Made by a program: the position numbers and the translations under genes. This document shows positions 1 through 64,000 of a DNA stretch of 64,000 nucleotides, piece by piece. The notes beneath the pieces were generated by a model. The model did not search any database and was not told the DNA's origin. It saw nothing but the letters and a program-made list of their open reading frames with translations. Each line of letters starts with the position of its first letter. Positions within the stretch are counted from its first letter, which is position 1. Source of the DNA: Spirochaetia bacterium. Its GTDB lineage: Bacteria; Spirochaetota; Spirochaetia; UBA9216. Where the stretch lies: NCBI GenBank assembly GCA_963675665.1, contig OY776510.1:384001-448000 (forward strand). The letters run 5' to 3'.

Positions 1-1086
1 TTCCCTGATACTTAAAGCCGGAATTATTCCTGAAGCCCTTCGATCTTCAGTAAGCAAGGCTATACCACCGGAAATGGCCTTGCGTATGGAGTTTATTTTC
101 TCCTTGTTTTTATTTACATAAATACTATAACCTGCTTCAATATCAAGATTCCCGAAAATTGCGTTTACCAGTTCGCTTCGTCCGGAGCCGACCAAACCAG
201 CTATTCCCAGTATCTCGCCTTTTTTAAGTACAAAAGAAGCCGAATCAATAATTTTTTTACCGTCAATGTATTTATGCATAACAGTTAAATTCTCAATTTT
301 TAAAACCTCGTCTCCAATATCACGATTTCGCTTTGGATACCGGTTTTCCAGAGATCTTCCGACCATCATTTTTATTACAAGATCTACATCAAAGTCTTTC
401 TTCTCCAGAGTTCCAATCTTACACCCGTCCCTCATAACCGTTATACGATCGCTTATTTCCATAACCTCTTCAATCTTGTGGGATATATAAATACAGGAAA
501 GCCCTGAATTTCTAAGCTCATTGATTATATTGAAAAGATATTCCTTTTCATTCTCAGTAAGAGATGATGTCGGTTCATCCAGAACCAGCAACCTGGGTTT
601 TTTTATAACGGCCTTTGCAATTGCAACCATCTGTTGTCTGCTGGTGCTTAGATTCTTTATTTTTTCATGAACATCGGCATCCAGGCCAACTTTATCCAAA
701 ATCTTCTCAGCATCGTCATACATTTTTTTCCAGTCGACCAGAACCCTGTTCTTTCTTCTGATATTACCCACAAGCACATTCTCACATACGCTTAAATCAG
801 GAATAAGATCTATTTCCTGATAAATCATTTCTATCCCGGCGGCCTGGGCCTGACCAGGATTGTTAAAACTTACATTCTTCCCGTCGATAATTATTTCTCC
901 CGAATAGGAAGATGAAGGGTAAGCACCGCTCAGTATTTTCATCAGGGTTGTTTTACCGGCCCCGTTTTCACCCACAATGGCATGAACTTCACCCTTCCTG
1001 ACATCCATGGATATCGAATCAAGAGCTTTCACTCCGATAAAACATTTATCAATGTTCTTTAATTCAAGTATAACTTTCTCAGCCAC
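1..1086 (-). CDS. Sugar ABC transporter ATP-binding protein (XylG/RbsA type), 3' end runs off window
   Basis: Not in ORF track. GTG at 1086 after SD AAGGAG; translates MAEKVILELKNIDKCFIGVKALDSISMDVRKGEVHAIVGENGAGKTTLMKILSG (Walker A), then LLVLDEPTSSL and IYISHKIEE. Confidence 0.92.
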   Translation of the reverse strand, partial: MAEKVILELKNIDKCFIGVKALDSISMDVRKGEVHAIVGENGAGKTTLMKILSGAYPSSSYSGEIIIDGKNVSFNNPGQAQAAGIEMIYQEIDLIPDLSVCENVLVGNIRRKNRVLVDWKKMYDDAEKILDKVGLDADVHEKIKNLSTSRQQMVAIAKAVIKKPRLLVLDEPTSSLTENEKEYLFNIINELRNSGLSCIYISHKIEEVMEISDRITVMRDGCKIGTLEKKDFDVDLVIKMMVGRSLENRYPKRNRDIGDEVLKIENLTVMHKYIDGKKIIDSASFVLKKGEILGIAGLVGSGRSELVNAIFGNLDIEAGYSIYVNKNKEKINSIRKAISGGIALLTEDRRASGIIPALSIRE

Positions 1087-1114
1087 GATGCTTCTCCTTA
1101 TATTACTTCCGCAT

Positions 1115-2356
1115 TTACTCTGCTGTAACCGCTACTAAAAACTGTCCGGCCGTTTCAAGATGCGAGTTAATGTCAATTGAAGCAATTTTCCTGTCCACAT
1201 GGGGGTTGCTCCAGCTGAATTTCAGTAACTGCACTTTAACCCCGAGATTATGACAAAAGGAATTGTCTCCCTTCCATACAACCTCTGTGTTCTCGTCAAA
1301 ATCATTATCGGGAGTTTCCCACCAGTCAGCCGTGTTTCGTCCGTATACCAGCGGAATAATCTCTTTTTCGACGTCGGTGTAATTAATAACATATTCTCCT
1401 ATCTCTACATCCATATCCGTAAACCACCCGCAAGCGTGAAGGAAATGCAGCTTGTTACAACACTGTTCAACCTTTATCCCCCTGATACTCTCCGGATAAA
1501 TTGAACCGGTTCTTCTGAGAGAAATATTTCCTGCTGCAACCTGGATTAGTCCCCTGACATCAAAAGCAACGTCACCGAAAACCTGTATGCCTTTGGGAAC
1601 ATTCTGAAGATCATGACCTTCATGGTTGTGCCAGTCGTCGTCCAGCGATGCGGTATAATAATCAGATAAATCAACCAGCCTTTTATCAGCCCATTGATTT
1701 CTCGGCATTACAGTGTTTACAGGTTTCGAACCATCGGAAAAATTCAAATAAATAGTTTCAACCGGTTCAACAGTAACGGCCAGAAGGAAGGGCGCAGCCC
1801 CTGTTAACTCTGATATAAAATCAATGGTGTTAAGTTCCGCATCCGGAAGCGGATTATTTACAGTATATTTATAAAATATCAACTCGCAATCTGAAGAATT
1901 ATTCTTATAACCTTTCCAGGCAACATCTGCGTCGGTAAGACTTAAATCACCCGTATCCGCCGTTACTGTTTTTGTGTTTTTTCCGTAAATAATCGGGACT
2001 GTTCTTTTTCGGCCGTCTTTATAATTAAGTAAATAATACCCGATTTTCATCCCCTCTTCTTCCACGCCGGCTGAACCGTGAAGAAAATGCAGTTTGCGAA
2101 AATCGGTATTTACGCTAATACCGGTTACCGATACCGGATAATCGGTATTATTCTTTATATATTTTTTATTGCCCGCAAGCTGAATTATTCCTCTCACATC
2201 AAATGCAACATTTGAATATATTTGCAGTCCGGACGGGATGTTGCTGAAACTCAAATCGTCAGTCCCGTATATATTCTCATCGAGGTATCCGTTATAATAT
2301 TCCGATAAATCCAGTAAATCCGGAAATGCCTGCTTGCTTCTTTTTAAAATCTCCAT
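1115..2356 (-). CDS. Hypothetical protein with two tandem copies of a ~200-aa beta-rich domain (paralog of 3610-4875)
   Basis: Motifs DLSxYY, FDVRGxIQ, KLHFLH, IPxxYGxN, NP, FLxAVTxE each occur twice; start ATG 2356 after GGAGG; no signal peptide. Confidence 0.85.
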   Translation of the reverse strand: MEILKRSKQAFPDLLDLSEYYNGYLDENIYGTDDLSFSNIPSGLQIYSNVAFDVRGIIQLAGNKKYIKNNTDYPVSVTGISVNTDFRKLHFLHGSAGVEEEGMKIGYYLLNYKDGRKRTVPIIYGKNTKTVTADTGDLSLTDADVAWKGYKNNSSDCELIFYKYTVNNPLPDAELNTIDFISELTGAAPFLLAVTVEPVETIYLNFSDGSKPVNTVMPRNQWADKRLVDLSDYYTASLDDDWHNHEGHDLQNVPKGIQVFGDVAFDVRGLIQVAAGNISLRRTGSIYPESIRGIKVEQCCNKLHFLHACGWFTDMDVEIGEYVINYTDVEKEIIPLVYGRNTADWWETPDNDFDENTEVVWKGDNSFCHNLGVKVQLLKFSWSNPHVDRKIASIDINSHLETAGQFLVAVTAE

Positions 2357-2391
2357 AGTTTTCCTCCGTTCCAATATCAACTCTCTATTAT

Positions 2392-2524
2392 GGGGACTTC
2401 TAAAAACTGCAGTTTTTAGAAGTCTACTTCAGATGTAATGGATGTTTACTTATTGACTGATAAGGAAATAAGTAAACTCCAAGCAACCTCTAAAAACCCC
2501 AGTTTAGGATTTTTAGAGGTTGCC
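2392..2524. repeat. Three-hairpin palindromic element (MITE/REPIN-like)
   Basis: Perfect 30-bp palindrome GACTTCTAAAAACTGCAGTTTTTAGAAGTC (2395-2424), central GTTTACTTATT..AATAAGTAAAC, and GCAACCTCTAAAAA-N13-TTTTTAGAGGTTGC (2483-2523). Confidence 0.75.
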
Positions 2525-3487
2525 TTATTCTATATCCCCGGTTTTTCTTCTTTTATAATGATCTATTCCAACAGCCAGGATTATGATTATTCCCGTTACA
2601 ATATTTTGCCAATAGGTTGAAATTCCCATGAGAACTATACCGTTCGATATTACGCTCAACAGTACAGCCCCTATCACCGTGCCGAGTATTGTTCCGGTTC
2701 CTCCGAACATGCTTGTTCCGCCTATTATTACAGCTGCTATTATCGTCATCTCCCAGCCCAGTCCCAACGAAATCTGGGCTGAGGTAATTCTTGATGTCAT
2801 AATAATTCCGGAAAAAGTTGCACATACAGCCGAAAGAACATATACCGAGATCTTAACCATATCAACATTTATTCCGGACAATCTCGAAGCTTCATTGTTC
2901 CCGCCCACGCAATAGACATAACGCCCGTAAACTGTATGGTTCAGCACAAAGACCGCCAATAGAGCAAGAGCTGCCGCAAACCAGACCGAATAAGGTATTC
3001 TTAAAAAAGCCCCGCTGCCGATCAGATTAAACCCGGCCGGCAACGGAAACACAGGTTTGCCTTTTGTAACAACATTCATAATACCTCTTGCGATATACAT
3101 ACTTCCAAGCGTAACTATCATTGCGGGTATTTTAAGTTTTACAATTATAACCCCGTTAAAAACACCGAACAGGGCCCCGACAAAAACACCCGCGGCTATT
3201 GATAAAGGTACCGGCATATTAAAATGCTTCATACAGATTGCGGTTATTAATCCTCCAAGACCGATTAATGAACCGACGGTAAGATCCAGACCTCCTGAAA
3301 TAAAAACAAAGGTCACGGCTATTCCGACAATTACCAGATACGAGCTTGTTCGTAAAATATTTACAATATTTATCCAGGAATAAAACGACTGATTGACCAA
3401 TGCTATTAATACACATATTGCCGCCAGCACAATAATTATTCCCAATTCATTTATTGTTTTTATATTTAGCATAATTTTCTTTTGCAT
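2525..3487 (-). CDS. Sugar ABC transporter permease (RbsC family)
   Basis: Hydrophobic; GGLDLTVGS, GRYVYCVGGNNEASRLSGI, IAAVIIGGTSMFGG motifs. Confidence 0.93.
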   Translation of the reverse strand: MQKKIMLNIKTINELGIIIVLAAICVLIALVNQSFYSWINIVNILRTSSYLVIVGIAVTFVFISGGLDLTVGSLIGLGGLITAICMKHFNMPVPLSIAAGVFVGALFGVFNGVIIVKLKIPAMIVTLGSMYIARGIMNVVTKGKPVFPLPAGFNLIGSGAFLRIPYSVWFAAALALLAVFVLNHTVYGRYVYCVGGNNEASRLSGINVDMVKISVYVLSAVCATFSGIIMTSRITSAQISLGLGWEMTIIAAVIIGGTSMFGGTGTILGTVIGAVLLSVISNGIVLMGISTYWQNIVTGIIIILAVGIDHYKRRKTGDIE

Positions 3488-3573
3488 AATTTTCCCTTTT
3501 TCTGAACATAAACCTGACGATATTTTTCTGTTATTATTCCCGCACTATCCTTCAGTGTTTCAGACAAATTATC

Positions 3574-3596
3574 GGGGAGGGAATAATACCCTCCCC
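3574..3596 (-). terminator. Intra-operon stem-loop
   Basis: GGGGAGGG-N7-CCCTCCCC just after the stop of 3610-4875; weak U-tract. Confidence 0.45.
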
Positions 3597-3609
3597 TGTC
3601 AATCTCCTT

Positions 3610-4875
3610 CTATACAACTGTAATAGCAAATAAAATCGGCGCGGAATTTTCAAGTTTGGAGATATAGTCTATTTTTGTAATCTCAACATCCGGATAAGGA
3701 TTCTGCCATGCATATTTAATTACCCTTGTTCTTAATCCGAACCTTCTGCTTGCGGCATTTGAGCCGAACCATGCTTCTTCAGCATCGCTGACCCTCCCTT
3801 CTTCAACGCGTTCCCACCAGTCCATTACGTTGACTCCGTATTCTACGGGAATAACCTCCTGCTTATTATTGGCATAATGCACAATGTATTCCGCTATTCT
3901 TGTTCCGCGTTCCGAATCGAAAGCGCAGGCATGCAGAAAATTAACGGTTTTTCCGGATCTGTTGATTTTGATACCCTTAAGCTCTTCAGGTAATGCAAGA
4001 CCTGTAATTTTCAGGGAGGTTTTTCCTCCCGCAAGTACCAGCAGTCCCCTCACATCAAATTTTACTCCGCCGAATTCCTGAATTCCCTTGGGCAGATCAT
4101 GCAGGTCGTGCCCGGCATGATTAAACCAGTCGTCATCAGGCGAAGCGGCAAAATAGTCAGACAGATCTATCTGTTCAGGCCTTGCTTCGGGACTTCTCGG
4201 AATTATATCGTTGTAGATCCTGATGGAATCAAACCACTCATGCTCCATTGTTGTCTGGAATGTTTCCATTGTCAGGGCGATCAGGAAAGGAGCCGATTCG
4301 GTTAAATCTGAGATAAAATCAATCTCTTTAATTTCCAAATCCGGAAGCGGATTGTTTACTGTATATTTATAGATCTTTCGGCCGTCGGTTATGCTAACAA
4401 CATCTGAACCCAGGGGCTGAAAACCCTTTTTCTCTACTGTAAAATCCAGCACATTTTGATTGTAAACAATGGGAATTCTTTCCGCTGCCCCGTTTTCATA
4501 ATGAATAATATATTCACCAATTTTTGTGTCGTCGGCAACGGAACCTGCCGTCCCCTGAAGGAAATCTATTTTTTCCGCTTTAAAGTTTACTTTAATTCCC
4601 TTAACAGATTCAGGATAATCATACCCCGTTATTTCGGCTGTATTTTTCCCGGCCAGCTGAATCATTCCCCTGAGGTCAAAGGCCCCCCGGAAATATGCAT
4701 GAATTCCTTTAGGCAGCAGGGAAAGATTAACGCCGGGCCGGCCGGTCCAGTCATCATCAAGGGCTGTTGTATAGTAATCCGACAGATCTACAAGATCATC
4801 TATAGCCTGCCTGCTGCGCGCAGGGATTTTATTTACAGGTTCAGCCTTGTTTAAATTTGTATCAGAGTTTTTCAT
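3610..4875 (-). CDS. Hypothetical protein with two tandem copies of the same ~200-aa domain (paralog of 1115-2356)
   Basis: DLSDYY/F..DDDW, FDxRG, FLQG/FLHAC, NPxPD, SAPxLxAxT each twice; no signal peptide. Confidence 0.85.
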   Translation of the reverse strand: MKNSDTNLNKAEPVNKIPARSRQAIDDLVDLSDYYTTALDDDWTGRPGVNLSLLPKGIHAYFRGAFDLRGMIQLAGKNTAEITGYDYPESVKGIKVNFKAEKIDFLQGTAGSVADDTKIGEYIIHYENGAAERIPIVYNQNVLDFTVEKKGFQPLGSDVVSITDGRKIYKYTVNNPLPDLEIKEIDFISDLTESAPFLIALTMETFQTTMEHEWFDSIRIYNDIIPRSPEARPEQIDLSDYFAASPDDDWFNHAGHDLHDLPKGIQEFGGVKFDVRGLLVLAGGKTSLKITGLALPEELKGIKINRSGKTVNFLHACAFDSERGTRIAEYIVHYANNKQEVIPVEYGVNVMDWWERVEEGRVSDAEEAWFGSNAASRRFGLRTRVIKYAWQNPYPDVEITKIDYISKLENSAPILFAITVV

Positions 4876-4918
4876 TGTAATTACCTCAAGTAAAATATTT
4901 AATTTTTGATTGTAAAAT

Positions 4919-4959
4919 CAGGAATAATATATGAAGAAAATCTTCTTATATTATTCCTG
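4919..4959 (-). terminator. Long stem-loop after substrate-binding protein gene (mRNA stabiliser/attenuator)
   Basis: CAGGAATAATATA...TATATTATTCCTG inverted repeat. Confidence 0.55.
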
Positions 4960-4974
4960 TAAGAGTTAAACCAT

Positions 4975-5976
4975 TTATTTATTTTTATATGTATCGATAT
5001 TCTCTTTGGTTACAAGCGTAACTCCTGAATCCACAATATCCGGAACGGAATTGCCGTTTAAATGCTCAATAATGTTCTTTGCTCCAAGATATCCCATTTT
5101 ATAAAAATCCTGGGCCATTACTCCGTATATCGTGCCTTCTTTAACCGGAGCAAGATTTGTCTCAACATCATCCATTCCTATTGCCATAACTTTTTCCGTT
5201 AAACCCATCTCCTTCAGAACAATTCCATAGCTTGCCGGGCCCGCTCCTTCTGTTCCAAAGATTGCGTTTATCTGGGGGTTTGCTGTCAGCATTGCCGTTA
5301 AAACCTCAATAGTCTTTACAGCATCTGCATCGTTATCCTGAACATCAACTATTTCAGCTTTATCAAGATTTTTCTCTGCAAGATATTTTTTTAAACCTTC
5401 TACCTGCAGGATCTGATCCTGAGCATCAAGGTTGCTCATTATAACCCCGATTTTTAATTCTTCACCGACTTTCTCATGCAGCGCAGCGGCTTCAGCCATT
5501 CCGCATGCAATCTTGTCAGTTCCTATAAAAGATATCCTCTGAGACGGATCTTCTGCATCACAACATACGCATGTAACTACTATTCCGGCCTCTTTTGCTC
5601 TTTTTAACGCTTCAGTAAAAGCGCTCGGAGCAAACGGGTCTACAATTATACCGTCAGGTCTCTCGGCAATGGCGGTTTCCAGAGCTTCCAGTGTTTTTTC
5701 AAGGCCATGGTCATCGGCACCTATCCACCTTCCGTCAAAACCGAATTCCTCAATGGCTGCGTCCATTCCGTATTTTGCTCCCAGCCATACCGGATGGGCC
5801 GTCATCGGCGTTACGAAAATAATTCTTACAGGTTTTTCGTCCGCTGCTTTCTGTGATACAGCGCTGCTTTTTTCTTTTGAGCAACCCGACAATCCCATAA
5901 AAAGAACCATGCTAATGCAGATCGCAAACAGAAATAATCTTGTAATCCCCTTCTTCATTCTTTTTCTCCTGTTCAT
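4975..5976 (-). CDS. Sugar ABC transporter substrate-binding lipoprotein
   Basis: Lipobox LSGC; class I periplasmic-binding motifs (PDGII, QDFYKMGY, VDSGVTLVTKEN). Confidence 0.9.
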   Translation of the reverse strand: MNRRKRMKKGITRLFLFAICISMVLFMGLSGCSKEKSSAVSQKAADEKPVRIIFVTPMTAHPVWLGAKYGMDAAIEEFGFDGRWIGADDHGLEKTLEALETAIAERPDGIIVDPFAPSAFTEALKRAKEAGIVVTCVCCDAEDPSQRISFIGTDKIACGMAEAAALHEKVGEELKIGVIMSNLDAQDQILQVEGLKKYLAEKNLDKAEIVDVQDNDADAVKTIEVLTAMLTANPQINAIFGTEGAGPASYGIVLKEMGLTEKVMAIGMDDVETNLAPVKEGTIYGVMAQDFYKMGYLGAKNIIEHLNGNSVPDIVDSGVTLVTKENIDTYKNK

Positions 5977-6365
5977 ACAGACTCCCTTTTTGATAAACGG
6001 GAACGCCTGCTTATTTTAATACTATTTATAGTATTCTGTTTATGAAATCGAATTTTATTTAATTATCAAAAAGATAACTGTTAAAACCGATTTTGTAATT
6101 GTATTTTAATATGTAAAATTTCACTCTGCATCATGAGATTCTTAGTATTAACTGTAATTTTTTAATATGTAATTTTAATTATTTAATTGTTTTCGATATT
6201 AATAATCAAACTGGTCCTGATTCTGTTTACCATTTTGTTGCCTGAATATTGGTATTAATTTTTTACAGCAAATGAGAAAAATCTCATGATGTCCGTGCAG
6301 CAGTTAACCGTTATAATTTAGACAACAAAATCATTTTTAATCTAAATAAATAACAGAGGTACCCA

Positions 6366-7547
6366 ATGAGAGCATTTAATTATTATTCACCTACAAATAT
6401 TGTATTTGGAAACGGTCGTATAAGTGAAATCGGAAATCTAATCAACAGTGAATGCAGAAAACCGCTGCTTGTCATGAATAAAGGTCCTTTCAGACAGAAT
6501 GGAATTTATGATCAAATCAAAAAGTATATTGTTTCAAGTGGTCGTGAATTAATAGAGATGAATGATATAGATTCCAATCCCAGACTTTCAAGCGCAAGAG
6601 AAGGAACAAGAATCTGTAAAGAGAAAAAAGCCGACTGCATTATTGCAGTCGGCGGAGGAAGCGCAATGGACTGCGCCAAGGTCATTGGAGCTTCGGCTGC
6701 ATCGGGAACAGATCCTTACGAACTTCTCTGGGGGTCCAAACCTGAAGTAACTGTATCGCTGCCCGTCATAGCTGTTCCAACTATTGCCGCAACAGGTTCT
6801 GAATGCAACCCCACTGCCGTAATTGTTAATGATGAAACAAAAGAAAAGTATTTCTGCAACTGCATTCATCCTGTAACAACTATTCTTGATCCGGAACTGA
6901 CCTTAACTGTTCCTCTCAAACTGGCAATATGGGGCACAATGGACATCTTAAGCCATACATTTGAATACTACTTTAACGGAGATACAAATTCGGAATCACA
7001 GCTGCGTTTATCAGAATCGATTATACATGCGACAATGAAAGCGCTTGATGATCTTGTTAAAAATCCCGATGACGTACAGGCCCGTGGAGAATTAATCTGG
7101 TGTTCAATCATGGCCTGGGGCGGACTTACAAAAATCGGCCGCGGCGAACCGGACATGGCCTGTCACGGACTGGAGGAATCATTCTCAGGCTGGTTTGATA
7201 CTCACCACGGAGCATGCCTCGGTGTGTTGACTCCGAGATGGATGGATATTGTAAGCAAAAAAATACCGGAGCCGTTTGCCAGGTTCGGCCGGAATATTTT
7301 TTACATAGAAGAAAAAGATAACATAAAAGCGGCTGCCGCGGCTGTTGCCGAATATAAAACATGGCTTAAACAGGTTGGAGCCCCCGACACATATTTTGAT
7401 ATAGGGTCAAAAGATTTCTCTGATGAAGATCTAAAACATGTAGCAGAAACAAGCTGCAGAATATATAACGGTGCTGTCGGAAGGTTATATAAATTTGATA
7501 AAGAAGAATCCCTCAACCTTCTTAAAAGTGGAAAGGTAAAGCTATAA
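6366..7547 (+). CDS. Iron-containing alcohol dehydrogenase (BdhA/YqhD-like)
   Basis: AVGGGSAMD, PTIAATGSE, DILSHTFE, CHGLEE and HHGACL metal-ligand motifs. Confidence 0.9.
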   Translation: MRAFNYYSPTNIVFGNGRISEIGNLINSECRKPLLVMNKGPFRQNGIYDQIKKYIVSSGRELIEMNDIDSNPRLSSAREGTRICKEKKADCIIAVGGGSAMDCAKVIGASAASGTDPYELLWGSKPEVTVSLPVIAVPTIAATGSECNPTAVIVNDETKEKYFCNCIHPVTTILDPELTLTVPLKLAIWGTMDILSHTFEYYFNGDTNSESQLRLSESIIHATMKALDDLVKNPDDVQARGELIWCSIMAWGGLTKIGRGEPDMACHGLEESFSGWFDTHHGACLGVLTPRWMDIVSKKIPEPFARFGRNIFYIEEKDNIKAAAAAVAEYKTWLKQVGAPDTYFDIGSKDFSDEDLKHVAETSCRIYNGAVGRLYKFDKEESLNLLKSGKVKL

Positions 7548-7702
7548 CTCCATCCTTACAACTTAATAAAATTCTGATTCCGCCTGATCAGGGAAGACTC
7601 CTGTTAACCTGATTTCGGCGGGGTCTTTTCCCCAGCCTTTTAACCGTTTCTTTTTATACCGAAGGAGATTGGTTTGCAGAGCATACAAACAGTCCCGGAA
7701 GT

Positions 7703-8419
7703 TTACCGTAACCCTTTAAGTCTGCCGCGCAGTAGACCCACTCTCTCTTCCGTTGGAGGAAGAACTCCGTCAAGGGGATACTCCTTCCCGCAATTCGCCC
7801 ACTTGTTTTTTCCCATATCGTGATACGGAAGAAGTTCCACCCTTTCGGGAGGGTTATCTGATTCAAGTATTTCAGCCAGATGATCTACCTGTTCAACAGT
7901 ATCTGTATAACCCTCAACAATTACCTGTCTTACCCGGTATCTTATGTTGCTGTTCTGCAGATACTCCAGGCAGCAGAATGCCGAATCCCCTGAAAATGAG
8001 CAAATGCGCCCGTATTGGTTCATGTCGGAATGCTTGATGTCCAGAATTACAAGATCAACCAGGCGAAACAGCTCGGCGACTTTCCTGTTAAAAACGGATC
8101 CGGAAGTATCGACAGCCGTGCTGATTCCGTATTTCTTCAAGGACGCTGCCGCTTCGAAAAGAAAATCTCCCTGCAGCAGCGGCTCGCCGCCGGAAAATGT
8201 AACTCCGCCGTCCTCTCCGTAGTACTCCCGGTAAGACAGGGCCGTAGAAACCACCTTACCAACAGTATAGAGTTCACCGCCGTTGAGACTCCAGCTGTCG
8301 CGGTTATGGCAGTAAACGCACTGCATGTTACAGCCCTGAAGAAAAAAAACGGTTCTTATCCCGGGCCCGTCCAGGGTTCCCATGGTTTCTATAGAATGAA
8401 TTCGACCCTGAATCATCAT
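7703..8419 (-). CDS. pflA: Pyruvate formate-lyase activating enzyme (radical SAM)
   Basis: [21 protein letters not shown] (CxxxCxxC), [13 protein letters not shown]; overlaps pflB stop. Confidence 0.95.
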
Positions 8420-10644
8420 ATTCTCTCAAAATAGGTTCTGGCGATAATTTCTTCCTTCTGAATTTTTGTAAGCTTGTGAAAATTTACGGCATAGCCGGAA
8501 ACCCTGACAGTCAGGTTCGGATACTTTCCCGGATTCTCCATTGCATCTTTTAACGTCTGCCTGTCCAGTACATTCACATTAAGATGATGCCCTGATTTTT
8601 TAAAATATCCGTTGATAATGTTGACAAGGTTCTTTTCCGACGACTGCTCATCCGGACCAAGCGTCCGCGGTGAAACCGAGAAAGTGCAGGAGATACCGTC
8701 GCGACAGCAGTCGAATGGAATCTTGGATACCGAGTTAAGCGAAGCAAGGGCCCCCATCTTTTCCCTGTTATGCATCGGGTTTGCTCCCGGAGCAAATGGT
8801 TCGCCGCGCTTCCTGCCGTCCGGGGTTGAACCTGTTTTTCTGCCGTAAACAACATTAGACGTAATAGTGAGAATTGACAGGCTGTGTTCGGCTTCTCTGT
8901 ATGTCTCCGTTTCCCTCAACAGGGAAATAAACTCCCCGGTCAGTTCGGCTGCAATTGTGTCTACCCTGTCGTCATCATTACCGAACTTCGGGAAATCGCC
9001 CTCTATCGAGTAATCGGTAATCAGCCCGGTTTTATCGGTAACCGGAGTAACCCTGGCATATTTAACAGCCGAAAGGGAATCGGCGGCGACCGACAGCCCG
9101 GCTATACCGAAGGCCATAAAGCGTTTTACATCGGTATTGTGCAGGGCCATCTGGGTTTTCTCGTAGGCGTATTTGTCATGCATATAATGAATAATATTCA
9201 TCGTGTTGACATATTTTTCACATAACCACTTCAGGTAGAAGGAAAACCGGCTGCGAACCCTGTCATAGTCAAGCGGACCCTGGTTCAGCGGCTCCCGGGC
9301 CGGGGCGATATATTCCCCGTCCAGTTCATCTCTGCCGCCGTTAAGCGAAACCAGCAGGGTTTTGGCCAGGTTGCAGCGGGCTCCGAAAAACTGCATTTCT
9401 TTTCCTATTTTCATGGCCGATACGCAGCAGGCTATGGCGTAATCATCGCCGTAATCGCTGCGCATAAGATCATCGTTTTCATACTGGATTGAATCAGTAT
9501 CGATTGACACCCTTGCGCAGAATTCCTTGAACCCGGAAGGAAGATCTTCCGACCACAGCACAGTAAGGTTCGGTTCTGCCGAGCTTCCGAGATTGTAAAG
9601 GGTCTGAAGCATTCTGTAGGAGGTTCTTGTTACCATAGGAACACCTTCTTCGGTCATTCCACCTATAACCTCGGTAATCCACATCGGATCTCCTGCAAAA
9701 AGCTCATTGTAATCCGGCGTGCGCAGCTGACGGGCACAGCGCAGTTTCAGAACAAAATCATCGACAATCTCCTGGATCCGGCTTTCAGTAATAACACCCT
9801 CGCTGAGGTCCCGTTCAAAATAGACGTCGAAGAAGGTACTGACCCGTCCGAGAGACATAGCCGCCCCGTTCTGCTCCTTGATTGCGCCGAGGTACGCAAA
9901 ATAAGTCCACTGCACGGCCTCTTTCCCGTTTGCAGCCGGCCTCGATATATCGATTCCGTAGAGCAGCGCCATTTTTTTCAGCTTTTCAAGAAAATCTATC
10001 TGTCTGTACAGTTCCTCAAGCAGACGGATAATTTCGTCGTTCATCTGCTTCTTCGACAGGTTGTCCTTGTCGCTGATTTTTTCGCCGATAAGCCTGTCGA
10101 CACCGTAAAGCGCTACTCTTCGATAATCGCCGATTATACGTCCCCGGCCGTAGGCATCCGGCAGCCCGGTAATAAGCCCCGAACGCCTGAGGGTTTTGAT
10201 TTCGTCGTCATAAACACGGAAAACCCCGTCGTTATGCGTGGTCCTGAACCGGAAATGGTTCTCAATCTCTTCCGAAAGGACCGCCCCGTAGGAAGCGCAG
10301 GCGTCCCGGGCCATCCGTATTCCGCCGAAAGGGTTTACACCTCTCTTCAAAGGTTCGTCGGTCTGAAGTCCGACGATAATTTCGTTGTCTTTATCAATGT
10401 ATCCTGCCGGATAACTGAGCAGCGACGAGACCTTTTCGGTGTCGATGGACAGCACCCCGTTGTTTTCGCTTTCAGTCTGCAACAGCTTATCAAGCCGGGC
10501 ATTTAACAATTCGGTTCGTCGGGTCGGGCCGCACAGGAAATTGCCGTCTTCATAATAGGGGGTATAATTAGTTTTAATGAAATTCCGGACATCGATTTCT
10601 TCAGTCCAAAGTCCTGCATTGAAATTTCGCCATTCTTTTCGCAT
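8416..10644 (-). CDS. pflB: Pyruvate formate-lyase (formate C-acetyltransferase)
   Basis: IACCVS active-site cysteines, glycyl-radical motif [26 protein letters not shown]. Confidence 0.97.
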
Positions 10645-10673
10645 CGGTGACTCCTTTAATAAGTCTGCCCGGC

Positions 10674-10713
10674 AAAAAAAACGTCCGGACAGATACTAAA
10701 ATCTGCCCAGACG
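10674..10713 (-). terminator. Riboswitch expression-platform terminator
   Basis: Minus strand CGTCTGGGCAGAT-loop-ATCTGTCCGGACG followed by a T8 run; 5' arm overlaps the aptamer 3' stem. Confidence 0.85.
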
Positions 10714-10778
10714 GTCGGCATTAAACTTCAACTCCTGATCCCCTGCGGTTTACCCGCTGATCCGTCAGTCTCAGGATG
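10703..10778 (-). ncRNA. ZMP/ZTP riboswitch (pfl RNA motif)
   Basis: Minus strand TCCTGA-GACTGACGGA..GCGG-GTAAA-CCGC-AGGGGA-TCAGGA, linker, then TGCCGACCGTCTGGGCA; GACGG/CCGTC pseudoknot; lies upstream of pflB. Confidence 0.92.
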
Positions 10779-10831
10779 TTTATATGATAACGGATAATAT
10801 TCTTTTAGTCCAGTTTCAATCCGGATGCTTC

Positions 10832-10864
10832 TTGATTTTTACAAATGGTATCATTATAATACCA
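10832..10864 (+). promoter_or_regulatory. Sigma70 promoter with overlapping TA operator
   Basis: TTGATT-17bp-TATAAT ending 6 nt before ATG 10867; palindrome TGGTAT-N7-ATACCA spans the -10. Confidence 0.75.
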
Positions 10865-10866
10865 GT

Positions 10867-11097
10867 ATGAGTTCAATACACATTCGAAACATTGATGAAA
10901 AAACACTATCATCGCTGAAAAACCTCGCCGCCCGGCATCACAGGTCCCTGCAGGGAGAGCTGCATTTCATCCTGGATAGAGCAGCAGAACTGGATATTGA
11001 AGAAGATTCCGATGAGGAGCTGAATCTGATAACAGTCAATTCAGGACTTGATTCTTCATGGAGCAGAGAGGACATATATGACAATAACAGCAGGTGA
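10867..11097 (+). CDS. Antitoxin, FitA/Arc-like ribbon-helix-helix
   Basis: MSSIHIRNIDEKTLSSLKNLAARHHRSLQGELHFIL; acidic tail ending WSREDIYD; overlaps the PIN gene. Confidence 0.85.
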   Translation: MSSIHIRNIDEKTLSSLKNLAARHHRSLQGELHFILDRAAELDIEEDSDEELNLITVNSGLDSSWSREDIYDNNSR

Positions 11098-11545
11098 GCT
11101 GATATTCATTGATACGAATATCCTTCTTTCAGCCACAGACAGCTCAAGAAAAAACCATGACGAGGCAAGAAAGCTGCTGAGGGTTATACCGGAAGCGGGA
11201 TTCAATCCTATATTCTGCGGACAGGTTATCAGGGAATATCTTGTTGTTGCTACCCGCCCCGTCGAAGCAAACGGCTTCGGCATGTCTGCAGGAGATGCCA
11301 TCCATAATATTAAACAATTTCAAAAAAGAATTGTTGTCTATGAAGAAAAACGCTCTTCAACTGAAATTCTGCAGCATCTGGTAATAAAACATCAGCTGAA
11401 CGGAAAACGAATACATGATGCAAACATCGCGGCGGTGATGATTACAAACGGAATCAAATACATCCTAACCGATAATCCTTCGGATTTCAGCTGTTTTGAG
11501 GATATAACAGCCGTCAGCTGCATGGAGGCAGTCAAAATCTTTTAG
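11078..11545 (+). CDS. PIN-domain toxin (VapC family)
   Basis: FIDTNILL, VIREYL, IHDANIAA, LTDNPSDF acidic PIN motifs. Confidence 0.9.
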   Translation: MTITAGELIFIDTNILLSATDSSRKNHDEARKLLRVIPEAGFNPIFCGQVIREYLVVATRPVEANGFGMSAGDAIHNIKQFQKRIVVYEEKRSSTEILQHLVIKHQLNGKRIHDANIAAVMITNGIKYILTDNPSDFSCFEDITAVSCMEAVKIF

Positions 11546-11565
11546 TAGTATAAATATTACCTGAC

Positions 11566-11961
11566 TTATTCATCCTTACAGCAGTTGTCCAGAAGAATAT
11601 TCAGCGCCCCGATTGATATCGTAATCTCATAGATTGAAAGCCCCAGCGACAACAGCAGAAGGGCCAGGCTGGCTCCGAAAATAATTTCTCCTGCAAAGGT
11701 CAGCCCAAGGAAGATAAGCAGCATTGTTAGAACGCAGCAAAAAAAGCTCAGGACCCCGAGTATCTGCATATTTTTTATAATATTGATTCGCTTTCTGAGA
11801 TTGGATATCTGATCTGAAAACAGGCTGCTTCTGTTCTCTTCATACCTGGAATACAGGTCCCTAATCAGTCCCGCAAGAGTCAGATACCTGTTGGTATATG
11901 CAAGAAGCAGCAAAGATATTGCCGGAAAGAGGAGCGCCGGCGTGGTTAAAGTGAAGTTCAT
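11566..11961 (-). CDS. DUF2721-like membrane protein
   Basis: MNFTLTTPALLFPAISLLLLAYTNRYL N-terminus; about three hydrophobic segments. Confidence 0.75.
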   Translation of the reverse strand: MNFTLTTPALLFPAISLLLLAYTNRYLTLAGLIRDLYSRYEENRSSLFSDQISNLRKRINIIKNMQILGVLSFFCCVLTMLLIFLGLTFAGEIIFGASLALLLLSLGLSIYEITISIGALNILLDNCCKDE

Positions 11962-11964
11962 AAA

Positions 11965-13269
11965 CTACTCCACAACCCTGTAGATGAGCGGCAGTTTTTC
12001 CGGTGCTTTTCCACTGATTTTTACAGCCGCTTTAAAGCGACTTACAGCTTCACCAAGATTTTTTTCATCATTTACATGGAATACTGCTGTTTCTTCTCCT
12101 GCCGAAACCTTGTCGCCCAGCCTTTTTTTCATCCACAACCCCACCGCCGGATCTATCACATCGGATTTTGTCTGCCGTCCGGCGCCCAGCAGCATTGCCG
12201 ATATGCCGATCTCGGTATTATCCATTTCTGAAATCCATCCGTCCGCATCGGCCTTTACCGGTACAAGCTTTTCCGCCTGCGGCAGTTTTAAAACATCCCT
12301 GCAGACTGCCTCATCTCCACCCTGCGCCTTTATCATCTTCGACAGCGCTTCAAGCGCAGCGCCACTTTCAAGAGCCTTCGTCAGCATAGACATGGCGTCT
12401 ACCTCGGTTTCGGCAATATCCGCAAACCTCAACATCCAGGCCGATAGCGCGAATGCCACATCCTTCAGGTCTCCGGGATGCCCGCCGCGCAGTATTTCAA
12501 TCGCTTCCTGTACTTCAAGCGCATTGCCGACGGCATTGCCGAGCGGCTGGTTCATATCGGTCACAAGAGCCACCGTTCTGCGGCCGGCAAGTTTTCCGAT
12601 ATCGACCATGGCGCGGGCAAGTTCATATGATTCTTCAGCGGTTTTCATAAACGCGCCGCTGCCTGTTTTAACATCAAGAACAATGGCGTCAGCACCGGAT
12701 GCGATCTTTTTGCTCATAATGCTCGCCGCGATGAGCGACATATTATCAACTGTTACTGTTACGTCACGCAGCGCATACAGCTTTTTATCGGCCGGCACAA
12801 GGTTGCCGGTCTGTCCAATTACCGACAAACCGATTGAGTTGACGAGGTCCTGAAACGCATTCATCGTCTGTTCAATCGAAAGCCCCGGAATCGATTCGAG
12901 CTTGTCGAGGGTTCCTCCGGTGTGCCCAAGTCCCCTTCCCGACATCTTTGCCACCCTTCCGCCGCATGCGGCTACCAGGGGCGCCGCCACAAGGGTCGTG
13001 GTATCGGCGACACCGCCGGTTGAATGTTTGTCGACCTTTATACCCTTGATGCCGGACAGATCAATCGTATCGCCGGAGGCAACCATTGAAAGGGTCAAAT
13101 CAGTTGTTTCCTGCGGGTCCATCCCGTTAAACCAGATTGCCATCAGCAAAGCCGAAGCCTGGTAATCGGGAATGCTTCCGTCTACATAACCTTTTATAAA
13201 AAAATCAATTTCTTCCTTATCGAGCGCTTCTCCGCTCCTTTTTTTCAGGATTATATCGGTAACGTGCAT
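11965..13269 (-). CDS. pdp: Pyrimidine-nucleoside (thymidine) phosphorylase
   Basis: DKHSTGGV, KMSGRGLGHTGGTLDKLESIPG, SIMSKKIA, DVKTGSGAFM; start ATG 13269 after AGGAGG. Confidence 0.95.
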   Translation of the reverse strand: MHVTDIILKKRSGEALDKEEIDFFIKGYVDGSIPDYQASALLMAIWFNGMDPQETTDLTLSMVASGDTIDLSGIKGIKVDKHSTGGVADTTTLVAAPLVAACGGRVAKMSGRGLGHTGGTLDKLESIPGLSIEQTMNAFQDLVNSIGLSVIGQTGNLVPADKKLYALRDVTVTVDNMSLIAASIMSKKIASGADAIVLDVKTGSGAFMKTAEESYELARAMVDIGKLAGRRTVALVTDMNQPLGNAVGNALEVQEAIEILRGGHPGDLKDVAFALSAWMLRFADIAETEVDAMSMLTKALESGAALEALSKMIKAQGGDEAVCRDVLKLPQAEKLVPVKADADGWISEMDNTEIGISAMLLGAGRQTKSDVIDPAVGLWMKKRLGDKVSAGEETAVFHVNDEKNLGEAVSRFKAAVKISGKAPEKLPLIYRVVE

Positions 13270-13343
13270 AGGGCCCTCCTGCATTGTTTCAGTATAATCC
13301 ATATCGGCTGCAAGATCGAATCTTATCATTATTTTTGGAAGTT

Positions 13344-14099
13344 TCAGTTGTCAAGCCTGATCTTTACCGATGAGACAATCTCCAATGCCGATGTTAAACC
13401 GTCCAGCTCATTTACAAGATCACCGTCACTTCCGTCCGCCGAACTCCTGCCTATAAGCTTCAACTCAACAGCGCCGGAATCGATTTCGGACGGGACAAAT
13501 TCAGCCGCATAAACAACCGCGGGTTGACCGCTGCCGTATTCACCTCCGGACCAGTTAGACGCTCTCGGAACTGCATCTGCAGGCCAGTTTTCATTGAAAT
13601 CGGTGGAATGATTAAATTCCGCGACTATCCTTACAGGAATGTTTTCGTCCGCCTGAGCCGGATTATAATAGACAGTTGAGCTTTTTGTTGCCGTTGCGGA
13701 AGTTACAGAATCGGGCAACGGCTCGTTACCACTCGGTAACATCAGGCCGTCGGAATAGCTGATACCTCTTCGAAACATCCAGTACGGCAACGCCTCTACG
13801 CGCCTGTTGCCTCCGTTAAAAATCCATTTCTCTTTTGCTATCTTTTCACTGACAACAACTGTATCAAGGTAGTTGCCGTCAAGATCTTCAATCCAGACTG
13901 CATACTGCGGAGGGTTTTTGGAATGGAATCCCGCAAAAAGCCGAAAGTCGTGAAGCCAGGCCTCACCGGCTTCTATTTCAATCATATATTTCCCTTCAGG
14001 AACACTTATAAGATCCCTGTTCCCGGCACAACTGCCTGCCAGCAGGCTGAAGATTGCCGTATTTACCAGCAATACCAAAATTAATTTCCTATTTTTCAT
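13344..14099 (-). CDS. Putative lipoprotein (DUF2271-like)
   Basis: Lipobox-like LAGSC; PQYAVWIED..G.Y..T, LPYW, DSVTSAT motifs. Confidence 0.6.
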   Translation of the reverse strand: MKNRKLILVLLVNTAIFSLLAGSCAGNRDLISVPEGKYMIEIEAGEAWLHDFRLFAGFHSKNPPQYAVWIEDLDGNYLDTVVVSEKIAKEKWIFNGGNRRVEALPYWMFRRGISYSDGLMLPSGNEPLPDSVTSATATKSSTVYYNPAQADENIPVRIVAEFNHSTDFNENWPADAVPRASNWSGGEYGSGQPAVVYAAEFVPSEIDSGAVELKLIGRSSADGSDGDLVNELDGLTSALEIVSSVKIRLDN

Positions 14100-14739
14100 T
14101 ATTGTCCTCCATTGTTCTGAAAATCATTTCCATCAGTTCTGTCCTGAAAATCATTTCCATCAGTTCCCCTACCGATTTTTTTATTCTGGACCACCCTTCT
14201 TCCGTTTCAAGACTGACTCCGTTGTACACCGGAGCATAATCCGCCTGTAAAGCCAGATAATATATTCCGGAGGTAATTACAGCTATGGTTGCGTGAATAT
14301 CTATTTCGGTAGAAGTTCCTTCGGCAAGAGCATTCGTCAGCATCAACCCCTGCTCTTCCGCTTTTTCCATTATCTTTTTACAGATCTTGTTTCCGGAAGA
14401 TATCTGCCATCTCAATAATTCTCTCATAACAGCAGAACTTCGGATTTCGTCAATCTGATCAGTTAAAACCGAAATCGCCGTTTCCCTTTTTTGTTGCAGA
14501 CTCATACGGTTCTTCAGTAATTCATCCATACCGCCTACCTTCTTAATCCAGTAGTTGTTATCTTCAGCCCAGCGCTGTATCAGGCCGTCAAAATCTCCGA
14601 AATAGCGGTAGATAAGCATCTTTGAGCATCCGGCTTTCTCAGCCACCCTGTTCACCCCTATCCCGGAAATTCCCGATTCAACCATCACGGAAGTAACGGC
14701 GTCAATCAGTCTTTGTTCAGTCTCGGTTCTGTTTTTCAT
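14089..14739 (-). CDS. TetR/AcrR family transcriptional regulator
   Basis: N-terminal HTH GVNRVAEKAGCSKMLIYRYFG. Confidence 0.92.
   Translation of the reverse strand: MKNRTETEQRLIDAVTSVMVESGISGIGVNRVAEKAGCSKMLIYRYFGDFDGLIQRWAEDNNYWIKKVGGMDELLKNRMSLQQKRETAISVLTDQIDEIRSSAVMRELLRWQISSGNKICKKIMEKAEEQGLMLTNALAEGTSTEIDIHATIAVITSGIYYLALQADYAPVYNGVSLETEEGWSRIKKSVGELMEMIFRTELMEMIFRTMEDNNEK
14113..14166. repeat. 27-bp in-frame tandem duplication in TetR 3' end
   Basis: TGT(T/C)CTGAAAATCATTTCCATCAGTTC twice, encoding ELMEMIFRT twice. Confidence 0.9.
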
Positions 14740-14750
14740 GGATCTCCTCC

Positions 14751-14791
14751 GGTAACAGGCTCATGTTACCATTCGGTAACATTAATGTCAA
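14751..14791 (-). promoter_or_regulatory. TetR promoter and autoregulatory operator
   Basis: TTGACA-17bp-TAACAT on minus strand; palindrome ATGTTACC-N4-GGTAACAT (14763-14782) plus extra half-site GGTAACA. Confidence 0.75.
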
Positions 14792-14839
14792 CTGAAAAGC
14801 GAATAATGATGGAAAAGATTTAGAGTTAACAGGATTTAT

Positions 14840-15988
14840 TCAGCTGAACAGCTCAAGCTGTTCAAAATTTACGGGCCGGCGGTTGTCTTCAAGCGTCCGT
14901 GTAATATATTCGATATCAAGATGCAGCTCTTCTGAAAGACGTTTCAGCTGGTCCTCGGCCAGCAGATTTTCTTCGGCAAACAGGTAGATCAGAGCCTTCT
15001 CGGCTATACACGGAACATTAAGCGAATTCATACAGATAGGCTGGGCAGGTTCCGTATCAATGAAAGCCTCTTTCAAAACCTGATACAGCCGGGAACGCTC
15101 CATTTCATTCTTAATTGAAAACAGCTCCTGCTTCAGCGGATCAATATCACCCCGCGAGGCTGCCTGCCCAAGGGGTTTTAGCACAAGAAAGGTATAATCC
15201 TTGCCCGGCAGGTAATGGTGTTCATCACAACGCGTACAGTAATTCGGCTCAAGCGGGTTTTCCTTTACCGAATCACCGCCTATTACGATAAGCGGATCGA
15301 AATAAAGCGCCGGACATTCTTTTCCGTCAACAAGATAATAGCGGTATGTATAAAATGAATCTGCAATGCAGTCGTCATGTTCACAGTAGGCCGTCAGGGT
15401 AAAAACATCGGTTGAAACGCCGAGCAGAAACCTGGCTGCAGCATTGAAAATATCACGTCTGAAGTTCAAAATAAGAGTGGGAAAGATGAAATTCATACCG
15501 TACTGCTCGGAATAGCGGTTTACGACGTAGGCTATACGTTCGTCGTAGAAAGATGCTTCATCTATTATCCAGGTGCCTGTTTCGAGATGCTTTTCAATAA
15601 GCGCCTCAAGTTCAAAAGAGTCCCGGATTGCCGCGATGCTGCCTCCGCAGCGCTCATAGCCCCCTCGGTATGCAAGAGCATCTTCCGGGTAATCGGGAAA
15701 ACGTCCGGAATCAAGCGATGAACGGACAAAAAAGACACGGCGCCGGTCCGCTCCGGCAGTGGTCGTCAGTTCTGCTACTTCCTCGGATTTCATAAGCGCA
15801 ACACGTGAATCACGCCAGACACGGGAGGAAAATTCCGTTTTCCCTGATCCCATCGGACCTATAACCAGAATCCGTCGGGATGGGCGTGTGAAATCATGGT
15901 GATTGTTCGAATTATGAACATTAACAACCGGAAAGCCTAGGCTCTTTAAAAAACGTTCGGTTTCCGGGTTCCGTTTCGATTCAACCAA
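14840..15988 (-). CDS. tdk: Thymidine kinase (long spirochaete-type)
   Basis: VIGPMGSGKT P-loop, IIDEASF Walker B, LTAYC..C and YCTRCDEH zinc ligands. Confidence 0.85.
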   Translation of the reverse strand: MVESKRNPETERFLKSLGFPVVNVHNSNNHHDFTRPSRRILVIGPMGSGKTEFSSRVWRDSRVALMKSEEVAELTTTAGADRRRVFFVRSSLDSGRFPDYPEDALAYRGGYERCGGSIAAIRDSFELEALIEKHLETGTWIIDEASFYDERIAYVVNRYSEQYGMNFIFPTLILNFRRDIFNAAARFLLGVSTDVFTLTAYCEHDDCIADSFYTYRYYLVDGKECPALYFDPLIVIGGDSVKENPLEPNYCTRCDEHHYLPGKDYTFLVLKPLGQAASRGDIDPLKQELFSIKNEMERSRLYQVLKEAFIDTEPAQPICMNSLNVPCIAEKALIYLFAEENLLAEDQLKRLSEELHLDIEYITRTLEDNRRPVNFEQLELFS

Positions 15989-16859
15989 TTTCTACTCCGT
16001 TATACCCTTTCAAAAAATCTATCAGAACCCTGTCGCGATCGCCGGATTCCGCATAGTCATTTATAAATTTATCATACCATATTCTAACATGTTTACGGAC
16101 TTTATCTACTTCTTTAATTCCCTTGGCGTCATCAACAAACATCTCATCGATAAAACGATCAGCCCATTCTTTCCGAAAGCTTTCAAAAAGAACTGAATTC
16201 ATATAGTAGCCGGCGGGGATGCAGTTTACGCTGTGCTGCTTAACCAGAAGCACCGATTCAATAATCTCAAGGGCGTTTTTAAAAACCCAGCCGGTTTCAG
16301 CGGTGAAATCTGCCGGATTATCAGCGTGTTTTTCAATAAGCTCGCAGGCTATAAAAGCGGTATAGGCGCATACCATGACGTGAAGACTCGGAACACAGTG
16401 CAGATGCGGGTCAAAAGCATGGATGACAATAAAATGAAAATTAGCAGTTACTGGCGGCCGGCTTGTAGTCGACTGGCACCTTTTGTATACATCCCCGGCG
16501 GCGTTGTACATCAACGCCATATCATTAACAAAAGCAGCTACGTCTAAAACAGCCTTTCTTCCGAACGTTTTAAGAAGCCACCCGGCGGTCTGCATCCAGA
16601 AAACGGTAAATGTATTATAAAGCCCCACCCATGAAGGATCAAAAGGAATATTCCGGTCCAGCTGATGATCAACATTAACAACAGGCCTTGTTTTGGGAAA
16701 AAGAACCGTCTGTATCTGCAGAAAAAAGAATTTTGTAAAAATAGCGGCTAAAGTTTTGCCGAGCCCTGCCAGTATTCGGGGCATGAATAAAGCGGATATC
16801 CATAAAAAAACCGGAGTAGTTTTCAGTATTCCATTTTTATTCTGGTTTCTTTTTTTCAT
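15981..16859 (-). CDS. Hypothetical protein with PAP2-like motifs
   Basis: RP..., HCVPSLHV, LLVKQHSVNC; overlaps tdk start. Confidence 0.6.
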   Translation of the reverse strand: MKKRNQNKNGILKTTPVFLWISALFMPRILAGLGKTLAAIFTKFFFLQIQTVLFPKTRPVVNVDHQLDRNIPFDPSWVGLYNTFTVFWMQTAGWLLKTFGRKAVLDVAAFVNDMALMYNAAGDVYKRCQSTTSRPPVTANFHFIVIHAFDPHLHCVPSLHVMVCAYTAFIACELIEKHADNPADFTAETGWVFKNALEIIESVLLVKQHSVNCIPAGYYMNSVLFESFRKEWADRFIDEMFVDDAKGIKEVDKVRKHVRIWYDKFINDYAESGDRDRVLIDFLKGYNGVEIG

Positions 16860-16947
16860 TCCATCAGATTTATAGCCCGCAACCGGTAAAAAATCAAGGC
16901 TTTTTGATCCATTGACTATACGCCGGGCAATTGTTATTTTCTAATTC

Positions 16948-17889
16948 ATGATAGCAGAGAAACTTACTGAACCCGTCTTCTGGGTGCTTGCAGCCACAGC
17001 CATTCTTAATATAATGCAAAGAAGACACCATAAACACTGTGTTAAGAAGAGAACCTCCACCCTTATATGGGCTGTAATGGTGTTCGCTTTTTATGTAATT
17101 GTAATAGTAGTCGCTTCGAACGAAAAGATATCGGACTATTTTCTCATCGCCGGTGTAGCCGGTGTGGGAATAGCGCTATATTTTCTTCGTGAAAAAGCAT
17201 TGCCGTACAAGATCAAATGTACATCCTGCGGGGAAAGAATGAACTTCGACAGGATCCTGTACTACGATTCGAATATGTGCGAGAAATGCGATCCTCCCGT
17301 TGAAGAGGAAGAACCGAAACCCGGTTTCCTTTCGAAATTCATGAAGCCGCCCGAAGCTCCCGAACCGGAACCGGAAGAACCGGTTGTCGTTCCCGATACC
17401 GTCGATGAGGTTGACTGGGACAGCTGGAAATTCACCGAACAGGCAGTGATTTGTTATATCAAGGATCCTGGCAAAAACCAGGTTCTGCTAATCAACAAAA
17501 AAACCGGCCTGGGCGCGGGCAAGGTAAATGCCCCCGGCGGAAGAATTGAACCCGGTGAAATGCCTCTTGAAGCGGTTGTCCGTGAATGTCAGGAAGAAGT
17601 AGGCCTTACCCCGACAGATCCTGTTCATATCGGAGATCTCTATTTCATATTCAAAAACGGCCATTCGCTTCGCGGCTTTGTATATACCGCCGAGGCCTTC
17701 GAGGGAGAATTGATCGAAACGGATGAAGCCGAGCCGTTCTGGTGTGAGATGGACAGAATACCGTACGATAAAATGTGGGCAGACGATGAATTGTGGCTTG
17801 AAAAAGCCCTCAGCGGAGTCAGCATCAGCGGACGTTTCATCTTTGATGAAGACGAAATGCTCAGCGATGACGTTAAGATTGAAGAATAA
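16948..17889 (+). CDS. Membrane-anchored NUDIX hydrolase (8-oxo-dGTPase-like) with zinc ribbon
   Basis: Three hydrophobic segments, CTSC/CEKC, Pro/Glu linker, Nudix box GGRIEPGEMPLEAVVRECQEEVGL, PYDKMWADD. Confidence 0.85.
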   Translation: MIAEKLTEPVFWVLAATAILNIMQRRHHKHCVKKRTSTLIWAVMVFAFYVIVIVVASNEKISDYFLIAGVAGVGIALYFLREKALPYKIKCTSCGERMNFDRILYYDSNMCEKCDPPVEEEEPKPGFLSKFMKPPEAPEPEPEEPVVVPDTVDEVDWDSWKFTEQAVICYIKDPGKNQVLLINKKTGLGAGKVNAPGGRIEPGEMPLEAVVRECQEEVGLTPTDPVHIGDLYFIFKNGHSLRGFVYTAEAFEGELIETDEAEPFWCEMDRIPYDKMWADDELWLEKALSGVSISGRFIFDEDEMLSDDVKIEE

Positions 17890-17912
17890 CATGCAACATT
17901 GCAGGAGAAGAA

Positions 17913-19085
17913 ATGTACTGTATTAAAACTCTGAATAAAATTTCCAAAAAAGGCCTGAATCTTTTTGATTACAGCAAGTATTCCGTTGACGGTACCGAAG
18001 ATTTCACAGACGCAATAATTTTACGCAGCTTTAAAATGCACGATATGGAAATACCCGCAGGGTTGAAAACGGTTGCGCGTGCCGGGGCAGGCACCAATAA
18101 TATTCCGGTATCTGATTATACCGAAAAAGGTATTGTAGTTTTCAATACCCCCGGGGCAAACGCCAACAGCGTCAAGGAACTGGTTCTGATGAGCCTTTTC
18201 ATATCTTCCCGCAAGATCATCCGCGGCGTTTCCTGGGCCAATGAGCTACTCGGCAAGGGCGAGGAAGTTCCAAAACTTATTGAAAAGGGCAAATCCAATT
18301 TCAGCGGCAGCGAAATCAAAGGGAAAACACTGGGGGTTATCGGACTTGGGGCGATAGGCGTAATGGTTGCAAATGATGCTATCGCTCTGGGAATGAACGT
18401 AATCGGGTATGATCCCTATATTTCAATTGACGCGGCCTGGGGACTTTCACGACAGGTGAAAAAATCCGAAAATCTGGAATCTCTTCTTTCCAAATGTGAT
18501 TACCTTACAATGCACATGCCCCTGAACGATTCGACAATAGATTTTCTTAACGATGATACTCTTGCAATGATGAAAAAGGGCGTTAAAATTCTTAACTTTT
18601 CGCGCGGAGGGCTGGTCGACAATAAAGCAATAAAACGGGCCATCGACAACGGGACTGTAGATCGTTACGTTACTGACTTTCCCGAAGAAGAACTGCTCGG
18701 TATTGAAAATGTAATCCCGATTCCCCATCTTGGAGCATCTACACCTGAAGCCGAGGAAAACTGTGCCGTAATGGCTGTCAACCAGTTGATGGACTTTCTT
18801 GAAACCGGAAACATTAAAAATTCCGTGAATTTCCCTGACTGCCGGATGGATATGAACGGAGAAACCAGGATAACAATAGGGAACCGCAATGTACCCAACA
18901 TGGTAGGCCAGATATCTTCGGTACTTGCCGATGCGGGCCTTAATATTGCCAATATGATTAATCGCAATAAAGGTAATTATGCCTACAATATAATCGATAT
19001 CGACGGGAAGGTTCAGGAGAACGTTATTAAAAAAATTGAAGATATCGACGGTGTTATTTTTACCAGAATAATAAACGGAAAATAG
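17913..19085 (+). CDS. serA: D-3-phosphoglycerate dehydrogenase with C-terminal ACT domain
   Basis: ARAGAGTNNI, NTPGANANSV, GLGAIG, PHLGAST, NVPNMVGQI. Confidence 0.9.
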   Translation: MYCIKTLNKISKKGLNLFDYSKYSVDGTEDFTDAIILRSFKMHDMEIPAGLKTVARAGAGTNNIPVSDYTEKGIVVFNTPGANANSVKELVLMSLFISSRKIIRGVSWANELLGKGEEVPKLIEKGKSNFSGSEIKGKTLGVIGLGAIGVMVANDAIALGMNVIGYDPYISIDAAWGLSRQVKKSENLESLLSKCDYLTMHMPLNDSTIDFLNDDTLAMMKKGVKILNFSRGGLVDNKAIKRAIDNGTVDRYVTDFPEEELLGIENVIPIPHLGASTPEAEENCAVMAVNQLMDFLETGNIKNSVNFPDCRMDMNGETRITIGNRNVPNMVGQISSVLADAGLNIANMINRNKGNYAYNIIDIDGKVQENVIKKIEDIDGVIFTRIINGK

Positions 19086-19100
19086 ACAAGGGGAGGATAA

Positions 19101-20174
19101 ATGCTGAAAAGAAAAAATACAGCCGTCCTGTTGGTTGTTCTTTCATTTTTTATTATTTCCTGCGCCGCCGCTGATAAGGGAAAAACATCAGTTGCGACAG
19201 AAAAAACAACCAAAACAGAAAAGGAGGCGCAAATGGCGCTTAACGACGGTCTTTATGCTGAAATGAAAACAAGCAGAGGAACTATTTTGCTTGAACTGGA
19301 GTTTGAGAAAACCCCGATGACGGTAACAAACTTTGTGGGTCTGGCTGAAGGCACTATCAAAAACTCAAAGGGCGACGGGCCTTTTTACGACGGACTTAAA
19401 TTTCACAGGGTTATAGACAACTTTATGATTCAGGGCGGATGCCCACTTGGAACAGGGACCGGCGATCCCGGCTATAAATTTCCGGACGAATTTGATCCCA
19501 GTCTTAAACATACCGGACCCGGAATTCTGTCCATGGCAAACAGCGGCCCCGGCACCAACGGAAGCCAGTTTTTTATTACACACGTAAAAACCGACTGGCT
19601 TGACGGAAAACACACAGTCTTCGGCCATGTTGTTGAAGGTCAGGATGTAGTCAATTCAATCAAACAGGGCGACACAATAGAGAAAATCACTATTATCAGG
19701 CAGGGCGCCGGGGCAGAAGCGTTCAAGGCGGATCAGGAGTCTTTCAACGCTCTTGTGGCTGAATATGCCGCGAAAGCAAAAGCAGCGCTTGATGCCGAAC
19801 GCAAGGCTGAACTCGATCTGATAAAATCAAACTGGCCCAATGCCGTTGAAACCGATTCCGGGCTGCGTTACATTGTTGAAAAGGAAGGCGACGGGGGGAA
19901 AAGTCCTTCGATGGGGACTTCTGTTACAACACACTATACAGGCACCCTTCTTGACGGCACAAAATTCGACAGTTCCGTCGATCGCGGCGAGCCTGCAACC
20001 TTTAAAATAGGACAGGTTATCCAGGGTTGGAATGAAGCCCTTATGGATATGACCAAAGGTGAGAAACGGACCCTTATAATACCGCCCGAACTCGGATACG
20101 GCGAACGCGGTTATCCCGGAGTAATTCCTGCAAATGCATATCTTGTATTTGAGGTTGAACTGCTGGATTTTTAA
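19101..20174 (+). CDS. Peptidyl-prolyl isomerase, cyclophilin-FKBP fusion, with lipoprotein signal
   Basis: [30 protein letters not shown]; [26 protein letters not shown]; IISC lipobox. Confidence 0.93.
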
Positions 20175-20196
20175 TCAAACAATAACGGTATTTTTC

Positions 20197-20227
20197 AGGC
20201 TGCCTGTAAACAGGCAGCCTTTTTTTT
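20197..20227 (+). terminator. Rho-independent terminator
   Basis: AGGCTGCCTG-TAAA-CAGGCAGCCT followed by a T run. Confidence 0.9.
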
Positions 20228-20237
20228 GGATTTTAAA

Positions 20238-21854
20238 TTATTCCTCTGCTTCTGTTAAATATTTTACCAGCGTCCTCTTTACCGCGCCTGCGGCAGAAAT
20301 TAATTCCAGAAACATCTTCTCCACCTTAATTCCCAACCCGTGATCATAAAGATTAATTCCAAAAATATCTTCCCTTGATAAAAGTGCCCTGATCCTTCCG
20401 TCTTTCAGCTCAGTATCACCAAGATTGATACCTGTCAGATATTCGCGCAAACAGTCAATATTCGGATCCGGACTCAGGGTAAACTCTTCACCGTTATCAT
20501 CAACAGCCATAAGATAACGCAGCCAGCCGGCAAAGAATAGCGGTATATATATCAACCCGGATAAGTCTGCTTCACTTTTCCTGATATAAGATTTAAGTGT
20601 TTCTCCGAACCTTATCGGTATTTTTTTCGACGTATCCGAGGCAATTCTCTGCGGGGTATCCGGAAGAAACGGGTTTGGGAACCTTTTTTCAATAACTTCT
20701 TTGATAAAATCAGCAGAATTGATAACGCCTGGCTCTTCCACAACCGGAAGCCCCTCAACATAACCTATCTTTTCTATTAGCCCCTTTAAAACAGGGTCAG
20801 TCATTTCATCCGCAATAGACGTATATCCCAAAAGACAGCCGAAAACAGCAAGAGCCGTATGCAACGGGTTGAGACAGGTGCAGACTTTCATCTTCTCGAT
20901 CTTATCAATAACATCCCTGTTTGAAATAATTATGCCGGCATGCTCAAAAGGCAGGCGACCGTTAGGAAAAACATCCTCGATGGCCAGGTACTCGGCTTCT
21001 TCAGTATTTACAAAAGCTGCAGTATATGTATTTCGGTTCGTTATGATTTCATTAATATCTTCCAGGCCATCTGCTTCAAGGCTACGGCGCACCTGCTCCG
21101 AAGGCCTGGGCGTAATTTTGTCTATCATACTCCAGTTATAAGAAATCAATTTTTTATTATTAAGGTAATCCAAAAACCCGTGATCATATAACCCCAGGGA
21201 TGAACCTCTTTCTGCAACAGATAATATCCCCTCCTTTAAAACCGTTCCGTTATGGCTGAAATTGTCCATACTGACAAGGGCCAGGGGAAACTGTCCGCTT
21301 CTATAGCGTTCATAACACAGGTCTGTTATCATTTGAATTGTATTTTTATATACACCGCCGCGGGCCTTCCAACACTCTTCGATATCAACGGAAATACTAT
21401 CTGTTTTTTCATCTTTTACGGCATAGCCTTTTTCCGTGATTGTCAGTGTAACTATCTGCAATGACGGGTTCCTTATAATCTCAACCAGCCGCCTGTAATC
21501 CGAGCAGGCTTTAAGGCTTTCCGCAACACTGGCTACAATATTTTTTTCTATTTCTCCGGTATTCTTTAAAGTAACTACAACAGAGAGATTGTCATAAGCC
21601 CTGTATGCCTTATCGATCAGCTCTTCATCGAAAGCTTCGCATACAATAATTCCTGTTTTACTTAAATTATTATTCAACAGATTCTGCTGAACAACCGCCG
21701 GGAAAGCTCTGAAAATATTGCCGGCGCCTATATGAAGCCATTCCGGCCGCTCAATAGTATTTTTCCATACTTCTTCAACCGGATATTGCGGCAGGTTGTA
21801 TCCTTTTTCTCTCCAGAAGTCACTGTTCTTCAAACCTTCAACCGATAATTTCAT
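20238..21854 (-). CDS. uxuB: Mannitol dehydrogenase family protein (D-mannonate oxidoreductase, UxuB-like)
   Basis: WLHIGAGNIFRA, TITEKGY, MIDKITPRP, KVCTCLNPLH, DTSKKIPIRF; follows uxuA; start ATG 21854. Confidence 0.8.
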   Translation of the reverse strand: MKLSVEGLKNSDFWREKGYNLPQYPVEEVWKNTIERPEWLHIGAGNIFRAFPAVVQQNLLNNNLSKTGIIVCEAFDEELIDKAYRAYDNLSVVVTLKNTGEIEKNIVASVAESLKACSDYRRLVEIIRNPSLQIVTLTITEKGYAVKDEKTDSISVDIEECWKARGGVYKNTIQMITDLCYERYRSGQFPLALVSMDNFSHNGTVLKEGILSVAERGSSLGLYDHGFLDYLNNKKLISYNWSMIDKITPRPSEQVRRSLEADGLEDINEIITNRNTYTAAFVNTEEAEYLAIEDVFPNGRLPFEHAGIIISNRDVIDKIEKMKVCTCLNPLHTALAVFGCLLGYTSIADEMTDPVLKGLIEKIGYVEGLPVVEEPGVINSADFIKEVIEKRFPNPFLPDTPQRIASDTSKKIPIRFGETLKSYIRKSEADLSGLIYIPLFFAGWLRYLMAVDDNGEEFTLSPDPNIDCLREYLTGINLGDTELKDGRIRALLSREDIFGINLYDHGLGIKVEKMFLELISAAGAVKRTLVKYLTEAEE

Positions 21855-21855
21855 T

Positions 21856-22923
21856 TTAACCAGCCTGTTTCCTGACAGCCTCATACAAACCCAGAAGATA
21901 TTGCGCTCCCAGGGCCCTGTCATACAAACCGTATCCGGGCATGGCTTTCTCTCCCCAGATCGCCCGGCCGTGATCAGGGCGAACAGGACCGTCGAAACCT
22001 GTCTCATGGAAAGCCTTTACGATTTCATACATATCCAGCGAGCCGTCTTCAGACAAATGAGCCGATTCTTCAAATATTCCGGGTCCGGTATGCTTTGTGT
22101 TTCGAATATGAGCAAAATGTATTCTGCCCTTTAACGCTCTTATTATTTCCGGTATATCATTTTCCGGATTCGTACTTAAAGAACCGGTACATAGGGTAAT
22201 ACCATTATAATCACTATTGACCATACCTGTTAAAGACTGTAAATCCGAAAGGTTTTTCACTATTCTCGGCAATCCGAAAACGCTCCATGCAGGATCATCA
22301 ATATGAACAGCCATTTTTACTCCGTACTTTTCACATGTCGGCATAATTCCTTCAAGGAAATATTTCAGATTTTTTCTGATTTTTTCTTCATCTATATCAT
22401 TGTACAGTTCAAACAGCTCTTTTATTTTTGACATCCGCTCCGGCTCCCACCCGGGCATCATAAAGCCATTTGACGATTGATCTATCTGCTTAAACATTTT
22501 ATCCGGATCTATCGAATCAACCTTCAGCTGATCATAGGCGAGAACAGTGGACAAATCATCCCGAACCTTCGCGAGATCAGATCTTACCCAGTCAAACACA
22601 CCCATAAAATTATAACAAACCATATGTATGCCTGAATTTGAAAGCTTTTTCAGGGTATTGTTATACCTTTCAATATGCAGATCCCGCAACTCACTGCCTA
22701 CTTTAATTTCATCCGATATATTTAAACTTTCTATCCCGTATATCTCAAGACCTGAATCTTCAACGGTTTTTTTCAGGGCTTCTATTTCTTCAGAAGGCCA
22801 TTCTTCTCCGGCGGTTCGTCCGTAAAGGGTGGTAATCACCCCTTTAACACCTGGAATTTGTCGGATGTTTTTCAGCGGCACGGAATCGAATCCGGGCCCA
22901 AACCATCGCAAACTCATTAACAT
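21856..22923 (-). CDS. uxuA: Mannonate dehydratase
   Basis: LRWFG, VCYNFM, HIDDP, CTGSL, RPDHGR, PGYGLYDRALG. Confidence 0.95.
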   Translation of the reverse strand: MLMSLRWFGPGFDSVPLKNIRQIPGVKGVITTLYGRTAGEEWPSEEIEALKKTVEDSGLEIYGIESLNISDEIKVGSELRDLHIERYNNTLKKLSNSGIHMVCYNFMGVFDWVRSDLAKVRDDLSTVLAYDQLKVDSIDPDKMFKQIDQSSNGFMMPGWEPERMSKIKELFELYNDIDEEKIRKNLKYFLEGIMPTCEKYGVKMAVHIDDPAWSVFGLPRIVKNLSDLQSLTGMVNSDYNGITLCTGSLSTNPENDIPEIIRALKGRIHFAHIRNTKHTGPGIFEESAHLSEDGSLDMYEIVKAFHETGFDGPVRPDHGRAIWGEKAMPGYGLYDRALGAQYLLGLYEAVRKQAG

Positions 22924-22978
22924 ATACCTATCTCCTTAATCTCAAAATAATTAGAGATATTATTCAATATTCGAAAAT

Positions 22979-24265
22979 CTAACCAAAAATTAAATTCGGC
23001 AAAAAAAGAACAAGGTCCTTAAAAAATACACATATTCCTACCACTGCCAGTATTGCTATAACAAACGGAATAGTCTCGCGTGAAGTTTCTTCCGGAGTAC
23101 ACCCCATTATGCTTGAAGTAGTATAAACGGCAATTCCGACAGGCGGCGTCATTATTCCCATTGTTACAATTGTCATCATTATTATTCCGAACTGCACTGG
23201 ATCAATACCTGCCTTTGTAACAACCGGCAGTAATATGGGAGTCAGCAGCAACGCTACAACTGTTGTCTCTACAAACATCCCGCTGAATGTCAGCAACAGT
23301 ATTATTATAAAAAGCAGCAGATACTGGTTGGATGTAACGCCTATCAGAAATTCAGCCATTACCTGCGGTATGCGGTCATATACTATTCCGTATCCGAAAA
23401 TCCCGGATAAAGCAACAATAATCATTATTATCCCGATATCCCGGATGCTGTTTTTTACCGTTTCAATGAAAGCCTGCCATGTAAGCTCTTTGTAAACAAA
23501 GACCCCGATAACAATCGCATATACAGCAGCAAATGCCCCGGATTCCGACGGTGTCATAATCCCGATTCTTATTCCGACAAGCAGGATGACAGGAAACATC
23601 AGGGCCCAGATGCTGTTAACAATCGCTGAAAGCGTTTCTTTCACTGTAGGCTTTTCCACTTTTTCAGGCAAATACTTTTTCCTGCCCGCCGTTATACGGA
23701 TGGTTATCATCAGGGCCGCCATCATCAGCAATCCGGGCACAATTCCCGCTGCAAACAGCCTTCCTATTGAAACTTCTCCTACTGAACCGTAGATAATCAA
23801 TCCCATACTGGGAGGAATTGTCGCCGTTATAAGCGCTGTGCAGCCGTTAACTGCCGCGGAATAACCCTTTTTGTACCCGCGTTTTGTCATATCGGGACCT
23901 AAAATCCTGCACTCCATGGCAGCATCCGCATTTGCTGAACCTGAAACTCCTCCCATCAGGGTTGAGAGTATGCATGACACCTGGGCCAGATTGCCGTACA
24001 TATGACCGGTCAGGATATTCGAAAGCTTTATCAGCCTTTTCGTAATCCCGGTATTATTCATCAGGTTCCCGGCAAATATAAAAAGCGGTATGGCAAGCAG
24101 AGTAAAACTCTGAGTGGAGCTGACTACCTTCTGCACAATTATTGAAGGTGGCAGATCCGGGGTTGTAAAGAAAAAGATGGCGCCTGAAATACCGATTGCG
24201 AAAGCCACAGGCATACCCAGGAAAAGTAAAAGAATAAAAACCAGTACAACTATACCCATCAGCAC
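22979..24265 (-). CDS. TRAP transporter large permease (DctM)
   Basis: LLAIPLFIFAG, SGSANADAA, IPPSMGLIIY, TPPVG. Confidence 0.93.
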   Translation of the reverse strand: MLMGIVVLVFILLLFLGMPVAFAIGISGAIFFFTTPDLPPSIIVQKVVSSTQSFTLLAIPLFIFAGNLMNNTGITKRLIKLSNILTGHMYGNLAQVSCILSTLMGGVSGSANADAAMECRILGPDMTKRGYKKGYSAAVNGCTALITATIPPSMGLIIYGSVGEVSIGRLFAAGIVPGLLMMAALMITIRITAGRKKYLPEKVEKPTVKETLSAIVNSIWALMFPVILLVGIRIGIMTPSESGAFAAVYAIVIGVFVYKELTWQAFIETVKNSIRDIGIIMIIVALSGIFGYGIVYDRIPQVMAEFLIGVTSNQYLLLFIIILLLTFSGMFVETTVVALLLTPILLPVVTKAGIDPVQFGIIMMTIVTMGIMTPPVGIAVYTTSSIMGCTPEETSRETIPFVIAILAVVGICVFFKDLVLFLPNLIFG

Positions 24266-24738
24266 GTCACCCTAATATTAGTCATTTTAACCTTACGTAC
24301 AAGCTTTAAAATTATCGTCAGAATCATCAGGCATGAACCGACCGGAACACTTATGGCTGCCCAGGAATAGCTGATACCCAACGCCTGAAAAAGCCTTTTA
24401 TAATTCTCAATAGTCAGGGGGATTCCAAACCTGATTAATATGGCCAGGAATCCGACAATTACGATGTTCCAGATATAATAAAATGATAACTGAGCTTTGT
24501 TTGAAAGTTTTTTAATAAACATATCGACATTTACATAATCTGCCTTTCTGAGAGCAACATCAGCACCCAGAAAGACTACCCATGCAAACAGAAGCAATGA
24601 AACATCCTGTGCCCAGTTCAAGGGGTGTGATACAGCCCTGGCAAGAGCGGACAGAAAGACGAGAGCTACTATTATGCACAGGAATATTCCGGTAACAAGC
24701 TCTTCAACCCTGCAGAATGCTTCATAAAACTTCTTCAT
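24259..24738 (-). CDS. TRAP transporter small permease (DctQ)
   Basis: Four TM segments, WAQDVS..WVVFLGA; lies between DctP and DctM. Confidence 0.9.
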   Translation of the reverse strand: MKKFYEAFCRVEELVTGIFLCIIVALVFLSALARAVSHPLNWAQDVSLLLFAWVVFLGADVALRKADYVNVDMFIKKLSNKAQLSFYYIWNIVIVGFLAILIRFGIPLTIENYKRLFQALGISYSWAAISVPVGSCLMILTIILKLVRKVKMTNIRVTC

Positions 24739-24753
24739 TGATAAAATCCTTAT

Positions 24754-25755
24754 TTATTTTCCAATCTCATTAAAAATTTGTTTTCTCAGCTCAAGAAATC
24801 CAAGTTCCTTATAAGCGGCTTCGGAAGCTGCTTTAAAAGCTGCTCTGTCCGCATCAACGACAACCATTCCCTCATCAACCATTTTCTGTTCAAATTCATC
24901 TCCCAGAGATTCGACGAGTCTGGCGTTACTTGTTGCAGCTTTTTTACACTCCTCGACAAGTATTGTCTGGTATTCTTCCGGAAGTGTTTTAAACCATTTC
25001 TCACCTACAATAATACCATTTACCAGCTGGAAATGAGCCGTTTTATTTATATATTTCAGTACTTCGTATATTCTTAATCCGTAAGAAGCTGTATGCTGGG
25101 CCTCACAACCGTCTACAGCTTTCGACTGTACACCGTTATATGTATCGGTCCAGCCCATGGCTACAGGTGTAGCGCCCATGGATGCAACAGATTTGGACCA
25201 TACCGGAGCGCCCGGGGTTCTTATTCTAACCCCGCTCAGATCCGCGGGAGATTTTACAGGTTTGTTTGTCAGGAAGTGTCTTGCTCCGTCATACCAGTTA
25301 AAACTGAGCACCCTGATATTATTCTGGCCGGAAAGTTCGTCAACCCAGGCAGAGAATGTATTTGTTTCGGTGATGGCCAAAACATCATCATAATTATCAG
25401 CAATATAGGGCATGCCGATAATTCCGATATCTTTAACATAATTGGACATTCTGCCGCCGTCAGTAAGAACCGCAACGTTTACACCCTGAATGGCCTGCTC
25501 GATAACATCTTCGTCACTGCCGAGCTGAGCGGAAGGATAAACTTCAATTTTAAGTTTACCTTCAGTCCGTTCACTGACCTTTTCAGCCCAGTCCTTAAAA
25601 CCGCTTACCATAGGACTTGATTCATTCAACTGAGTCGACATCTTCAGCGTATAAACCTTATCCCCCGAATCTTCCTGGGTGCCTGAAGCAAATACCATAC
25701 TGACAGAAATACTAATCATTACTATCAGTATTAGAGCTGTTTTTCTTTTTATCAT
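24754..25755 (-). CDS. TRAP transporter substrate-binding protein (DctP)
   Basis: Signal peptide VFASGTQE; VYPSAQLGS, ADLSGVRIRTP. Confidence 0.92.
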   Translation of the reverse strand: MIKRKTALILIVMISISVSMVFASGTQEDSGDKVYTLKMSTQLNESSPMVSGFKDWAEKVSERTEGKLKIEVYPSAQLGSDEDVIEQAIQGVNVAVLTDGGRMSNYVKDIGIIGMPYIADNYDDVLAITETNTFSAWVDELSGQNNIRVLSFNWYDGARHFLTNKPVKSPADLSGVRIRTPGAPVWSKSVASMGATPVAMGWTDTYNGVQSKAVDGCEAQHTASYGLRIYEVLKYINKTAHFQLVNGIIVGEKWFKTLPEEYQTILVEECKKAATSNARLVESLGDEFEQKMVDEGMVVVDADRAAFKAASEAAYKELGFLELRKQIFNEIGK

Positions 25756-25782
25756 CTTCCTCTCCTTTAAAATTTATAATTA

Positions 25783-25813
25783 ACATGCTACCATACAAGT
25801 GTACATGTGTCAA
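25783..25813 (-). promoter_or_regulatory. dctP promoter with GntR/FadR-type operator
   Basis: TTGACA-17bp-TAGCAT; overlapping ACTTGTATGGTAGCATGT resembles FadR-subfamily boxes. Confidence 0.6.
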
Positions 25814-25906
25814 ACTTTTTTTATCTTCAGCACGAAAGAAAAACCCCGACTTGATTTTTAAGAACTTACATACTAAAGTACTACAATATCACTCTTGGAG
25901 AACAGA

Positions 25907-26614
25907 ATGCGGGCAAAAAAAGCTTCATCAATAAGTAATACTGTTTACGATCTGCTTTATAAGAATATCGTAAACCTAAATCTGCCGCCGGGAACAACAA
26001 TAAGCGAAAAAGAAATTGCTGAAAAACTGAACGTCAGCAGGACCCCGGTCCGTGAAGCGTTCATAAAACTCTCACAGGAAGCTCTGGTAAATATAATACC
26101 GCAGAAAGGCACAATCGTTTCAAGAATTGATCTTGCAAGGGTACAGGAAGAACGTTTCCTGCGAGAATCTCTGGAATTTTCCGTTGTCGATTTATTTGTT
26201 AAATCAAAAACTGATTCGGGCCTGTTAAAGATGAATCAAATGATAGATAAACAGAAAAAAGCTCTTAAAAATCTGGAAATACTTGAATTCATCAATTATG
26301 ACGATGAATTTCACAGGATCATGTTTGAAGAAACAAACAAACTTCTCTGCTATAATCTAATTAAAAGTTTCTCAAGTCATTACAGAAGAATTCGGTATTT
26401 ATCCTTAAAAATTGAGAATATTCCTGCAAACGTAATCAGTCAGCACGAAGATCTGGTTCAGGCGCTGAAAGAAAATAATTCAGCCAAAGCGCAAAGTATA
26501 CTGAGAAAACATATCCAGAAACTGATTTTTGAAAAAGAAGAAATCTTTACCGTCTACCCTGACTATTTTCAGAAAGAAGAGGATAATATTGATGACTACA
26601 CGTTTATCAGCTAA
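25907..26614 (+). CDS. GntR family regulator (FCD domain)
   Basis: wHTH VSRTPVREAF; DDEFH and QHEDL; divergent from TRAP-uxu operon; ATG 25907 after GGAG (TTG 25895 is an alternative start). Confidence 0.92.
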   Translation: MRAKKASSISNTVYDLLYKNIVNLNLPPGTTISEKEIAEKLNVSRTPVREAFIKLSQEALVNIIPQKGTIVSRIDLARVQEERFLRESLEFSVVDLFVKSKTDSGLLKMNQMIDKQKKALKNLEILEFINYDDEFHRIMFEETNKLLCYNLIKSFSSHYRRIRYLSLKIENIPANVISQHEDLVQALKENNSAKAQSILRKHIQKLIFEKEEIFTVYPDYFQKEEDNIDDYTFIS

Positions 26615-26619
26615 CAGCC

Positions 26620-27212
26620 CATAAGATTCAATGTTTCGCTGATGATTTCTCTGGATCTTGGGGTATCATCCTTGCAGTCAAACAGGCAGGGACCTTCCGG
26701 ATATTTTATTGCGGTAAGCTACGCTCCAGCCTTTTCCGCACGCTTGTTGAACCTTTCCATATTATCTACAATCTTTAAGATCAGGATTTCAAGCGCATGA
26801 TTAGGGTTCTGCAGCTTATAAGCAACAGAGATTATTCCGGCTCCCGCTATTGTCTGTCCCCTCTGGATATACGGGTTGTTATCCTTCAGAGCCTGCCATA
26901 CCAGTTTTGCGCATGGGCGTTTGTATCGCCGGCGAAAAGGATAACAACGCCTTTGGCTTCATTAATATCTTTTTCCGGCGGATAATCGATATCGGCAATT
27001 TTACAGGAATTATAATCCAGCCGCGCAACCTTCACTTCTGAAATCCCGGAGCGATAATTAAATTTCCGGAACCTATGCCTCCTTTTGCAGTCCTCTCGGC
27101 AAAATGTTCGTTCTATGAGAGAAGTTCCTTTTCTATATCAATTGTCGTTTGAGCGGCGGCAGGAAAAGATAGAATTATTATCACAGAAATAAAAAAAACG
27201 TTTTTCCCTCAT
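26620..27212 (-). pseudogene. Degraded gene for a secreted protein (possibly an alpha/beta hydrolase)
   Basis: AGGAG + ATG 27212; a one-base shift restores signal peptide MRKNVFFISVIIILSFPAAAQ; later fragment KIADIDYPPEKDINEAKGVVILFAGD ends in TGA. Left boundary uncertain. Confidence 0.45.
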
Positions 27213-27270
27213 TGCAGCTCCTGATTATTATTGTTCATCAGCCTTACCACGAGAAAATTTTAAAGGATTT

Positions 27271-27741
27271 TCAGGGAACAATCCTGTATTCCATCGGAAA
27301 GAAGATTATACCGTCCTTCTGCTGCCGCTCATCAGTCTGAACAAATCCCAACCTTTTATATACGGGCAATGCAAACGGTGATGAAAAAACCGAGACAACC
27401 TCAGATTCCGGATATTCTTTTTTGATTTCTTCCAGGGAAAAGTCGAACATCATACGCCCTATACCTCTGCCGTGGAACTGCTTTTTCACAAAAAAGGTTG
27501 AAAGGTGAGTTTTATCACGAAAGGCACAGACTCCTGCCATAATTCCGTCGGCCCTTGCGCAAAGAGTGAGCGCGCCGTCATTCATTCGTTTCGAAACAGC
27601 CTCTTTGGTCAGAAAAGTGTAAAAATGTTCATTCCCCTCTTCGGGATAATCCGGGGCGACAAACTCGTCATAGACTTCCCGTACGAGAAGACAAAAATCA
27701 GGGATTTCGTTTTCAGTCAGTTTGCTTATTTTTATATCCAT
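27271..27741 (-). CDS. GNAT family N-acetyltransferase
   Basis: FFVKKQFHGRGIG acetyl-CoA motif; SSPFALPVYKRLGF. Confidence 0.9.
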   Translation of the reverse strand: MDIKISKLTENEIPDFCLLVREVYDEFVAPDYPEEGNEHFYTFLTKEAVSKRMNDGALTLCARADGIMAGVCAFRDKTHLSTFFVKKQFHGRGIGRMMFDFSLEEIKKEYPESEVVSVFSSPFALPVYKRLGFVQTDERQQKDGIIFFPMEYRIVP

Positions 27742-27800
27742 ACATCAGAATAAAAAAAATTACGGATTAAAACAAGGTTATCTAAAAACCGTGCCATATT

Positions 27801-27836
27801 AAAATAAAAAAGCCTTCCCTGAATACAAAGAAGGCT
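27801..27836 (-). terminator. Terminator closing the long minus-strand cluster
   Basis: Minus strand AGCCTTC-N12-GAAGGCT followed by TTTTATTTT. Confidence 0.7.
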
Positions 27837-27855
27837 CCGTTTGATATGACGGATA

Positions 27856-28236
27856 TTATTCTTTTATCGCTATTGCTTCAATCTCAACCAGAGCGTCTTT
27901 GGGCAGTCTTGCCACTTCGACAGCGCTTCTTGCCGGAAAATCTGCAGAAAAGTATTTTGCATAAACTTCATTCATCTTATTGAAATCTTTCATACTGTTG
28001 AGAAAAACTGTAGTCTTTAGAACCTTTCCAAGGCTGCTGTTCTGACTCTCAAGCACAGCTTTCAGGTTCTCCAGGGCCTGCCCGGTCTGCTTTTCAACTG
28101 TTTCGGGCATTTTGCCGGTCTCTGCATCAATGCCTATCTGGCCCGATGTAAAAACCAGCTTTTCAAATGATGCAGCTACAGAATAGGGACCGATTGGTTC
28201 AGGTATCGATTTCCCGCTGTTTATTTCCATACTCAT
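27856..28236 (-). CDS. ridA: RidA family enamine/imine deaminase
   Basis: IGPYS, TSGQI, FPARSAVEVARLPKDALVEIE (catalytic Arg present). Confidence 0.92.
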   Translation of the reverse strand: MSMEINSGKSIPEPIGPYSVAASFEKLVFTSGQIGIDAETGKMPETVEKQTGQALENLKAVLESQNSSLGKVLKTTVFLNSMKDFNKMNEVYAKYFSADFPARSAVEVARLPKDALVEIEAIAIKE

Positions 28237-28262
28237 TTTTCTTCCTCCAAGTTATTAATCAG

Positions 28263-29192
28263 CTACCCGCATTTTGACAGAATAGATTCCCATCTTTTAT
28301 CAACTTCATTTTGAATATCCTGCAGCAAATGCTGATTCTCTTTTTCAAATAGATGCTTAAACCTTCCCTGAGGTTTTAAGAAATCTTCAACCGGAAGTTT
28401 CTTTTTCGGTTCATAGGTAAGCTTCCACTTTCCCTCATCCACTTCAAACATCGGCCAGTAACAGGTATCGGCAGCGAGCCTGCACATCTTCATCATATCT
28501 GCCGTTTCGTACCGCCAGCCTCTGGGACATGGCGCCAGCACATTCAGGAAAGCCGCTCCCTTTTTATATATCGCCTTTTCAGCCTTTTCGTGAATGTCTT
28601 TGAAATTTGTGAGAAAAGTGGTCTGGGCAACATAAGGTATATTATGGGCGGCAATAACGTCGGTCAGTTCCTTCCGGTTCTGAATCTTGCCGCTGCTTTC
28701 CGATCCGACGGGCGTTGTGGTCGTATCAGCATATTGCGGCGTAGCCGACGACCGCTGAATTCCGGTGTTCATATAAGCGCCGTTGTCATAGCAGACATAA
28801 ACCATATCATGATTTCTTTCCATCGCGCCTGAAAGCGACTGGAACCCGATATCATATGTACCTCCGTCGCCTCCGAACGTAATGAATTTGAAATCCTTTT
28901 TAATCCTTCCCCGTCTTTTCAGGGCATTATATGCACCTTCTACCCCGCTTACTGTTGCTGCAGCGTTTTCGAACGCATTATGTATGAAAGAATCTTTCCA
29001 GGATGTATACGGGTACATGAATGTCGACACCTCAAGACACCCTGTGGCACAGCCTATTACTGCCTTGTCTTCGGATTGAACACTTCTTAAAACAGCCCGG
29101 ACGGCAACGGGCGCTCCGCAACCCGCACACATTCGGTGTCCGCCGGCAAGCCTGTCCGGCTTCTGCACAATTTCTTTAAAATTATATGACAT
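28263..29192 (-). CDS. porB: 2-oxoacid:ferredoxin oxidoreductase beta subunit
   Basis: CAGCG, GGDGGTYDIG TPP motif, YMNTGIQRS, PCPRGW. Confidence 0.9.
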   Translation of the reverse strand: MSYNFKEIVQKPDRLAGGHRMCAGCGAPVAVRAVLRSVQSEDKAVIGCATGCLEVSTFMYPYTSWKDSFIHNAFENAAATVSGVEGAYNALKRRGRIKKDFKFITFGGDGGTYDIGFQSLSGAMERNHDMVYVCYDNGAYMNTGIQRSSATPQYADTTTTPVGSESSGKIQNRKELTDVIAAHNIPYVAQTTFLTNFKDIHEKAEKAIYKKGAAFLNVLAPCPRGWRYETADMMKMCRLAADTCYWPMFEVDEGKWKLTYEPKKKLPVEDFLKPQGRFKHLFEKENQHLLQDIQNEVDKRWESILSKCG

Positions 29193-29194
29193 AA

Positions 29195-30376
29195 TTATTC
29201 TCTTACCCCCAGATACCTGAATATTCCGGCAGAATCATCACCTTCAGCAACATCTTCAAGCTCGTTATAAACCTGTCTGATATCATCCGTCCTGACGTCC
29301 CTTCCCCCGAGGCCGTAAACATAGCTGACTACCTTCACAGAGGTTCCGTGTCCGTACAGCGCTGAACGAATCTCGGCGAAAAGCGGCCCGCCGCAGCCGG
29401 ACATACCGTCGCTTTTATCAAGAACTGCAATTGCCTTCAGCCCGCCGAGAGCTTCTTTAATCTCGTCAAACGGAAACGGCCGGAAGACCCTGATCTTCAG
29501 AAGCCCTGCTTTAACCCCGTTTGAACGAAGTTCATCTACAACTGTCTTTGCAGTTCCGGCGGACGAATTGATAACAACAATACCTATTTCTGCATCATTC
29601 AGCTTATATTCCTCAAAGAACCCGTATTCGCGCCCCGTAAGTTTCCGGTACTCTTCGGCTACATCGAGAATTACCTTTCTGGCGTTCAGCATTGCCTGAA
29701 GCTGCTGCCTTTTGCTTTCCATGTAATATGCTGATGTAGCATACGGTCCCAGCGACAAATGAGAATCTTCCGACAAAAGATGGTTTTCAGGGTTATAAGT
29801 TCCTACAAACCCGCTGACTTTTTCATCTTCCAGCAGTTCGATATTTTCCACTGCATGACTTGTGATAAACCCGTCCTGACAAACCATAACCGGAAGCTGA
29901 ACATCAGGATGCTCACCAATCCGCACCGCCTGAATAAGATTATCGTATGCCTCCTGGTTGTCCTCGGAGTAAATCTGAATCCATCCGGCATCTCTTGCGC
30001 CCATTGAATCGCTGTGATCAGCATTAATGTTTATCGGTCCGGAAAGCGCCCTGTTAACACAAGCCATTGTTATCGGAAGTTTCAGCGACGATGCGATATA
30101 AAGCATTTCCCACATCAAAGCCAGCCCGCATGATGAGGTAGCCGTCATCGTTCTGGCTCCGGCTGCCTGCGAGCCGATACACGCGGACATCGCGCTGTGT
30201 TCGGATTCCACGGGAATAAATTCGGTATCTACCAGCCCTCCAGAAACATAGGACGAATAATACTGCGGGATCTCGGTAGAAGGGGTGATTGGAAAAGCCG
30301 GTAAAACATCCGGGTTTATCTGCCTCATGGCAGTTGCGGCAGCCTCATTGCCCGACATTCGCTCATAAACACTCAT
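29195..30376 (-). CDS. porA: 2-oxoacid:ferredoxin oxidoreductase alpha subunit
   Basis: FPITPST, VESEHSAMSA, RALSGPINI; start ATG 30376. Confidence 0.9.
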   Translation of the reverse strand: MSVYERMSGNEAAATAMRQINPDVLPAFPITPSTEIPQYYSSYVSGGLVDTEFIPVESEHSAMSACIGSQAAGARTMTATSSCGLALMWEMLYIASSLKLPITMACVNRALSGPININADHSDSMGARDAGWIQIYSEDNQEAYDNLIQAVRIGEHPDVQLPVMVCQDGFITSHAVENIELLEDEKVSGFVGTYNPENHLLSEDSHLSLGPYATSAYYMESKRQQLQAMLNARKVILDVAEEYRKLTGREYGFFEEYKLNDAEIGIVVINSSAGTAKTVVDELRSNGVKAGLLKIRVFRPFPFDEIKEALGGLKAIAVLDKSDGMSGCGGPLFAEIRSALYGHGTSVKVVSYVYGLGGRDVRTDDIRQVYNELEDVAEGDDSAGIFRYLGVRE

Positions 30377-30678
30377 CAGTTGCCCTCCTTTTCCATCTTC
30401 AGGGCAGAGAACGAACATGCCTGCACACAAATTCCGCAGCCCTTGCATAAATTGAAATTAAACTGCAGTTTATCACCGTCGGCGGTTATCACTGAATCAG
30501 GACACACCGGGATGCATAAATAACAGCTTCTGCATTTACCAGGGTCAAGCTTTGGTTTAAGGCTGCTCCAGTCGCCCGTCCTGAAGTATTCCGAATTTCC
30601 GGCGGAATAAATCGCGCCGCCCGGCGTTATTTCTTTCCAGGAAACATCGGGTTTTATAATATTATTATCCGAACTCAT
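30376..30678 (-). CDS. porD: 2-oxoacid:ferredoxin oxidoreductase delta subunit (2x[4Fe-4S])
   Basis: TGDW, CRSCYLCIPVCP, CKGCGICVQAC. Confidence 0.9.
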   Translation of the reverse strand: MSSDNNIIKPDVSWKEITPGGAIYSAGNSEYFRTGDWSSLKPKLDPGKCRSCYLCIPVCPDSVITADGDKLQFNFNLCKGCGICVQACSFSALKMEKEGN

Positions 30679-31253
30679 ACTCTTCCGACCTCTTCAATTG
30701 CCATTTCCAGGGCCTTCATATTTCCATCGATAACACCCGGCTTTGACGCAAATTTATGCCCGAATGAAGACCTCATCTCATCTATAAAAGTATCTCTGTC
30801 CATAATGCCGCTTACCGTTACTACTGCGGCAAGCATGGGAGTATTGGGAAAATATCTTCCCAATGCAGCTATGGATATTTTTGCGGCGTCAATAACAACG
30901 ACGCGTCCTTTATACCCGTTGAGCTTCCGGACTATCTCCTCGGGTTTCTTTTCCGTATTTATTATTATGGCGCCTGTTTCTTTCAACCCGGCAGTCACAT
31001 CTACTGATTCGATCAACGTTTCATCAACTACCGCAACAAAATCCGGTTCGTATATATTTGAATGTATATTGATTTTACTGCTGCTGATCCTGTTGTATGC
31101 TGTTATGGGCGCGCCCATACGTTCCGGCCCATACTCCGGAAAACCCTGGACAAACCTGCCGGTATTAAAGGCTACATCGGCCAGAAGCAGCGAAGCTGTT
31201 TTTGCTCCCTGCCCGCCGCGGCCGTGCCATCTGATCTCAATTAATTCGGACAT
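30675..31253 (-). CDS. porC: 2-oxoacid:ferredoxin oxidoreductase gamma subunit
   Basis: EIRWHGRGGQGAKT, YGPERMGAP, PNTPML. Confidence 0.9.
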   Translation of the reverse strand: MSELIEIRWHGRGGQGAKTASLLLADVAFNTGRFVQGFPEYGPERMGAPITAYNRISSSKINIHSNIYEPDFVAVVDETLIESVDVTAGLKETGAIIINTEKKPEEIVRKLNGYKGRVVVIDAAKISIAALGRYFPNTPMLAAVVTVSGIMDRDTFIDEMRSSFGHKFASKPGVIDGNMKALEMAIEEVGRV

Positions 31254-31332
31254 ATTCCTCCTCCGTGATATTCTGCTGATACCATAAAAAACGGGAATCC
31301 TGTTAACAAAAAGTTTCCAATATTTACAGCAT

Positions 31333-32517
31333 TTATATCAGGCTAAGCGCGTATTCAAGACTCCTGATGATATCTTCAACATCTTCAATTCCTACAGACA
31401 ACCGAACAAGACCGTCGTCAATCCCCATTTTAGCCCTGTCTTCAGGCTTAAGCATACCGTGTGTCTGCAGAGGCGGCTGCTGTATCATGGTGTCGCAGTC
31501 TCCAAGGCTTACACAGTATTTGGCAATTTCCACATTGTCTGCAAATTTGGTGGCTTTTTCGAGACCTCCCTTAACAATAAACGACATCATGCCGCCGCAG
31601 CCCTGACTACCGAACAATTTTTTCGCGAGTTCGAAATCAGGATGACTTTCAAGTCCCGGATATTCAACCTTTTCGATCTTGTCGTGCTGCTCAAGCCATT
31701 TTGCAACCACAAGCGCATTTTCACTATGCTGCCGCATTCTAAGATGCAGGGTTTTCAGTCCCCTGAGCATCAGCCAGCAGCTGAACGGGCTGGGTACCGG
31801 GCCAAGCTCCTGATAAATCGATGCCCTGATCCTGTCTACAAATTCAGCTTTTCCCACAATAGCCCCGCCGACAAGATCTCCGTGGCCGTTTATATATTTT
31901 GTCGTGCTGTGTACAACTACATCAATGCCGTGTTCAATGGGTCTTACTATATACGGTGTTGTAAATGTACTGTCGACAATGGAAACTATATTGCGCTTTT
32001 TTGCACACGCCGCAAAAGCATCCAGATCAAGGACCTGCATTGTCGGGTTCGCCATAGTTTCCGCATAGAGGACTTTCGTATTCGGACGCATTGCCTTGTC
32101 GATGACATCGTCTGAAAAGTCTTCGACAAAAGTGACGTCTATCTTTAATTCTTCAAAGATCATTGTGAATAGTTTGAAAGAACCGCTGTAGATGGTTTTA
32201 TAAGCGATGATATGGTCACCGGACTGGGCGGCATTCAGCACCGCCAGCGAAATGGCTGCCATTCCCGACGCTGTTACCAGACAACGCTCAGCGTTTTCAA
32301 GACTTGCAATCTTGGCCTGAAGATCATTCTGTGTCGGGTTGCGCGAACGGCCGTAGGTATAAATTCCTTCCTTGTCCCCTGAAAGATAACGTTCCCGGGT
32401 CTCGGGGTCCCAGCAGAATGTGCTTGTCATGTGCATGGGAGCAAGCAACGCCCCTGTCGCCGGATCAATCTTCTGTCCGGCATGTACAGCTTTTGTTCCA
32501 AATTTCATATTTTCCAA
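31333..32517 (-). CDS. PLP-dependent trans-sulfuration family lyase (methionine gamma-lyase-like)
   Basis: SGMAAI, DSTFTTP, HSTTKYINGHGD (PLP Lys), RGLKTL, VSLG, RLSVGIE. Confidence 0.9.
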   Translation of the reverse strand: MENMKFGTKAVHAGQKIDPATGALLAPMHMTSTFCWDPETRERYLSGDKEGIYTYGRSRNPTQNDLQAKIASLENAERCLVTASGMAAISLAVLNAAQSGDHIIAYKTIYSGSFKLFTMIFEELKIDVTFVEDFSDDVIDKAMRPNTKVLYAETMANPTMQVLDLDAFAACAKKRNIVSIVDSTFTTPYIVRPIEHGIDVVVHSTTKYINGHGDLVGGAIVGKAEFVDRIRASIYQELGPVPSPFSCWLMLRGLKTLHLRMRQHSENALVVAKWLEQHDKIEKVEYPGLESHPDFELAKKLFGSQGCGGMMSFIVKGGLEKATKFADNVEIAKYCVSLGDCDTMIQQPPLQTHGMLKPEDRAKMGIDDGLVRLSVGIEDVEDIIRSLEYALSLI

Positions 32518-32519
32518 AT

Positions 32520-33584
32520 CTATTGTCCTCTCTTCTCACTGATTTTTATTGCGATTTTGATGTGTTCGGGCCCGTTTTTTATCAGTTCCTCAAACCCGTC
32601 TTCAACAAGCGTATCAAGGGTTACTTCACGGGTAATCAATTCATCCGCCCCTATAAGACCCTTTGAAAAATAGTCCAGTGCAGTTCCTATTTCATCAAGA
32701 TGCGCCTGCGATGTATACAATTTTCTCTCGCCTTCCTGAAAATCATTCATCCTGAAAACCGGCGGCTCTTCAAACACACCCATCACCATTAATTGGGCGC
32801 CCGGTTTCATCACGCTTATACAGCTGTCAAGCGTGCGCTGAGAACCGACGCATTCATAAACTACATCTGCATTTTTATTATCAGACCATTCGGCTACAGC
32901 CTCATTAAGATCTGTTTTAACAACATCAATATATCTGCCGCCGTAGCTCTCAACAAGAGCCTTCCGATCTTCGCCCACACCGGCAACAAGAACCTTCCCT
33001 GCCCCTGCGAGTTTTGCGGCGAAAAAACATCCCAGTCCGATAATTCCCGGACCTACGATCACAACATCTTTGCCTTTTATGTCTCCAAGCAAACTCGTTG
33101 AATGTATGCCGCATGCGATCGGTTCCGCCAGGACAGCCTGACGAAGGGTTACGTCATCGGGTATTTTAAACAGACGCGAGGCTTCAACTTCTACATATTC
33201 CGCGAAGGCGCCGTCGAGGTTCACTCCGAGAAACCCGAGTTTTTCACAGACATTGTAACGGCCGCTTCTGCACATCTCGCATTTTCCGCAGCAAAGCGTT
33301 CCATTCGCTGTTACCCGGTCTGAAATTTTCCAACCGGAGACACCCTCGCCGACGGCACTGATTACTCCGGTAAATTCATGACCTATGGTCAAAGGCGCCA
33401 TTTTGCCTGTCAAACGGTGCGGTTTTGTTGTCGGTATAAAATTGGGTCCGGTATATTCATGCCGATCGGTTCCGCATATTCCCGCCCATACAACCTCAAT
33501 AACAACATGTCCCGGTTTGGGCTCCGGTACAGGGAGATCGCTGATTCGGATATCCTTGTATCCGTGCCAGACAGCAGCTTTCAT
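32520..33584 (-). CDS. Zn-dependent medium-chain dehydrogenase (butanediol/polyol DH-like)
   Basis: GICGTDRHEY, GHEFTG, CGKCEMC..C, GPGIIG. Confidence 0.9.
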   Translation of the reverse strand: MKAAVWHGYKDIRISDLPVPEPKPGHVVIEVVWAGICGTDRHEYTGPNFIPTTKPHRLTGKMAPLTIGHEFTGVISAVGEGVSGWKISDRVTANGTLCCGKCEMCRSGRYNVCEKLGFLGVNLDGAFAEYVEVEASRLFKIPDDVTLRQAVLAEPIACGIHSTSLLGDIKGKDVVIVGPGIIGLGCFFAAKLAGAGKVLVAGVGEDRKALVESYGGRYIDVVKTDLNEAVAEWSDNKNADVVYECVGSQRTLDSCISVMKPGAQLMVMGVFEEPPVFRMNDFQEGERKLYTSQAHLDEIGTALDYFSKGLIGADELITREVTLDTLVEDGFEELIKNGPEHIKIAIKISEKRGQ

Positions 33585-34567
33585 TATTCGGCACCTCCGG
33601 ACAACAATTTATTGAACAGGTCCTGAAGTATTTTCCCCGGTTTGGCCTCGGTTCCCGTAACAAAATCTGCGGGGATTTTTTCCTTCACAAATTTCATTGC
33701 CCCATTGATAAACGCAATGGAAGCCTTGCAGGCCTCTTCGGGGTCGTCCCGGTAGGGGTATTGATCCAGAGAATACCATCCGTCGTACCCGAGCTTATCC
33801 ATCCAGTAGAAAAACTCAAAAAACTGCAGCCAGTGTACGCTTCCGACAGGCATATCATCATCAACAATACGGTAATTATCATTAACATGTATATGAAATA
33901 ATCTTTTCTGCGAAAAAAGAATCGCTGCGACTTCAGCCGGGTTTTCTCCCGCATTTAGCGCATGTCCCATATCCAGCGTTATGCCTACGTTATCGCATCC
34001 GGTTGATTGTGCAGCAGCCAATGCCATTCCGGCATTCTTGATCATGCAGCTCATTTTGGGCTCGGAAACTTTATACTCAAGCCCGAGATTTATCTGCGAA
34101 TTATGCCCTGCGCATTCTTTCAGGGATTCTATTAAATACTGATAAGCCTTTACATAATCATTCTGAAACAGATAATCAAACCCGTCCTGACCTAACCATA
34201 AAGACACGGTTTTCACGCCGATTGACGCGGCAAAATCCATCGCCTTTTTTACAAGTTCTACCGATTTGCGTCTTCTTTCGGGATCAACAGCCGAAAGAGA
34301 ACCGTCTTTCCATTCCTTGTCGCATACAAGCTCAACGCCCATTCCGATAATACTCAACCCGGCCTTATCAAGTACCGGTTTAACACTGTTCCAGTTATCT
34401 TCGCTTACATCGCAGGGGTATGTGATTTCCATACCGGTTACGCCTTTCAGCCTTGAGATAGCGTGGATACGCTCCTCAAAGTTCATATATTCCTTGTAAC
34501 CGTTGCCGACATAGCGATCGGTTCCCATTCCGTAAACCCATGCGCCGACGCTCAGCTTATTATTCAT
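33584..34567 (-). CDS. Xylose-isomerase-like TIM-barrel sugar isomerase
   Basis: WLGQDGFDY, LEYK..EP, DMGHAL, HIHVND, DDDM metal-ligand pattern. Confidence 0.85.
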   Translation of the reverse strand: MNNKLSVGAWVYGMGTDRYVGNGYKEYMNFEERIHAISRLKGVTGMEITYPCDVSEDNWNSVKPVLDKAGLSIIGMGVELVCDKEWKDGSLSAVDPERRRKSVELVKKAMDFAASIGVKTVSLWLGQDGFDYLFQNDYVKAYQYLIESLKECAGHNSQINLGLEYKVSEPKMSCMIKNAGMALAAAQSTGCDNVGITLDMGHALNAGENPAEVAAILFSQKRLFHIHVNDNYRIVDDDMPVGSVHWLQFFEFFYWMDKLGYDGWYSLDQYPYRDDPEEACKASIAFINGAMKFVKEKIPADFVTGTEAKPGKILQDLFNKLLSGGAE

Positions 34568-34574
34568 ATTAATT

Positions 34575-35480
34575 CTACCTGTCCTTTATTTCATCTTTGC
34601 CCGGCAGAAACCCTTCATCGTAGAGGATCTCCGCCACCCATGCTGCGCTTGTTCCTACAACAGCCGGACACTTATCCAGAGTATGCGCCCCGGCTGCCTC
34701 AAAGGCTTCTTTTTCATCCGGTTTTGTAATATGAAAAGCCCTGCCGAATATATCCCTGTGGATGTCATGGCAGATTACACTACCGTAAGTTTCAATATAT
34801 TTTTTATGCAGTTTACCCACCAACAAAGTCGTCAGGTCCTTTTCTTCCTTGTCCCCGTCAAAAAACTCCTTGCGTCTTCCCGCAAACATGCCCAGGGACA
34901 AAATTCCTCCGCTGTATCCGCCGCAGACGCCGTCTCCGAGTAATCCCATTCCTGCGGCAAATCCATTGGCTGCGCGAAACATGGTTAAATCCTCTTTTCC
35001 GGTAACATCGGAAACGGCCGCCATGTGACATTGTGCACAACCCCGAAAGGCCTGCTCATAGTAATGCCCCCTGCGATACGCTTTTTTCATAAGTTCTGTT
35101 TTAAAAACATCCTTAATCCCCAAATCAGGCAGGTTATTATACGATTCGGCTACCATCTGTATCAGTTCAACTTCATATTCAATCCCGCAGTATTTCCGGA
35201 CAGCGGCCCTAATACCGTTTTCACTGATAAATTCCGCAGCATCGTCGCTCCGTACAGCCATCCATACTGCTATGACTTTGGCGGTGTAAAAAGGATATTC
35301 CCCTGCAAGCCGGATTGATTTTGCCGCCGCTGTAAGTTTTTTGGGTATAACAGGAGAATCATCCGCCGGATTTATGCTGTCCGCCTCTCCGCCCGAGGCC
35401 TTTACCTCGTTTTTCATCAGGGTTATAAGCGAATCTACTTCTTTGGCGTCCAATATTACTGTTTGTTTCTTATCCGTCAT
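34575..35480 (-). CDS. C_GCAxxG_C_C family putative redox protein with extra N-terminal helical domain
   Basis: GCAQ, GFAAGMG..VCGGYSGG, YGSVIC, KC. Confidence 0.8.
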   Translation of the reverse strand: MTDKKQTVILDAKEVDSLITLMKNEVKASGGEADSINPADDSPVIPKKLTAAAKSIRLAGEYPFYTAKVIAVWMAVRSDDAAEFISENGIRAAVRKYCGIEYEVELIQMVAESYNNLPDLGIKDVFKTELMKKAYRRGHYYEQAFRGCAQCHMAAVSDVTGKEDLTMFRAANGFAAGMGLLGDGVCGGYSGGILSLGMFAGRRKEFFDGDKEEKDLTTLLVGKLHKKYIETYGSVICHDIHRDIFGRAFHITKPDEKEAFEAAGAHTLDKCPAVVGTSAAWVAEILYDEGFLPGKDEIKDR

Positions 35481-35503
35481 TATTTAAAAACTCCTGCAGA
35501 AAG

Positions 35504-36538
35504 CTAATTCTCCGGGTCCAGTAAAACCTTCAAACCTTCCCTGTCCTTTACCGTGCGCAGCGCTTCTTCCCACTGCGACAACGGAAATACATGCGACACA
35601 ATTGCGTCAGTGTTGATTTTACCAAGCTGTACCAGGCGTATGGCTTTTTCCCAGGCGGTCGGAATCTGCGCATGGGACCCCTCAACAGTAAGTTCTTTCT
35701 TTTTTATATTATGAAAATCGATTGTAATTTCACTGTTAAAAATTCCCATCGGGACAAATGTCCCGCGTCTTGCAATAATATCCATTGCAAGCTTCACTGC
35801 AGGAGTCGCGCCTGTTGCTTCAACTACAACATCAGCGCCGTAACCTTCGGTTGCATCTTTGACGATCTGCATAACATCATCAGTTTCAACATCCACTACC
35901 TTGTCGATACCAAGAGTGAGGGCCAGCTCCAGGCGGGTTTTATCCGAACTTGTTCCGCCGACAATAACGTACGCTCCCTGCGCCTTTGCTGTCTGAGCTG
36001 CAAACAAACCTATAGGCCCCGGGCCAAGAATTACAACGACGCTTCCGGCATTAACTACAGTTCTTTCGGTAAGAGCATGAACTCCGCAGGCCAGCGGTTC
36101 GATACAGGCTCCCTGGTCAAAACTCAGGTCGTCGGGAAGGTGCATTACGCTCAATGCACGGTTGACCACATATTCGGCAAATCCGCCGTTTGCCGCCGAA
36201 CCAATTCCCTTTCGCTCAGGGCAGTGGTTATACTCACCCCTTTTACAGAATCTGCATTTTCCGCAAACATGATATGTAGTCTGCGTAATAACACGATCAC
36301 CGATAGCAAACCCGCTGACGCCGTCTCCGATAGCATCGATTACTCCGGCTATCTCATGGCCCAGAACTACCGGCGGCTTTAACGCAAAACCGCCCTCGTT
36401 AATGTATATATTATCTGTCTGACAGATTCCCGATCGTTTAATCTTGATTCTTACCTGTCCTTCACCCGGTTCAGGGGTATCAATCTCGGTAAAAATAATA
36501 TTCCCCGGCTCAATTTTTGTTTTCACTAATGCGCGCAT
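35504..36538 (-). CDS. Zn-dependent dehydrogenase (sorbitol/iditol DH-like)
   Basis: GICQTD, LGHEIAG, CGKCRFC..C, GPGPIG. Confidence 0.9.
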   Translation of the reverse strand: MRALVKTKIEPGNIIFTEIDTPEPGEGQVRIKIKRSGICQTDNIYINEGGFALKPPVVLGHEIAGVIDAIGDGVSGFAIGDRVITQTTYHVCGKCRFCKRGEYNHCPERKGIGSAANGGFAEYVVNRALSVMHLPDDLSFDQGACIEPLACGVHALTERTVVNAGSVVVILGPGPIGLFAAQTAKAQGAYVIVGGTSSDKTRLELALTLGIDKVVDVETDDVMQIVKDATEGYGADVVVEATGATPAVKLAMDIIARRGTFVPMGIFNSEITIDFHNIKKKELTVEGSHAQIPTAWEKAIRLVQLGKINTDAIVSHVFPLSQWEEALRTVKDREGLKVLLDPEN

Positions 36539-36564
36539 ATATTCTCTCCATAATTTAAGTAAAA

Positions 36565-38043
36565 TCAGATTTCAGTTGATCGCCATTTCCAGTAATCACC
36601 CATGTTTTCTTTCAGGTTTAAAAACTTTTGATATAAAGCTTCAAATCTCCCGGCATCCGCCGGATCCGGAACGAATAAATCCGAATCTTCTTCACAGGCA
36701 TCCGGATTATCATCAATTCCAAGGCCAATCTTTATCACTTCAACGATTCCCCTCGCTCCATACTCCCCGCGGTTCAATCGCATTACATTTTTGTTAAGCG
36801 CATGGGCAATCAGCTGGCAGTTCAGATCGCTTGCAGCGCCCCCTCCCGACAGATAAATATTTCCGTCAGCCTCCGGCAGAGCCGTATAACAGTCCTTTAC
36901 TGAAAGAACCATCCCTTCAACAACCGCGCGAAGCATATCAAACCTGGTATGCTTCGCCGTCAGACCGTAAAATCCTCCGCAGGCAAACGGGTTCCTGAAA
37001 GGCGCCCGTTCTCCGCGGATGTAAGGATGATAGATTATCCCCCTGCTTCCGGTCGGAACTTCCGAGAGCGTTTTATTCAGATCCTCGAAACACATGTCTG
37101 GCGCAAGGATCTCTTTAGCCCAGTCAACGGTTGATGTACCGCTGAGAGCGGCCATTACCCTTAGATATTTACCGGGATAAATACTGCAAAGCGCACTGCC
37201 GGCTCTGTCGGAGGTATTCACAGATTCTTCATCAATCAGAACATCATTACAGAGGGTTGTTCCGAGGATCGTACAGCTGTCACCGGATTTTGTAACCCCG
37301 GCGCCTATTGAAGCCGCAACAACATCAATAACGCCCGCAACCACCGGAACCCCCTCGGGAATTCCGGTTTGCTCCATTGCCGCCCTGTTTACTTTGCCGA
37401 CAATATCTGTAGGAGCCGCGAGGGGCGGCAGCATTGCTTTCGTCTCGCCGATATTAAGCAAATCAAACATTTCAGGAACATATTCATGACTGAAAATATT
37501 GATTCCGCAGGTTGAAAAATCCGTGTAATCGCTTGCAATATTCCCGGTCAATTTAAAATTAAGCCAGTCTTTGCATCTGAAGACCTTGTCTATATCAGCA
37601 TATCTGCCCGGCTGGTTCTCTTTAATCCATCTCAGAATAAGCGGGAATGCCCCGGAAAAAAGAGCCGTTGATGAATTCTGCACCAGAAAGCTGTCCAGCT
37701 CTTCTTCGTTAATATTTTTTAAAACTTTAGTACGGGTGTCGTTCCATAAGACAGCATTGCCGGCCGGCCGGCCGTGCCTGTTAACAGCCCACAAACCATC
37801 GCCCTGGGCTGAAATTCCCGTACCGGCAATTTGCTTCCAGGCCTCCGGGTTTCTGAGTTTAAGACGTTTTGTAAAACCGCAAAGCCTGGTCCAAAGATCA
37901 TCCATATCCATTTCAGCAGCGCCTTCAAAAGGCATTTTAACCTCTGCGGAACCGCTTTCCATGTCTATGATGGAACCGTCGGAATCAGCAAGAACTACCT
38001 TAACATTGGTTGTTCCGACATCCATTCCTAAAAGTATCGCCAT
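36565..38043 (-). CDS. FGGY family carbohydrate kinase (erythritol/L-xylulose kinase-like)
   Basis: GMDVGTTNVK, SAQGDGLW, WNDTR, GERAPF, SGGGA. Confidence 0.92.
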   Translation of the reverse strand: MAILLGMDVGTTNVKVVLADSDGSIIDMESGSAEVKMPFEGAAEMDMDDLWTRLCGFTKRLKLRNPEAWKQIAGTGISAQGDGLWAVNRHGRPAGNAVLWNDTRTKVLKNINEEELDSFLVQNSSTALFSGAFPLILRWIKENQPGRYADIDKVFRCKDWLNFKLTGNIASDYTDFSTCGINIFSHEYVPEMFDLLNIGETKAMLPPLAAPTDIVGKVNRAAMEQTGIPEGVPVVAGVIDVVAASIGAGVTKSGDSCTILGTTLCNDVLIDEESVNTSDRAGSALCSIYPGKYLRVMAALSGTSTVDWAKEILAPDMCFEDLNKTLSEVPTGSRGIIYHPYIRGERAPFRNPFACGGFYGLTAKHTRFDMLRAVVEGMVLSVKDCYTALPEADGNIYLSGGGAASDLNCQLIAHALNKNVMRLNRGEYGARGIVEVIKIGLGIDDNPDACEEDSDLFVPDPADAGRFEALYQKFLNLKENMGDYWKWRSTEI

Positions 38044-38049
38044 TTACCG

Positions 38050-38751
38050 TTATTCCCCTAAATATGCCTTACTCAATGAATTATCGGCCAATATTTCATC
38101 CCGGGTTCCGCATTTTTCAATATTTCCAACCGAAAGGATATAGGCCCTGTCGCAGATGGATAATGCCTTAAAGGCATTCTGCTCAACAATCATGATTGCT
38201 GTTCCTGCTTTATTTATTTCAGTAAGGATATCAAAAATCTGATTTACAATAATAGGAGCAAGACCCAATGACGGTTCATCCAGCAGCATAAGCTTCGGCC
38301 GGGCCATAATTCCGCGGCTGATTGCCAGCATCTGCTGTTCTCCTCCGCTTAAATGCCCTCCGTACTGGTTTTCTCTTTCTTCCAGGCGCGGAAAAAGTTT
38401 ATGGACCCTGTCGAGATCCTCTTTTATTCCCTTTATGTCCGTTCTCAAATATGCCCCTACCATGAGATTGTCCCGGACTGTCAGGTGTGTAAAAATCTGA
38501 CGCCCCTCCGGAACATGTACAAGGCCTGTACCGACAACGGCATAATCGCGCTTCGGAACAGGGTTTCCCATAAAGGTTATACTTCCTGCAGTCGGTTTTA
38601 CAACCGAAGAAATACAATTTAACAGGGTAGACTTGCCTGCTCCGTTTGAACCGAGAACGGCAACAACTTCCCCCTCGTTGACCTCGAGCGAAACACCCTT
38701 CAGAGCTTTAATTCCGCCGTAAGCAGCATGCAGGTTATCAATCTTAAGCAT
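38050..38751 (-). CDS. livF: Branched-chain amino acid-type ABC ATPase
   Basis: GSNGAGKST, HVPEGRQIF, LSGGEQQML, DEPSLGLAP. Confidence 0.9.
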   Translation of the reverse strand: MLKIDNLHAAYGGIKALKGVSLEVNEGEVVAVLGSNGAGKSTLLNCISSVVKPTAGSITFMGNPVPKRDYAVVGTGLVHVPEGRQIFTHLTVRDNLMVGAYLRTDIKGIKEDLDRVHKLFPRLEERENQYGGHLSGGEQQMLAISRGIMARPKLMLLDEPSLGLAPIIVNQIFDILTEINKAGTAIMIVEQNAFKALSICDRAYILSVGNIEKCGTRDEILADNSLSKAYLGE

Positions 38752-39517
38752 TTTCCGCTCCTCCTAAATACGCCTCAATTACATGCTCATTACTTTTTAC
38801 TTCCGCCGGTGTACCTGCAGCAATGGTTTTACCGAAGTTAAGAACCGTCACGCAGTCGCACAGGTTTGTTACTACATCCATATGGTGTTCAATCATCAGA
38901 ATCGTCAGATTGAAATTATTCTTGATTTCCAGAATGAATCCTACAAGCTCTTCCGATTCATCCGAGTTCATTCCGGCAGCCGGTTCATCCAGCAGTAAAA
39001 GACTGGGATTGAGAGCTATTGCCCTTGCTATTTCCAGTTTCCGCTGGTGCCCGTAAGGAAGCTTGCATGCAACATCATTATGATTATTCTCAAGCCCCAC
39101 CGCCTCAAGAAGCTTCATTGCTTTTTCTTCTATGCCTTTCTCAATTCTGCGGTATCGCGGTGATCTTAAAAAAGCATCGATATAATTATATTTGGCATCC
39201 ATGCTGCTGGCCAGAATTACATTCTGCAGCACGCTCAGATTTGAAAACAGGCGTATATTCTGAAATGTTCGCCCGATTCCGTATTGAGCTATTCTATAGG
39301 GTTTATTGCCGGTGATATCTTTTTCGTTAAAAATAATAGTACCGCTGCACGGCGCCAGAATCCCGGTTATGTTATTAAAAATCGTTGTTTTACCGGCGCC
39401 GTTGGGTCCTATCAGTCCATGAATTTTACCCGGTTCAATCACAACGCTGAAATCATCAATTGCCCTTACGCCTCCAAAATTCTTGGTTACGTTCTTTATT
39501 TCCAGTACTGGCGTCAT
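38744..39517 (-). CDS. livG: Branched-chain amino acid-type ABC ATPase
   Basis: GPNGAGKTT, RTFQNIRLF, LPYGHQRKLEIARA, IEHHM. Confidence 0.9.
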   Translation of the reverse strand: MTPVLEIKNVTKNFGGVRAIDDFSVVIEPGKIHGLIGPNGAGKTTIFNNITGILAPCSGTIIFNEKDITGNKPYRIAQYGIGRTFQNIRLFSNLSVLQNVILASSMDAKYNYIDAFLRSPRYRRIEKGIEEKAMKLLEAVGLENNHNDVACKLPYGHQRKLEIARAIALNPSLLLLDEPAAGMNSDESEELVGFILEIKNNFNLTILMIEHHMDVVTNLCDCVTVLNFGKTIAAGTPAEVKSNEHVIEAYLGGAENA

Positions 39518-40431
39518 TATTTTTTGACCCCCATATCACATACGGATTCCGCTTCCTTTTTGCCGGAAGCTTTATCTCCAATTCCTCTAAAAAAAGCTAT
39601 TATCCTTCGAATTGAAAATTCTCTGTATCCGAACAAGCCGGACGGCCGCATGGTTATAATCAGAACAACCGCAATTCCGTAGAAAAACATTCTGTAGTTT
39701 GCGAATGATCTGAAAATCTCCGGAAGAAGTGTAACGACCAGAGAGCCGAAAATGGAACCGGTCAGACTTCCCAGCCCGCCGATAACTACCGTTATTGTAA
39801 GCTCGGCAGATTTCGGCAGATTAAACATAATCGGAGACAGAAACATCAGGTTGTGTGCATAAAGGGCGCCGGCCCAGCCGGCCAGCATTGCACTGAATAC
39901 AAAAGCAAGTTTCTTGCTTTTGGTTACGTCTATACCGACAGCTTCAGCTGCTATTTCCTGTTCTCTTATGGCGGTAAAATTTCTGCCGTATTTCGAATGA
40001 ATAAGCGTCCATGCTATTATTACAGTCAGCACAAGACTCACAACAGCAATAGGCAGAGTTGTATACTTCGGGATTCCCGACAAGCCTATTGCTCCACCGG
40101 TCACAGGTTTTATGTAATTAAATAAAACCCTTACCATTTCTCCGAACCCCAGGGTTGTTATCAAAAAGTAATCTCCCTGCAATTTCAGAGTCAGGGAACC
40201 CAGTAAATAAGCAATAAAACCTGCAGCAAGGATACCCACCAGAATGGCAGGAATAAACGGGATGCCCATCTTTGTGGTTAATAATGCGGAAGCATATGCT
40301 CCAATCGACATAAATCCGGCGTTTCCGAAAGAAAACAACCTGGTAAATCCCGTCAGAACCGAGACGCCTAAAACGGCTATCATATTAATACATACAAGAA
40401 TTATTATGCCTTGTGTATAATCAGAAAACAT
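39517..40431 (-). CDS. livM: Branched-chain amino acid-type ABC permease
   Basis: SFGNAGFMSIGAY, GDYFLITTLGFGE, GGLGSLTG. Confidence 0.9.
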   Translation of the reverse strand: MFSDYTQGIIILVCINMIAVLGVSVLTGFTRLFSFGNAGFMSIGAYASALLTTKMGIPFIPAILVGILAAGFIAYLLGSLTLKLQGDYFLITTLGFGEMVRVLFNYIKPVTGGAIGLSGIPKYTTLPIAVVSLVLTVIIAWTLIHSKYGRNFTAIREQEIAAEAVGIDVTKSKKLAFVFSAMLAGWAGALYAHNLMFLSPIMFNLPKSAELTITVVIGGLGSLTGSIFGSLVVTLLPEIFRSFANYRMFFYGIAVVLIITMRPSGLFGYREFSIRRIIAFFRGIGDKASGKKEAESVCDMGVKK

Positions 40432-40448
40432 AGTTTCAAGACTCCTTT

Positions 40449-41321
40449 TTAGGCTTTTTCTTCAACAGTAACACCCATCAAACCGCTGGGTTTAATCAGT
40501 AAGATAGCTATCAGAAGGGCAAAGGTGATCAAGTCTCTAAGTCCCGAGTTTAAATACCCCGAAACCATTGTTTCCGTGATCCCTATTACAATAGCGCCCA
40601 CAATAGCTCCCCTGACACTTCCAAGCCCTCCGAATACTGAAGCTATGAATGCCTTTAATCCGATATTTCCCATAGTCGGATATACATTGTACTTCAATCC
40701 AAGAAGCACTCCCGCAACTCCGGCCAGCGCGCCGGCGATAGCAAACACCAGTGCGAACATTTTATTGATATTAATTCCCAGAAGTCCCGCAGTAGAGCTG
40801 TTTGAAGCAATTGCCCTGATACCGAGTCCTACTTTGGTCTTTGTGATAATGACTTCAAGTATTATCAGCGCTACAGCGGCTACAATCAAAGTTAATAAAT
40901 CCAGTACGCCGACATGGACATTTCCGATAGGTATCGAGGATACGGGAAGAACCGGCGGATATTTTTGAAATTTGGCGCCGAATACAAGCATTGACCCGTT
41001 CTGAAAAACAATTGAAAGCCCCATTGCAGCTATCATCAAAAACATTGTCGGAGATTTGTTTTCCCGAATACGGCGATATGCCAGTCTCTCGTTAAGAAAA
41101 CTAATAAGCCCTGCACCCAGAATACCTATAACGGCTGCGGCTACAAACGGCAGCTGCAGGGATGCTACGAATATCAAAGCTACATATGCGCCCAGCATCG
41201 CGACCTCACCATGAGCCCAGTTTGAAAAGCCCAGAAGACTGTAGATAAGGGCATAACCGGAAGCAATCAGTGCATATACGCCGCCGACCGAAATTCCGTT
41301 TACCAGTTGCTGTAGAAACAT
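40449..41321 (-). CDS. livH: Branched-chain amino acid-type ABC permease
   Basis: QQLVNGI..G.VYALIA, NWAHGE, KAFIASVFGGLG. Confidence 0.9.
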   Translation of the reverse strand: MFLQQLVNGISVGGVYALIASGYALIYSLLGFSNWAHGEVAMLGAYVALIFVASLQLPFVAAAVIGILGAGLISFLNERLAYRRIRENKSPTMFLMIAAMGLSIVFQNGSMLVFGAKFQKYPPVLPVSSIPIGNVHVGVLDLLTLIVAAVALIILEVIITKTKVGLGIRAIASNSSTAGLLGININKMFALVFAIAGALAGVAGVLLGLKYNVYPTMGNIGLKAFIASVFGGLGSVRGAIVGAIVIGITETMVSGYLNSGLRDLITFALLIAILLIKPSGLMGVTVEEKA

Positions 41322-41347
41322 ATATCTTACCTCTCGTTAATTACAAG

Positions 41348-41381
41348 ACAAGAGAGAGGAAGAGGTCCTCCCCTCTCTTGT
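41348..41381 (-). terminator. Stem-loop after binding-protein gene
   Basis: ACAAGAGAG...CTCTCTTGT inverted repeat between livK-like and livH. Confidence 0.5.
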
Positions 41382-41423
41382 TTGTTTTATTTCAATAAAA
41401 TCTTTAAATCGATCAATAATGAT

Positions 41424-42578
41424 CTACTGGTACATCTCTACGAGTACTTCTTTTGCACCTTCAATTGTGAAGATTGCAAGCTCTCTCTGCGGGTTATGTG
41501 TTGCGGGATCTATAGACATATCACCCAGTAATCCGCTGAAATAAGTAGTATTTTCGAGACCTTCCCTGATAGCTTCAGAATCAGCAGAACCTGCTTCTTC
41601 TATTACCTGGGCCAGCCAGAGCACACCGTCGTTTCCGTAAAGACATTCTGCTTCAAGAGCTATATTGTATTCTTCCTGGTATTCAGCTCCGTACCGCATT
41701 GCTTCGGGAGTATTGAACCCGGGTCTTGAACAGAAAAGAGCACCTTCGAGCGCGCCTTCGGCCAGTGTAGGAAGTTCCATCGAATCCCAGCCGTCAAAAC
41801 CGACAAACTGACATGTAAGACCCAGTTCTCTTGCCTGCTTGCTGATAAGAGCAACATCGTTATAGATCCACGGAATAAAAAGGATTTCAGGATTGGCTTT
41901 TTTAATCTTTGAAAGTTGTGCCCTGAAGTCATTATCACCTGTATTGGCTTCTTCAGCTGCTACTATTTTCCCTCCGCCTGCTTCGAAAGCATCAATAGTG
42001 AACTCAGTAAGGCCCGAAGAGTATGAATCGCCTATATTTGTTAATATAGCTGCTGTTTTTACCCCTTTATTCAACATGTACTGTGCCATCTTTGCACCCT
42101 GAAATGAATCAATAAAGCAAAGGCGGAAAGAGTACGGGTGGAGTTTTCCGTTTTCATCTACAGTTACCAGATCGTTAGAAGCTGCGGTAGCAATTACCGG
42201 AACCTTTTTAACATCTGCAACAGCGGCAATAGGAATATTACAGCTGGAGAAGTTTGTTCCGACAACAGCGGCTACTTTGTATTCGTCAACAAGCTTGTTA
42301 TAAGCGTTAACTGAATCCTGAGGATCTCCGCGGCCGTCAAGACCTATTACTTCAATCTGTTTGCCCAATACGCCGCCGGCCTCATTGACTTTTTTGGCAG
42401 TCATAAGCATACCGTTAAGGCCGGCCTGACCCCAAAGCGCTGTGTCGCCGGAGAGAGCGGAGACGTAACCTATTTTTATGGTATCACCATCCGCTGAACT
42501 CTGATCCTCGCCCTGGCCGCCTGCAAAGACGACAGAAGCAATGCTTAATACAAGCAAGATCATCACAAGTTTCTTCAT
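41424..42578 (-). CDS. Amino-acid (LivJ/K-type) ABC substrate-binding protein
   Basis: Signal VFAGGQGE; IKIGYVSALSG, NEAGGVLGK, FRLCFIDSFQG, DFRAQLSKIK. Confidence 0.9.
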   Translation of the reverse strand: MKKLVMILLVLSIASVVFAGGQGEDQSSADGDTIKIGYVSALSGDTALWGQAGLNGMLMTAKKVNEAGGVLGKQIEVIGLDGRGDPQDSVNAYNKLVDEYKVAAVVGTNFSSCNIPIAAVADVKKVPVIATAASNDLVTVDENGKLHPYSFRLCFIDSFQGAKMAQYMLNKGVKTAAILTNIGDSYSSGLTEFTIDAFEAGGGKIVAAEEANTGDNDFRAQLSKIKKANPEILFIPWIYNDVALISKQARELGLTCQFVGFDGWDSMELPTLAEGALEGALFCSRPGFNTPEAMRYGAEYQEEYNIALEAECLYGNDGVLWLAQVIEEAGSADSEAIREGLENTTYFSGLLGDMSIDPATHNPQRELAIFTIEGAKEVLVEMYQ

Positions 42579-42669
42579 CTAATTTCCTCCTCATTAGTGA
42601 GAATCATGTTTTTCATGATTTCTCCTTCTGATTTTATTTGAAGTGATTTTCATCACTTATTAACTGATA

Positions 42670-43614
42670 TCAAATTCCCCGGGTTATTTTCTTTTCAAGT
42701 TCCCTTGCGATTGAACTGTCAATTACAAGAATATCAATGCTTCCGGTCTTTAGTGCCCCATATACTGCATCTGCTTTCCATTCTCCGCCGGCAATTGCTA
42801 TTACCGTGGGGATCTTTTTCAGCATGGACATATCGACTCCCATTACCCGGTTTTGCAGCTGAACTGTCCCGAAATCACCATCCGCCTTAAAATGGTTGAA
42901 GCAGATATCTCCGACATAACCTGAATCAAGAAGCATCCTGAAATCATCGTGACTCAGATAACCCTCAGAAACTATTGTTGATTCTTCTGTCAGCTCTCCA
43001 ACACCCATAATGGCAATATTACATTCATTCATCCGTTCAAAAGCCTGTTTATAAAAGTCTTCTTTTGCAACTTCTTTTACCAGTTTGCTGTTCATTGTTG
43101 CCGGGGCATACAGCATACTGAAATCACAGCCCAGTTTTGAAGCAAGCATTCTTGTAATTTCATCCGGCTTAATTGAATGATTTGTCGTATTAATCCCGCC
43201 TACCAGCTGGACAACAGTACTTTTTGTTTTTCTGGAAGGTCTCAGACACTGTATGGTTTCTCCCAGGGTTATTCCCCATGAAACCCCTATGGTATCTCCG
43301 TCATGAATAAATTCATCCAGAAACTCAGCCGCTTTTCGGCCGAGAACAGTCAATATCGGAAGATCGCTTCCGTCCGTATCTGCAATAACTACCTGCTTTA
43401 AAGAGAACTTCTGTTCAATCAGGTTCTCCAGTTCAACATGTTCATTTTCAATTCCGTTTATCGTAATACTTACAACACCTTCTTCGATCAACGAATTTAC
43501 AAGCTTGTTCACATGCTGACGTGATATCCGCAACTTGTTGGCAATCTGCTCTTGCGTCATATTCGCCTGGTAATACATATAAGCAATTTTTATTAAAGTA
43601 CTTTTATCTGCCAT
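42670..43614 (-). CDS. SorC/DeoR (LsrR-like) sugar-binding transcriptional regulator
   Basis: IAYMYYQANMTQEQIANKLRISR, GVSWGITL, VGDI, IAIAGG..K. Confidence 0.92.
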   Translation of the reverse strand: MADKSTLIKIAYMYYQANMTQEQIANKLRISRQHVNKLVNSLIEEGVVSITINGIENEHVELENLIEQKFSLKQVVIADTDGSDLPILTVLGRKAAEFLDEFIHDGDTIGVSWGITLGETIQCLRPSRKTKSTVVQLVGGINTTNHSIKPDEITRMLASKLGCDFSMLYAPATMNSKLVKEVAKEDFYKQAFERMNECNIAIMGVGELTEESTIVSEGYLSHDDFRMLLDSGYVGDICFNHFKADGDFGTVQLQNRVMGVDMSMLKKIPTVIAIAGGEWKADAVYGALKTGSIDILVIDSSIARELEKKITRGI

Positions 43615-43642
43615 ATTTTTATTCCGTCTTCCAAAACCTTAT

Positions 43643-43717
43643 TGACTTTTGTCGTCACACCTTACATAAGTCGTCTTTATTGTTTTGAATGATACATTAG
43701 AAATTTCAATCTGTCAA
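43643..43717 (-). promoter_or_regulatory. Promoter and putative SorC operator
   Basis: TTGACA-17bp-TATCAT (43717-43689); downstream paired boxes TGACTTTTGTCG and TTACATAAGTCG. Confidence 0.55.
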
Positions 43718-43854
43718 ATAAATTCAAATCAAAATATAGCAAATCCTTAATAAAGCTTGATTCCGGAGTTATTACAGGTTTTCATCAGACAAATCCGTAA
43801 TAACCATCAAAAAATCGGCTTGCCCAATTTTGTTATCTGTTGCAGAATCATTTT

Positions 43855-45198
43855 ATGGCTAAAGAAAAAATCTTCTTTGAATGCAGCTCATGCGGTCATA
43901 CCGAACCCAAATGGCTTGGTAAATGTCCCGGCTGCGGCACATGGAACAGCTTTATAGAGATAAAACCGGCCAAAAGCGCTCTAACCGGTTCAAAATCCGC
44001 CAAATCAGCTAAAAGTGGTACCGGCCCGGGGCACATCAACCGCCCCGTTAAACTGGGCAGCATAACCTCCGGCAGCGGTTCAAGATTTGCTGCCGGACAG
44101 TCGGAAATTGACCGCGTGCTCGGCGGCGGTGTTATGAGGGGCGCATCCGTGCTTGTCGGAGGAGAACCCGGAATAGGGAAATCAACGCTGATGCTGCAGC
44201 TTTGCAGCACAATCAAAGCGGAAGGCCCGGTCCTCTACATCTCCGGCGAAGAATCTGCGGCCCAGCTTAAAATGCGCGCCGATAGGCTCGGCATTAAACG
44301 CGAAATCGATGTGCTCTGCGAAACCGAACTTACATCAATATTGAAACAGATTGATTATCTTAAACCGGTCCTGATTATTACCGATTCCGTACAAACCCTG
44401 TACAATACAGAACTGGGTATGGTTTCAGGTACCGTAAACCAGATTAAATTCTGTTCTTCGGAACTTATCGACCGGGCCAAACTATACAATTGCCCGCTCT
44501 TTCTGGTAGCCCATGTCACAAAGGAAGGAAATATAGCCGGGCCCAAGGTTCTTGAACACATGGTAGACACCGTACTTTACTTCGAACACGGAGCTTCCGA
44601 CGTAAGACTGCTACGGGCAAACAAGAACAGGTTCGGTTCAATCGATGAAATAGGCCTCTTCAGAATGACGGAAAAGGGCCTGAGCCAGGTTGACGAACCG
44701 GCGTCGCTGTTTCTTGTAAAACGAAAGGGAGAACAACCTGCAGGCACCTGCACTGCGGCCGTTTATGAAGGATCACGCGTATTGATGATGGAGATTCAGG
44801 CGCTAACCGTTCCTGCAAAAGGCGGCTTGTCGCGGGTATTCAGCGAAAAAATCGATCAGCGGCGGGTATCCAGGGTTGCGGCTGTTCTGGAAAAAAACCT
44901 GTCTCTCCGCTTCAGCGATCAGGACATATACGTTAATGTCGCCGGAGGAATCAGGATTGACGAGGTCGGAACCGATCTGCCGCTGGCGCTTGCGCTTTAT
45001 TCGGCGCGAACAGGTCTCAAGGTGCCGGCAGGGACAGCCTGCTCCGGAGAGATCAGCCTGGCCGGTGAAATTATGCCTGTGGCCCATCTTGACCGTCGCG
45101 CAAAAACATCGGCCGATATGGGTTTTAAAAATTTCGTCAGCCCTGAAAACACTTCAGTACTGAAAGACAGCATAAAGATAATCTTCAGCCGGCAATAA
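43855..45198 (+). CDS. radA: DNA repair protein RadA/Sms
   Basis: CSSCG..KWLGKCPGC zinc finger, GEPGIGKSTL, KNRFG, Lon-like C-terminus. Confidence 0.96.
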   Translation: MAKEKIFFECSSCGHTEPKWLGKCPGCGTWNSFIEIKPAKSALTGSKSAKSAKSGTGPGHINRPVKLGSITSGSGSRFAAGQSEIDRVLGGGVMRGASVLVGGEPGIGKSTLMLQLCSTIKAEGPVLYISGEESAAQLKMRADRLGIKREIDVLCETELTSILKQIDYLKPVLIITDSVQTLYNTELGMVSGTVNQIKFCSSELIDRAKLYNCPLFLVAHVTKEGNIAGPKVLEHMVDTVLYFEHGASDVRLLRANKNRFGSIDEIGLFRMTEKGLSQVDEPASLFLVKRKGEQPAGTCTAAVYEGSRVLMMEIQALTVPAKGGLSRVFSEKIDQRRVSRVAAVLEKNLSLRFSDQDIYVNVAGGIRIDEVGTDLPLALALYSARTGLKVPAGTACSGEISLAGEIMPVAHLDRRAKTSADMGFKNFVSPENTSVLKDSIKIIFSRQ

Positions 45199-46378
45199 GG
45201 GCGGTAAGATACGGAAGCGCCACAAAGGTTCCGATACTGCTGCCTATGCTTGAAAAAAGAAAAACCAACAGGACTTTCGTCAGCCTGTTCCGGTAAAACC
45301 CGCGAAAACTTGTTATATCGGTATTAAGGTTTTCCAGGTCTTCCACCCGGGGTTTTCTCACCCAGGACTGAATCAGGCCGGTGACAATTCCGACGCCTAT
45401 AGTCGGGTTCATTGACGTAAACGGTGCCGCTGCAAATGATATTATAACGGTAAGCGGATGGGCCAGCGCAATAATAGCGCCGATTGCGGCAAGGGTTCCA
45501 TTTGCAAGAATCCATACTAGCAGCATTTCAACACCTTCTCGTGCTCCATTACGGATAAAACCCGAGGCAATCAGAGCAACAACTGCTACAGTAATTAACC
45601 ACGGAAGCTTTCCTACCCATTTGCTGCCCTTTGGAACCACGGATACATCTTCAAGGTTGGCGGTTTTCTCTTCTTTATCAAGAGCTTCCAGCCACATTAC
45701 TATTCCGTTCATATGCCCCGCCCCTACTACGGCAACTACCTTATCTTCTTTCTCCAGAAAAATATTTGTTGCAAGGTACTGATCACGTTCGTCTATAAAT
45801 ACTTCCTTAACCGCCGGAAGGTAATCGGCAAGTTCGTCCATCATTGTCTGCAGGGCTGATTTCTGCTTCAGGCTTTCAAGCTCTTCCTCGGAAAGCTTTT
45901 CATTTGTAAAGGCAGATCCTATCAGGGCCCCAAGCATTTTCATCTTCTGAAAAAAGCCCGATTTTGACCAGGCGCGCCGAAGCGTAGTCTGGATATCGCG
46001 GTCGGAATAAGAATAAGGAATACCAAGTTCGTCACACACATCGGCAGCAATCATCATCTCCTGCCCCTGGGTGGTACCTACATCCATACCCAGGCGCCTC
46101 TGATAGGCCGACAACACCAGGCTTGCAATCATCAGAAACGCCTGGCCGTTTTTCAGAACTTGTCCTATATTCAGTTTGCTCCAGTCCTGCCCCTCGCGCA
46201 TCTGCTTAAAACGGCCGGCATCGATTTCAATACAGACCCTGCCGGGCTGTTCTGTACGTATAATGCTTTCAACCTGGTCTACACTCTCTTTGGAAATATG
46301 TGCCGTTCCAACCAGAATAATCTCACGGCCGTTCAATTTTATTCGGCGTACCGTATCGTTTTCCGTTTTCTCATTCAT
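45185..46378 (-). CDS. TraB/GumN family protein
   Basis: LVGTAHIS, DRDIQTTLRR, IDERD, AVVGAGH; C-terminal TM region. Confidence 0.9.
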   Translation of the reverse strand: MNEKTENDTVRRIKLNGREIILVGTAHISKESVDQVESIIRTEQPGRVCIEIDAGRFKQMREGQDWSKLNIGQVLKNGQAFLMIASLVLSAYQRRLGMDVGTTQGQEMMIAADVCDELGIPYSYSDRDIQTTLRRAWSKSGFFQKMKMLGALIGSAFTNEKLSEEELESLKQKSALQTMMDELADYLPAVKEVFIDERDQYLATNIFLEKEDKVVAVVGAGHMNGIVMWLEALDKEEKTANLEDVSVVPKGSKWVGKLPWLITVAVVALIASGFIRNGAREGVEMLLVWILANGTLAAIGAIIALAHPLTVIISFAAAPFTSMNPTIGVGIVTGLIQSWVRKPRVEDLENLNTDITSFRGFYRNRLTKVLLVFLFSSIGSSIGTFVALPYLTALIAG

Positions 46379-47777
46379 AATGATTCTCCAACTCGTAATC
46401 AGCCATCCTGCTCTCATAATAACCGAGATTACCGGCATCCCGTACCGTCACCAGGTAGGAATAAGCAGCTGTTTCCATTCCATTTTCGTGATAAAGCTCT
46501 GCTATATAAAAAAGAAGTCTTTTTTGGAGATTTTTATCTTCCTCTTCCTGAATCTTCCTCAGAGCATATGCATCATAGCCGCTTTCCCTGAAAGAACGGA
46601 TAATATGATAATATATGTTTCCGGACGGGATTTTATCCATCGCCGCGGCGTAATATTCCTGGGTTTCTTTCCATTCAGCCTTCTGTTTCATCATGGCCAG
46701 GGCCGCAGTAACAAGATATCCGTATTCCTGCGGTTCATATTCAAAGGCTGATTCAAATGAAGCTTTGCAGCCTTCCCAGTTGCCAAGCATAAACTGTACT
46801 GTTCCGAGCGCCGAATAGGCAAAATAATAATCCGGCTTCTGGTCAATTACCAGTTTGTAATCTTCAGCCGCAAGTTCATATTCATCCATTTCATCATAAA
46901 TCCCGGCCCTGAACACGTAGGGATAGAAAACAGCCGGGTTTATTTCTATCGCCCGGTTAAAATCCTCAAGGGCGCCGCTGCGATCTCCCAGATCGCGGAT
47001 TCGCAAGCGTCCCCTGTCCAGATAATGCCAGAAGTAATCGGGTTCAAGCCTGATAGCTTCGCTCATATCGCTTTCTGCTCCCTGAAAGTCGCCGATAGCC
47101 GCCCTTGCGCTGCTGCGGTCCAGGTATGTAAAAGGGTTTTCCGGATCAAGTTCAACAGCCCTGTTCAGATGCCCTTCAGCTTCCTGATATTTTTCTTCTC
47201 TAATCAGCGCGCTGCCTAAACCGGTAAGCGCAATAATGTTGTCCGGGTCAGATTCCAGCGCCCGCTTAAACATTTCAGAGGACTTTTTTAACTCTGATTC
47301 GGAAAGATAAATGCTGCCGAGAACCGACAAGGCCTGAGAATGCCCGGGGTCAACGGCTATTGCCTTTTCAAGCATTTCGAATTCGGCTTCTTCGTCTCCT
47401 GCCAGCCCTTCCACCAGGGCAAGATTAAAATAAGCGTCCGCATTCATCGGTTCCCGTTCAATCAGCGCACGAAGCTCGTCCCCGGCCTTTTTATAATCAC
47501 CGGAAGCCATAAGCAGTCCGGCATAGGCTATTACGGTTTCCGAACTGTCGTTTTTTACTTTCGCAAACTCTTTGACTGCCGAGTCCGTATCGCCCGAGTT
47601 TATCATTTTCTCAATATTTTCATATGTTTCAGCTTCTTTTTGGGGTCTTTTAACGGTTGAAGCCGGTTTTTCCGGCGATGCAGTTTCTGGGCTTTTCTCC
47701 ACAGTTGTGCATGAGGAAATCATACTGAATAGCAGGATTAAAACTGCCGGGACTGCTGCTGCGGTTTTAAGCTTCAT
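46371..47777 (-). CDS. Tetratricopeptide-repeat lipoprotein
   Basis: ISSC lipobox; repeated A..xxP..AY helical motifs; start ATG 47777. Confidence 0.85.
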   Translation of the reverse strand: MKLKTAAAVPAVLILLFSMISSCTTVEKSPETASPEKPASTVKRPQKEAETYENIEKMINSGDTDSAVKEFAKVKNDSSETVIAYAGLLMASGDYKKAGDELRALIEREPMNADAYFNLALVEGLAGDEEAEFEMLEKAIAVDPGHSQALSVLGSIYLSESELKKSSEMFKRALESDPDNIIALTGLGSALIREEKYQEAEGHLNRAVELDPENPFTYLDRSSARAAIGDFQGAESDMSEAIRLEPDYFWHYLDRGRLRIRDLGDRSGALEDFNRAIEINPAVFYPYVFRAGIYDEMDEYELAAEDYKLVIDQKPDYYFAYSALGTVQFMLGNWEGCKASFESAFEYEPQEYGYLVTAALAMMKQKAEWKETQEYYAAAMDKIPSGNIYYHIIRSFRESGYDAYALRKIQEEEDKNLQKRLLFYIAELYHENGMETAAYSYLVTVRDAGNLGYYESRMADYELENHYE

Positions 47778-47820
47778 ACTACCCCCTGAAACTATAAATA
47801 TATATGAATTCGAACTATTG

Positions 47821-48999
47821 TTAAAGCCTTGGCGCTGCCTGAGGCCTGACCGTCCCAACATCTGTTTTAAGCAGATACGCAAGCACCAACGTACCCAGTA
47901 AAAGCGGAACCGTAAAAACATAAAGGGCCTGCCGGTAACCGAAAGCATCAATCACCATGCCGAACAAAGCCGGACTCAGGGCTGACGTTACCGTAATAAC
48001 GCCCATCAGGATCCCGAAGATTTCTCCCTTGCCGAAACCCGAGCTCAGCCTTGAGATAAGCAGGTTCTGATTAATGACACATCCTGAGCTGAAAGCGCCG
48101 AAAAGAGTTATTACAATAATATAAACCCAGATGGGAAGGGTCCCGGACAGAATAAGCATTGTAACACCTGTGAATATTGTTCCGATCATGATAATTGCAT
48201 AAGAATTATATTTTTCAGACAGTTTTCCGGCAATTATCGAACCGGTTATTCCCCCGCCGAAGAAAAAAGCAGTTGCATATGATGCAGATCCTTCTTCCAT
48301 ACCGAAGAAATGAACAAAAATGGTCGGCAGAAAACTCAGCAGTGCAGAAACAGCAACAATACGAAGTATTACGGTAATCAGAAAAATCACAAGCCTTTTC
48401 AGATCGCGCGGTTCTTTCTGCGGGATTGATTCAGAAGACTGTCCCTGCCGCTTTTTTTGTCCCGGAGCGTTTCCAATTGTATCGGTTAACAGGTATACCG
48501 TACCCATTATAACCGCAGGCACAGCAGTTACCATAAGAACACCCCGGATCCCGATGCGACTGATAAGATAACCGTTTATCAAAAACATCAGCAGAATGGC
48601 TGATGTGCCGCAACATTCGTAGTACCCCATAATACTGCTTTTATTATCGGTGTAGGTTTCATCTATAACTGCATACATCACCGGATGAAACGTACTCATC
48701 CCTATGGCCGTGATCGAAATTAAAAGAATAAACACAGACAGATTGGGGGCAAAACCCGACGCTATTAATCCTGCGGCGGCCAGATAAAAACCGTAGCTTA
48801 GAATTTTTTTTCTTGTTATCCTGTCGGATATTTTTCCCAAAGTAATCGATCCGACAGCTGTAAAAAGAAGATAAACCGTAAGGATGCCTCCGGCTTCCGA
48901 ATAATTTAGCTGATACCGTGTAAGCAGTGAAGGCAGTACAAGCGGCAGAATAAACCAGAACAGGTCATTGGCACTATGCCCGAGAAGTTTCAATTTCAT
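47821..48999 (-). CDS. MFS transporter (Fsr-like)
   Basis: GHSANDL, GKISDRITRK motif A, STFHP; about 12 TM segments. Confidence 0.85.
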   Translation of the reverse strand: MKLKLLGHSANDLFWFILPLVLPSLLTRYQLNYSEAGGILTVYLLFTAVGSITLGKISDRITRKKILSYGFYLAAAGLIASGFAPNLSVFILLISITAIGMSTFHPVMYAVIDETYTDNKSSIMGYYECCGTSAILLMFLINGYLISRIGIRGVLMVTAVPAVIMGTVYLLTDTIGNAPGQKKRQGQSSESIPQKEPRDLKRLVIFLITVILRIVAVSALLSFLPTIFVHFFGMEEGSASYATAFFFGGGITGSIIAGKLSEKYNSYAIIMIGTIFTGVTMLILSGTLPIWVYIIVITLFGAFSSGCVINQNLLISRLSSGFGKGEIFGILMGVITVTSALSPALFGMVIDAFGYRQALYVFTVPLLLGTLVLAYLLKTDVGTVRPQAAPRL

Positions 49000-49016
49000 T
49001 GTTCTGTTATATTCTT

Positions 49017-50510
49017 TTAAAGAATGAGCATCAAGACTGCAAAGCTGAGAAAAAGCAGGCCGGTAAGAATTTTGATTATCCCCAGGTTGGTTTGAAATAT
49101 TCCGGTAATCTTTTTGGATGTAATCCCCAGATATACGACAATGAAGACTACAGCCAGAGGAATAATAAATGCAAGATTATACAATGCAAGGTAAAAATAA
49201 CCCGAAGCAGCTTTATCAGTCTGAATAATATAAGTAATAGTCGGAAAGTAGATCTGCCCTGTACAACCCAGTTCAAATATCGATATCAGAAAGCCCATAA
49301 CAATTGAACTTCCGGCAAGAGCCGCTGATTTCGTATAGGACCTTATAGAATCATGCATCCGCCGTTTTACAGAATCCGGAAGCTGTAAAATTATATCTTT
49401 TGTCTTTCCAGAGCGAATTTTCCCGTAATCATAAAAACTCAACCCCGCAAAGACAACAAGAACAGCAAAAAGAACCCACCTTATTATCCGGCTTACCAGC
49501 TCAAACGAATCGGCAATTCTTATAATTTTGAAAAATCCCAGCCCTATCAGATAATAGGTTATAAATACCGTTACCGTAAAAAACAGTCCGATAATCAGTG
49601 TCTCGCGCCGGCTTCTTCCGGCAACACTCAGCGCGCTTAATAAAAATATCAAGGTCGTAAAAGCACAGGGGTTTACTCCGTCCAGCAATCCGGCGGCAAG
49701 AACCGCAGCCAGAGACATGCTTATTCCATCAGATTTATTTCCCTTGCTTTCATTTTCTCCGGACGCGCCTGTATCCCGGCCGGAGTCGCCGGCCAGCAGC
49801 GCGGTATAACCTGCCATGACGGCTTCTTCACCCTGATAAATATCCTCTGTCGTAACAAAAACCGGGATCTCTTTTAACGATGTTCCGCGGTCGGCAAACA
49901 GCTGCTGCAGTTCTTCATAATACTCAGCTTCTGTTATATCCCGCTTGTCAATATTAATTTCGGCATCACGGAGAAACCGGTTGCAGCTCTTGCAGCCCGG
50001 GGTATAGTAATAACGGGGAATCTCTGTTGTCCCTTCCCCGGACATAATACCCGCGGAAGATTCCGGTTCAGCCGGCATTGTCGAATCATCCGCTGCATCT
50101 GCAGATACCGACGAAACATCCACACTGCCTGTAACTACAAAAAAGCCCTTGGGCATTGCATCTGAATTGGTCTGAATTATAAGCAGTTTTTCGAAGTCGC
50201 CGGAATCGTCATGGCTGTCAAAAACAATTGTAAATTCCGCCGATTCTCCGGCGGATATATCAAGGCTTTCAGGATAAGTTGTCATACAGCTGCAGGTACT
50301 GATTAAATCAACTGTAACATTTTCCGTAGTGTTGTTGGTAATTTTAACCGGCTGTTCAACAACATCCCCGTACTCAATCGAGCCTGTATTCCAGTCGGTT
50401 ATGCTGAATTCGAGATTGCCGCCGTCATCCTGGGCTGCAGCCGAAAATAAAACCAGAAAGGAAAAAGCAAGAGTTATAAATAATCTGTTCAGTCTGTTAA
50501 TTTTTTCCAT
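49017..50510 (-). CDS. DUF1573 Ig-like + CxxC glutaredoxin-like + CcdA/DsbD-type membrane domain fusion
   Basis: Signal peptide; STCSCMT; PGCKSC; LLDGVNPCAF and FELGCTG membrane Cys pair. Confidence 0.75.
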   Translation of the reverse strand: MEKINRLNRLFITLAFSFLVLFSAAAQDDGGNLEFSITDWNTGSIEYGDVVEQPVKITNNTTENVTVDLISTCSCMTTYPESLDISAGESAEFTIVFDSHDDSGDFEKLLIIQTNSDAMPKGFFVVTGSVDVSSVSADAADDSTMPAEPESSAGIMSGEGTTEIPRYYYTPGCKSCNRFLRDAEINIDKRDITEAEYYEELQQLFADRGTSLKEIPVFVTTEDIYQGEEAVMAGYTALLAGDSGRDTGASGENESKGNKSDGISMSLAAVLAAGLLDGVNPCAFTTLIFLLSALSVAGRSRRETLIIGLFFTVTVFITYYLIGLGFFKIIRIADSFELVSRIIRWVLFAVLVVFAGLSFYDYGKIRSGKTKDIILQLPDSVKRRMHDSIRSYTKSAALAGSSIVMGFLISIFELGCTGQIYFPTITYIIQTDKAASGYFYLALYNLAFIIPLAVVFIVVYLGITSKKITGIFQTNLGIIKILTGLLFLSFAVLMLIL

Positions 50511-51408
50511 TCTTCAGGTTATTGATTAATTCCTTTTTATAATCTTCAAACGCCTGAAGAATAATCGGATCTTCAGGGTCCTTTTCATATGTAAAGTAGC
50601 GCATACTGTTTGAAACAGATTTCAGCTTTTTTAATCTGAACGACAGTTCGAGCCTTCCGACCCTGTTGCCTTCCTCACCGGGAGAAGCAATCACCCGCTG
50701 TCCGTCGATATTCTCATAAAGTATCTGATCATGCGCCGACAGGATCGCGTCCCATCCGGTTTGATCAGCAAATATTTCCTTTGAAGCATCAAGATTCCCA
50801 TGATAAACCAGCAGCTTGTAATGCGCGCCGCCGTCGACCAGAGCCTTGTATGCCTGCACAGCCGAATCGACCGGTGAAAAAACACTGACCCTTGATTTGA
50901 CGTCCTCCGGATAAAAGAAAAACACACCTGGATCTATTACTGCTGCAATTCCGATTTTAATTCCTTTCCTCTCAATGATTAAAGGCTTTTGATTGACCGG
51001 TTTACCGTCTATTTTTACGTTGTCCGCTATAAACGCAATCTCCCCTGATATGGATTTAAAAAAATCGACGCCTGATCCCAGCTCCTGATCGCCGAGAGCC
51101 GCCGCATCATAACCAAGCCCGGAATACAATTCCACAAGCTTGGCGCTTAGAAGCTTGTCTGTGCGGGCATCGTTAAAATCACCGAGATCTATTATCACTG
51201 ACGATTCCGGATCAAGTCCGCGTATATATGCTGCAGTAGTGGACAGCCCGGCTTTTGGCACTCCCTTACACTCACAGCCTATAAGGTTTCCATTGAGTGA
51301 TGCTGTATAGTAAATGGAAACATCCGTATCGGCAAATATGCCTGCTGATGATAAAACGGTTAAAGTCAGAACGGCAAGCAGCAGTCTGAAAGCAACCGGT
51401 TTAGCCAT
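50497..51408 (-). CDS. Secreted UshA/5'-nucleotidase N-terminal-like protein with CxC motif
   Basis: YTASLNGNLIGCEC..AGL, DLGD, LGYDAAALGDQE, G..VGRLEL. Confidence 0.7.
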   Translation of the reverse strand: MAKPVAFRLLLAVLTLTVLSSAGIFADTDVSIYYTASLNGNLIGCECKGVPKAGLSTTAAYIRGLDPESSVIIDLGDFNDARTDKLLSAKLVELYSGLGYDAAALGDQELGSGVDFFKSISGEIAFIADNVKIDGKPVNQKPLIIERKGIKIGIAAVIDPGVFFFYPEDVKSRVSVFSPVDSAVQAYKALVDGGAHYKLLVYHGNLDASKEIFADQTGWDAILSAHDQILYENIDGQRVIASPGEEGNRVGRLELSFRLKKLKSVSNSMRYFTYEKDPEDPIILQAFEDYKKELINNLKNGKN

Positions 51409-51910
51409 TAAATGCTCCTGAAAGAATTTGCCTTATGTTATCGATATCTTCTTCATGGTACCCGACTGTTTTAAAGGCTATTTTACCGTCAGGATTAACC
51501 AGAAACATTGTCGGAAGCGCTTCAACGCCGAATGCTCCGGAGGCTTTCTGATATTTATCTATCAGGATCTGCACCGGTGTGGGTCTGTCTGCAAAAAACG
51601 GAACTACCACATCAAGCCCTTCATTGTCGGTGGCCATAAGAAAAACGTCGAAATCCCTGTCTGCAAATTCGTTGTAAAGCTCTTCGACATGAGGAAGTTC
51701 TTCATTACAGTTCTCACACCAGGTTGCATAAAAATCTATCAGCAGCCACCCGGTTCCATAGGTTTTCTTTGAAAAAACATAGTTTTTCCCGATATCCGTA
51801 AGTACAAACGCCGGAGCATCATCTCCTTCTTCTACAGCAAAGACCTGTACCGAAAAAATCATACTCATCAGCAGTACAATCAGAATTATTGCAGCAATTT
51901 TATTTTTCAC
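51401..51910 (-). CDS. TlpA-type thiol:disulfide oxidoreductase
   Basis: Signal peptide; DFYATWCENCNEELP; ALPTMFLVNPDG. Confidence 0.9.
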   Translation of the reverse strand: MKNKIAAIILIVLLMSMIFSVQVFAVEEGDDAPAFVLTDIGKNYVFSKKTYGTGWLLIDFYATWCENCNEELPHVEELYNEFADRDFDVFLMATDNEGLDVVVPFFADRPTPVQILIDKYQKASGAFGVEALPTMFLVNPDGKIAFKTVGYHEEDIDNIRQILSGAFNG

Positions 51911-51965
51911 AGCCCACCTTCCTGAAAATTGATATTATAAAGGATAACACCTTTGGAGTGCGGAA

Positions 51966-52433
51966 TCAATCCGCTTTGCATATTATCAGTTCCCAAACAA
52001 TGGAATCTTCTGTTTCAAGGTGCATATGAAAACCAAACCGTTTATGTAGACGTATTGAAGCCTCATTATTCCTGAAGCTTCGGCTTAAAAGTCTGTATAG
52101 CTTCCTTCTGCGGCAATCCTTAATCAGATCATCCATCATTAACGTTCCCAGGCCCTGTTTCTGTTTTGAAGGCAGAACCGCTATATCATAAATATGCGCT
52201 GTTTCAGTAATACGGGCATCACGCGGCCAAAGGGAATAACGGTAGAAACCTGCTATAACATCTCCGTCAAAAAGGTATTTAACACGGTCTTTATCGGTAT
52301 TGTGACTATCAATCATATCCGCAATCTTTTCAGAATCTGTTTTCTCACCGAATTCCCGCGGCCATTCAGCATTAATTAAATCAATTATTTCCGAGTAGTC
52401 CGGCAATCCTTCAATTTCTTTAAACATCATCAT
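51966..52433 (-). CDS. GNAT family N-acetyltransferase
   Basis: IAVLPSKQKQGLGT, NEASIRLHKRFGF. Confidence 0.88.
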   Translation of the reverse strand: MMMFKEIEGLPDYSEIIDLINAEWPREFGEKTDSEKIADMIDSHNTDKDRVKYLFDGDVIAGFYRYSLWPRDARITETAHIYDIAVLPSKQKQGLGTLMMDDLIKDCRRRKLYRLLSRSFRNNEASIRLHKRFGFHMHLETEDSIVWELIICKAD

Positions 52434-52453
52434 TTATAATGCCCCCGATCATT

Positions 52454-53317
52454 TCATATAAGCAGCCTTGTTGAGTCTTCCGGACTGTCAAGCGGTATTC
52501 TGATTACAGATAGCTCATCACCGTCATGCGCTCCGTTAATACATACGGTCCGGCCTATTTTCTGCATCCAGCTTCCGCTCAATCCTGCAGATTCATGCAC
52601 ATGCCCGTGTAAAGTCAGAAGCGGCTGACGCTCCTCAATAAAACGGTAAATTGCAATACTTCCAAGATGCTCATCGACCGGGACATGATCTACAACTGCG
52701 GCCCCTACATCGCCCAGATCCAGATCCGTACTGTAGGGCGGTGCGTGAAACAGAAACACTGCCTTATCAAGCTGTTCATCAGCAGTCAAATCATCAATAT
52801 CATCTTTTATTGTAGTCCACTTCTGTTCATGCTCGCTGGCCGGAAAAGATCGCCGGCCTTCTTCGGGACTGATGCATCCGACATCGATATATCTGGAAAC
52901 ATCATACCGTTCCCAGTCTTTCAGCATAAAAGGCGTCGGCGGTACATAGTTATAACCGTAAAAGGAATAGCTTTCCGCCAGCACTTTACGCTGATGGATA
53001 TATGTCCACAGTCCGTTTGCGCCGCCGGAAACCAGGGCTGATTCAAAATATTTCGGATCATCGTTTCCCATAATAATTAATGTTTCCGGATATTTTTTGC
53101 CGAGACGATTTTTTAAATCAGTAAAGTTTTTCACGAGGAATCCGTTTATAAAATCACTACCTCCGGGAACCGCAGAATCCGTCGCGGGCATAAAAGGCGA
53201 AAGGAGATCTCCTCCGACAAGAAGAATGTCCGGAGGGTTGCCGAGTAAATATTCAAACAGGGAAAGGTACCTTTCTTTTTTTCCGTGAAGATCCGTAACA
53301 AAAACAGCATCAGGCAT
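52454..53317 (-). CDS. Calcineurin-like metallophosphoesterase (Icc-related)
   Basis: TDLHG, GGDL, MGNDD, FHAPP, LHGHVHE. Confidence 0.9.
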   Translation of the reverse strand: MPDAVFVTDLHGKKERYLSLFEYLLGNPPDILLVGGDLLSPFMPATDSAVPGGSDFINGFLVKNFTDLKNRLGKKYPETLIIMGNDDPKYFESALVSGGANGLWTYIHQRKVLAESYSFYGYNYVPPTPFMLKDWERYDVSRYIDVGCISPEEGRRSFPASEHEQKWTTIKDDIDDLTADEQLDKAVFLFHAPPYSTDLDLGDVGAAVVDHVPVDEHLGSIAIYRFIEERQPLLTLHGHVHESAGLSGSWMQKIGRTVCINGAHDGDELSVIRIPLDSPEDSTRLLI

Positions 53318-56300
53318 TTTCAGATCCTAATTTAAGTTCTCTTGCGGCATCGGTAACTGCATTTATTTTTACCGCAATACTGGTTCGTTTTTCAATATCC
53401 GAATCTGTAAGATAATGAACATCGAGTAATTCTTCAGTTTTATAACCGGTCCGCAGATAATTAATCCTGCCCAAAGCCCGGCTCCAGCCGTCAAGCCACA
53501 GGGCAAGCGCTTCCTTTTTCCCGGCGTCATCACCAATATGAATTATCAAATCAATATCGCTCATCGGTCCGGCGGTTGCATTCTTTGTGCTGCCGAAGAG
53601 ATAAAAGGCCTTCACCCCGAAGAACCCGGCATCCAGCGATTCCGCAATAGTTTCCGCCATTGAATAGCGCCAGCTCCAGTAATCTTCATGTGTTTCGTTG
53701 TTATGGGAATATATATCAATTTGTTTACCGGAAGAAGAGGGATCGGAAAAAATGGCGATCGCCTCATTAATCTCCTCGTTCATAAGAACCTTCAAGACCT
53801 TTCCTTCTGTTTCTTTTCTGATATCGGTTACGAAAATAACACGGGAGAGCTCCGAAAAGTCCGGAAGTATCTCAGTAAGTATATTCTTTGAACGCGTTAA
53901 AAATGCATCTTTCATCAATATTCCGGGATCGTCGGGATACAAAGGAAGATATTTTATTTCGGCCTCAACAAGATCCTGAAAAAAATGAGTTCCGAAAGAG
54001 ACTTCGGGAAGATAATCCCCTTTTTTCCTGGCAATCTCAATCAGCATGGCGGTATTATTAATATCCGAGTAATTAACCCTTACTCCCAGTTTAATATCTC
54101 CGCGGCTTCCCCAACGCCCCGGCCCCATAAGAATAAAACGGCGTTTCGGAAGAATTGAATTCAGCCTGCCGACAGCGGCCCCCACGCGTTCCAGCTGTTC
54201 AAACGACGGTAAATCATTGTAGGCCTCAGGATCTATATAAACAATATAGTCGATATTATCAACAAGCCCGTTTGCAATATGCTTCTTCGCTGTAAAAAGA
54301 ACCTGGTTCTCGTTTATATCCTTGGGAATGGGCTGAGGAAGGCTTTCCCGAACCCCGGCCTGGGGCCTGCACTGGAGAAGAAAAAGCCGGCCGCCGCTGA
54401 AAGCGAATTCTATATCAACAATTGTATTTAAACGTTCTTTCAGTTCATCTATTATGGATTTTATTTTTTCAATAAGACCTGTATTTCGAATCAGCGGATC
54501 AAGAGTAAACACAAGATCATCATTCGCCGTATCAAGCTGAAATTTATTCCTGTTCTTGAAAATATCATCTTCAAATACAGAAAACAGAAGATCCATATCG
54601 GGATATGTAACCGGGTTGTTTCTCAGAAAATCTCTGACATTAACGGTTTCGAATATATTCGTACGCAGATTTATCACATCCATCATTCTGGGTGAATACC
54701 TTACAGCTTCGGACGGCAAAGGATTTACCTTCATCCCCGGATTTCCCGGGCAGATTAATACGGGATAATCATCGCTTAACCTGTCGACAGCCCGGGTTCC
54801 GAGACCGGGAACTATCCTGAGCAGACCGTCTTCCTTTGAAATCCTCGGGGACCAGCGATATTCATTACGGCCGAATCCTACGCCTGCAAAAGAAGGGAAA
54901 AAAAAGTCTCCCGCCTGTTCTCCGACAACCTCCTGAATAATAACAGCCATCTCCTCATGAAATTCAAGAAGACCATGCGCTTTTCGGTATTCAAGCGGAT
55001 CCGGGCCGAAAGTTGAAGCATATATTTCTGCTATAGCATCCAGTACAGCCGTAAGACGCTCCTCTCTGGATCCCTGATTGGCAAGAAAAAGACTTTTATA
55101 TTTACCCGAAAAAGCAGTTCCGTAACGGTCTTCCAGCAGGCTGGAACTTCTTACAATAACGGGTTTGTTTCCGAAGTCTTCCATAGCCATTGACAGTCCG
55201 TTGACAAAATCGATTGGAAAATTCGAGTTCTTGAAAACCTGTATCAGATTCGGATAATCCGCCCTGATTTCTTCTATATCCTTGTATTTCTGTTCAAGAG
55301 ATTCTTCAAGGTTATTATAATAAATAAATTTATGCATATAATCCGAAGATATATACCAGGTTTTCGGAATACTTACATCTATGCCCGCCTTTTTCAGAAA
55401 CTGCCCGGCAATAAACAGACCGGCGCTTTTGCCTCCAAGTTTTCCATGACTGTTATTAGGGTATATTGCGTGCTGCAGTACTGAATAAAAATCATTTACA
55501 TCAAGGTAATCTTTTGCTGATCTTATAAATTCCATCTGTTCAGTAAATACACGCTGTATAAAGAGCGCATTAATATTTGTTCTCGAATAACTGGAAATCT
55601 CAAAATGAGACTGGTTCAAATGATGAAATCTTGAAATGGCCGCGGCAATTCCCGATAACGGAGTATTGAAATTCTCCAGCGCACTGACAAGAAAGCCTGT
55701 TTTATCTTCTTTGATCCATTTATTCAGATATATTTTTATTTCGTCCTCAGACAAATTCTGGGATGCAATCTTGAAAATATGCTGATTAAATTTATCGTAC
55801 AGTTCAAAGTTAATTTTTAGAGACGGGATATTCACATCCTGAAGAACAGTAATATTTTCGCATTGTTTCTGAAGGCCCATACATCCGAGAACGCTCTGAG
55901 CTTCCCGGACGCCCAGCAGACACAGCCGGTTCAGCATACGTCTGGATATTTTCCTGAAAAGAATACTGTCCATTTTTTCCACCAGTTCAAGAATAACCAT
56001 CCAGTCCGGCTTTTTGTTGGCATCGATATCCTGCCTGGCTTTCTCCCACTGTTCAAGCGAAAACTGAAGATCCTGCTGAAAGAGAAAATTTTCAATTCTT
56101 TCGGCTATGGTATTAAGCAATTGCTGTTCTTCAGGAAGAAACGGACTTGACAACCGTGTTGAACCGTCGCTGAAGTGAACTTCTATGATACCGACCGGCT
56201 CGCCGCGAAGTATTAATTCCGCACTTTGGAACCATTTTGATGTCGAGAACCCGTCCGTCGTATAACTTTTATTTCTATAAACGATCCTTACTGAGCAGAA

Positions 56301-56474
56301 CGCCGGAAACTGCCACCCGGAAGGAATAATATCTATAAGCCTGGGGAACACATCCTCTATACTGAGCTGTTCCTTGTTGACAACTTCCTTGACTCTGTAA
56401 AGACATTGGAGCTCTTTTGCTCTTTCATTTAGATTCTGAATCAACGTATTCTCATCGAATGAATTACCGTTCAT
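53310..56474 (-). CDS. GAF-like + PPDK/PEP-synthase N-terminal ATP-grasp + nucleotidyltransferase multidomain protein
   Basis: ERAKELQCLY..PSGWQFP..PFLPEE; GKLGGKSAGL, VRSSSLLED, FSGKYKS, DIEFA, LQCRP; FGSTKNATAGPMSDIDL. Confidence 0.85.
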   Translation of the reverse strand: MNGNSFDENTLIQNLNERAKELQCLYRVKEVVNKEQLSIEDVFPRLIDIIPSGWQFPAFCSVRIVYRNKSYTTDGFSTSKWFQSAELILRGEPVGIIEVHFSDGSTRLSSPFLPEEQQLLNTIAERIENFLFQQDLQFSLEQWEKARQDIDANKKPDWMVILELVEKMDSILFRKISRRMLNRLCLLGVREAQSVLGCMGLQKQCENITVLQDVNIPSLKINFELYDKFNQHIFKIASQNLSEDEIKIYLNKWIKEDKTGFLVSALENFNTPLSGIAAAISRFHHLNQSHFEISSYSRTNINALFIQRVFTEQMEFIRSAKDYLDVNDFYSVLQHAIYPNNSHGKLGGKSAGLFIAGQFLKKAGIDVSIPKTWYISSDYMHKFIYYNNLEESLEQKYKDIEEIRADYPNLIQVFKNSNFPIDFVNGLSMAMEDFGNKPVIVRSSSLLEDRYGTAFSGKYKSLFLANQGSREERLTAVLDAIAEIYASTFGPDPLEYRKAHGLLEFHEEMAVIIQEVVGEQAGDFFFPSFAGVGFGRNEYRWSPRISKEDGLLRIVPGLGTRAVDRLSDDYPVLICPGNPGMKVNPLPSEAVRYSPRMMDVINLRTNIFETVNVRDFLRNNPVTYPDMDLLFSVFEDDIFKNRNKFQLDTANDDLVFTLDPLIRNTGLIEKIKSIIDELKERLNTIVDIEFAFSGGRLFLLQCRPQAGVRESLPQPIPKDINENQVLFTAKKHIANGLVDNIDYIVYIDPEAYNDLPSFEQLERVGAAVGRLNSILPKRRFILMGPGRWGSRGDIKLGVRVNYSDINNTAMLIEIARKKGDYLPEVSFGTHFFQDLVEAEIKYLPLYPDDPGILMKDAFLTRSKNILTEILPDFSELSRVIFVTDIRKETEGKVLKVLMNEEINEAIAIFSDPSSSGKQIDIYSHNNETHEDYWSWRYSMAETIAESLDAGFFGVKAFYLFGSTKNATAGPMSDIDLIIHIGDDAGKKEALALWLDGWSRALGRINYLRTGYKTEELLDVHYLTDSDIEKRTSIAVKINAVTDAARELKLGSENA

Positions 56475-58165
56475 AGTATAATAATTCCTTTCCGGGTATT
56501 TCCGTCTGCTATTATTTTAATACTTTTTTCAAATTTTATGTGCTTAAAAAACTTGCCTTCAAAAACAGTCTGTTGAGACTCCAGATAATTATAGTCTATA
56601 AAGCTGTCATTGTCCCGGCTGCAGGAATCTATCGAGAAATACACTGTGTCAGTATTCAGAATATTATGAAAAAAATGCGAACCCTGACTGAGTTCCGGAT
56701 TCATCTCCGGCAGCGTGGATTCGATGATTACGGAAGCCCCGGAAATCTGGGACCAGCTGACCGGAATTCCTAATGCCGGGTCCGAAGATCCCCAGCGGCC
56801 GAACCCGGACAAAATATATCTCTTGCCCTCAACAACCAGTTTCCGGTTGATTCTCTCAATTTCCAGCGGCATCTCGGCTGTTTTCAATGCGGAAAATCTT
56901 TGCGGATTTATATAGACAAAATCTTCAACATTTTCAATATATACGTTCCCCAGGGCATTATCGGTATAGGCAACCAGTTTACTCCTGTCGAAAGAAGATA
57001 TATCAGGGACAATACAGGTATTAAGTCTTTTCATGGGCCTTATTTGAAGAAAGGCGAAATCAGCCGTAGGTTTTTGAGGAAAATCAATATTGACGGCAAA
57101 TTCGATTTCTATTTCGGAACCTGTTTTTTCCCTGCATTTATCAAGAATATCCGTAACAAGTCTGTTTAAATTTATTATTTCGCCTTTAAGAATAGGTGAA
57201 AAATCAATTAGCTTGAAACCGGAGTCAAGAAAACCCATTTCCAGCCTGTCGGAGGACCTTGAATATGTCGAGCAGAGGCTGCTAATAATTTTACTTTCTT
57301 CAAGGCTTTTTACAGGCTGCAGCGACAAAAACTCTTTTTCATCAAGAGGCGACTCCTTATCCGGCGGTTTTAAATCAATTGCCCAGAAATCAGTCTGCCC
57401 GGCATCAAGAAGGTTTTTCAACGATGCGGGAGGCGGTGAAGCAGGTTTTTCAGGACTGTATATCCATTTTCGTCCGCCGTCAACAATTGTCTTTCCAAGT
57501 CCGGCCGCAAGTTCCACAATACCGCTTTCCGGCTTGCATCCGCTGAAAGGATAATAATTATATGAACGGCCGACGCCTGAAAATGCCGGATAAAAATATC
57601 TTCCGTATGATTTACCGTGAACCCTCTGGATAATGACCGCCATCCTTTCCATATCAATATCAATACCGGCTGATTTAAAACTGTCCCGGGAGGCTTCGAA
57701 CCAGACTGATGAATACACAAACTTTACAGCATTAATAAGCTGCAGAAACCTGACATCAGGGTCAGGATGATTATTGGGAATCATTTTTGTTGCAAACAAT
57801 CCGGCAAAAGGCCTGTTTAAAGAATCTTCGGTCAGACTGGAGGAACGTATTGCAAGAGGGCCTTTCCTGCCGTTTGAAATCTTTCTTACCTCTCCGATCA
57901 AAAACGGCGGAAAAGAAGCTTTGTTAAATAAAAGTGAAATCTGTTCATCTGTCTTGTTGTTTATGAGTTCAGATCTTAATTTATTTTCATTAATAAAAAG
58001 AGTAAATACATCAGAAAGAATGACTGTCATTTCGGGAACCCCGACAGAGATTCCGTGCCTGCCAACATCAGAAAAATATTCGTCTATCAGCGATTGTATC
58101 CTGATAAGGCCGGAACCTTTTCCTCCCGGAGCTCCGCTTCCAATAAATGATATTTTATTGTTCAT
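56471..58165 (-). CDS. PPDK/PEP-synthase N-terminal ATP-grasp protein
   Basis: GGKGSGL, IRSSSLTED, FAGLFAT, EIEFA, LQIRP, GRWGSSD, SQGSHFF; start ATG 58165. Confidence 0.85.
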   Translation of the reverse strand: MNNKISFIGSGAPGGKGSGLIRIQSLIDEYFSDVGRHGISVGVPEMTVILSDVFTLFINENKLRSELINNKTDEQISLLFNKASFPPFLIGEVRKISNGRKGPLAIRSSSLTEDSLNRPFAGLFATKMIPNNHPDPDVRFLQLINAVKFVYSSVWFEASRDSFKSAGIDIDMERMAVIIQRVHGKSYGRYFYPAFSGVGRSYNYYPFSGCKPESGIVELAAGLGKTIVDGGRKWIYSPEKPASPPPASLKNLLDAGQTDFWAIDLKPPDKESPLDEKEFLSLQPVKSLEESKIISSLCSTYSRSSDRLEMGFLDSGFKLIDFSPILKGEIINLNRLVTDILDKCREKTGSEIEIEFAVNIDFPQKPTADFAFLQIRPMKRLNTCIVPDISSFDRSKLVAYTDNALGNVYIENVEDFVYINPQRFSALKTAEMPLEIERINRKLVVEGKRYILSGFGRWGSSDPALGIPVSWSQISGASVIIESTLPEMNPELSQGSHFFHNILNTDTVYFSIDSCSRDNDSFIDYNYLESQQTVFEGKFFKHIKFEKSIKIIADGNTRKGIIIL

Positions 58166-58169
58166 AAAG

Positions 58170-58202
58170 ATAAAAACGCCGGATACCGGCACGGTATCCG
58201 GC
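58170..58202 (-). terminator. Terminator-like hairpin between gdh and ATP-grasp gene
   Basis: GCCGGATACCG-N3-CGGTATCCGGC followed by GTTTTTAT on the minus strand. Confidence 0.75.
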
Positions 58203-58209
58203 AATATTA

Positions 58210-59496
58210 TTAAGTCCAGCCACGCTGTTTACAGGCGTCGGCCACACGATTAACAGAAATTATGTATGCAGCATCTCTCATGTAAAGATTATTCTTTCCG
58301 GCAAGTTCCGAAACAGACATAAACGCTGAAGTCATCTTTAGATCAAGTTTACTTATCACCTCATCTTTTTCCCAGTAATAATTCATATTATTCTGTACCT
58401 GCTCAAAATAGCTGCATGTTACTCCCCCGGCATTTGCGAGAAAATCCGGAATTATAAATATTCCGCGCTCTTTTAAAATTTCATCTGCTTCAGGGGTCGT
58501 CGGACCGTTGGCCGCTTCGGCAATTATCTTTACACCTTTGCCTATTTTTCCAACAGTCTCTTTGGTTATCTGATTTTCAAGTGCCGCAGGAATAATAATA
58601 TCAACATCCTGCTCAATCCAGACATCCCCCGGAAGCACCTCATATCCCAGTGAAATTGCCTTTTCACGGTCTATACCTCCGAACCGGTCGGCTATTCCCC
58701 GAAGCTCTTCAAGGTTTATCCCGTCTTTCTTCCTGAATGAAAATGATTTCGACTCCTTTTGATCCCAGCAGGATACGCAAACAACAGTTCCGCCAAGCTG
58801 TTCATACAACTGTATTGCATACTGGGCAACATTGCCAAACCCCTGAATACTGGCGATTGTTTTTTCAGGCGACATATTAAGTTCCTTCAAGGCCTCTCGC
58901 AGGGTAAATATCACCCCGAAACCGGTTGCTTCAGTTCTTCCAAGGGACCCGCCGAGACCGACCGGTTTACCGGTAATTACACCGGGATATTTTGCTCCGG
59001 TTATGGCTTCGTACTCATCCAGCATCCAGATCATATGTTGGCCGTTAGTCATTACATCCGGCGCCGGAACATCGCGAACCGGCCCAAGCGCACCCGCAAG
59101 CTGTCTAATCCAGCCCCTGCAGATTCTTTCCTGTTCTCCTGCGCTAAGATGATGCGGATCACATATTACTCCGCCTTTGCTTCCGCCCAAAGGAATATCC
59201 ACTACGCTGCATTTCCAGGTCATCCACATGGATAAAGCTCTGACGGTGTCAATTGTTTCAAGCGGATGAAATCTGATTCCGCCTTTCCCCGGACCAAGCG
59301 CATCATTATGCTGACACCTGAATCCGTTGAAAACCTTAACACTCCCGTCATCCATTCTCACGGGGATATTTACATGATATTCCCGCATGGGAACCCTTAA
59401 AAGATCTCTTGTGCCCTGATCAAGCATAAGATATTCGGCAATATTGTCGAACTGCTGTTGTGCCATTTTAAACGCATTATAAGACTGGTCTTTCAT
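58210..59496 (-). CDS. gdhA: Glu/Leu/Phe/Val dehydrogenase (glutamate dehydrogenase)
   Basis: GPGKGGIRFHP, MTWKC, GGSKGG, DVPAPD, QGFGNV, EAANGPTT, NAGGVTCSYFE. Confidence 0.93.
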   Translation of the reverse strand: MKDQSYNAFKMAQQQFDNIAEYLMLDQGTRDLLRVPMREYHVNIPVRMDDGSVKVFNGFRCQHNDALGPGKGGIRFHPLETIDTVRALSMWMTWKCSVVDIPLGGSKGGVICDPHHLSAGEQERICRGWIRQLAGALGPVRDVPAPDVMTNGQHMIWMLDEYEAITGAKYPGVITGKPVGLGGSLGRTEATGFGVIFTLREALKELNMSPEKTIASIQGFGNVAQYAIQLYEQLGGTVVCVSCWDQKESKSFSFRKKDGINLEELRGIADRFGGIDREKAISLGYEVLPGDVWIEQDVDIIIPAALENQITKETVGKIGKGVKIIAEAANGPTTPEADEILKERGIFIIPDFLANAGGVTCSYFEQVQNNMNYYWEKDEVISKLDLKMTSAFMSVSELAGKNNLYMRDAAYIISVNRVADACKQRGWT

Positions 59497-59531
59497 TCTC
59501 TGCACCTCTGTATCAATGAAAATATAAATAG

Positions 59532-59560
59532 AGTTTGCGCCAACATTACACAGCTGTCAA
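59532..59560 (-). promoter_or_regulatory. Sigma70-type promoter of gdh
   Basis: TTGACA-17bp-CAAACT on minus strand. Confidence 0.5.
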
Positions 59561-59706
59561 TACGATTTCGGCTTTACCAGAGCCTTAACAGAACGCTATC
59601 ATCATTAAATTTAGAGCAAAACACGATATCCGTACGCAGAGAATATATAGATTATTAAATTTATTTGATAATGATTCAGAAGAAAGGTATTATATACTAT
59701 TTTCTA

Positions 59707-60405
59707 TTAATCTGCCGAACCGCAGATATACTCCGCATACTTATTTGGAACAAGAAGTGCTTTGCCGCCGTCAATTGTAACCCTGATCCCCTCGGTTTCA
59801 ACTGCGTCAACCATCATTCTGCGCCCCGGTCTGAGTTCATTTTCATAACAGAACTGGAGCAGACCTTCCTCGGCTTCCCCTTCTTCAGTTATCCTGACAA
59901 GCCGGACATTGCTGCTTTCAACTGCCTGACTGAGACGTGGCGCCGCAAGGATTTCATTTTCCAGGGGTGAACCGGGAAAAGGATTGCCGTGAGGACAGGT
60001 TTCCGGTCTGCCCAGTTTATCATGGAGAAAATATGCGAAATCATCAGATATTGCAGCCTGCAGCCTGGAAGCTTCCTCATCCGATTTAACCCAGTGATAA
60101 TCAAGCATTTTTATAAGAAGATGTTCAATCAGATAGTGTCTTTTCAGAAGCCTTGAGGCTGTTATTCTGCCTGAAGCCGTCAGATTTATCGAGCCGTATA
60201 GATCCTGCTCAATAAGGCTGTATCTTTTCAAACGATTCATGGCCTGTGTTACGGCGGGTTTCGATACTCCCAGACGAGCCGCTATTACCGAGTTTTTTAC
60301 AATACCGTAATCCCGGTTTGTGATAAATATTTCAATCAAGTACTCCGCCGCCGCCGGGAATTTCTTTGTTAATTCTTCCAAATCATAAACCTGATCTTTT
60401 CCCAT
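59707..60405 (-). CDS. DtxR/MntR family metal-dependent regulator with FeoA-like C-terminus
   Basis: IAARLGVSKPAVT, KRHYLIE, LGRPETCPHGNPFP; start ATG 60405. Confidence 0.92.
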   Translation of the reverse strand: MGKDQVYDLEELTKKFPAAAEYLIEIFITNRDYGIVKNSVIAARLGVSKPAVTQAMNRLKRYSLIEQDLYGSINLTASGRITASRLLKRHYLIEHLLIKMLDYHWVKSDEEASRLQAAISDDFAYFLHDKLGRPETCPHGNPFPGSPLENEILAAPRLSQAVESSNVRLVRITEEGEAEEGLLQFCYENELRPGRRMMVDAVETEGIRVTIDGGKALLVPNKYAEYICGSAD

Positions 60406-60450
60406 AAGCTCAGAATACACTATTTTGCCCCTTATAAAAAGAAATTCTAA

Positions 60451-61725
60451 CATAGCTGTCCAAAATAAGGACTATTAATAGCCTGAATCCCTGGTTATAA
60501 TGAATTGAGCGGGCAAGCTTAAATCATTACAACGGAAGGAAAACAGGCAATGAGTTATAAGAATAGCATTTTAAATCAGATACTTCAAATCATTCCGAGA
60601 CATGAATTTGAAAGATCTGTCAGAAAGTATAAAGGAGATTTTGCTTCAAAAGGATTCTCCTGTTGGGAACAATTTGTTTCAATGCTGTTTGCCCAATTTA
60701 CAGGACAGACCGGACTTAGAGGCATAGAAACAGCATTGGATTCGATTAAAAACATGCTTTATCATTTGGGGGTAAAAAAGCTTAAACGCTCAACACTTTC
60801 CTATGCAAATAACAACAGACCCTCAGAAATTTATGAAAATGTATTCAATAACCTGCTGACAAAGATCCTTAAAATGAAAAGGTCTCATAAGCATAGATTT
60901 AAAAATCCGCTGTACAGTGTTGATGCGACAACCATCGATTTATGCCTGTCAGTATTTCCATGGGCGAAGTTTAGAAAGAATAAAGGCGGAATCAAACTTA
61001 ATGTAAAACTTGATCACAGCGGATATATTCCGGACTTTGTATCTGTTACAACAGCTCAAACCCATGAGCTTAATTCACTCAAGAAAATGAAATTCAATAA
61101 AGGTGATGTAGTTGCATTCGATCGGGCCTATACAGATTTCAAATTATTTGCAAGTTATTGTATTGCAGGCATTTATTTTATTACTCGTATGAAAAAGAAT
61201 GCAGATTATAAAGTTGTTCAAAGAAATAATGTTTCAAAATATGAAAATATTTCATCAGATCAAATAATTGAAATGCGAGGATACTACACCAGCAAGAAGT
61301 GACCACTCCAATTACGGCGAATTAGAATAAAAGATCCGGAAACAGGAAAATATATTGTAATTCTTACAAATCAGCTTGATTGGGCACCTACAACAGTTGC
61401 TGCTGTCTATAAGGACAGATGGCAGATAGAAATATTCTTCAAAACAATCAAACAGAACCTGAAAATAAAGAAGTTTTTTGGAACGACGAAAAATGCAGTA
61501 ATGACTCAGATCTGGATAGCATTGATAACTCATCTGATGCTGCAATATCTGAAGATGTTATCTTCCGGTGGATGGACTCATTATTCGCTTATGAAATTGC
61601 TTCCATCAATCCTGACGACCAGAAAAGATCTCTGGAATATTCTGAATAAACTACCGCCGCCCGGCAGAAATGAGCCAGGCTTAAAACTTCAAATGGAGCT
61701 GTTATGATTGTTTTGGACAGCTATG
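60451..61725 (+). mobile_element. IS4-family insertion sequence, 1275 bp
   Basis: Perfect 15-bp terminal IRs CATAGCTGTCCAAAA / TTTTGGACAGCTATG; 9-bp target duplication AAATTCTAA (60442-60450, 61726-61734). Confidence 0.95.
60550..61707 (+). pseudogene. IS4 transposase interrupted by one in-frame TGA (61300-61302)
   Basis: VDATTI, FDRAY, and after the TGA, in the same frame, LTN..YKDRWQIEIFFKTIK (YREK motif). Confidence 0.9.
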
Positions 61726-61732
61726 AAATTCT

Positions 61733-61773
61733 AAAAAAAAAGTCCTGCACCGTTAATACCTGTGCAGGACTTT
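61733..61773 (-). terminator. feoB terminator (potentially bidirectional)
   Basis: AAAGTCCTGCAC-N11-GTGCAGGACTTT with A9 tract on the left. Confidence 0.85.
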
Positions 61774-61787
61774 ATTATGTAAAATCC

Positions 61788-64000
61788 TTATTGAAGGGAA
61801 AGACTTTTTGATTTTCTGCCCATTGCCCTGAAACTAAAATATATGGCAAGTGCAAGGATTACGGGAACTACTATCCAGACTACCTGACCTCCCTGAAAAA
61901 TCTGATAGAACAGGGTAGCAACAATCCAGGCGAGAAGGGTCAGGTAAGTAACGAGAAGTGTTCCGTAGGCCCTGCCTGTTTCCTGAACGGCTACACCCAG
62001 GGCGGCAACGCATGGAAAGTAGATCAGAATAAAGAGAAGATAAGCATAGGCGCTTACGGGCGTAAAGTTGTTCCTCAGCCCGGTAAAGACGCTGTCTCCG
62101 GTTTCAAGCTCTTCGCCTGTCACCTCTTCATCTCCGTTAATAATTCCGGCGCCGAAGGGATCGGACAGACCGCCGAAGATGCCGGCAAGGTTTTCTCCGA
62201 GGGTTATAAAAGCTTCGCCGAGAACCGGGCCGAGCCCCCATCCGGAATCATCATCGCTTTCGGCAGCATCTTCCGTAACAGCTTCCTGCGCATACAGAGA
62301 ATTCAACGTTCCGACCACAGCTTCTTTGGCAAAAAGGCCGGTAAACAGACTTACGGTGGCAGGCCAATTCTCCTTTTCAATTCCCATGGGGGTAAAAATC
62401 GGAGTAATAGCTTTTCCTACAACAGATAAAACCGATTCTTCCGAATCTTCATTTCCGAAGGAACCGTCCGTTCCAAGCGAGTTGAAAAACGCCAGAACCA
62501 GCACGACAAGAATGATCACCTTTCCCGCCCTGAAAAGGTAAACTTTAAGTCTCCGCCAGGCGCTTTTTGTTATCTGCCCCAAACGCGGTCGGTGATATTC
62601 GGGCAACTCCATGACAAAAGGAGAGTATTCACCCTTCAGGATACTGCTTTTAAGTAATAGTCCCGTAAGAATTGCCAGCACAATCCCCGCTGCGTAAATC
62701 GAGAATACAACGGCTCCGGAACGTGTTCCAAAAAAAGCGGCTGTGAACAGCGCATAAACAGGCAGACGGGCACCGCAGGACATAAACGGGGACATAAAGA
62801 TGGTCATGAATCTGTCCCGCCTCGATTCCAGAGTCCTGGTCGCCATAATAGCCGGAACAGTACAGCCGAAACCGACAAGCATGGGAACAAACGCCTTGCC
62901 CGGTAGACCGATTGCCCTCATTGCACGGTCCATAACAAAAGCAGCTCTGGACATGTACCCGGAATCTTCAAGAATAGCCAGCATAAAAAACATTACAAAA
63001 ATAATGGGAACAAAAGTCGAAACGGTCTGAATACCTCCGCCAATACCGCCTGCGATTATCGAAGTAAGCCATTCCGGACTTCCGATATTCGACAGCAGAG
63101 TTCCGAGACCGTCGACAAAGATTCCGCCGAAAACAATATCAAACCAGTCTATAAATGCGCCGCCGATGCTCATTGTTACCCAGAAAACAAGGTACATAAC
63201 ACCTATAAAAATTGGAATGCCCCAGATCCTGTGCATAAGAAGTTTATCCGCTCCGCTGGAAGTTTCCGCTTTTTCTTCAGGATGCTTAACACAAGAATCA
63301 CAAACCCCGGTAATCCATGAATAACGATCTTCGGCAACACTCATATCAACGCTTGTTTTCATTGAGGCTTCCAGCTTTTCAATTTGGGCATCTACTTCAA
63401 TACGTTTGATACTCCCCTCTGCAAGCGAAGTTATATATTCATCTTCCTCGAGAAGGTTAACAGCAAGAAATTTTGAATTGATTTTTAATTCTTTGGCAAG
63501 CGCCCCCAGCCTTAAGGCAAGAGTCCCTACCGCCGCTTCGATTTCCGGAGAGTATTCAACTGGATAAACCGAAACCGACGGCAATTTTTCAAGCACACTG
63601 ATTAATTCATTCCTGAAATTATCCAGGCTATCCTTTCTTACTGCAGAAAGCGGAATTACCGGGCAGCCGAGCTTCAGGGAAAGTTTTTCAACATCTATGC
63701 CGAGGCCTTCCTTTTCTGCCGCATCCATCATATTAAGTGCTATAACAACCGGAAGTCCGGCTTCCAGAATCGTTCCGGTCAGATAAAGATTACGTTCAAG
63801 ATTTGCCGCATCAATAATACTGACAACACAATCAACATTACCGCTGATGAGAAAATCACGTGCGACGCGCTCATCTTCAGACTCTGCAGAAAGACTGTAT
63901 ATACCGGGAAGATCAACTACTCTGTAATCCGACTTTTTCGTTTTTAACAGGCCCTGTTTGCGCTCAACAGTTACGCCGGGCCAGTTGCCGACTTTTGCGG
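61788..64000 (-). CDS. feoB: Ferrous iron transporter FeoB (5' end outside window)
   Basis: Frame stays open to the window end: VGNWPGVTVE, DLPGIYSL, NMMD; GFGCTVPA, MSCGARLP, MELPEY, YFPC. Confidence 0.96.
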   Translation of the reverse strand, partial: AKVGNWPGVTVERKQGLLKTKKSDYRVVDLPGIYSLSAESEDERVARDFLISGNVDCVVSIIDAANLERNLYLTGTILEAGLPVVIALNMMDAAEKEGLGIDVEKLSLKLGCPVIPLSAVRKDSLDNFRNELISVLEKLPSVSVYPVEYSPEIEAAVGTLALRLGALAKELKINSKFLAVNLLEEDEYITSLAEGSIKRIEVDAQIEKLEASMKTSVDMSVAEDRYSWITGVCDSCVKHPEEKAETSSGADKLLMHRIWGIPIFIGVMYLVFWVTMSIGGAFIDWFDIVFGGIFVDGLGTLLSNIGSPEWLTSIIAGGIGGGIQTVSTFVPIIFVMFFMLAILEDSGYMSRAAFVMDRAMRAIGLPGKAFVPMLVGFGCTVPAIMATRTLESRRDRFMTIFMSPFMSCGARLPVYALFTAAFFGTRSGAVVFSIYAAGIVLAILTGLLLKSSILKGEYSPFVMELPEYHRPRLGQITKSAWRRLKVYLFRAGKVIILVVLVLAFFNSLGTDGSFGNEDSEESVLSVVGKAITPIFTPMGIEKENWPATVSLFTGLFAKEAVVGTLNSLYAQEAVTEDAAESDDDSGWGLGPVLGEAFITLGENLAGIFGGLSDPFGAGIINGDEEVTGEELETGDSVFTGLRNNFTPVSAYAYLLFILIYFPCVAALGVAVQETGRAYGTLLVTYLTLLAWIVATLFYQIFQGGQVVWIVVPVILALAIYFSFRAMGRKSKSLSLQ

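Follow-up and report, generated by a model that had tools for sequence, protein, structure and literature searches.

A conserved operon of anaerobic Spirochaetota and Bacillota that may degrade a sugar–amino acid conjugate, possibly S-ribosylhomocysteine

The window, a 64,000-nucleotide stretch of the genome of a Spirochaetia bacterium, carries 17 genes that may form one conserved operon for a single nutrient, a compound with an alpha-amino-acid head and a pentose or polyol tail, most likely of the S-ribosylhomocysteine (SRH) type; we give this reading a probability of roughly 0.4. The gene families, their tight linkage and their co-inheritance across two phyla are observed (Table 1). From these we infer the substrate, most likely S-ribosyl-L-homocysteine, which SAH nucleosidase forms, or a closely similar S-(5-deoxypentosyl)homocysteine, as well as the order of the steps. 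The genes probably encode a route of catabolism or salvage that combines known enzyme families and is new as a pathway; no described pathway with these genes emerged from a literature search, in line with an earlier note on this DNA. If the reading is true, SRH left over from cellular methylation has a route that is so far undescribed.

The open reading frames of the window include 17 that lie co-oriented on the minus strand from 43614 to 27856. The earlier note gave 16 genes; its co-orientation and named families stand, and its own list also sums to 17. Neighbouring genes overlap or are separated by at most 26 nt, with three exceptions: regulator to substrate-binding protein (SBP) (91 nt), SBP to livH (102 nt) and lyase to porC (79 nt). 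The hairpin in the second of these gaps may set how much binding protein is made relative to the membrane components. A terminator scan found no terminator-like site in the third; direct reading finds a weak TTGTTA-17-TATGGT motif there (8/12), which is under the promoter-scan threshold. Across the region, promoter-like sites are fewer than in shuffled sequences (18 vs 28.3 +/- 6.2) and terminator-like sites more numerous (36 vs 18.1 +/- 4.8). PorA most likely starts at 30379, with an AGGAGG-type site ahead, rather than at 30448. Families were assigned by Pfam and NCBIfam profile scans of the 17 gene products. The kinase, dehydrogenase, isomerase and lyase all score under NCBIfam equivalog cut-offs, so that these matches do not fix their specificities.

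Table 1. Genes and signals of the cluster, in order of transcription
Feature	Position	Strand	Evidence
Promoter-like site TTGACA-17-TATCAT, upstream of regulator gene	43689..43717	-	11/12 consensus positions; consensus match only
SorC/DeoR(Bacillus)-type regulator with phosphosugar-binding domain	42670..43614	-	PF04198 205.7 bits
Secreted Peripla_BP_6 (HAAT/LivJ-type) substrate-binding protein (SBP)	41424..42578	-	signal peptide present
15-pair hairpin between SBP gene and livH, without T-rich tail	41348..41381	-	hairpin scan
LivH-like permease	40449..41321	-	PF02653 (BPD_transp_2) 141 bits
LivM-like permease	39517..40431	-	PF02653 (BPD_transp_2) 138 bits
LivG-like ATPase	38744..39517	-	NF008449 266 bits (cut-off 362)
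LivF-like ATPase	38050..38751	-	NF008626 230 bits (cut-off 441)
FGGY kinase, xylulokinase-like	36565..38043	-	best match XylB, TIGR01312 279 bits (cut-off 380)
Zn-dehydrogenase 1 (ZnDH1), threonine/sorbitol-dehydrogenase-like	35504..36538	-	best solved relative 2dfv, 202 bits
Two-domain C_GCAxxG_C_C protein (CGCA), 301 aa	34575..35480	-	residues 148-285 = C_GCAxxG_C_C
Xylose-isomerase-like TIM-barrel enzyme (isomerase, epimerase or eliminase)	33584..34567	-	3ktc 187.5 bits
Zn-dehydrogenase 2 (ZnDH2), (R,R)-butanediol-dehydrogenase-like	32520..33584	-	6ie0 214 bits
PLP gamma-lyase, methionine gamma-lyase (MGL) clade	31333..32517	-	Cys_Met_Meta_PP 451 bits
Lyase-porC spacer, 79 nt	31254..31332	-	
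PorC, gamma subunit of four-subunit 2-oxoacid:ferredoxin oxidoreductase (POR)	30675..31253	-	TIGR02175 216 bits (cut-off 81, passed)
PorD, delta, 2x[4Fe-4S]	30376..30678	-	TIGR02179 80.8 bits (cut-off 60, passed)
PorA, alpha	29195..30379	-	NF040682 483 bits (cut-off 550)
PorB, beta, TPP	28263..29192	-	NF008819 347 bits (cut-off 405)
RidA enamine/imine deaminase	27856..28236	-	TIGR00004 154 bits (cut-off 106, passed)
Terminator-like hairpin and T-run, just 3' of ridA	27809..27838	-	13 pairs, tail TTTATTTTAA; consensus match only

Do the two halves belong together? With ZnDH1 as query, 24 related loci were recovered; the cluster is kept in 23, from 22 other genomes, and thus the arrangement of the 17 genes is not a matter of chance. 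The genomes are those of Bacillota and Spirochaetota, anaerobic bacteria of gut and sediment. All 20 related loci that extend to the position of the lyase carry it, and all but one of the 21 that extend upstream have a Liv-type importer. The earlier note had set co-occurrence of the sugar and amino-acid halves beforehand as a refutation test; they occur together in the 22 other genomes, and in two Tissierellales-type loci (L035 and L047) the order SBP-LivHMGF-TIM-ZnDH2-AldII-lyase-FGGY-ZnDH1-CGCA-PorCDAB means that lyase and sugar genes are intermixed. A family sample of 121 genomes (8 with and 113 without the cluster) has SBP orthologues in exactly the 8 cluster genomes (743-754 bits; next 520, then <=366) and lyase orthologues (772-785 bits) in seven of these and in no other; in the eighth, G043, a contig end cuts the cluster. 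The order sample of 201 genomes has a lyase orthologue in G045 only (787 bits; rest <=405). A second porCDAB copy, 67-75% identical to that of the cluster, is found elsewhere in the spirochaete's own genome. SBP, lyase and a POR paralogue are dedicated to the cluster.

The oxidation of an oxoacid, as had been proposed, belongs to the set: among 18 loci with enough DNA, 13 have POR and two (L020, L022) a PDH-type E1alpha/E1beta/E2, while three (L016, L021, L028) have neither. By gene content, this step is conserved through non-orthologous replacement, with the PDH-type complex standing in for POR. RidA, also counted into the set at first, falls outside the conserved core, as ridA stands at the cluster end only in the window and L033, with an opposite-strand copy in L015.

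The SBP is likely the specificity determinant of the importer, and every one of its closest solved relatives binds amino acids: 3td9 (172 bits), 4gnr, 3ipc and LivK. Equivalents of LivK W18, S79, Y150 and E226 (the last as Asp) are retained without variation in 17/17 sequences; T102 is replaced by Ser and Y202 by Ile. One loop is four residues longer and carries invariant polar residues. The regulator, which has orthologues in 17 of the related loci, scores 226 bits against NF053881 (cut-off 420).

The lyase scores 420 bits against TIGR01328 and does not reach the MGL equivalog cut-off of 550, and its closest solved relatives are true MGLs (4mkk, 373 bits). The catalytic residues Y110, D182, K207 and R372 are retained, and the MGL-specific Cys is replaced by G112, a Gly invariant in 17/17 aligned orthologues. 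Cystathionine lyases also have Gly instead of the MGL-type Cys, and they accept bulkier S-substituents. The lyase gene lies 2 nt from the ZnDH2 gene, and ZnDH2 is always directly upstream of the lyase gene, save in L035/L047. These arrangements bear on an improbable alternative, two independent modules that have only their regulation in common. One would take up methionine or homocysteine and degrade it through gamma-lyase and POR, the other would break down a free pentitol or tetritol, and they would be coupled if at all via redox balance between polyol-derived NADH and the oxoacid or ferredoxin. Lyase, POR and RidA would be self-sufficient as methionine catabolism, the 79-nt spacer with its weak promoter-like motif divides lyase from por genes, and the D-2-hydroxyacid dehydrogenase encoded in L018 and L034 could reduce the oxoacid. 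Sugar modules of SorC, FGGY, Zn-DH, TIM and CGCA, some with CoADR-RHD added, also stand alone in many metagenome loci, L057, L059, L063, L072 and L081 among others. However, the sole transporter of the cluster is of amino-acid type, which would leave a free polyol no way into the cell. Orthologues of lyase and SBP were never met without sugar genes in the samples searched, the lyase stands between sugar genes or beside one, and the MGL-specific Cys is lost.

The sugar half leans towards pentoses. No solved relative of the kinase turned up at E<=1e-40. The TIM-barrel gene is present in 17 of 22 loci, and all five others carry an AraD-like class II enzyme (AldII), whose closest model is L-ribulose-5-P 4-epimerase (177 bits; cut-off of 251 not reached). 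A split transketolase follows AldII in L015 and L028; these two and the XylB-like kinase supply the pentose logic of the SRH-type reading. The CGCA protein has five invariant Cys (148, 151, 186, 237 and 271) and is probably an iron-centre protein, as structure comparison of its model suggests (residues 127-291 vs 1h21_A, Z 12.5). Its N-terminal helical domain resembles, in the model, the C-terminal domain of mannitol(-1-P) dehydrogenases (residues 7-118 vs 3h2z_A, Z 10.8). In L023 and L045 CGCA is fused to a CoADR-rhodanese (CoA-disulfide-reductase/rhodanese) protein. Could this pair be a clue to sulfur? CGCA homologues of 33-49% identity also occur in sugar clusters that lack lyase and Liv system, L072 and L074 combine one with CoADR-rhodanese in lyase-free sugar clusters, and the pair lies among unrelated genes in L073. 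The clue was discarded because such homologues make both proteins uninformative on sulfur. CGCA, with CoADR-rhodanese where present, is probably a redox accessory, and ordinary anaerobic sugar clusters have it too.

The same one-pathway logic might serve another amino-acid/polyol conjugate, which we regard as somewhat unlikely. It might be S-(2,3-dihydroxypropyl)cysteine set free when bacterial lipoproteins are degraded, a (homo)serine or (homo)cysteine that bears an S- or O-glycosyl or an O-polyol group, or a polyhydroxy amino acid activated by the kinase for gamma-elimination. Linkage, exclusivity and the oxoacid step back such compounds and SRH equally. MGL-family enzymes also carry out beta-eliminations and accept O-substituted substrates, the best-scoring models of PorA and PorB are pyruvate synthase, which would suit a cysteine or serine head, and the closest relatives of ZnDH2 and ZnDH1 are a small-diol dehydrogenase (6ie0) and threonine dehydrogenases, respectively. 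Necromass-type substrates would also account for an importer better than SRH does. An ABC importer implies an external SRH supply, and this counts against SRH. On the other hand, a C3 tail needs no isomerase/epimerase, AraD-like enzyme or transketolase, the kinase is XylB-like and not glycerol-kinase-like (111 bits), and the lyase is closest to homocysteine-thioether lyases, not to O-acyl-homoserine enzymes. Another conjugate would also leave unexplained the depletion of LuxS and SAH hydrolase in the cluster genomes.

This depletion is an independent, indirect argument for SRH. A review-type passage states that every organism recycles SAH through the active methyl cycle in one form or another (PMC10441430). 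Among the 23 cluster genomes, some of unstated completeness, four have LuxS, four have SAH hydrolase and 15 have neither. LuxS is absent from the spirochaete's own genome and from 18 of the 22 others; its four carriers are Bacillota; the SAH hydrolase carriers include the own genome and its two cluster-bearing spirochaete relatives. Both enzymes are missing in 36 of the 200 other genomes of the order sample, and in the family sample from 8/8 cluster genomes vs 26/113 cluster-free ones. One-sided Fisher tests that ignore kinship give p = 4.7e-6 (order baseline) and 2.0e-5 (family sample), and the cluster in the eight family members that bear it may go back to a single evolutionary event or to a few. 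The 26 cluster-free family members without both enzymes count against the argument. MtnN scores above cut-off in 16/23 cluster genomes, 10 of them among the 15 with neither enzyme. Two further points count against SRH: seven of 22 cluster genomes lack an MtnN above cut-off, and the 23 loci contain no nucleosidase, SAM-cycle gene or SAM/SAH riboswitch. Thus SRH, which the earlier note had named as a candidate, gains an indirect argument, and as the substrate it is still what we infer.

Is the cluster then a replacement for LuxS or SAH hydrolase? A simple replacement was rejected, because several cluster genomes retain one of these enzymes. A housekeeping role, in which intracellular SRH is removed independently of both enzymes and homocysteine returns to the methyl cycle, with the lyase used only for surplus or in gamma-replacement, appears quite improbable. 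The 15 genomes without either known route, 10 of them with MtnN, and the contrast within the family would fit it. Against it, a high-affinity importer together with a repressor that responds to phosphosugars is typical of inducible pathways for nutrients, a POR dedicated to the cluster suggests energy yield, the spirochaete carriers possess SAH hydrolase and the cluster is rare (1/201 in the order sample).

For an SRH-type nutrient, the Liv-type system would take up the conjugate by its amino-acid end. The two Zn-dehydrogenases and the metal-dependent TIM-barrel isomerase/epimerase, which in other genomes an AraD-like class II enzyme would replace or join, might work on the tail, which the kinase would then phosphorylate to yield the likely inducer of the SorC repressor. 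The lyase would convert the amino-acid head to 2-oxobutyrate and ammonia, RidA would clear the enamine, and the dedicated POR would form propionyl-CoA and reduced ferredoxin. Two orders agree with the gene set equally well. The lyase might act first, as the earlier note proposed, and cleave the C-S bond to leave a 5-thiopentose; this fits the genes as one of two readings. Alternatively, oxidation and isomerization of the sugar might free homocysteine by beta-elimination, as in LuxS and SAH hydrolase chemistry; the lyase would then be a homocysteine desulfhydrase, and the deoxy-diketo- or ketopentose would be reduced and phosphorylated.

To our knowledge, well-known bacterial operons that handle sugar/amino-acid conjugates are limited to the fructoselysine and fructose-asparagine (Amadori) loci. 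These, too, encode a kinase and a TIM-barrel epimerase along with a dedicated importer, but they use a PfkB kinase and an SIS deglycase, both missing here, and the cluster matches fructoselysine 3-epimerase at E 5e-5 only. The amino group of Amadori compounds, being N-substituted, is unable to form an aldimine with PLP. Polyol (tetritol/pentitol) and L-ascorbate-type pentulose-phosphate clusters bring together a Zn polyol dehydrogenase, an FGGY kinase, a TIM-barrel isomerase/3-epimerase and an AraD-like 4-epimerase; the enzyme families and SorC control are the same, and lyase-free versions with CGCA homologues occur in metagenomes, but their binding proteins are of sugar type and they have neither PLP lyase nor POR. 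MGL catabolism of anaerobes (MGL to 2-oxobutyrate to propionate) shares the lyase clade with all PLP catalytic residues, and its later steps likewise call for a 2-oxoacid oxidoreductase and RidA. It differs in that the cluster lyase has Gly for the active-site Cys, scores below the MGL cut-off and belongs to an orthogroup never apart from sugar genes in the samples searched.

The DHAP and MTA-isoprenoid shunts, as far as excerpts of two papers describe them, process SAM-derived 5-substituted riboses with an isomerase, a kinase and a class II aldolase, and the isoprenoid shunt removes the sulfur substituent from 1-thio-ketopentose-5-P in a thiol-dependent step to give DXP (PMC5893883; PMC10441430). 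On these descriptions both likewise serve riboses left from SAM use (5-methylthioribose, 5-deoxyribose); the substituent proposed here is homocysteine, which would require an amino-acid importer and a PLP lyase, and the profile scans of the 17 products found no MtnK, MtnA, Ald2, RLP or cupin.

In the Lsr system (LsrACDB, LsrK, LsrR, LsrF, LsrG), as in this cluster, one operon encodes a SorC-family repressor, an FGGY kinase and an importer of ABC type, and in both the probable inducer is a phosphorylated C5 derivative of SRH. The Lsr binding protein is of ribose type, unlike the Peripla_BP_6 protein here, and the cluster's regulator and kinase fall far below the LsrR (142 bits, cut-off 486) and AI-2 kinase (93.5 bits, cut-off 528) models. 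LsrF and LsrG are absent from the window's cluster; LsrF-like genes are confined to the neighbourhood of the L016 cluster (409 bits) and another part of the spirochaete's own genome (477 bits). The Pfs(MtnN)/LuxS branch would share SRH as a metabolite and homocysteine (or its breakdown products) and a C5 fragment as the end. LuxS acts by metal-dependent isomerization plus elimination, which the proposed TIM-barrel isomerase and elimination chemistry would parallel. The importer, two NAD(P)-dehydrogenases, kinase, PLP lyase and POR set the cluster apart, and its proposed route would burn the carbon, whereas the LuxS branch releases AI-2.

The cluster comprises 17 consecutive open reading frames on the minus strand (43614 to 27856 in the open reading frame listing of the window), and the observation of this gene cluster in an earlier note is confirmed. 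The gene families named there are borne out by Pfam and NCBIfam, but the count of 16 genes is wrong, as the note's own list holds 17. In order, the genes encode a SorC/DeoR(Bacillus)-type regulator, a Peripla_BP_6 binding protein (SBP), LivH-, LivM-, LivG- and LivF-like proteins, a xylulokinase-like FGGY kinase, a Zn-dehydrogenase (ZnDH1), a protein of 301 aa whose C-terminal part is, by Pfam, a C_GCAxxG_C_C domain (CGCA), a xylose-isomerase-like enzyme (TIM), a second Zn-dehydrogenase (ZnDH2), a Cys/Met-family PLP enzyme (the lyase), PorC, PorD, PorA and PorB of a 2-oxoacid:ferredoxin oxidoreductase (POR), and RidA. NCBIfam scores lie below the curated cut-off throughout, except with the subfamily models of PorC, PorD and RidA.

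Intergenic gaps are at most 26 nt or are overlaps, apart from 91 nt between the regulator and SBP genes, 102 nt between the SBP gene and livH, and 79 nt between the lyase gene and porC. This last spacer shows no terminator-like site and a weak promoter-like motif. A promoter-like site is found upstream of the regulator gene and a terminator-like hairpin directly 3' of ridA, both as consensus matches only. Another hairpin, listed below, may act in processing or attenuation and so increase how much SBP is made. The start of PorA is probably at 30379. GC content is 0.43-0.49 within the cluster vs. 0.39-0.40 in two 1-kb edge bins; the genome itself is a single contig of 5.15 Mb, 96% complete. An Rfam search of window positions 26000-45000 gave no match at E<=0.1, and among 21 related loci, at gathering score, no RNA-control element was detected, the matches being two tRNAs only. 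The cluster in locus L037 is likewise flanked by RadA and TraB genes, and in L033 a GNAT gene comes after it.

Coordinates of the internal hairpin and of the genes flanking the cluster in the window
Feature	Position	Strand	Location
Hairpin, 15-pair, GC-rich, without T-tail	41348-41381	-	between SBP gene and livH
GNAT acetyltransferase	27271-27741	-	flank
GntR/FCD regulator	25895-26614	+	flank
TRAP transporter DctPQM	22979-25755	-	flank
RadA/Sms-like ATPase	43840-45198	+	flank
TraB-family protein	45185-46438	-	flank
TPR protein	within 43840-47951		flank

Does this gene set hold together elsewhere? Relatives were found by a ZnDH1 scan with one genome per species, and the resulting 24 loci were then searched by tblastn with all 17 proteins. 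The cluster is kept in 23 of them, from 22 genomes, so the sugar and amino-acid halves that the earlier note had joined in one pathway do co-occur in other genomes, the opposite of the result that the note had named as a refutation; the 24th locus is a gammaproteobacterial paralogue, 31% identical, without the cluster. Host labels of the related loci are Oscillospiraceae, Clostridia, Bacillota, Eubacteriales and Tissierellales, plus two Spirochaetia. All 20 loci whose DNA extends to the lyase position carry the lyase gene, and 20 of the 21 that extend upstream carry a Liv-type importer, the exception being L023, where unrelated genes occupy that place. The halves are even interleaved: in L035 (Tissierellales) and L047 (marine metagenome) the order is TIM-ZnDH2-AldII-lyase-FGGY-ZnDH1-CGCA-Por (AldII, an AraD-like class II aldolase/epimerase), which puts the lyase gene between sugar genes.

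Two genome samples give a similar picture. Among 121 genomes from one Bacillota family (the family sample), SBP orthologues (743-754 bits) occur in exactly the eight genomes that have the cluster, with next-best matches at 520 bits and then at <=366 bits. Lyase orthologues (772-785 bits) are present in seven of these eight, and the eighth cluster ends at a contig edge. The order sample, 201 genomes at least 90% complete from the order of genome G045, has a lyase orthologue in G045 only. That the whole cluster represents a single pathway is well supported by these sequence comparisons. The strict core consists of the importer, the FGGY kinase, ZnDH1, CGCA, ZnDH2 and the lyase.

The 520-bit SBP relative (G335:C23:39459-40670) is in a cluster-free genome of the family sample, and its surroundings might encode a related pathway. 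Upstream of the transporter-less cluster in L023, a termite-associated record, are SelA and SelB genes followed by a defence-like pair, an AAA_21 ATPase and a DUF4276 protein (L023:594-5898).

Outside the core, composition varies. Eighteen loci have DNA that reaches far enough downstream or upstream to judge the oxoacid step. As porCDAB is present in 13 of them, and a PDH-type complex (E1alpha/E1beta/E2) takes its place in two (L020 and L022), the need for a 2-oxoacid oxidoreductase is met by unrelated enzymes; in three of the 18 (L016, L021 and L028) neither complex was found. The POR of the window is a second copy in its genome, with 67-75% identity to the other set. PorC and PorD score above their subfamily cut-offs (TIGR02175, 216.4 bits vs. 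81.1; TIGR02179, 80.8 bits vs. 60.05), and PorA and PorB show the Pfam domains POR_N, PFOR_II and TPP_enzyme_C with equivalog scores below the cut-offs (483 vs. 550 and 347 vs. 405). RidA belongs to its subfamily (TIGR00004, 154.1 bits vs. 106.25). Of the related loci compared, L033 alone shares ridA with the window and L015 has an opposite-strand copy; by this comparison, ridA is outside the conserved core. The TIM gene is found in 17 of 22 loci. All five that lack it (L018, L022, L032, L034 and L036) have AldII, and three loci have both; a gene of the AraD/Ald2 superfamily is present in eight related loci only. A split transketolase follows AldII in L015 and L028.

The sugar enzymes carry some indication of what is processed. 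ZnDH1 is closest to archaeal threonine dehydrogenases and sorbitol dehydrogenases, ZnDH2 to an (R,R)-butanediol dehydrogenase, and the TIM protein to the uncharacterised 'xylose isomerase' 3ktc (187.5 bits), followed by true xylose and rhamnose isomerases. The best model for AldII is L-ribulose-5-P 4-epimerase, at 177 bits and under the 251 cut-off; for the FGGY kinase, no solved relative was found at E<=1e-40. Taken with the XylB-like character of the kinase and the transketolase, these matches point to a C5 tail that would end as a pentulose 5-phosphate.

What might the importer bring in? Its architecture is Liv-type, with a Peripla_BP_6 SBP, two BPD_transp_2 permeases and two ATPases, and all five proteins fall below equivalog cut-offs (e.g. 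SBP, 130.8 vs. 477). The SBP carries a signal peptide, and its best solved relatives are all amino-acid binders: 3td9, 4gnr, the Agrobacterium 3ip5 series, LivK and LivJ. In LivK, residues S79, T102, Y150, Y202 and E226 presumably hold the alpha-amino and alpha-carboxylate groups of the ligand. Equivalents of LivK W18, S79, Y150 and E226 (the last as Asp) are kept in the SBP, without variation among 17 orthologues; T102 aligns with Ser and Y202 with Ile. The LivK residues L77, C78 and Y202 correspond to N109, F110 and I238, so that the hydrophobic side-chain pocket is not preserved, and a loop four residues longer than that of LivK bears invariant polar residues. This pattern is in keeping with a ligand that has an amino-acid end but whose side chain is larger and more polar. 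A sugar pathway supplied by an ABC importer of the amino-acid type would be a rarity even with another conjugate as substrate.

The lyase (PF01053, 451 bits) has K207, Y110, D182 and R372 aligned with the catalytic residues of Citrobacter methionine gamma-lyase (MGL), invariant in 17/17 orthologues. Its nearest solved relatives are genuine MGLs (Citrobacter, 373 bits, then Clostridium, Fusobacterium, Trichomonas and Pseudomonas), which outscore cystathionine lyases (about 310 bits) and O-acylhomoserine enzymes (about 290 bits). Scores with the MGL equivalogs are below the cut-offs (TIGR01328, 420.2 vs. 549.7; NF004876, 409.8 vs. 666). MGLs have an active-site cysteine (Cys115/116) next to the catalytic tyrosine that tunes the enzyme towards methionine, and cystathionine lyases have glycine there. 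The cluster enzyme has Gly112 at this position, in the motif Y-S-G-S and invariant in the 17/17 orthologues aligned, the MGL chain used for this comparison being itself mutant at that position. Since the glycine is that of cystathionine lyases, the protein is, on its sequence, best called an MGL-clade gamma-lyase, with no S-substituent preference in the name. No close paralogue is found in its own genome, where the next best match is 34% identical.

A lyase clade that acts on homocysteine thioethers, an amino-acid importer and a pentose-type work-up together make S-ribosylhomocysteine (SRH), already proposed in the earlier note, a plausible and the simplest substrate candidate. How, then, do the carriers handle S-adenosylhomocysteine (SAH) and SRH? 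The window's own genome has no match to LuxS (PF02664), which the same search finds in 5 of 14 reference genomes, and it has MtnN (111 bits, cut-off 73.8) and an SAH hydrolase. In the other 22 cluster genomes, LuxS is found in four, SAH hydrolase in three and MtnN over the cut-off in 15. Over all 23, eight have one of LuxS and SAH hydrolase and 15 have neither, a count that bears the reservation that completeness is not reported for genomes reached through loci; MtnN is present in 10 of these 15. By comparison, the order sample has LuxS in 83 genomes, SAH hydrolase in 82, both in one and neither in 37, G045 among the last. In the family sample, with LuxS in five genomes, SAH hydrolase in 83 and an overlap of one, both enzymes are missing from 8/8 cluster genomes vs. 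26/113 others. One-sided Fisher tests give p = 4.7e-6 (order baseline) and p = 2.0e-5 (family baseline), with the proviso that kinship among genomes violates independence. Taken by itself, LuxS discriminates weakly (4/22 cluster genomes vs. 83/201 in the order sample, and only 5/121 in the family sample). The SRH reading is plausible, and the enrichment of carriers for lack of both enzymes gives it one independent line of support, confounded by kinship.

About a fifth of these Bacillota genomes are without both enzymes (37/201 and 34/121 in the order and family samples), and the question of SAH and SRH handling in these groups is wider than this cluster. A paper on the DHAP shunt (PMC10441430) states that SAH is recycled in all organisms via a form of the active methyl cycle, and that Escherichia coli excretes methylthioribose and 5-deoxyribose, which are sister products. 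These statements make a missing SAH route and an external pool of ribosyl compounds plausible; neither is thereby established for SRH.

The best explanation of the cluster is a conserved operon that uses an SRH-like amino-acid/pentose conjugate, and we give this reading a probability of roughly 40%. The compound would be imported via its amino-acid end, after which two routes can be drawn. Along route (a), the lyase would gamma-eliminate the thioether directly, yielding 2-oxobutyrate, ammonia and a 5-thiopentose, the last to be processed by the dehydrogenases, isomerase and kinase. Along route (b), the ribosyl part would undergo redox and isomerase steps that place a carbonyl such that homocysteine leaves by beta-elimination, the principle also used by LuxS and SAH hydrolase. 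ZnDH2, which resembles butanediol dehydrogenase, would reduce the resulting deoxy-diketo- or ketopentose, the XylB-like kinase would add a phosphate at C5, and the lyase would then be a homocysteine desulfhydrase. With either route, POR or a PDH-type complex would turn the oxoacid into propionyl-CoA, and the SorC repressor would respond to the phosphosugar as its inducer. A precedent for sulfur removal is described in PMC5893883: the methylsulfurylase of the MTA-isoprenoid shunt strips the sulfur substituent from a 1-thio-ketopentose-5-phosphate, giving DXP.

LsrF-type genes could have a part in this scheme. One (NF006081, 409 bits vs. a 297 cut-off) lies three genes downstream of the L016 cluster, on an adjoining, Oscillospiraceae-labelled stretch (L039:1056-4740) where a second SorC, DhaL, DhaK and the LsrF-type gene come directly after the lyase gene. 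In the window's own genome, another locus (L040, G000:C1:1895000-1914000) has an LsrF-type thiolase/aldolase gene (477 bits, cut-off 297) whose neighbours encode a C_GCAxxG paralogue of 193 aa, an SDR and a DeoR regulator; genes for a ribose-type ABC system and for an FGGY kinase resembling rhamnulokinase run divergently from this group. Such enzymes would fit the breakdown of a phosphorylated deoxy-diketopentose, and because the genes are outside the conserved cluster they serve as a lead only.

The CGCA protein scores 78.4 bits with PF09719 (cut-off 27) and 41 with TIGR01909 (cut-off 47.4), and five cysteines, a CxxC pair included, are invariant in 19/19 sequences. Selenocysteine was considered and rejected, as there is no in-frame codon and the flagged TGA is the natural stop. 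In 19 of 22 related loci covering the position, the CGCA gene is followed by one for a CoA-disulfide-reductase-like flavoprotein of ~545-590 aa with a C-terminal rhodanese domain (CoADR-RHD), which we take to be of the persulfide-reductase type. The gene is absent from the window cluster and from L033, L035 and L036; the window's genome has, elsewhere, only an 836-aa CoADR-rhodanese-TusA-DsrE fusion, 50% identical, beside a molybdopterin oxidoreductase gene (G000:C1:646235-648745; L041:6235-8745, minus strand). CGCA and CoADR-RHD are fused in one open reading frame of 845-850 aa in L023 (11036-13588) and L045 (9929-12481), and the two fusions are not independent because their DNA is 100% identical over the stretch.

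Could this pair be taken as a sign of sulfur chemistry, with CGCA as a thiol nucleophile and CoADR-RHD as proof of C-S or persulfide work? A scan of metagenomes with the CGCA alignment finds long-form homologues (33-49% identity) in ordinary sugar clusters without the lyase and without Liv genes (contigs L057, L059, L063, L064/L052, L072/L074, L081 and L088). Neighbours there include FGGY, PfkB or Dak kinases, Zn- or mannitol dehydrogenases, TIM barrels, SIS, Rpe, HUMPS and SorC; L063 also has a glycyl-radical enzyme and its activase near the homologue, and L081 a nucleoside hydrolase. The CoADR-rhodanese gene is itself present in the lyase-free family L072/L074, and in L073 the CoADR-RHD/CGCA pair lies amid unrelated genes. 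The AlphaFold model of CGCA (all-helical, pLDDT 88, pTM 0.89) matches, at residues 127-291, the split-Soret cytochrome c domain whose 'novel iron centre' has been described (1h21_A; Z 12.5 and rmsd 3.2 over 139 aligned residues), whereas the next unrelated matches have Z <=6. Over residues 7-118 it resembles the helical domain at the C terminus of mannitol-1-phosphate and mannitol dehydrogenases (Z 10.8, 9.1, 7.8, 7.5 and 6.5). Helical matches below about Z 13, as these all are, can be generic. Against the PDB, Foldseek gave no match at E<=0.001, and searching its sequences by profile yielded only a designed repeat protein (E 9e-4, a chance match), the family being without a sequence-detectable solved structure. 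Because lyase-free sugar clusters carry homologues and the Cys-rich domain resembles an iron-centre domain, the pair was set aside as sulfur evidence. In our reading of the model, CGCA is a putative metal- or iron-sulfur-centre redox protein with a polyol-dehydrogenase-like domain, and its distribution suggests an accessory of general use in the sugar/polyol clusters of anaerobes. The model likenesses are a possible first structural handle on the C_GCAxxG_C_C family.

The operon is rare yet widely transferred, being found in Spirochaetota and several Bacillota lineages, with enrichment in genomes that lack both enzymes. To our knowledge, SAH recycling has been treated as universal and as having two forms only, SAH hydrolase or Pfs plus LuxS. 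The cluster might constitute a third SAH/SRH route, independent of LuxS and SAH hydrolase, in which SRH, produced by MtnN or scavenged from neighbouring cells, is imported or retained and then converted for energy, through redox/isomerase chemistry and a specialised gamma-lyase, to a phosphorylated (deoxy)pentulose and 2-oxobutyrate; this we consider realistic, though less likely than not. If true, it would explain how many anaerobes without both canonical enzymes avoid a dead-end metabolite, would make SRH an exchanged public good and would provide the first physiological setting for the C_GCAxxG family, as two-domain partner (one domain polyol-dehydrogenase-like, the other an iron centre) of a CoADR-rhodanese flavoprotein. 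With SRH as substrate, a gap would be filled in the core SAM cycle of many uncultured anaerobes and an AI-2 precursor would be removed from the community. New specificities would also be defined in five large enzyme and transport families, with an SBP of the HAAT type that binds a glyco-amino acid, a lyase of the MGL clade that lacks the MGL cysteine, two Zn-dehydrogenases and one TIM-barrel enzyme. As the SBP is small, secreted and has clean orthologues, the substrate question is directly testable.

The earlier note knew of no described pathway with this gene set, and a full-text literature search likewise found no description of the set or of an SRH catabolic operon. The defining features compared set the cluster apart from Lsr systems, from the DHAP and MTA-isoprenoid shunts, from canonical MGL loci and from Liv systems. 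The Lsr AI-2 equivalogs are not reached (LsrR, 142.3 vs. 486 bits; LsrK, 93.5 vs. 528), the SBP is not of the LsrB type, and LsrF and LsrG are not among the 17 genes. MtnK, MtnA, Ald2, RLP and the cupin methylsulfurylase of the DHAP and MTA-isoprenoid shunts are not among the Pfam and NCBIfam matches of the 17 proteins. Catalytic residues are shared with canonical MGL, but the cluster lyase is without the MGL cysteine and below the equivalog cut-off. The five-part architecture is shared with LivJ/K-HMGF, but the proteins are below the cut-offs and pocket residues differ. From its sequence, the cluster is rated an inducible catabolic operon built from known families, one that would function as a cross between a cluster for pentitols or pentuloses and an amino-acid module of the MGL-POR kind.

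Follow-up and report, generated by a model that had tools for sequence, protein, structure and literature searches.

A gdh-linked bacterial gene cassette of PPDK-type ATP-grasp proteins and a phosphoesterase: a candidate switch for glutamate dehydrogenase

A cassette built around L1054, a multidomain ATP-grasp protein, keeps its position beside the glutamate dehydrogenase (GDH) gene in hundreds of bacterial species, and we put at about even (a probability of roughly 0.5) the reading that it is a signal-controlled, ATP-driven regulator dedicated to GDH. It is probably an undescribed switch for this central enzyme of nitrogen and carbon metabolism, and no description of the cassette was found in the literature searched. 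Judging by the alignments, its chemistry looks intact, the ATP-grasp residues, the histidine of the domain that we call Cdom and the metal ligands of the nucleotidyltransferase and phosphoesterase all being invariant. New here are the pairing with both gdh genes of the genome, the four subfamilies of the L1054 family, the recurrence of GAF-bearing kinases near gdh, the carrier-like fold of Cdom and the co-presence of S577 and the metallophosphoesterase (MPE).

The cassette and its linkage to gdh

In the window, that is, the whole 64-kb stretch of DNA analysed, gdh, S577, L1054 and MPE are four co-directional minus-strand genes, and both the coordinates and the arrangement given in the initial annotation were confirmed, with Pfam assignments for all four. 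The gdh gene (58210..59496) is taken from an ATG, giving 428 aa, where the ORF lister had used GTG 59505 (431 aa); its product matches ELFV_dehydrog (E 2.8e-69) and ELFV_dehydrog_N (E 7.4e-53), with 1euz as best solved relative (E 7.7e-123). S577 (56471..58165) encodes 564 aa comprising a PPDK-type ATP-grasp and Cdom (Pfam, alignment), L1054 (53310..56474) the 1054-aa core protein (Pfam, fold matches), and MPE (52454..53317) a calcineurin-like metallophosphoesterase of 287 aa (Pfam). These three had been described as overlapping genes after gdh, which is true of the S577/L1054 and L1054/MPE junctions (4 and 8 nt, respectively) but not of gdh and S577: the TTG at 58204 listed as the S577 start falls inside a strong hairpin, and translation most likely begins at ATG 58165, 44 nt past the gdh stop. 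The hairpin (58167..58203, minus strand) is terminator-like, with a 12-bp stem (8 G-C pairs), a loop of 3 nt and, after these, the U-tract TTTTTATCTT, and its folding energy of -22.4 kcal/mol (z -5.0) was matched by none of 200 shuffles. Of 65 loci, 14 have a comparable hairpin and T-run after gdh, compared with 10 of 280 control windows. Because of this structure, co-transcription of gdh and S577 is not assured in this window.

Relatives of L1054 were confirmed at at least 590 places in species genomes (600 matched places), and, going by the record titles, they span 13 or more phylum-level groups. The neighbourhood survey for gdh linkage that had been proposed as a check was carried out on 80 L1054 loci and proved strongly positive: of the 61 loci whose upstream flank spans 3.3 kb or more, 60 have a GDH of 65-76% identity immediately upstream of L1054. 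The GDH of the cassette forms a compact, closely conserved clade that accompanies it; GDHs of this class elsewhere in the phylum are at most 55% identical to it and have no cassette within 4 kb. The family comprises four subfamilies, with a GAF, a receiver, an uncharacterised or no input domain, and has two GDH classes as partners. ELFV-type GDH genes number just two in this genome; their products are 33% identical to each other, and both genes adjoin a family member, the second gdh lying 115 nt downstream of a 988-aa paralogue made of receiver, PPDK_N and Cdom. The second GDH class also adjoins the receiver-type subtype in 5 of 12 loci drawn from 201 sampled genomes of the phylum, and the fourth subtype (~865 aa) in 7 of 15 loci. 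For both subtypes, then, fewer than half of the fetched loci have a GDH neighbour, although the flank available was only 1.5 kb.

Signalling genes are the other recurrent companions. A profile of L1054 residues 1-155 matches histidine kinases (E 1e-27 to 1e-41), and GAF-bearing histidine kinases occur within a few kb of gdh at eight loci, followed by the gene for a sigma-54-dependent response regulator at seven and for a LuxR-type regulator at one; the kinases and sigma-54 regulators are encoded on the upstream side of gdh. When 1060 neighbouring ORFs of the 80 loci were clustered de novo, the only other recurrent neighbours were two-component signalling proteins (in 17, 10 and 9 loci), and no metabolic enzyme was recurrent. 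MPE lies downstream of L1054 in 47 of the 68 loci with enough flank. In 40 of these 47 it runs convergently towards L1054 from the opposite strand, which makes it a conserved neighbour and not always an operon member. It is the presence of S577, and not of the nucleotidyltransferase, that MPE mostly follows: neither S577 nor MPE occurs in the two-gene form gdh-L1054, and among 60 loci both occur in 40, neither in 12, S577 only in 6 and MPE only in 2, an association that is not significant after correction for relatedness, which leaves 4 independent pairs (about 2 changing the same way, 0 the opposite way and about 2 unchanged).

Domains and catalytic residues

L1054 (all coordinates on the minus strand) begins with a GAF-fold sensor (residues 10-150; 56025..56447), followed by an all-helical region defined by the secondary structure of the model (residues 157-337; 55464..56006), for which neither sequence nor fold comparison gave a family match. 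Then come a PPDK_N ATP-grasp (residues 345-722; 54309..55442; ATP/AMP-binding, Pfam E 4.9e-53), Cdom (residues 723-910; 53745..54308), a candidate phosphoryl carrier by conservation and fold match, and a minimal (MNT-type) Pol-beta nucleotidyltransferase (residues 930-1054; 53313..53687; Pfam, fold match). The GAF-like sensor of the initial annotation is borne out by the modelled fold (pLDDT 79.6), whose best chain is 3cit_B (Z 12.9, rmsd 2.3, 123 aligned of 150) and which matches 59 chains with Z of at least 8. S577, which lacks sensor and nucleotidyltransferase, is indeed a paralogue of L1054 with a PPDK-type ATP-grasp, as had been proposed; the two are 25% identical across 531 aligned columns (E 6e-37) spanning the ATP-grasp and the next domain, and PPDK_N is found in both (E 8.3e-27 in S577). 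The ATP-grasp residues K349, R442, D687, E689, Q701 and R703 of L1054 are invariant in 27 sequences, and K16, R107, E353, E355, Q374 and R376 of S577 in 28. In two loci (L017 and L040) S577 and L1054 are fused into single ORFs of 1635 and 1651 aa, and three proteins of 1523-1654 aa hold two Cdom stretches each.

Cdom, absent from the initial annotation, directly follows the ATP-grasp in both S577 and L1054, and PPDK_N in 18 of 18 proteins checked. GPGRWGSRGD and SFGTHFFQDLVE are its invariant motifs in L1054; there are no indels across 57 orthologues, and of the 11 residues that never vary among three subfamilies just one is a histidine, with Ser/Thr before it (H830 in L1054, codon 53985-53987; H497 in S577). 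The best fold match of the model (residues 1-192) is 2fm4, the phosphoryl carrier domain of PPDK, at a middling Z of 5.7 (rmsd 3.2, 110 aligned of 128) and with the two most conserved loops modelled at low confidence. No sequence similarity was detected between Cdom and the PEP-utilizers histidine domain of the genome's own PPDK (hhalign probability 0.1).

The nucleotidyltransferase domain is confined to one subfamily. It matches NTP_transf_2 (E 2.6e-6 at 953-1028), and its model is closest to chain 8xeh_E of a HEPN-MNT complex (Z 8.0, rmsd 3.3, 103 aligned of 104). The catalytic motif had been given as an intact GS-x9-DxD; the catalytic residues G961, S962, D973 and D975 are invariant, as is the third carboxylate, D1018, but the spacing is x10. 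Likewise, the phosphoesterase (Metallophos, E 7.9e-10) that had been called intact keeps DxH, GD, H and GHxH, whereas its motif III is an atypical, invariant GNDD instead of GNH(D/E). Invariant in MPE are D9, H11, G36, G84, N85, D86, D87, H191, H239 and H241, and nearly so D37; residues 125-154 form a conserved family-specific insert. PADLOC gave only short, weak matches at domain level.

Proposed mechanism and alternatives

We propose that the N-terminal GAF of L1054 senses a metabolite and that the PPDK-type ATP-grasp would load H830 of the swivel-type carrier domain with phosphate from ATP. PPDK, PEP synthase and VadK likewise charge a histidine with phosphate from ATP, and VadK, a PPDK derivative without the barrel that is reported to interact with metabolic enzymes, is a precedent for such a regulator (PMC13400623). 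The phospho-histidine state and/or the MNT-type nucleotidyltransferase would then alter GDH activity post-translationally, the likeliest route being covalent modification of GDH by phosphorylation or by addition of AMP or UMP. Since Cdom follows both ATP-grasps and the nucleotidyltransferase occurs in one subfamily only, the phospho-histidine relay is proposed as the core chemistry and the nucleotidyltransferase as an add-on. From the fusions found in some species we infer that S577 and L1054 act together, S577 possibly as a sensor-less paralogue in complex with L1054, and the metallophosphoesterase may strip the S577-dependent modification. Counting against this reading, none of 54 long GDH-containing proteins proved to be a fusion of GDH with PPDK_N.

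Alternatively, the cassette could act on a small molecule, either phosphorylating or nucleotidylating a metabolite connected with the GDH reaction or making a nucleotide signal, with the phosphoesterase degrading the product. ATP-grasp relatives do act on small molecules, and the nearest solved sequences of the L1054 ATP-grasp are the rifampin phosphotransferases 5hv6 and 5fbs (E 6e-9 to 8e-8); there are also weak NCBIfam matches to PigC/RedH ligases, and the C-terminal domain has aminoglycoside nucleotidyltransferases among its neighbours by fold. We nevertheless consider this doubtful, as Pfam and fold comparison gave no recognisable substrate-binding domain after the carrier domain, no biosynthetic or transport gene recurs nearby, only signalling genes, and three subfamilies bear sensor inputs (GAF, receiver) of the kind usual in regulators.

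The second alternative is unlikely: L1054, with or without S577, would be a non-covalent regulator or energy sensor that binds the GDH hexamer and switches it allosterically with no group transfer, depending on its own state, ligand-bound or phospho-histidine (ATP/AMP ratio, GAF ligand). The linkage data serve this equally well, and VadK is reported to interact with its target enzymes (PMC13400623). The clade of the cassette GDH is marked by 35 clade-specific invariant residues and three small insertions (residues 246-251, 285-288 and 322-323 in the 431-aa numbering), which could form a docking surface; however, any clade with 70% identity would be expected to show such residues, and they are no proof of an interface. 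Moreover, the invariant nucleotidyltransferase residues and the phosphoesterase would be left without a role.

It is very improbable that the linkage is accidental, the genes having been co-transferred with gdh while acting on something else. In this direction point one L1054 locus (L002) with no gdh within 10 kb and a 95%-complete genome (G018) with a cassette-type GDH (71% identity) and no Cdom protein found, where that GDH therefore works without the cassette; GDH identity of ~70% across phyla also suggests lateral spread of the block. Against it, adjacency is kept almost throughout the survey and across the phylum-level labels, it originated a second time between another GDH class and other family members, and the GAF sensor is separately wired to gdh via histidine kinases and sigma-54 regulators. 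Finally, that S577 and L1054 are PEP synthase or PPDK isoenzymes for gluconeogenesis from glutamate carbon is scarcely credible in spite of PPDK_N and of the database labels 'pyruvate, water dikinase' or 'pyruvate, phosphate dikinase' on relatives, because, in line with the initial annotation, neither protein has a Pfam match to the PEP/pyruvate barrel (PEP-utilizers_C, PF02896) or PEP-utilizers (PF00391), NCBIfam scores come to 15-60 bits where the cut-offs start at 456 bits, and elsewhere the genome encodes a complete PPDK (889 aa, all three domains).

Comparison with known systems

Under the preferred reading, a regulator dedicated to GDH, the cassette combines features of several known systems. 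With PPDK, PEP synthase and rifampin phosphotransferase it shares the PPDK_N ATP-grasp and its conserved motif residues, but unlike PPDK and rifampin phosphotransferase it has no substrate domain (barrel or rifampin-binding), and Cdom, with ~190 residues, differs from PPDK-type carriers in having its own motifs, GRWGS and G-[ST]-H-F-F. GlnE adenylyltransferase and GlnD uridylyltransferase, which control glutamine synthetase and PII, are Pol-beta-type nucleotidyltransferases that act reversibly, under metabolite signals, on a central nitrogen-assimilation protein. The proposed role of L1054 is alike in the nucleotidyltransferase type; however, the domain architectures are unrelated, the L1054 domain is of the ~125-residue MNT type, removal would fall here to a separate metallophosphoesterase, and no cassette protein has a GlnE/GlnD family match in Pfam or NCBIfam. 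Minimal nucleotidyltransferases also AMPylate a protein partner in the MntA-HepT (MNT-HEPN) antitoxins, from which comes the best fold match of the L1054 C-terminus (8xeh_E), although here the domain is joined to a large signalling enzyme and has no HEPN partner.

Precedent for switching off a GDH by AMPylation exists in mammals, where GLUD1 is reported to be inactivated by SelO; this is an unrelated system, with a kinase-fold enzyme and a site in the animal-specific antenna (PMC12375108). EI-Ntr (PtsP), another member of the PEP-utilising enzyme superfamily, resembles L1054 in its N-terminal GAF and swivelling histidine domain, and its GAF is reported to control autophosphorylation of the histidine domain and to be tied to nitrogen status and glutamine (PMC4848567). 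The GAF of a PtsP (3trc, Z 10.6) is among the L1054 GAF fold matches. As described there, however, EI-Ntr uses PEP instead of ATP, has a PEP-binding barrel, passes its phosphate to NPr and EIIA-Ntr, and is without ATP-grasp and nucleotidyltransferase (PMC4848567). VadK (Rv1127c), finally, is a barrel-less, PPDK-derived regulatory histidine kinase of mycobacteria which is reported to autophosphorylate on histidine with ATP/Mg and to interact with metabolic enzymes instead of making PEP (PMC13400623). By that description it differs from the cassette in having no GAF sensor, nucleotidyltransferase or paired phosphoesterase, in its partners, which are methylcitrate-cycle enzymes instead of GDH, and in its actinobacterial host, and Cdom lacks sequence similarity to the canonical PEP-utilizers domain. 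Compared by description, what VadK and the cassette have in common is an ATP-binding PPDK N-domain joined to a phospho-transfer histidine domain, with the barrel lost.

Organization of the gdh cassette and domains of its products

Four genes follow one another on the minus strand of the window (52454-59505), in the order gdh, S577 (encoding a 564-aa ATP-grasp protein), L1054 (a 1054-aa multidomain protein) and MPE (a 287-aa metallophosphoesterase), with overlaps of 4 nt between S577 and L1054 and of 8 nt between L1054 and MPE. The gdh gene, whose product is referred to here as GDH-1, likely starts at the ATG at 59496, giving a protein of 428 aa, the length seen in its orthologues. A terminator-like hairpin followed by a U-tract (58167-58203, minus strand; stem of 12 bp, fold energy -22.4 kcal/mol, z -5.0, none of 200 shuffled sequences being as stable) separates the gdh stop (58210) from S577, and the S577 start was placed at the ATG at 58165, which yields 564 aa, because the TTG proposed by the ORF lister falls inside this hairpin. 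Hairpins with a T-run at most 110 nt past the gdh stop were found in 14 of 65 loci, as against 10 of 280 control windows taken inside L1054, a pattern that would fit strong gdh expression with reduced read-through into the regulator genes. Between gdh and its upstream gene, no match with up to two mismatches was detected to the sigma-54 promoter consensus, which we take to be TGGCAC-N5-TTGC; over the window, the 26 matches observed were fewer than the 48 expected by chance. Downstream of MPE, the minus strand (47821-52433) encodes a GNAT acetyltransferase, a redoxin, a 303-aa UshA-like protein with no Pfam match, a DUF1573/DsbD-like membrane protein and an MFS transporter. These recur at 0, 1, 0, 0 and 1 of 80 related loci, respectively, and are therefore not counted as part of the system. 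On the plus strand, a 250-aa ORF (60550-61302) matching DUF4372 and only the first half of the DDE_Tnp_1 transposase domain is probably a truncated IS4-like element, situated between a DtxR-family regulator gene (59707-60453) and feoB.

S577 consists of a PPDK_N ATP-grasp domain followed by a histidine-bearing domain of about 175 residues, hereafter Cdom. In L1054, a GAF fold (residues 10-150; structure model with pLDDT 79.6) and an all-helical region (157-337) precede PPDK_N (345-722), the same Cdom as in S577 (723-910) and a minimal nucleotidyltransferase (930-1054). The Pfam model for PPDK_N (PF01326) matched S577 at E 8.3e-27 and L1054 at E 4.9e-53, and the two proteins share 25% identity across 531 columns (E 6e-37), with the ATP-grasp domain and Cdom aligned. 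No Pfam GAF model matched L1054 itself. The usable structural matches for both structure models came from VIA-align, neither model having a Foldseek match in pdb at E <=0.001; for the GAF region, the best chain was 3cit_B (Z 12.9, rmsd 2.3, 123 of 150 residues aligned); in all, 59 chains reached Z >=8, and the 50 top entries listed, none below Z 8.3, were nearly all GAF domains. A PDB sequence search returned only ATP-grasp and weak nucleotidyltransferase matches. A known defence system was ruled out for the cassette, the PADLOC defence models giving nothing beyond short domain-level matches.

Cdom matched neither Pfam nor PDB by sequence. Its length is strictly conserved, with zero indels among 57 orthologues, and 11 residues are invariant over three subfamilies, including the G-R-x-G of a GRWGS loop and an S-x-G-x-H-F motif. 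One histidine (H830 in L1054, H497 in S577) is invariant and always preceded by Ser or Thr. A profile search of 1.84 billion representatives gave 2395 clusters at E <=0.001, and in 18 of 18 odd-length members scanned Cdom was preceded by PPDK_N. No profile similarity was seen to the PEP-utilizers histidine domain of the genome's own PPDK (hhalign probability 0.1). The best fold match of the Cdom-containing model (pLDDT 85.7) was 2fm4, the phosphoryl-carrier domain of PPDK (Z 5.7, rmsd 3.2, 110 of 128 residues aligned), followed by an RraA-like protein (Z 5.2), a modest similarity from a model in which the conserved loops are poorly built. Because of its position, its invariant histidine and this middling fold score, we infer that Cdom is a divergent swivelling phospho-histidine domain.

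The C-terminal domain of L1054 scored 28.2 bits with PF01909 (Pfam cut-off 21) and contains the GS motif, the DxD and the third carboxylate of nucleotidyltransferases, with G961, S962, D973, D975 and D1018 being invariant. In fold it was closest to the protein-AMPylating MNT antitoxins (8xeh_E, Z 8.0, rmsd 3.3, 103 of 104 residues aligned). No GlnE or GlnD family was among the Pfam and NCBIfam matches of the cassette proteins; those enzymes are built of tandem nucleotidyltransferase-plus-helical modules and as nucleotidyltransferase-HD-ACT, respectively. MPE scored 39.9 bits with PF00149 (cut-off 21.5) and had no match in a PDB sequence search. Its metal-binding motifs DxH, GD, H and GHxH are retained: residues D9, H11, G36, H191, H239 and H241 are invariant and D37 nearly so, a strongly conserved insert occupies residues 125-154, and motif III reads GNDD without exception in place of GNH(D/E), that is, the usual histidine is replaced.

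Conservation of the linkage to gdh

Relatives of L1054 run to thousands in sequence searches, and the protein was confirmed at at least 590 places in a one-genome-per-species collection (590 of 600 among the matches listed). The at least 590 carrier species genomes belong to many phyla and, judging by record titles, come mostly from uncultured anaerobes of sediments, groundwater and digesters; group labels among the matches listed include Ignavibacteria, Planctomycetota, Acidobacteriota, Cloacimonadota, Calditrichia, Krumholzibacteria, Eisenbacteria, Zixibacteria, Bradymonadales, Firmicutes, Chloroflexota, Bacteroidota, Spirochaetes and Chitinispirillaceae. Gene neighbourhoods were analysed for 80 L1054 loci, counts being limited to loci with adequate flank. 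The gdh linkage that the initial annotation had read from a single locus recurs throughout this sample: among 61 loci whose upstream flank reaches 3.3 kb or more, 60 have a GDH 65-76% identical to GDH-1, the exception being L002, where L1054 occurs without gdh. S577 lies between gdh and L1054 in 54 of 69 loci with an upstream flank of 1.8 kb or more, and MPE was found in 47 of 68 loci with a downstream flank of 1.2 kb or more, 40 times on the opposite strand and 7 times on the same strand as in the window. When the 1060 neighbouring ORFs of the 80 loci were clustered without bias, two-component proteins were the sole additional recurrent neighbours (17, 10 and 9 loci), and no recurrent metabolic enzyme or transporter emerged. 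At one locus from a Krumholzibacteriia MAG (L058:10001-14629), the S577 and L1054 frames are split into several short ORFs, reflecting either a decayed cassette or assembly errors.

S577 and L1054 are also found joined. Fusion ORFs of 1635 and 1651 aa occur in L017 and L040, 15 of the best 120 L1054 matches are 1617-1655 aa long, and Cdom occurs twice in each of three proteins of 1523-1654 aa. There is, moreover, a two-gene form made up of gdh and L1054, lacking both S577 and MPE. Among 60 loci with enough flank, 40 had both S577 and MPE, 12 had neither, 6 had S577 only and 2 had MPE only, the latter two encoding a divergent MPE (37-38% identity). Taken at face value, S577 and MPE are strongly associated (odds ratio 40, Fisher p 9e-7). 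Placed on the L1054 tree, the same data yield just 4 independent contrasts, about 2 of them concordant, none discordant and about 2 unchanged, so that the tree-corrected test is underpowered and not significant. The S577-MPE pairing is therefore regarded as a lead.

GDH-1 belongs to the hexameric ELFV class of about 420 aa and contains the ELFV_dehydrog (E 2.8e-69) and ELFV_dehydrog_N (E 7.4e-53) domains of Pfam; its best solved relative is 1euz (E 7.7e-123), and its score with the NCBIfam model GdhA_Arch, 469.7, is under the equivalog cut-off of 750. Across 201 genomes sampled from the phylum its matches are bimodal, with 70-72% identity in five genomes besides its own, then 55% or less. None of 16 low-identity gdh loci fetched had a PPDK_N-Cdom gene within about 4 kb. 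Set against these 16, the linked GDH clade stands out by 35 near-invariant residues specific to it and by small insertions at 246-251 (where W247 is invariant), 285-288 and 322-323 (431-aa numbering). The first insertion presumably comes after strand two of the dinucleotide-binding fold, in the region that governs coenzyme preference. GDH is joined to other signalling domains in P0284 (GDH, HD_5 and GGDEF; 1028 aa) and P0298 (GDH and an HD domain; 1583 aa), which are possible other ways of coupling GDH to signalling.

Other members of the family and the GAF sensor

The genome encodes only two GDHs, the second (448 aa, 33% identical to GDH-1) being of the E. coli/Clostridium type. It starts 115 nt downstream of a gene for a 988-aa paralogue made up of a receiver domain, PPDK_N and Cdom (contig C1 of the source genome, 3307880-3312310; L081:5881-10309), and two M20 peptidase genes lie divergently upstream of the pair. 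Each of the organism's two GDHs is thus paired with a PPDK_N-Cdom protein encoded next to it. The receiver-type protein also adjoins such a GDH in L009, L016, L020, L050 and L077, and, separately, in 5 of 12 loci taken from the phylum sample, for which the flank was only 1.5 kb. The N-terminal 342 residues of L1054 had no similarity to the receiver-type paralogue (hhalign probability 0.2), and as judged by this comparison the input regions of the two are unrelated. A fourth subtype, of about 865 aa (L098-L112, e.g. L101:418-3012), has an unassigned N-terminus of 290 residues followed by PPDK_N and Cdom (hhalign probability 99.8, E 4e-30 with the Cdom profile); in 7 of the 15 spirochaete loci it neighbours a GDH of the E. 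coli type.

The profile of the L1054 GAF domain also matched histidine kinases (E 1e-27 to 1e-41) encoded upstream of gdh at six cassette loci and two non-cassette loci (L001, L016, L028, L062, L071, L074, L123 and L127). The gene between kinase and gdh encodes a sigma-54-dependent response regulator in seven cases and a LuxR-type one in the eighth (L001). By these profile matches, the GAF domain of L1054 can be considered a family in its own right. Moreover, because these kinases and regulators sit just upstream of gdh, one sensor appears to feed gdh transcription as well as the L1054 enzyme. A single-sequence query found no further protein with this GAF sensor in the source genome.

A candidate switch for GDH and its relation to known systems

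As an enzyme module linked to GDH, the cassette is real, widespread and uncharacterised. Its likeliest interpretation, to which we give a probability of about 0.5, is as a regulator of GDH that is driven by a sensor and combines phospho-histidine and nucleotidyltransferase functions. Observations that speak against such a regulator, or limit the case for it, include the L1054 locus lacking gdh, the modest fold match of Cdom and the lack of fusions of GDH to PPDK_N or other cassette domains among 54 long GDH-containing proteins, the last being weak evidence. In a broader version, which we consider tentative and rather doubtful as a whole, PPDK_N and Cdom would together define a new family of ATP-driven phospho-histidine transducers with GDH as dedicated output, operating as a GlnE/GlnD-like cascade. 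That is, GAF, receiver and other input modules would feed one relay leading to covalent switching of two unrelated GDH classes. The form with GAF and nucleotidyltransferase domains would couple phosphoryl and nucleotidyl transfer, for example through AMPylation of GDH or of the Ser/Thr adjoining the carrier histidine, and S577 and the GNDD-type phosphoesterase could act as a writer-eraser pair.

Among the alternatives, it is unlikely that the cassette enzymes carry out small-molecule chemistry, and similarly improbable, placed next in order, that they regulate GDH non-covalently. Hitch-hiking, in which the genes would move along with gdh while serving another target, is considered very improbable. 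The relevant case here is a spirochaete genome (G018, 95% complete) that encodes a cassette-type GDH with 71% identity (contig C34; L129:8037-9401) and in which no Cdom protein was found anywhere. This genome indicates that the linked GDH can do without the cassette, a finding in line with a regulator and equally compatible with hitch-hiking. Finally, genuine PEP synthase activity of S577 or L1054 can practically be dismissed, as the initial annotation had already held: Pfam detected neither the PEP/pyruvate-binding TIM barrel (PF02896) nor the PEP-utilizers domain (PF00391) in either protein, the NCBIfam PEP synthase and PPDK models scored 15-60 bits against cut-offs of at least 456 bits, and elsewhere the genome encodes a complete PPDK of 889 aa that has all three domains (barrel at E 3.3e-77).

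A sensor-driven regulator would matter because carbon and nitrogen metabolism meet at GDH. To our knowledge, bacterial GDH has no dedicated covalent or protein-based switch, unlike glutamine synthetase with its well-studied control; GlnE and GlnD serve as the paradigm for nitrogen assimilation controlled by nucleotidyltransferases. The cassette provides a concrete, testable candidate for such a switch, with a defined sensor, a catalytic histidine, a nucleotidyltransferase triad and a phosphoesterase, and, should the broader version be true, hundreds of anaerobes, mostly uncultured, would possess a GlnE/GlnD-like cascade for GDH. No description of the cassette turned up in full-text searches, and ProFaNA mentions PPDK_N only beside SelO. 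That GDH can be switched by AMPylation is shown by the mammalian enzyme, which is AMPylated by SelO (PMC12375108). Nearest in kind among characterised proteins is VadK of M. tuberculosis, a PPDK derivative with only the ATP-binding and histidine domains, which according to PMC13400623 autophosphorylates on His422 and has interactions with methylcitrate-cycle enzymes. The cassette proteins are likened to VadK by architecture, as they too combine an ATP-grasp and a histidine domain without the barrel, and, if the regulator reading is true, they would broaden the idea, so far based on VadK alone, that PPDK-type dikinases are reused as regulatory kinases. In logic, the system nearest to the cassette is EI-Ntr, whose GAF domain, as described in PMC4848567, binds glutamine and blocks histidine autophosphorylation.
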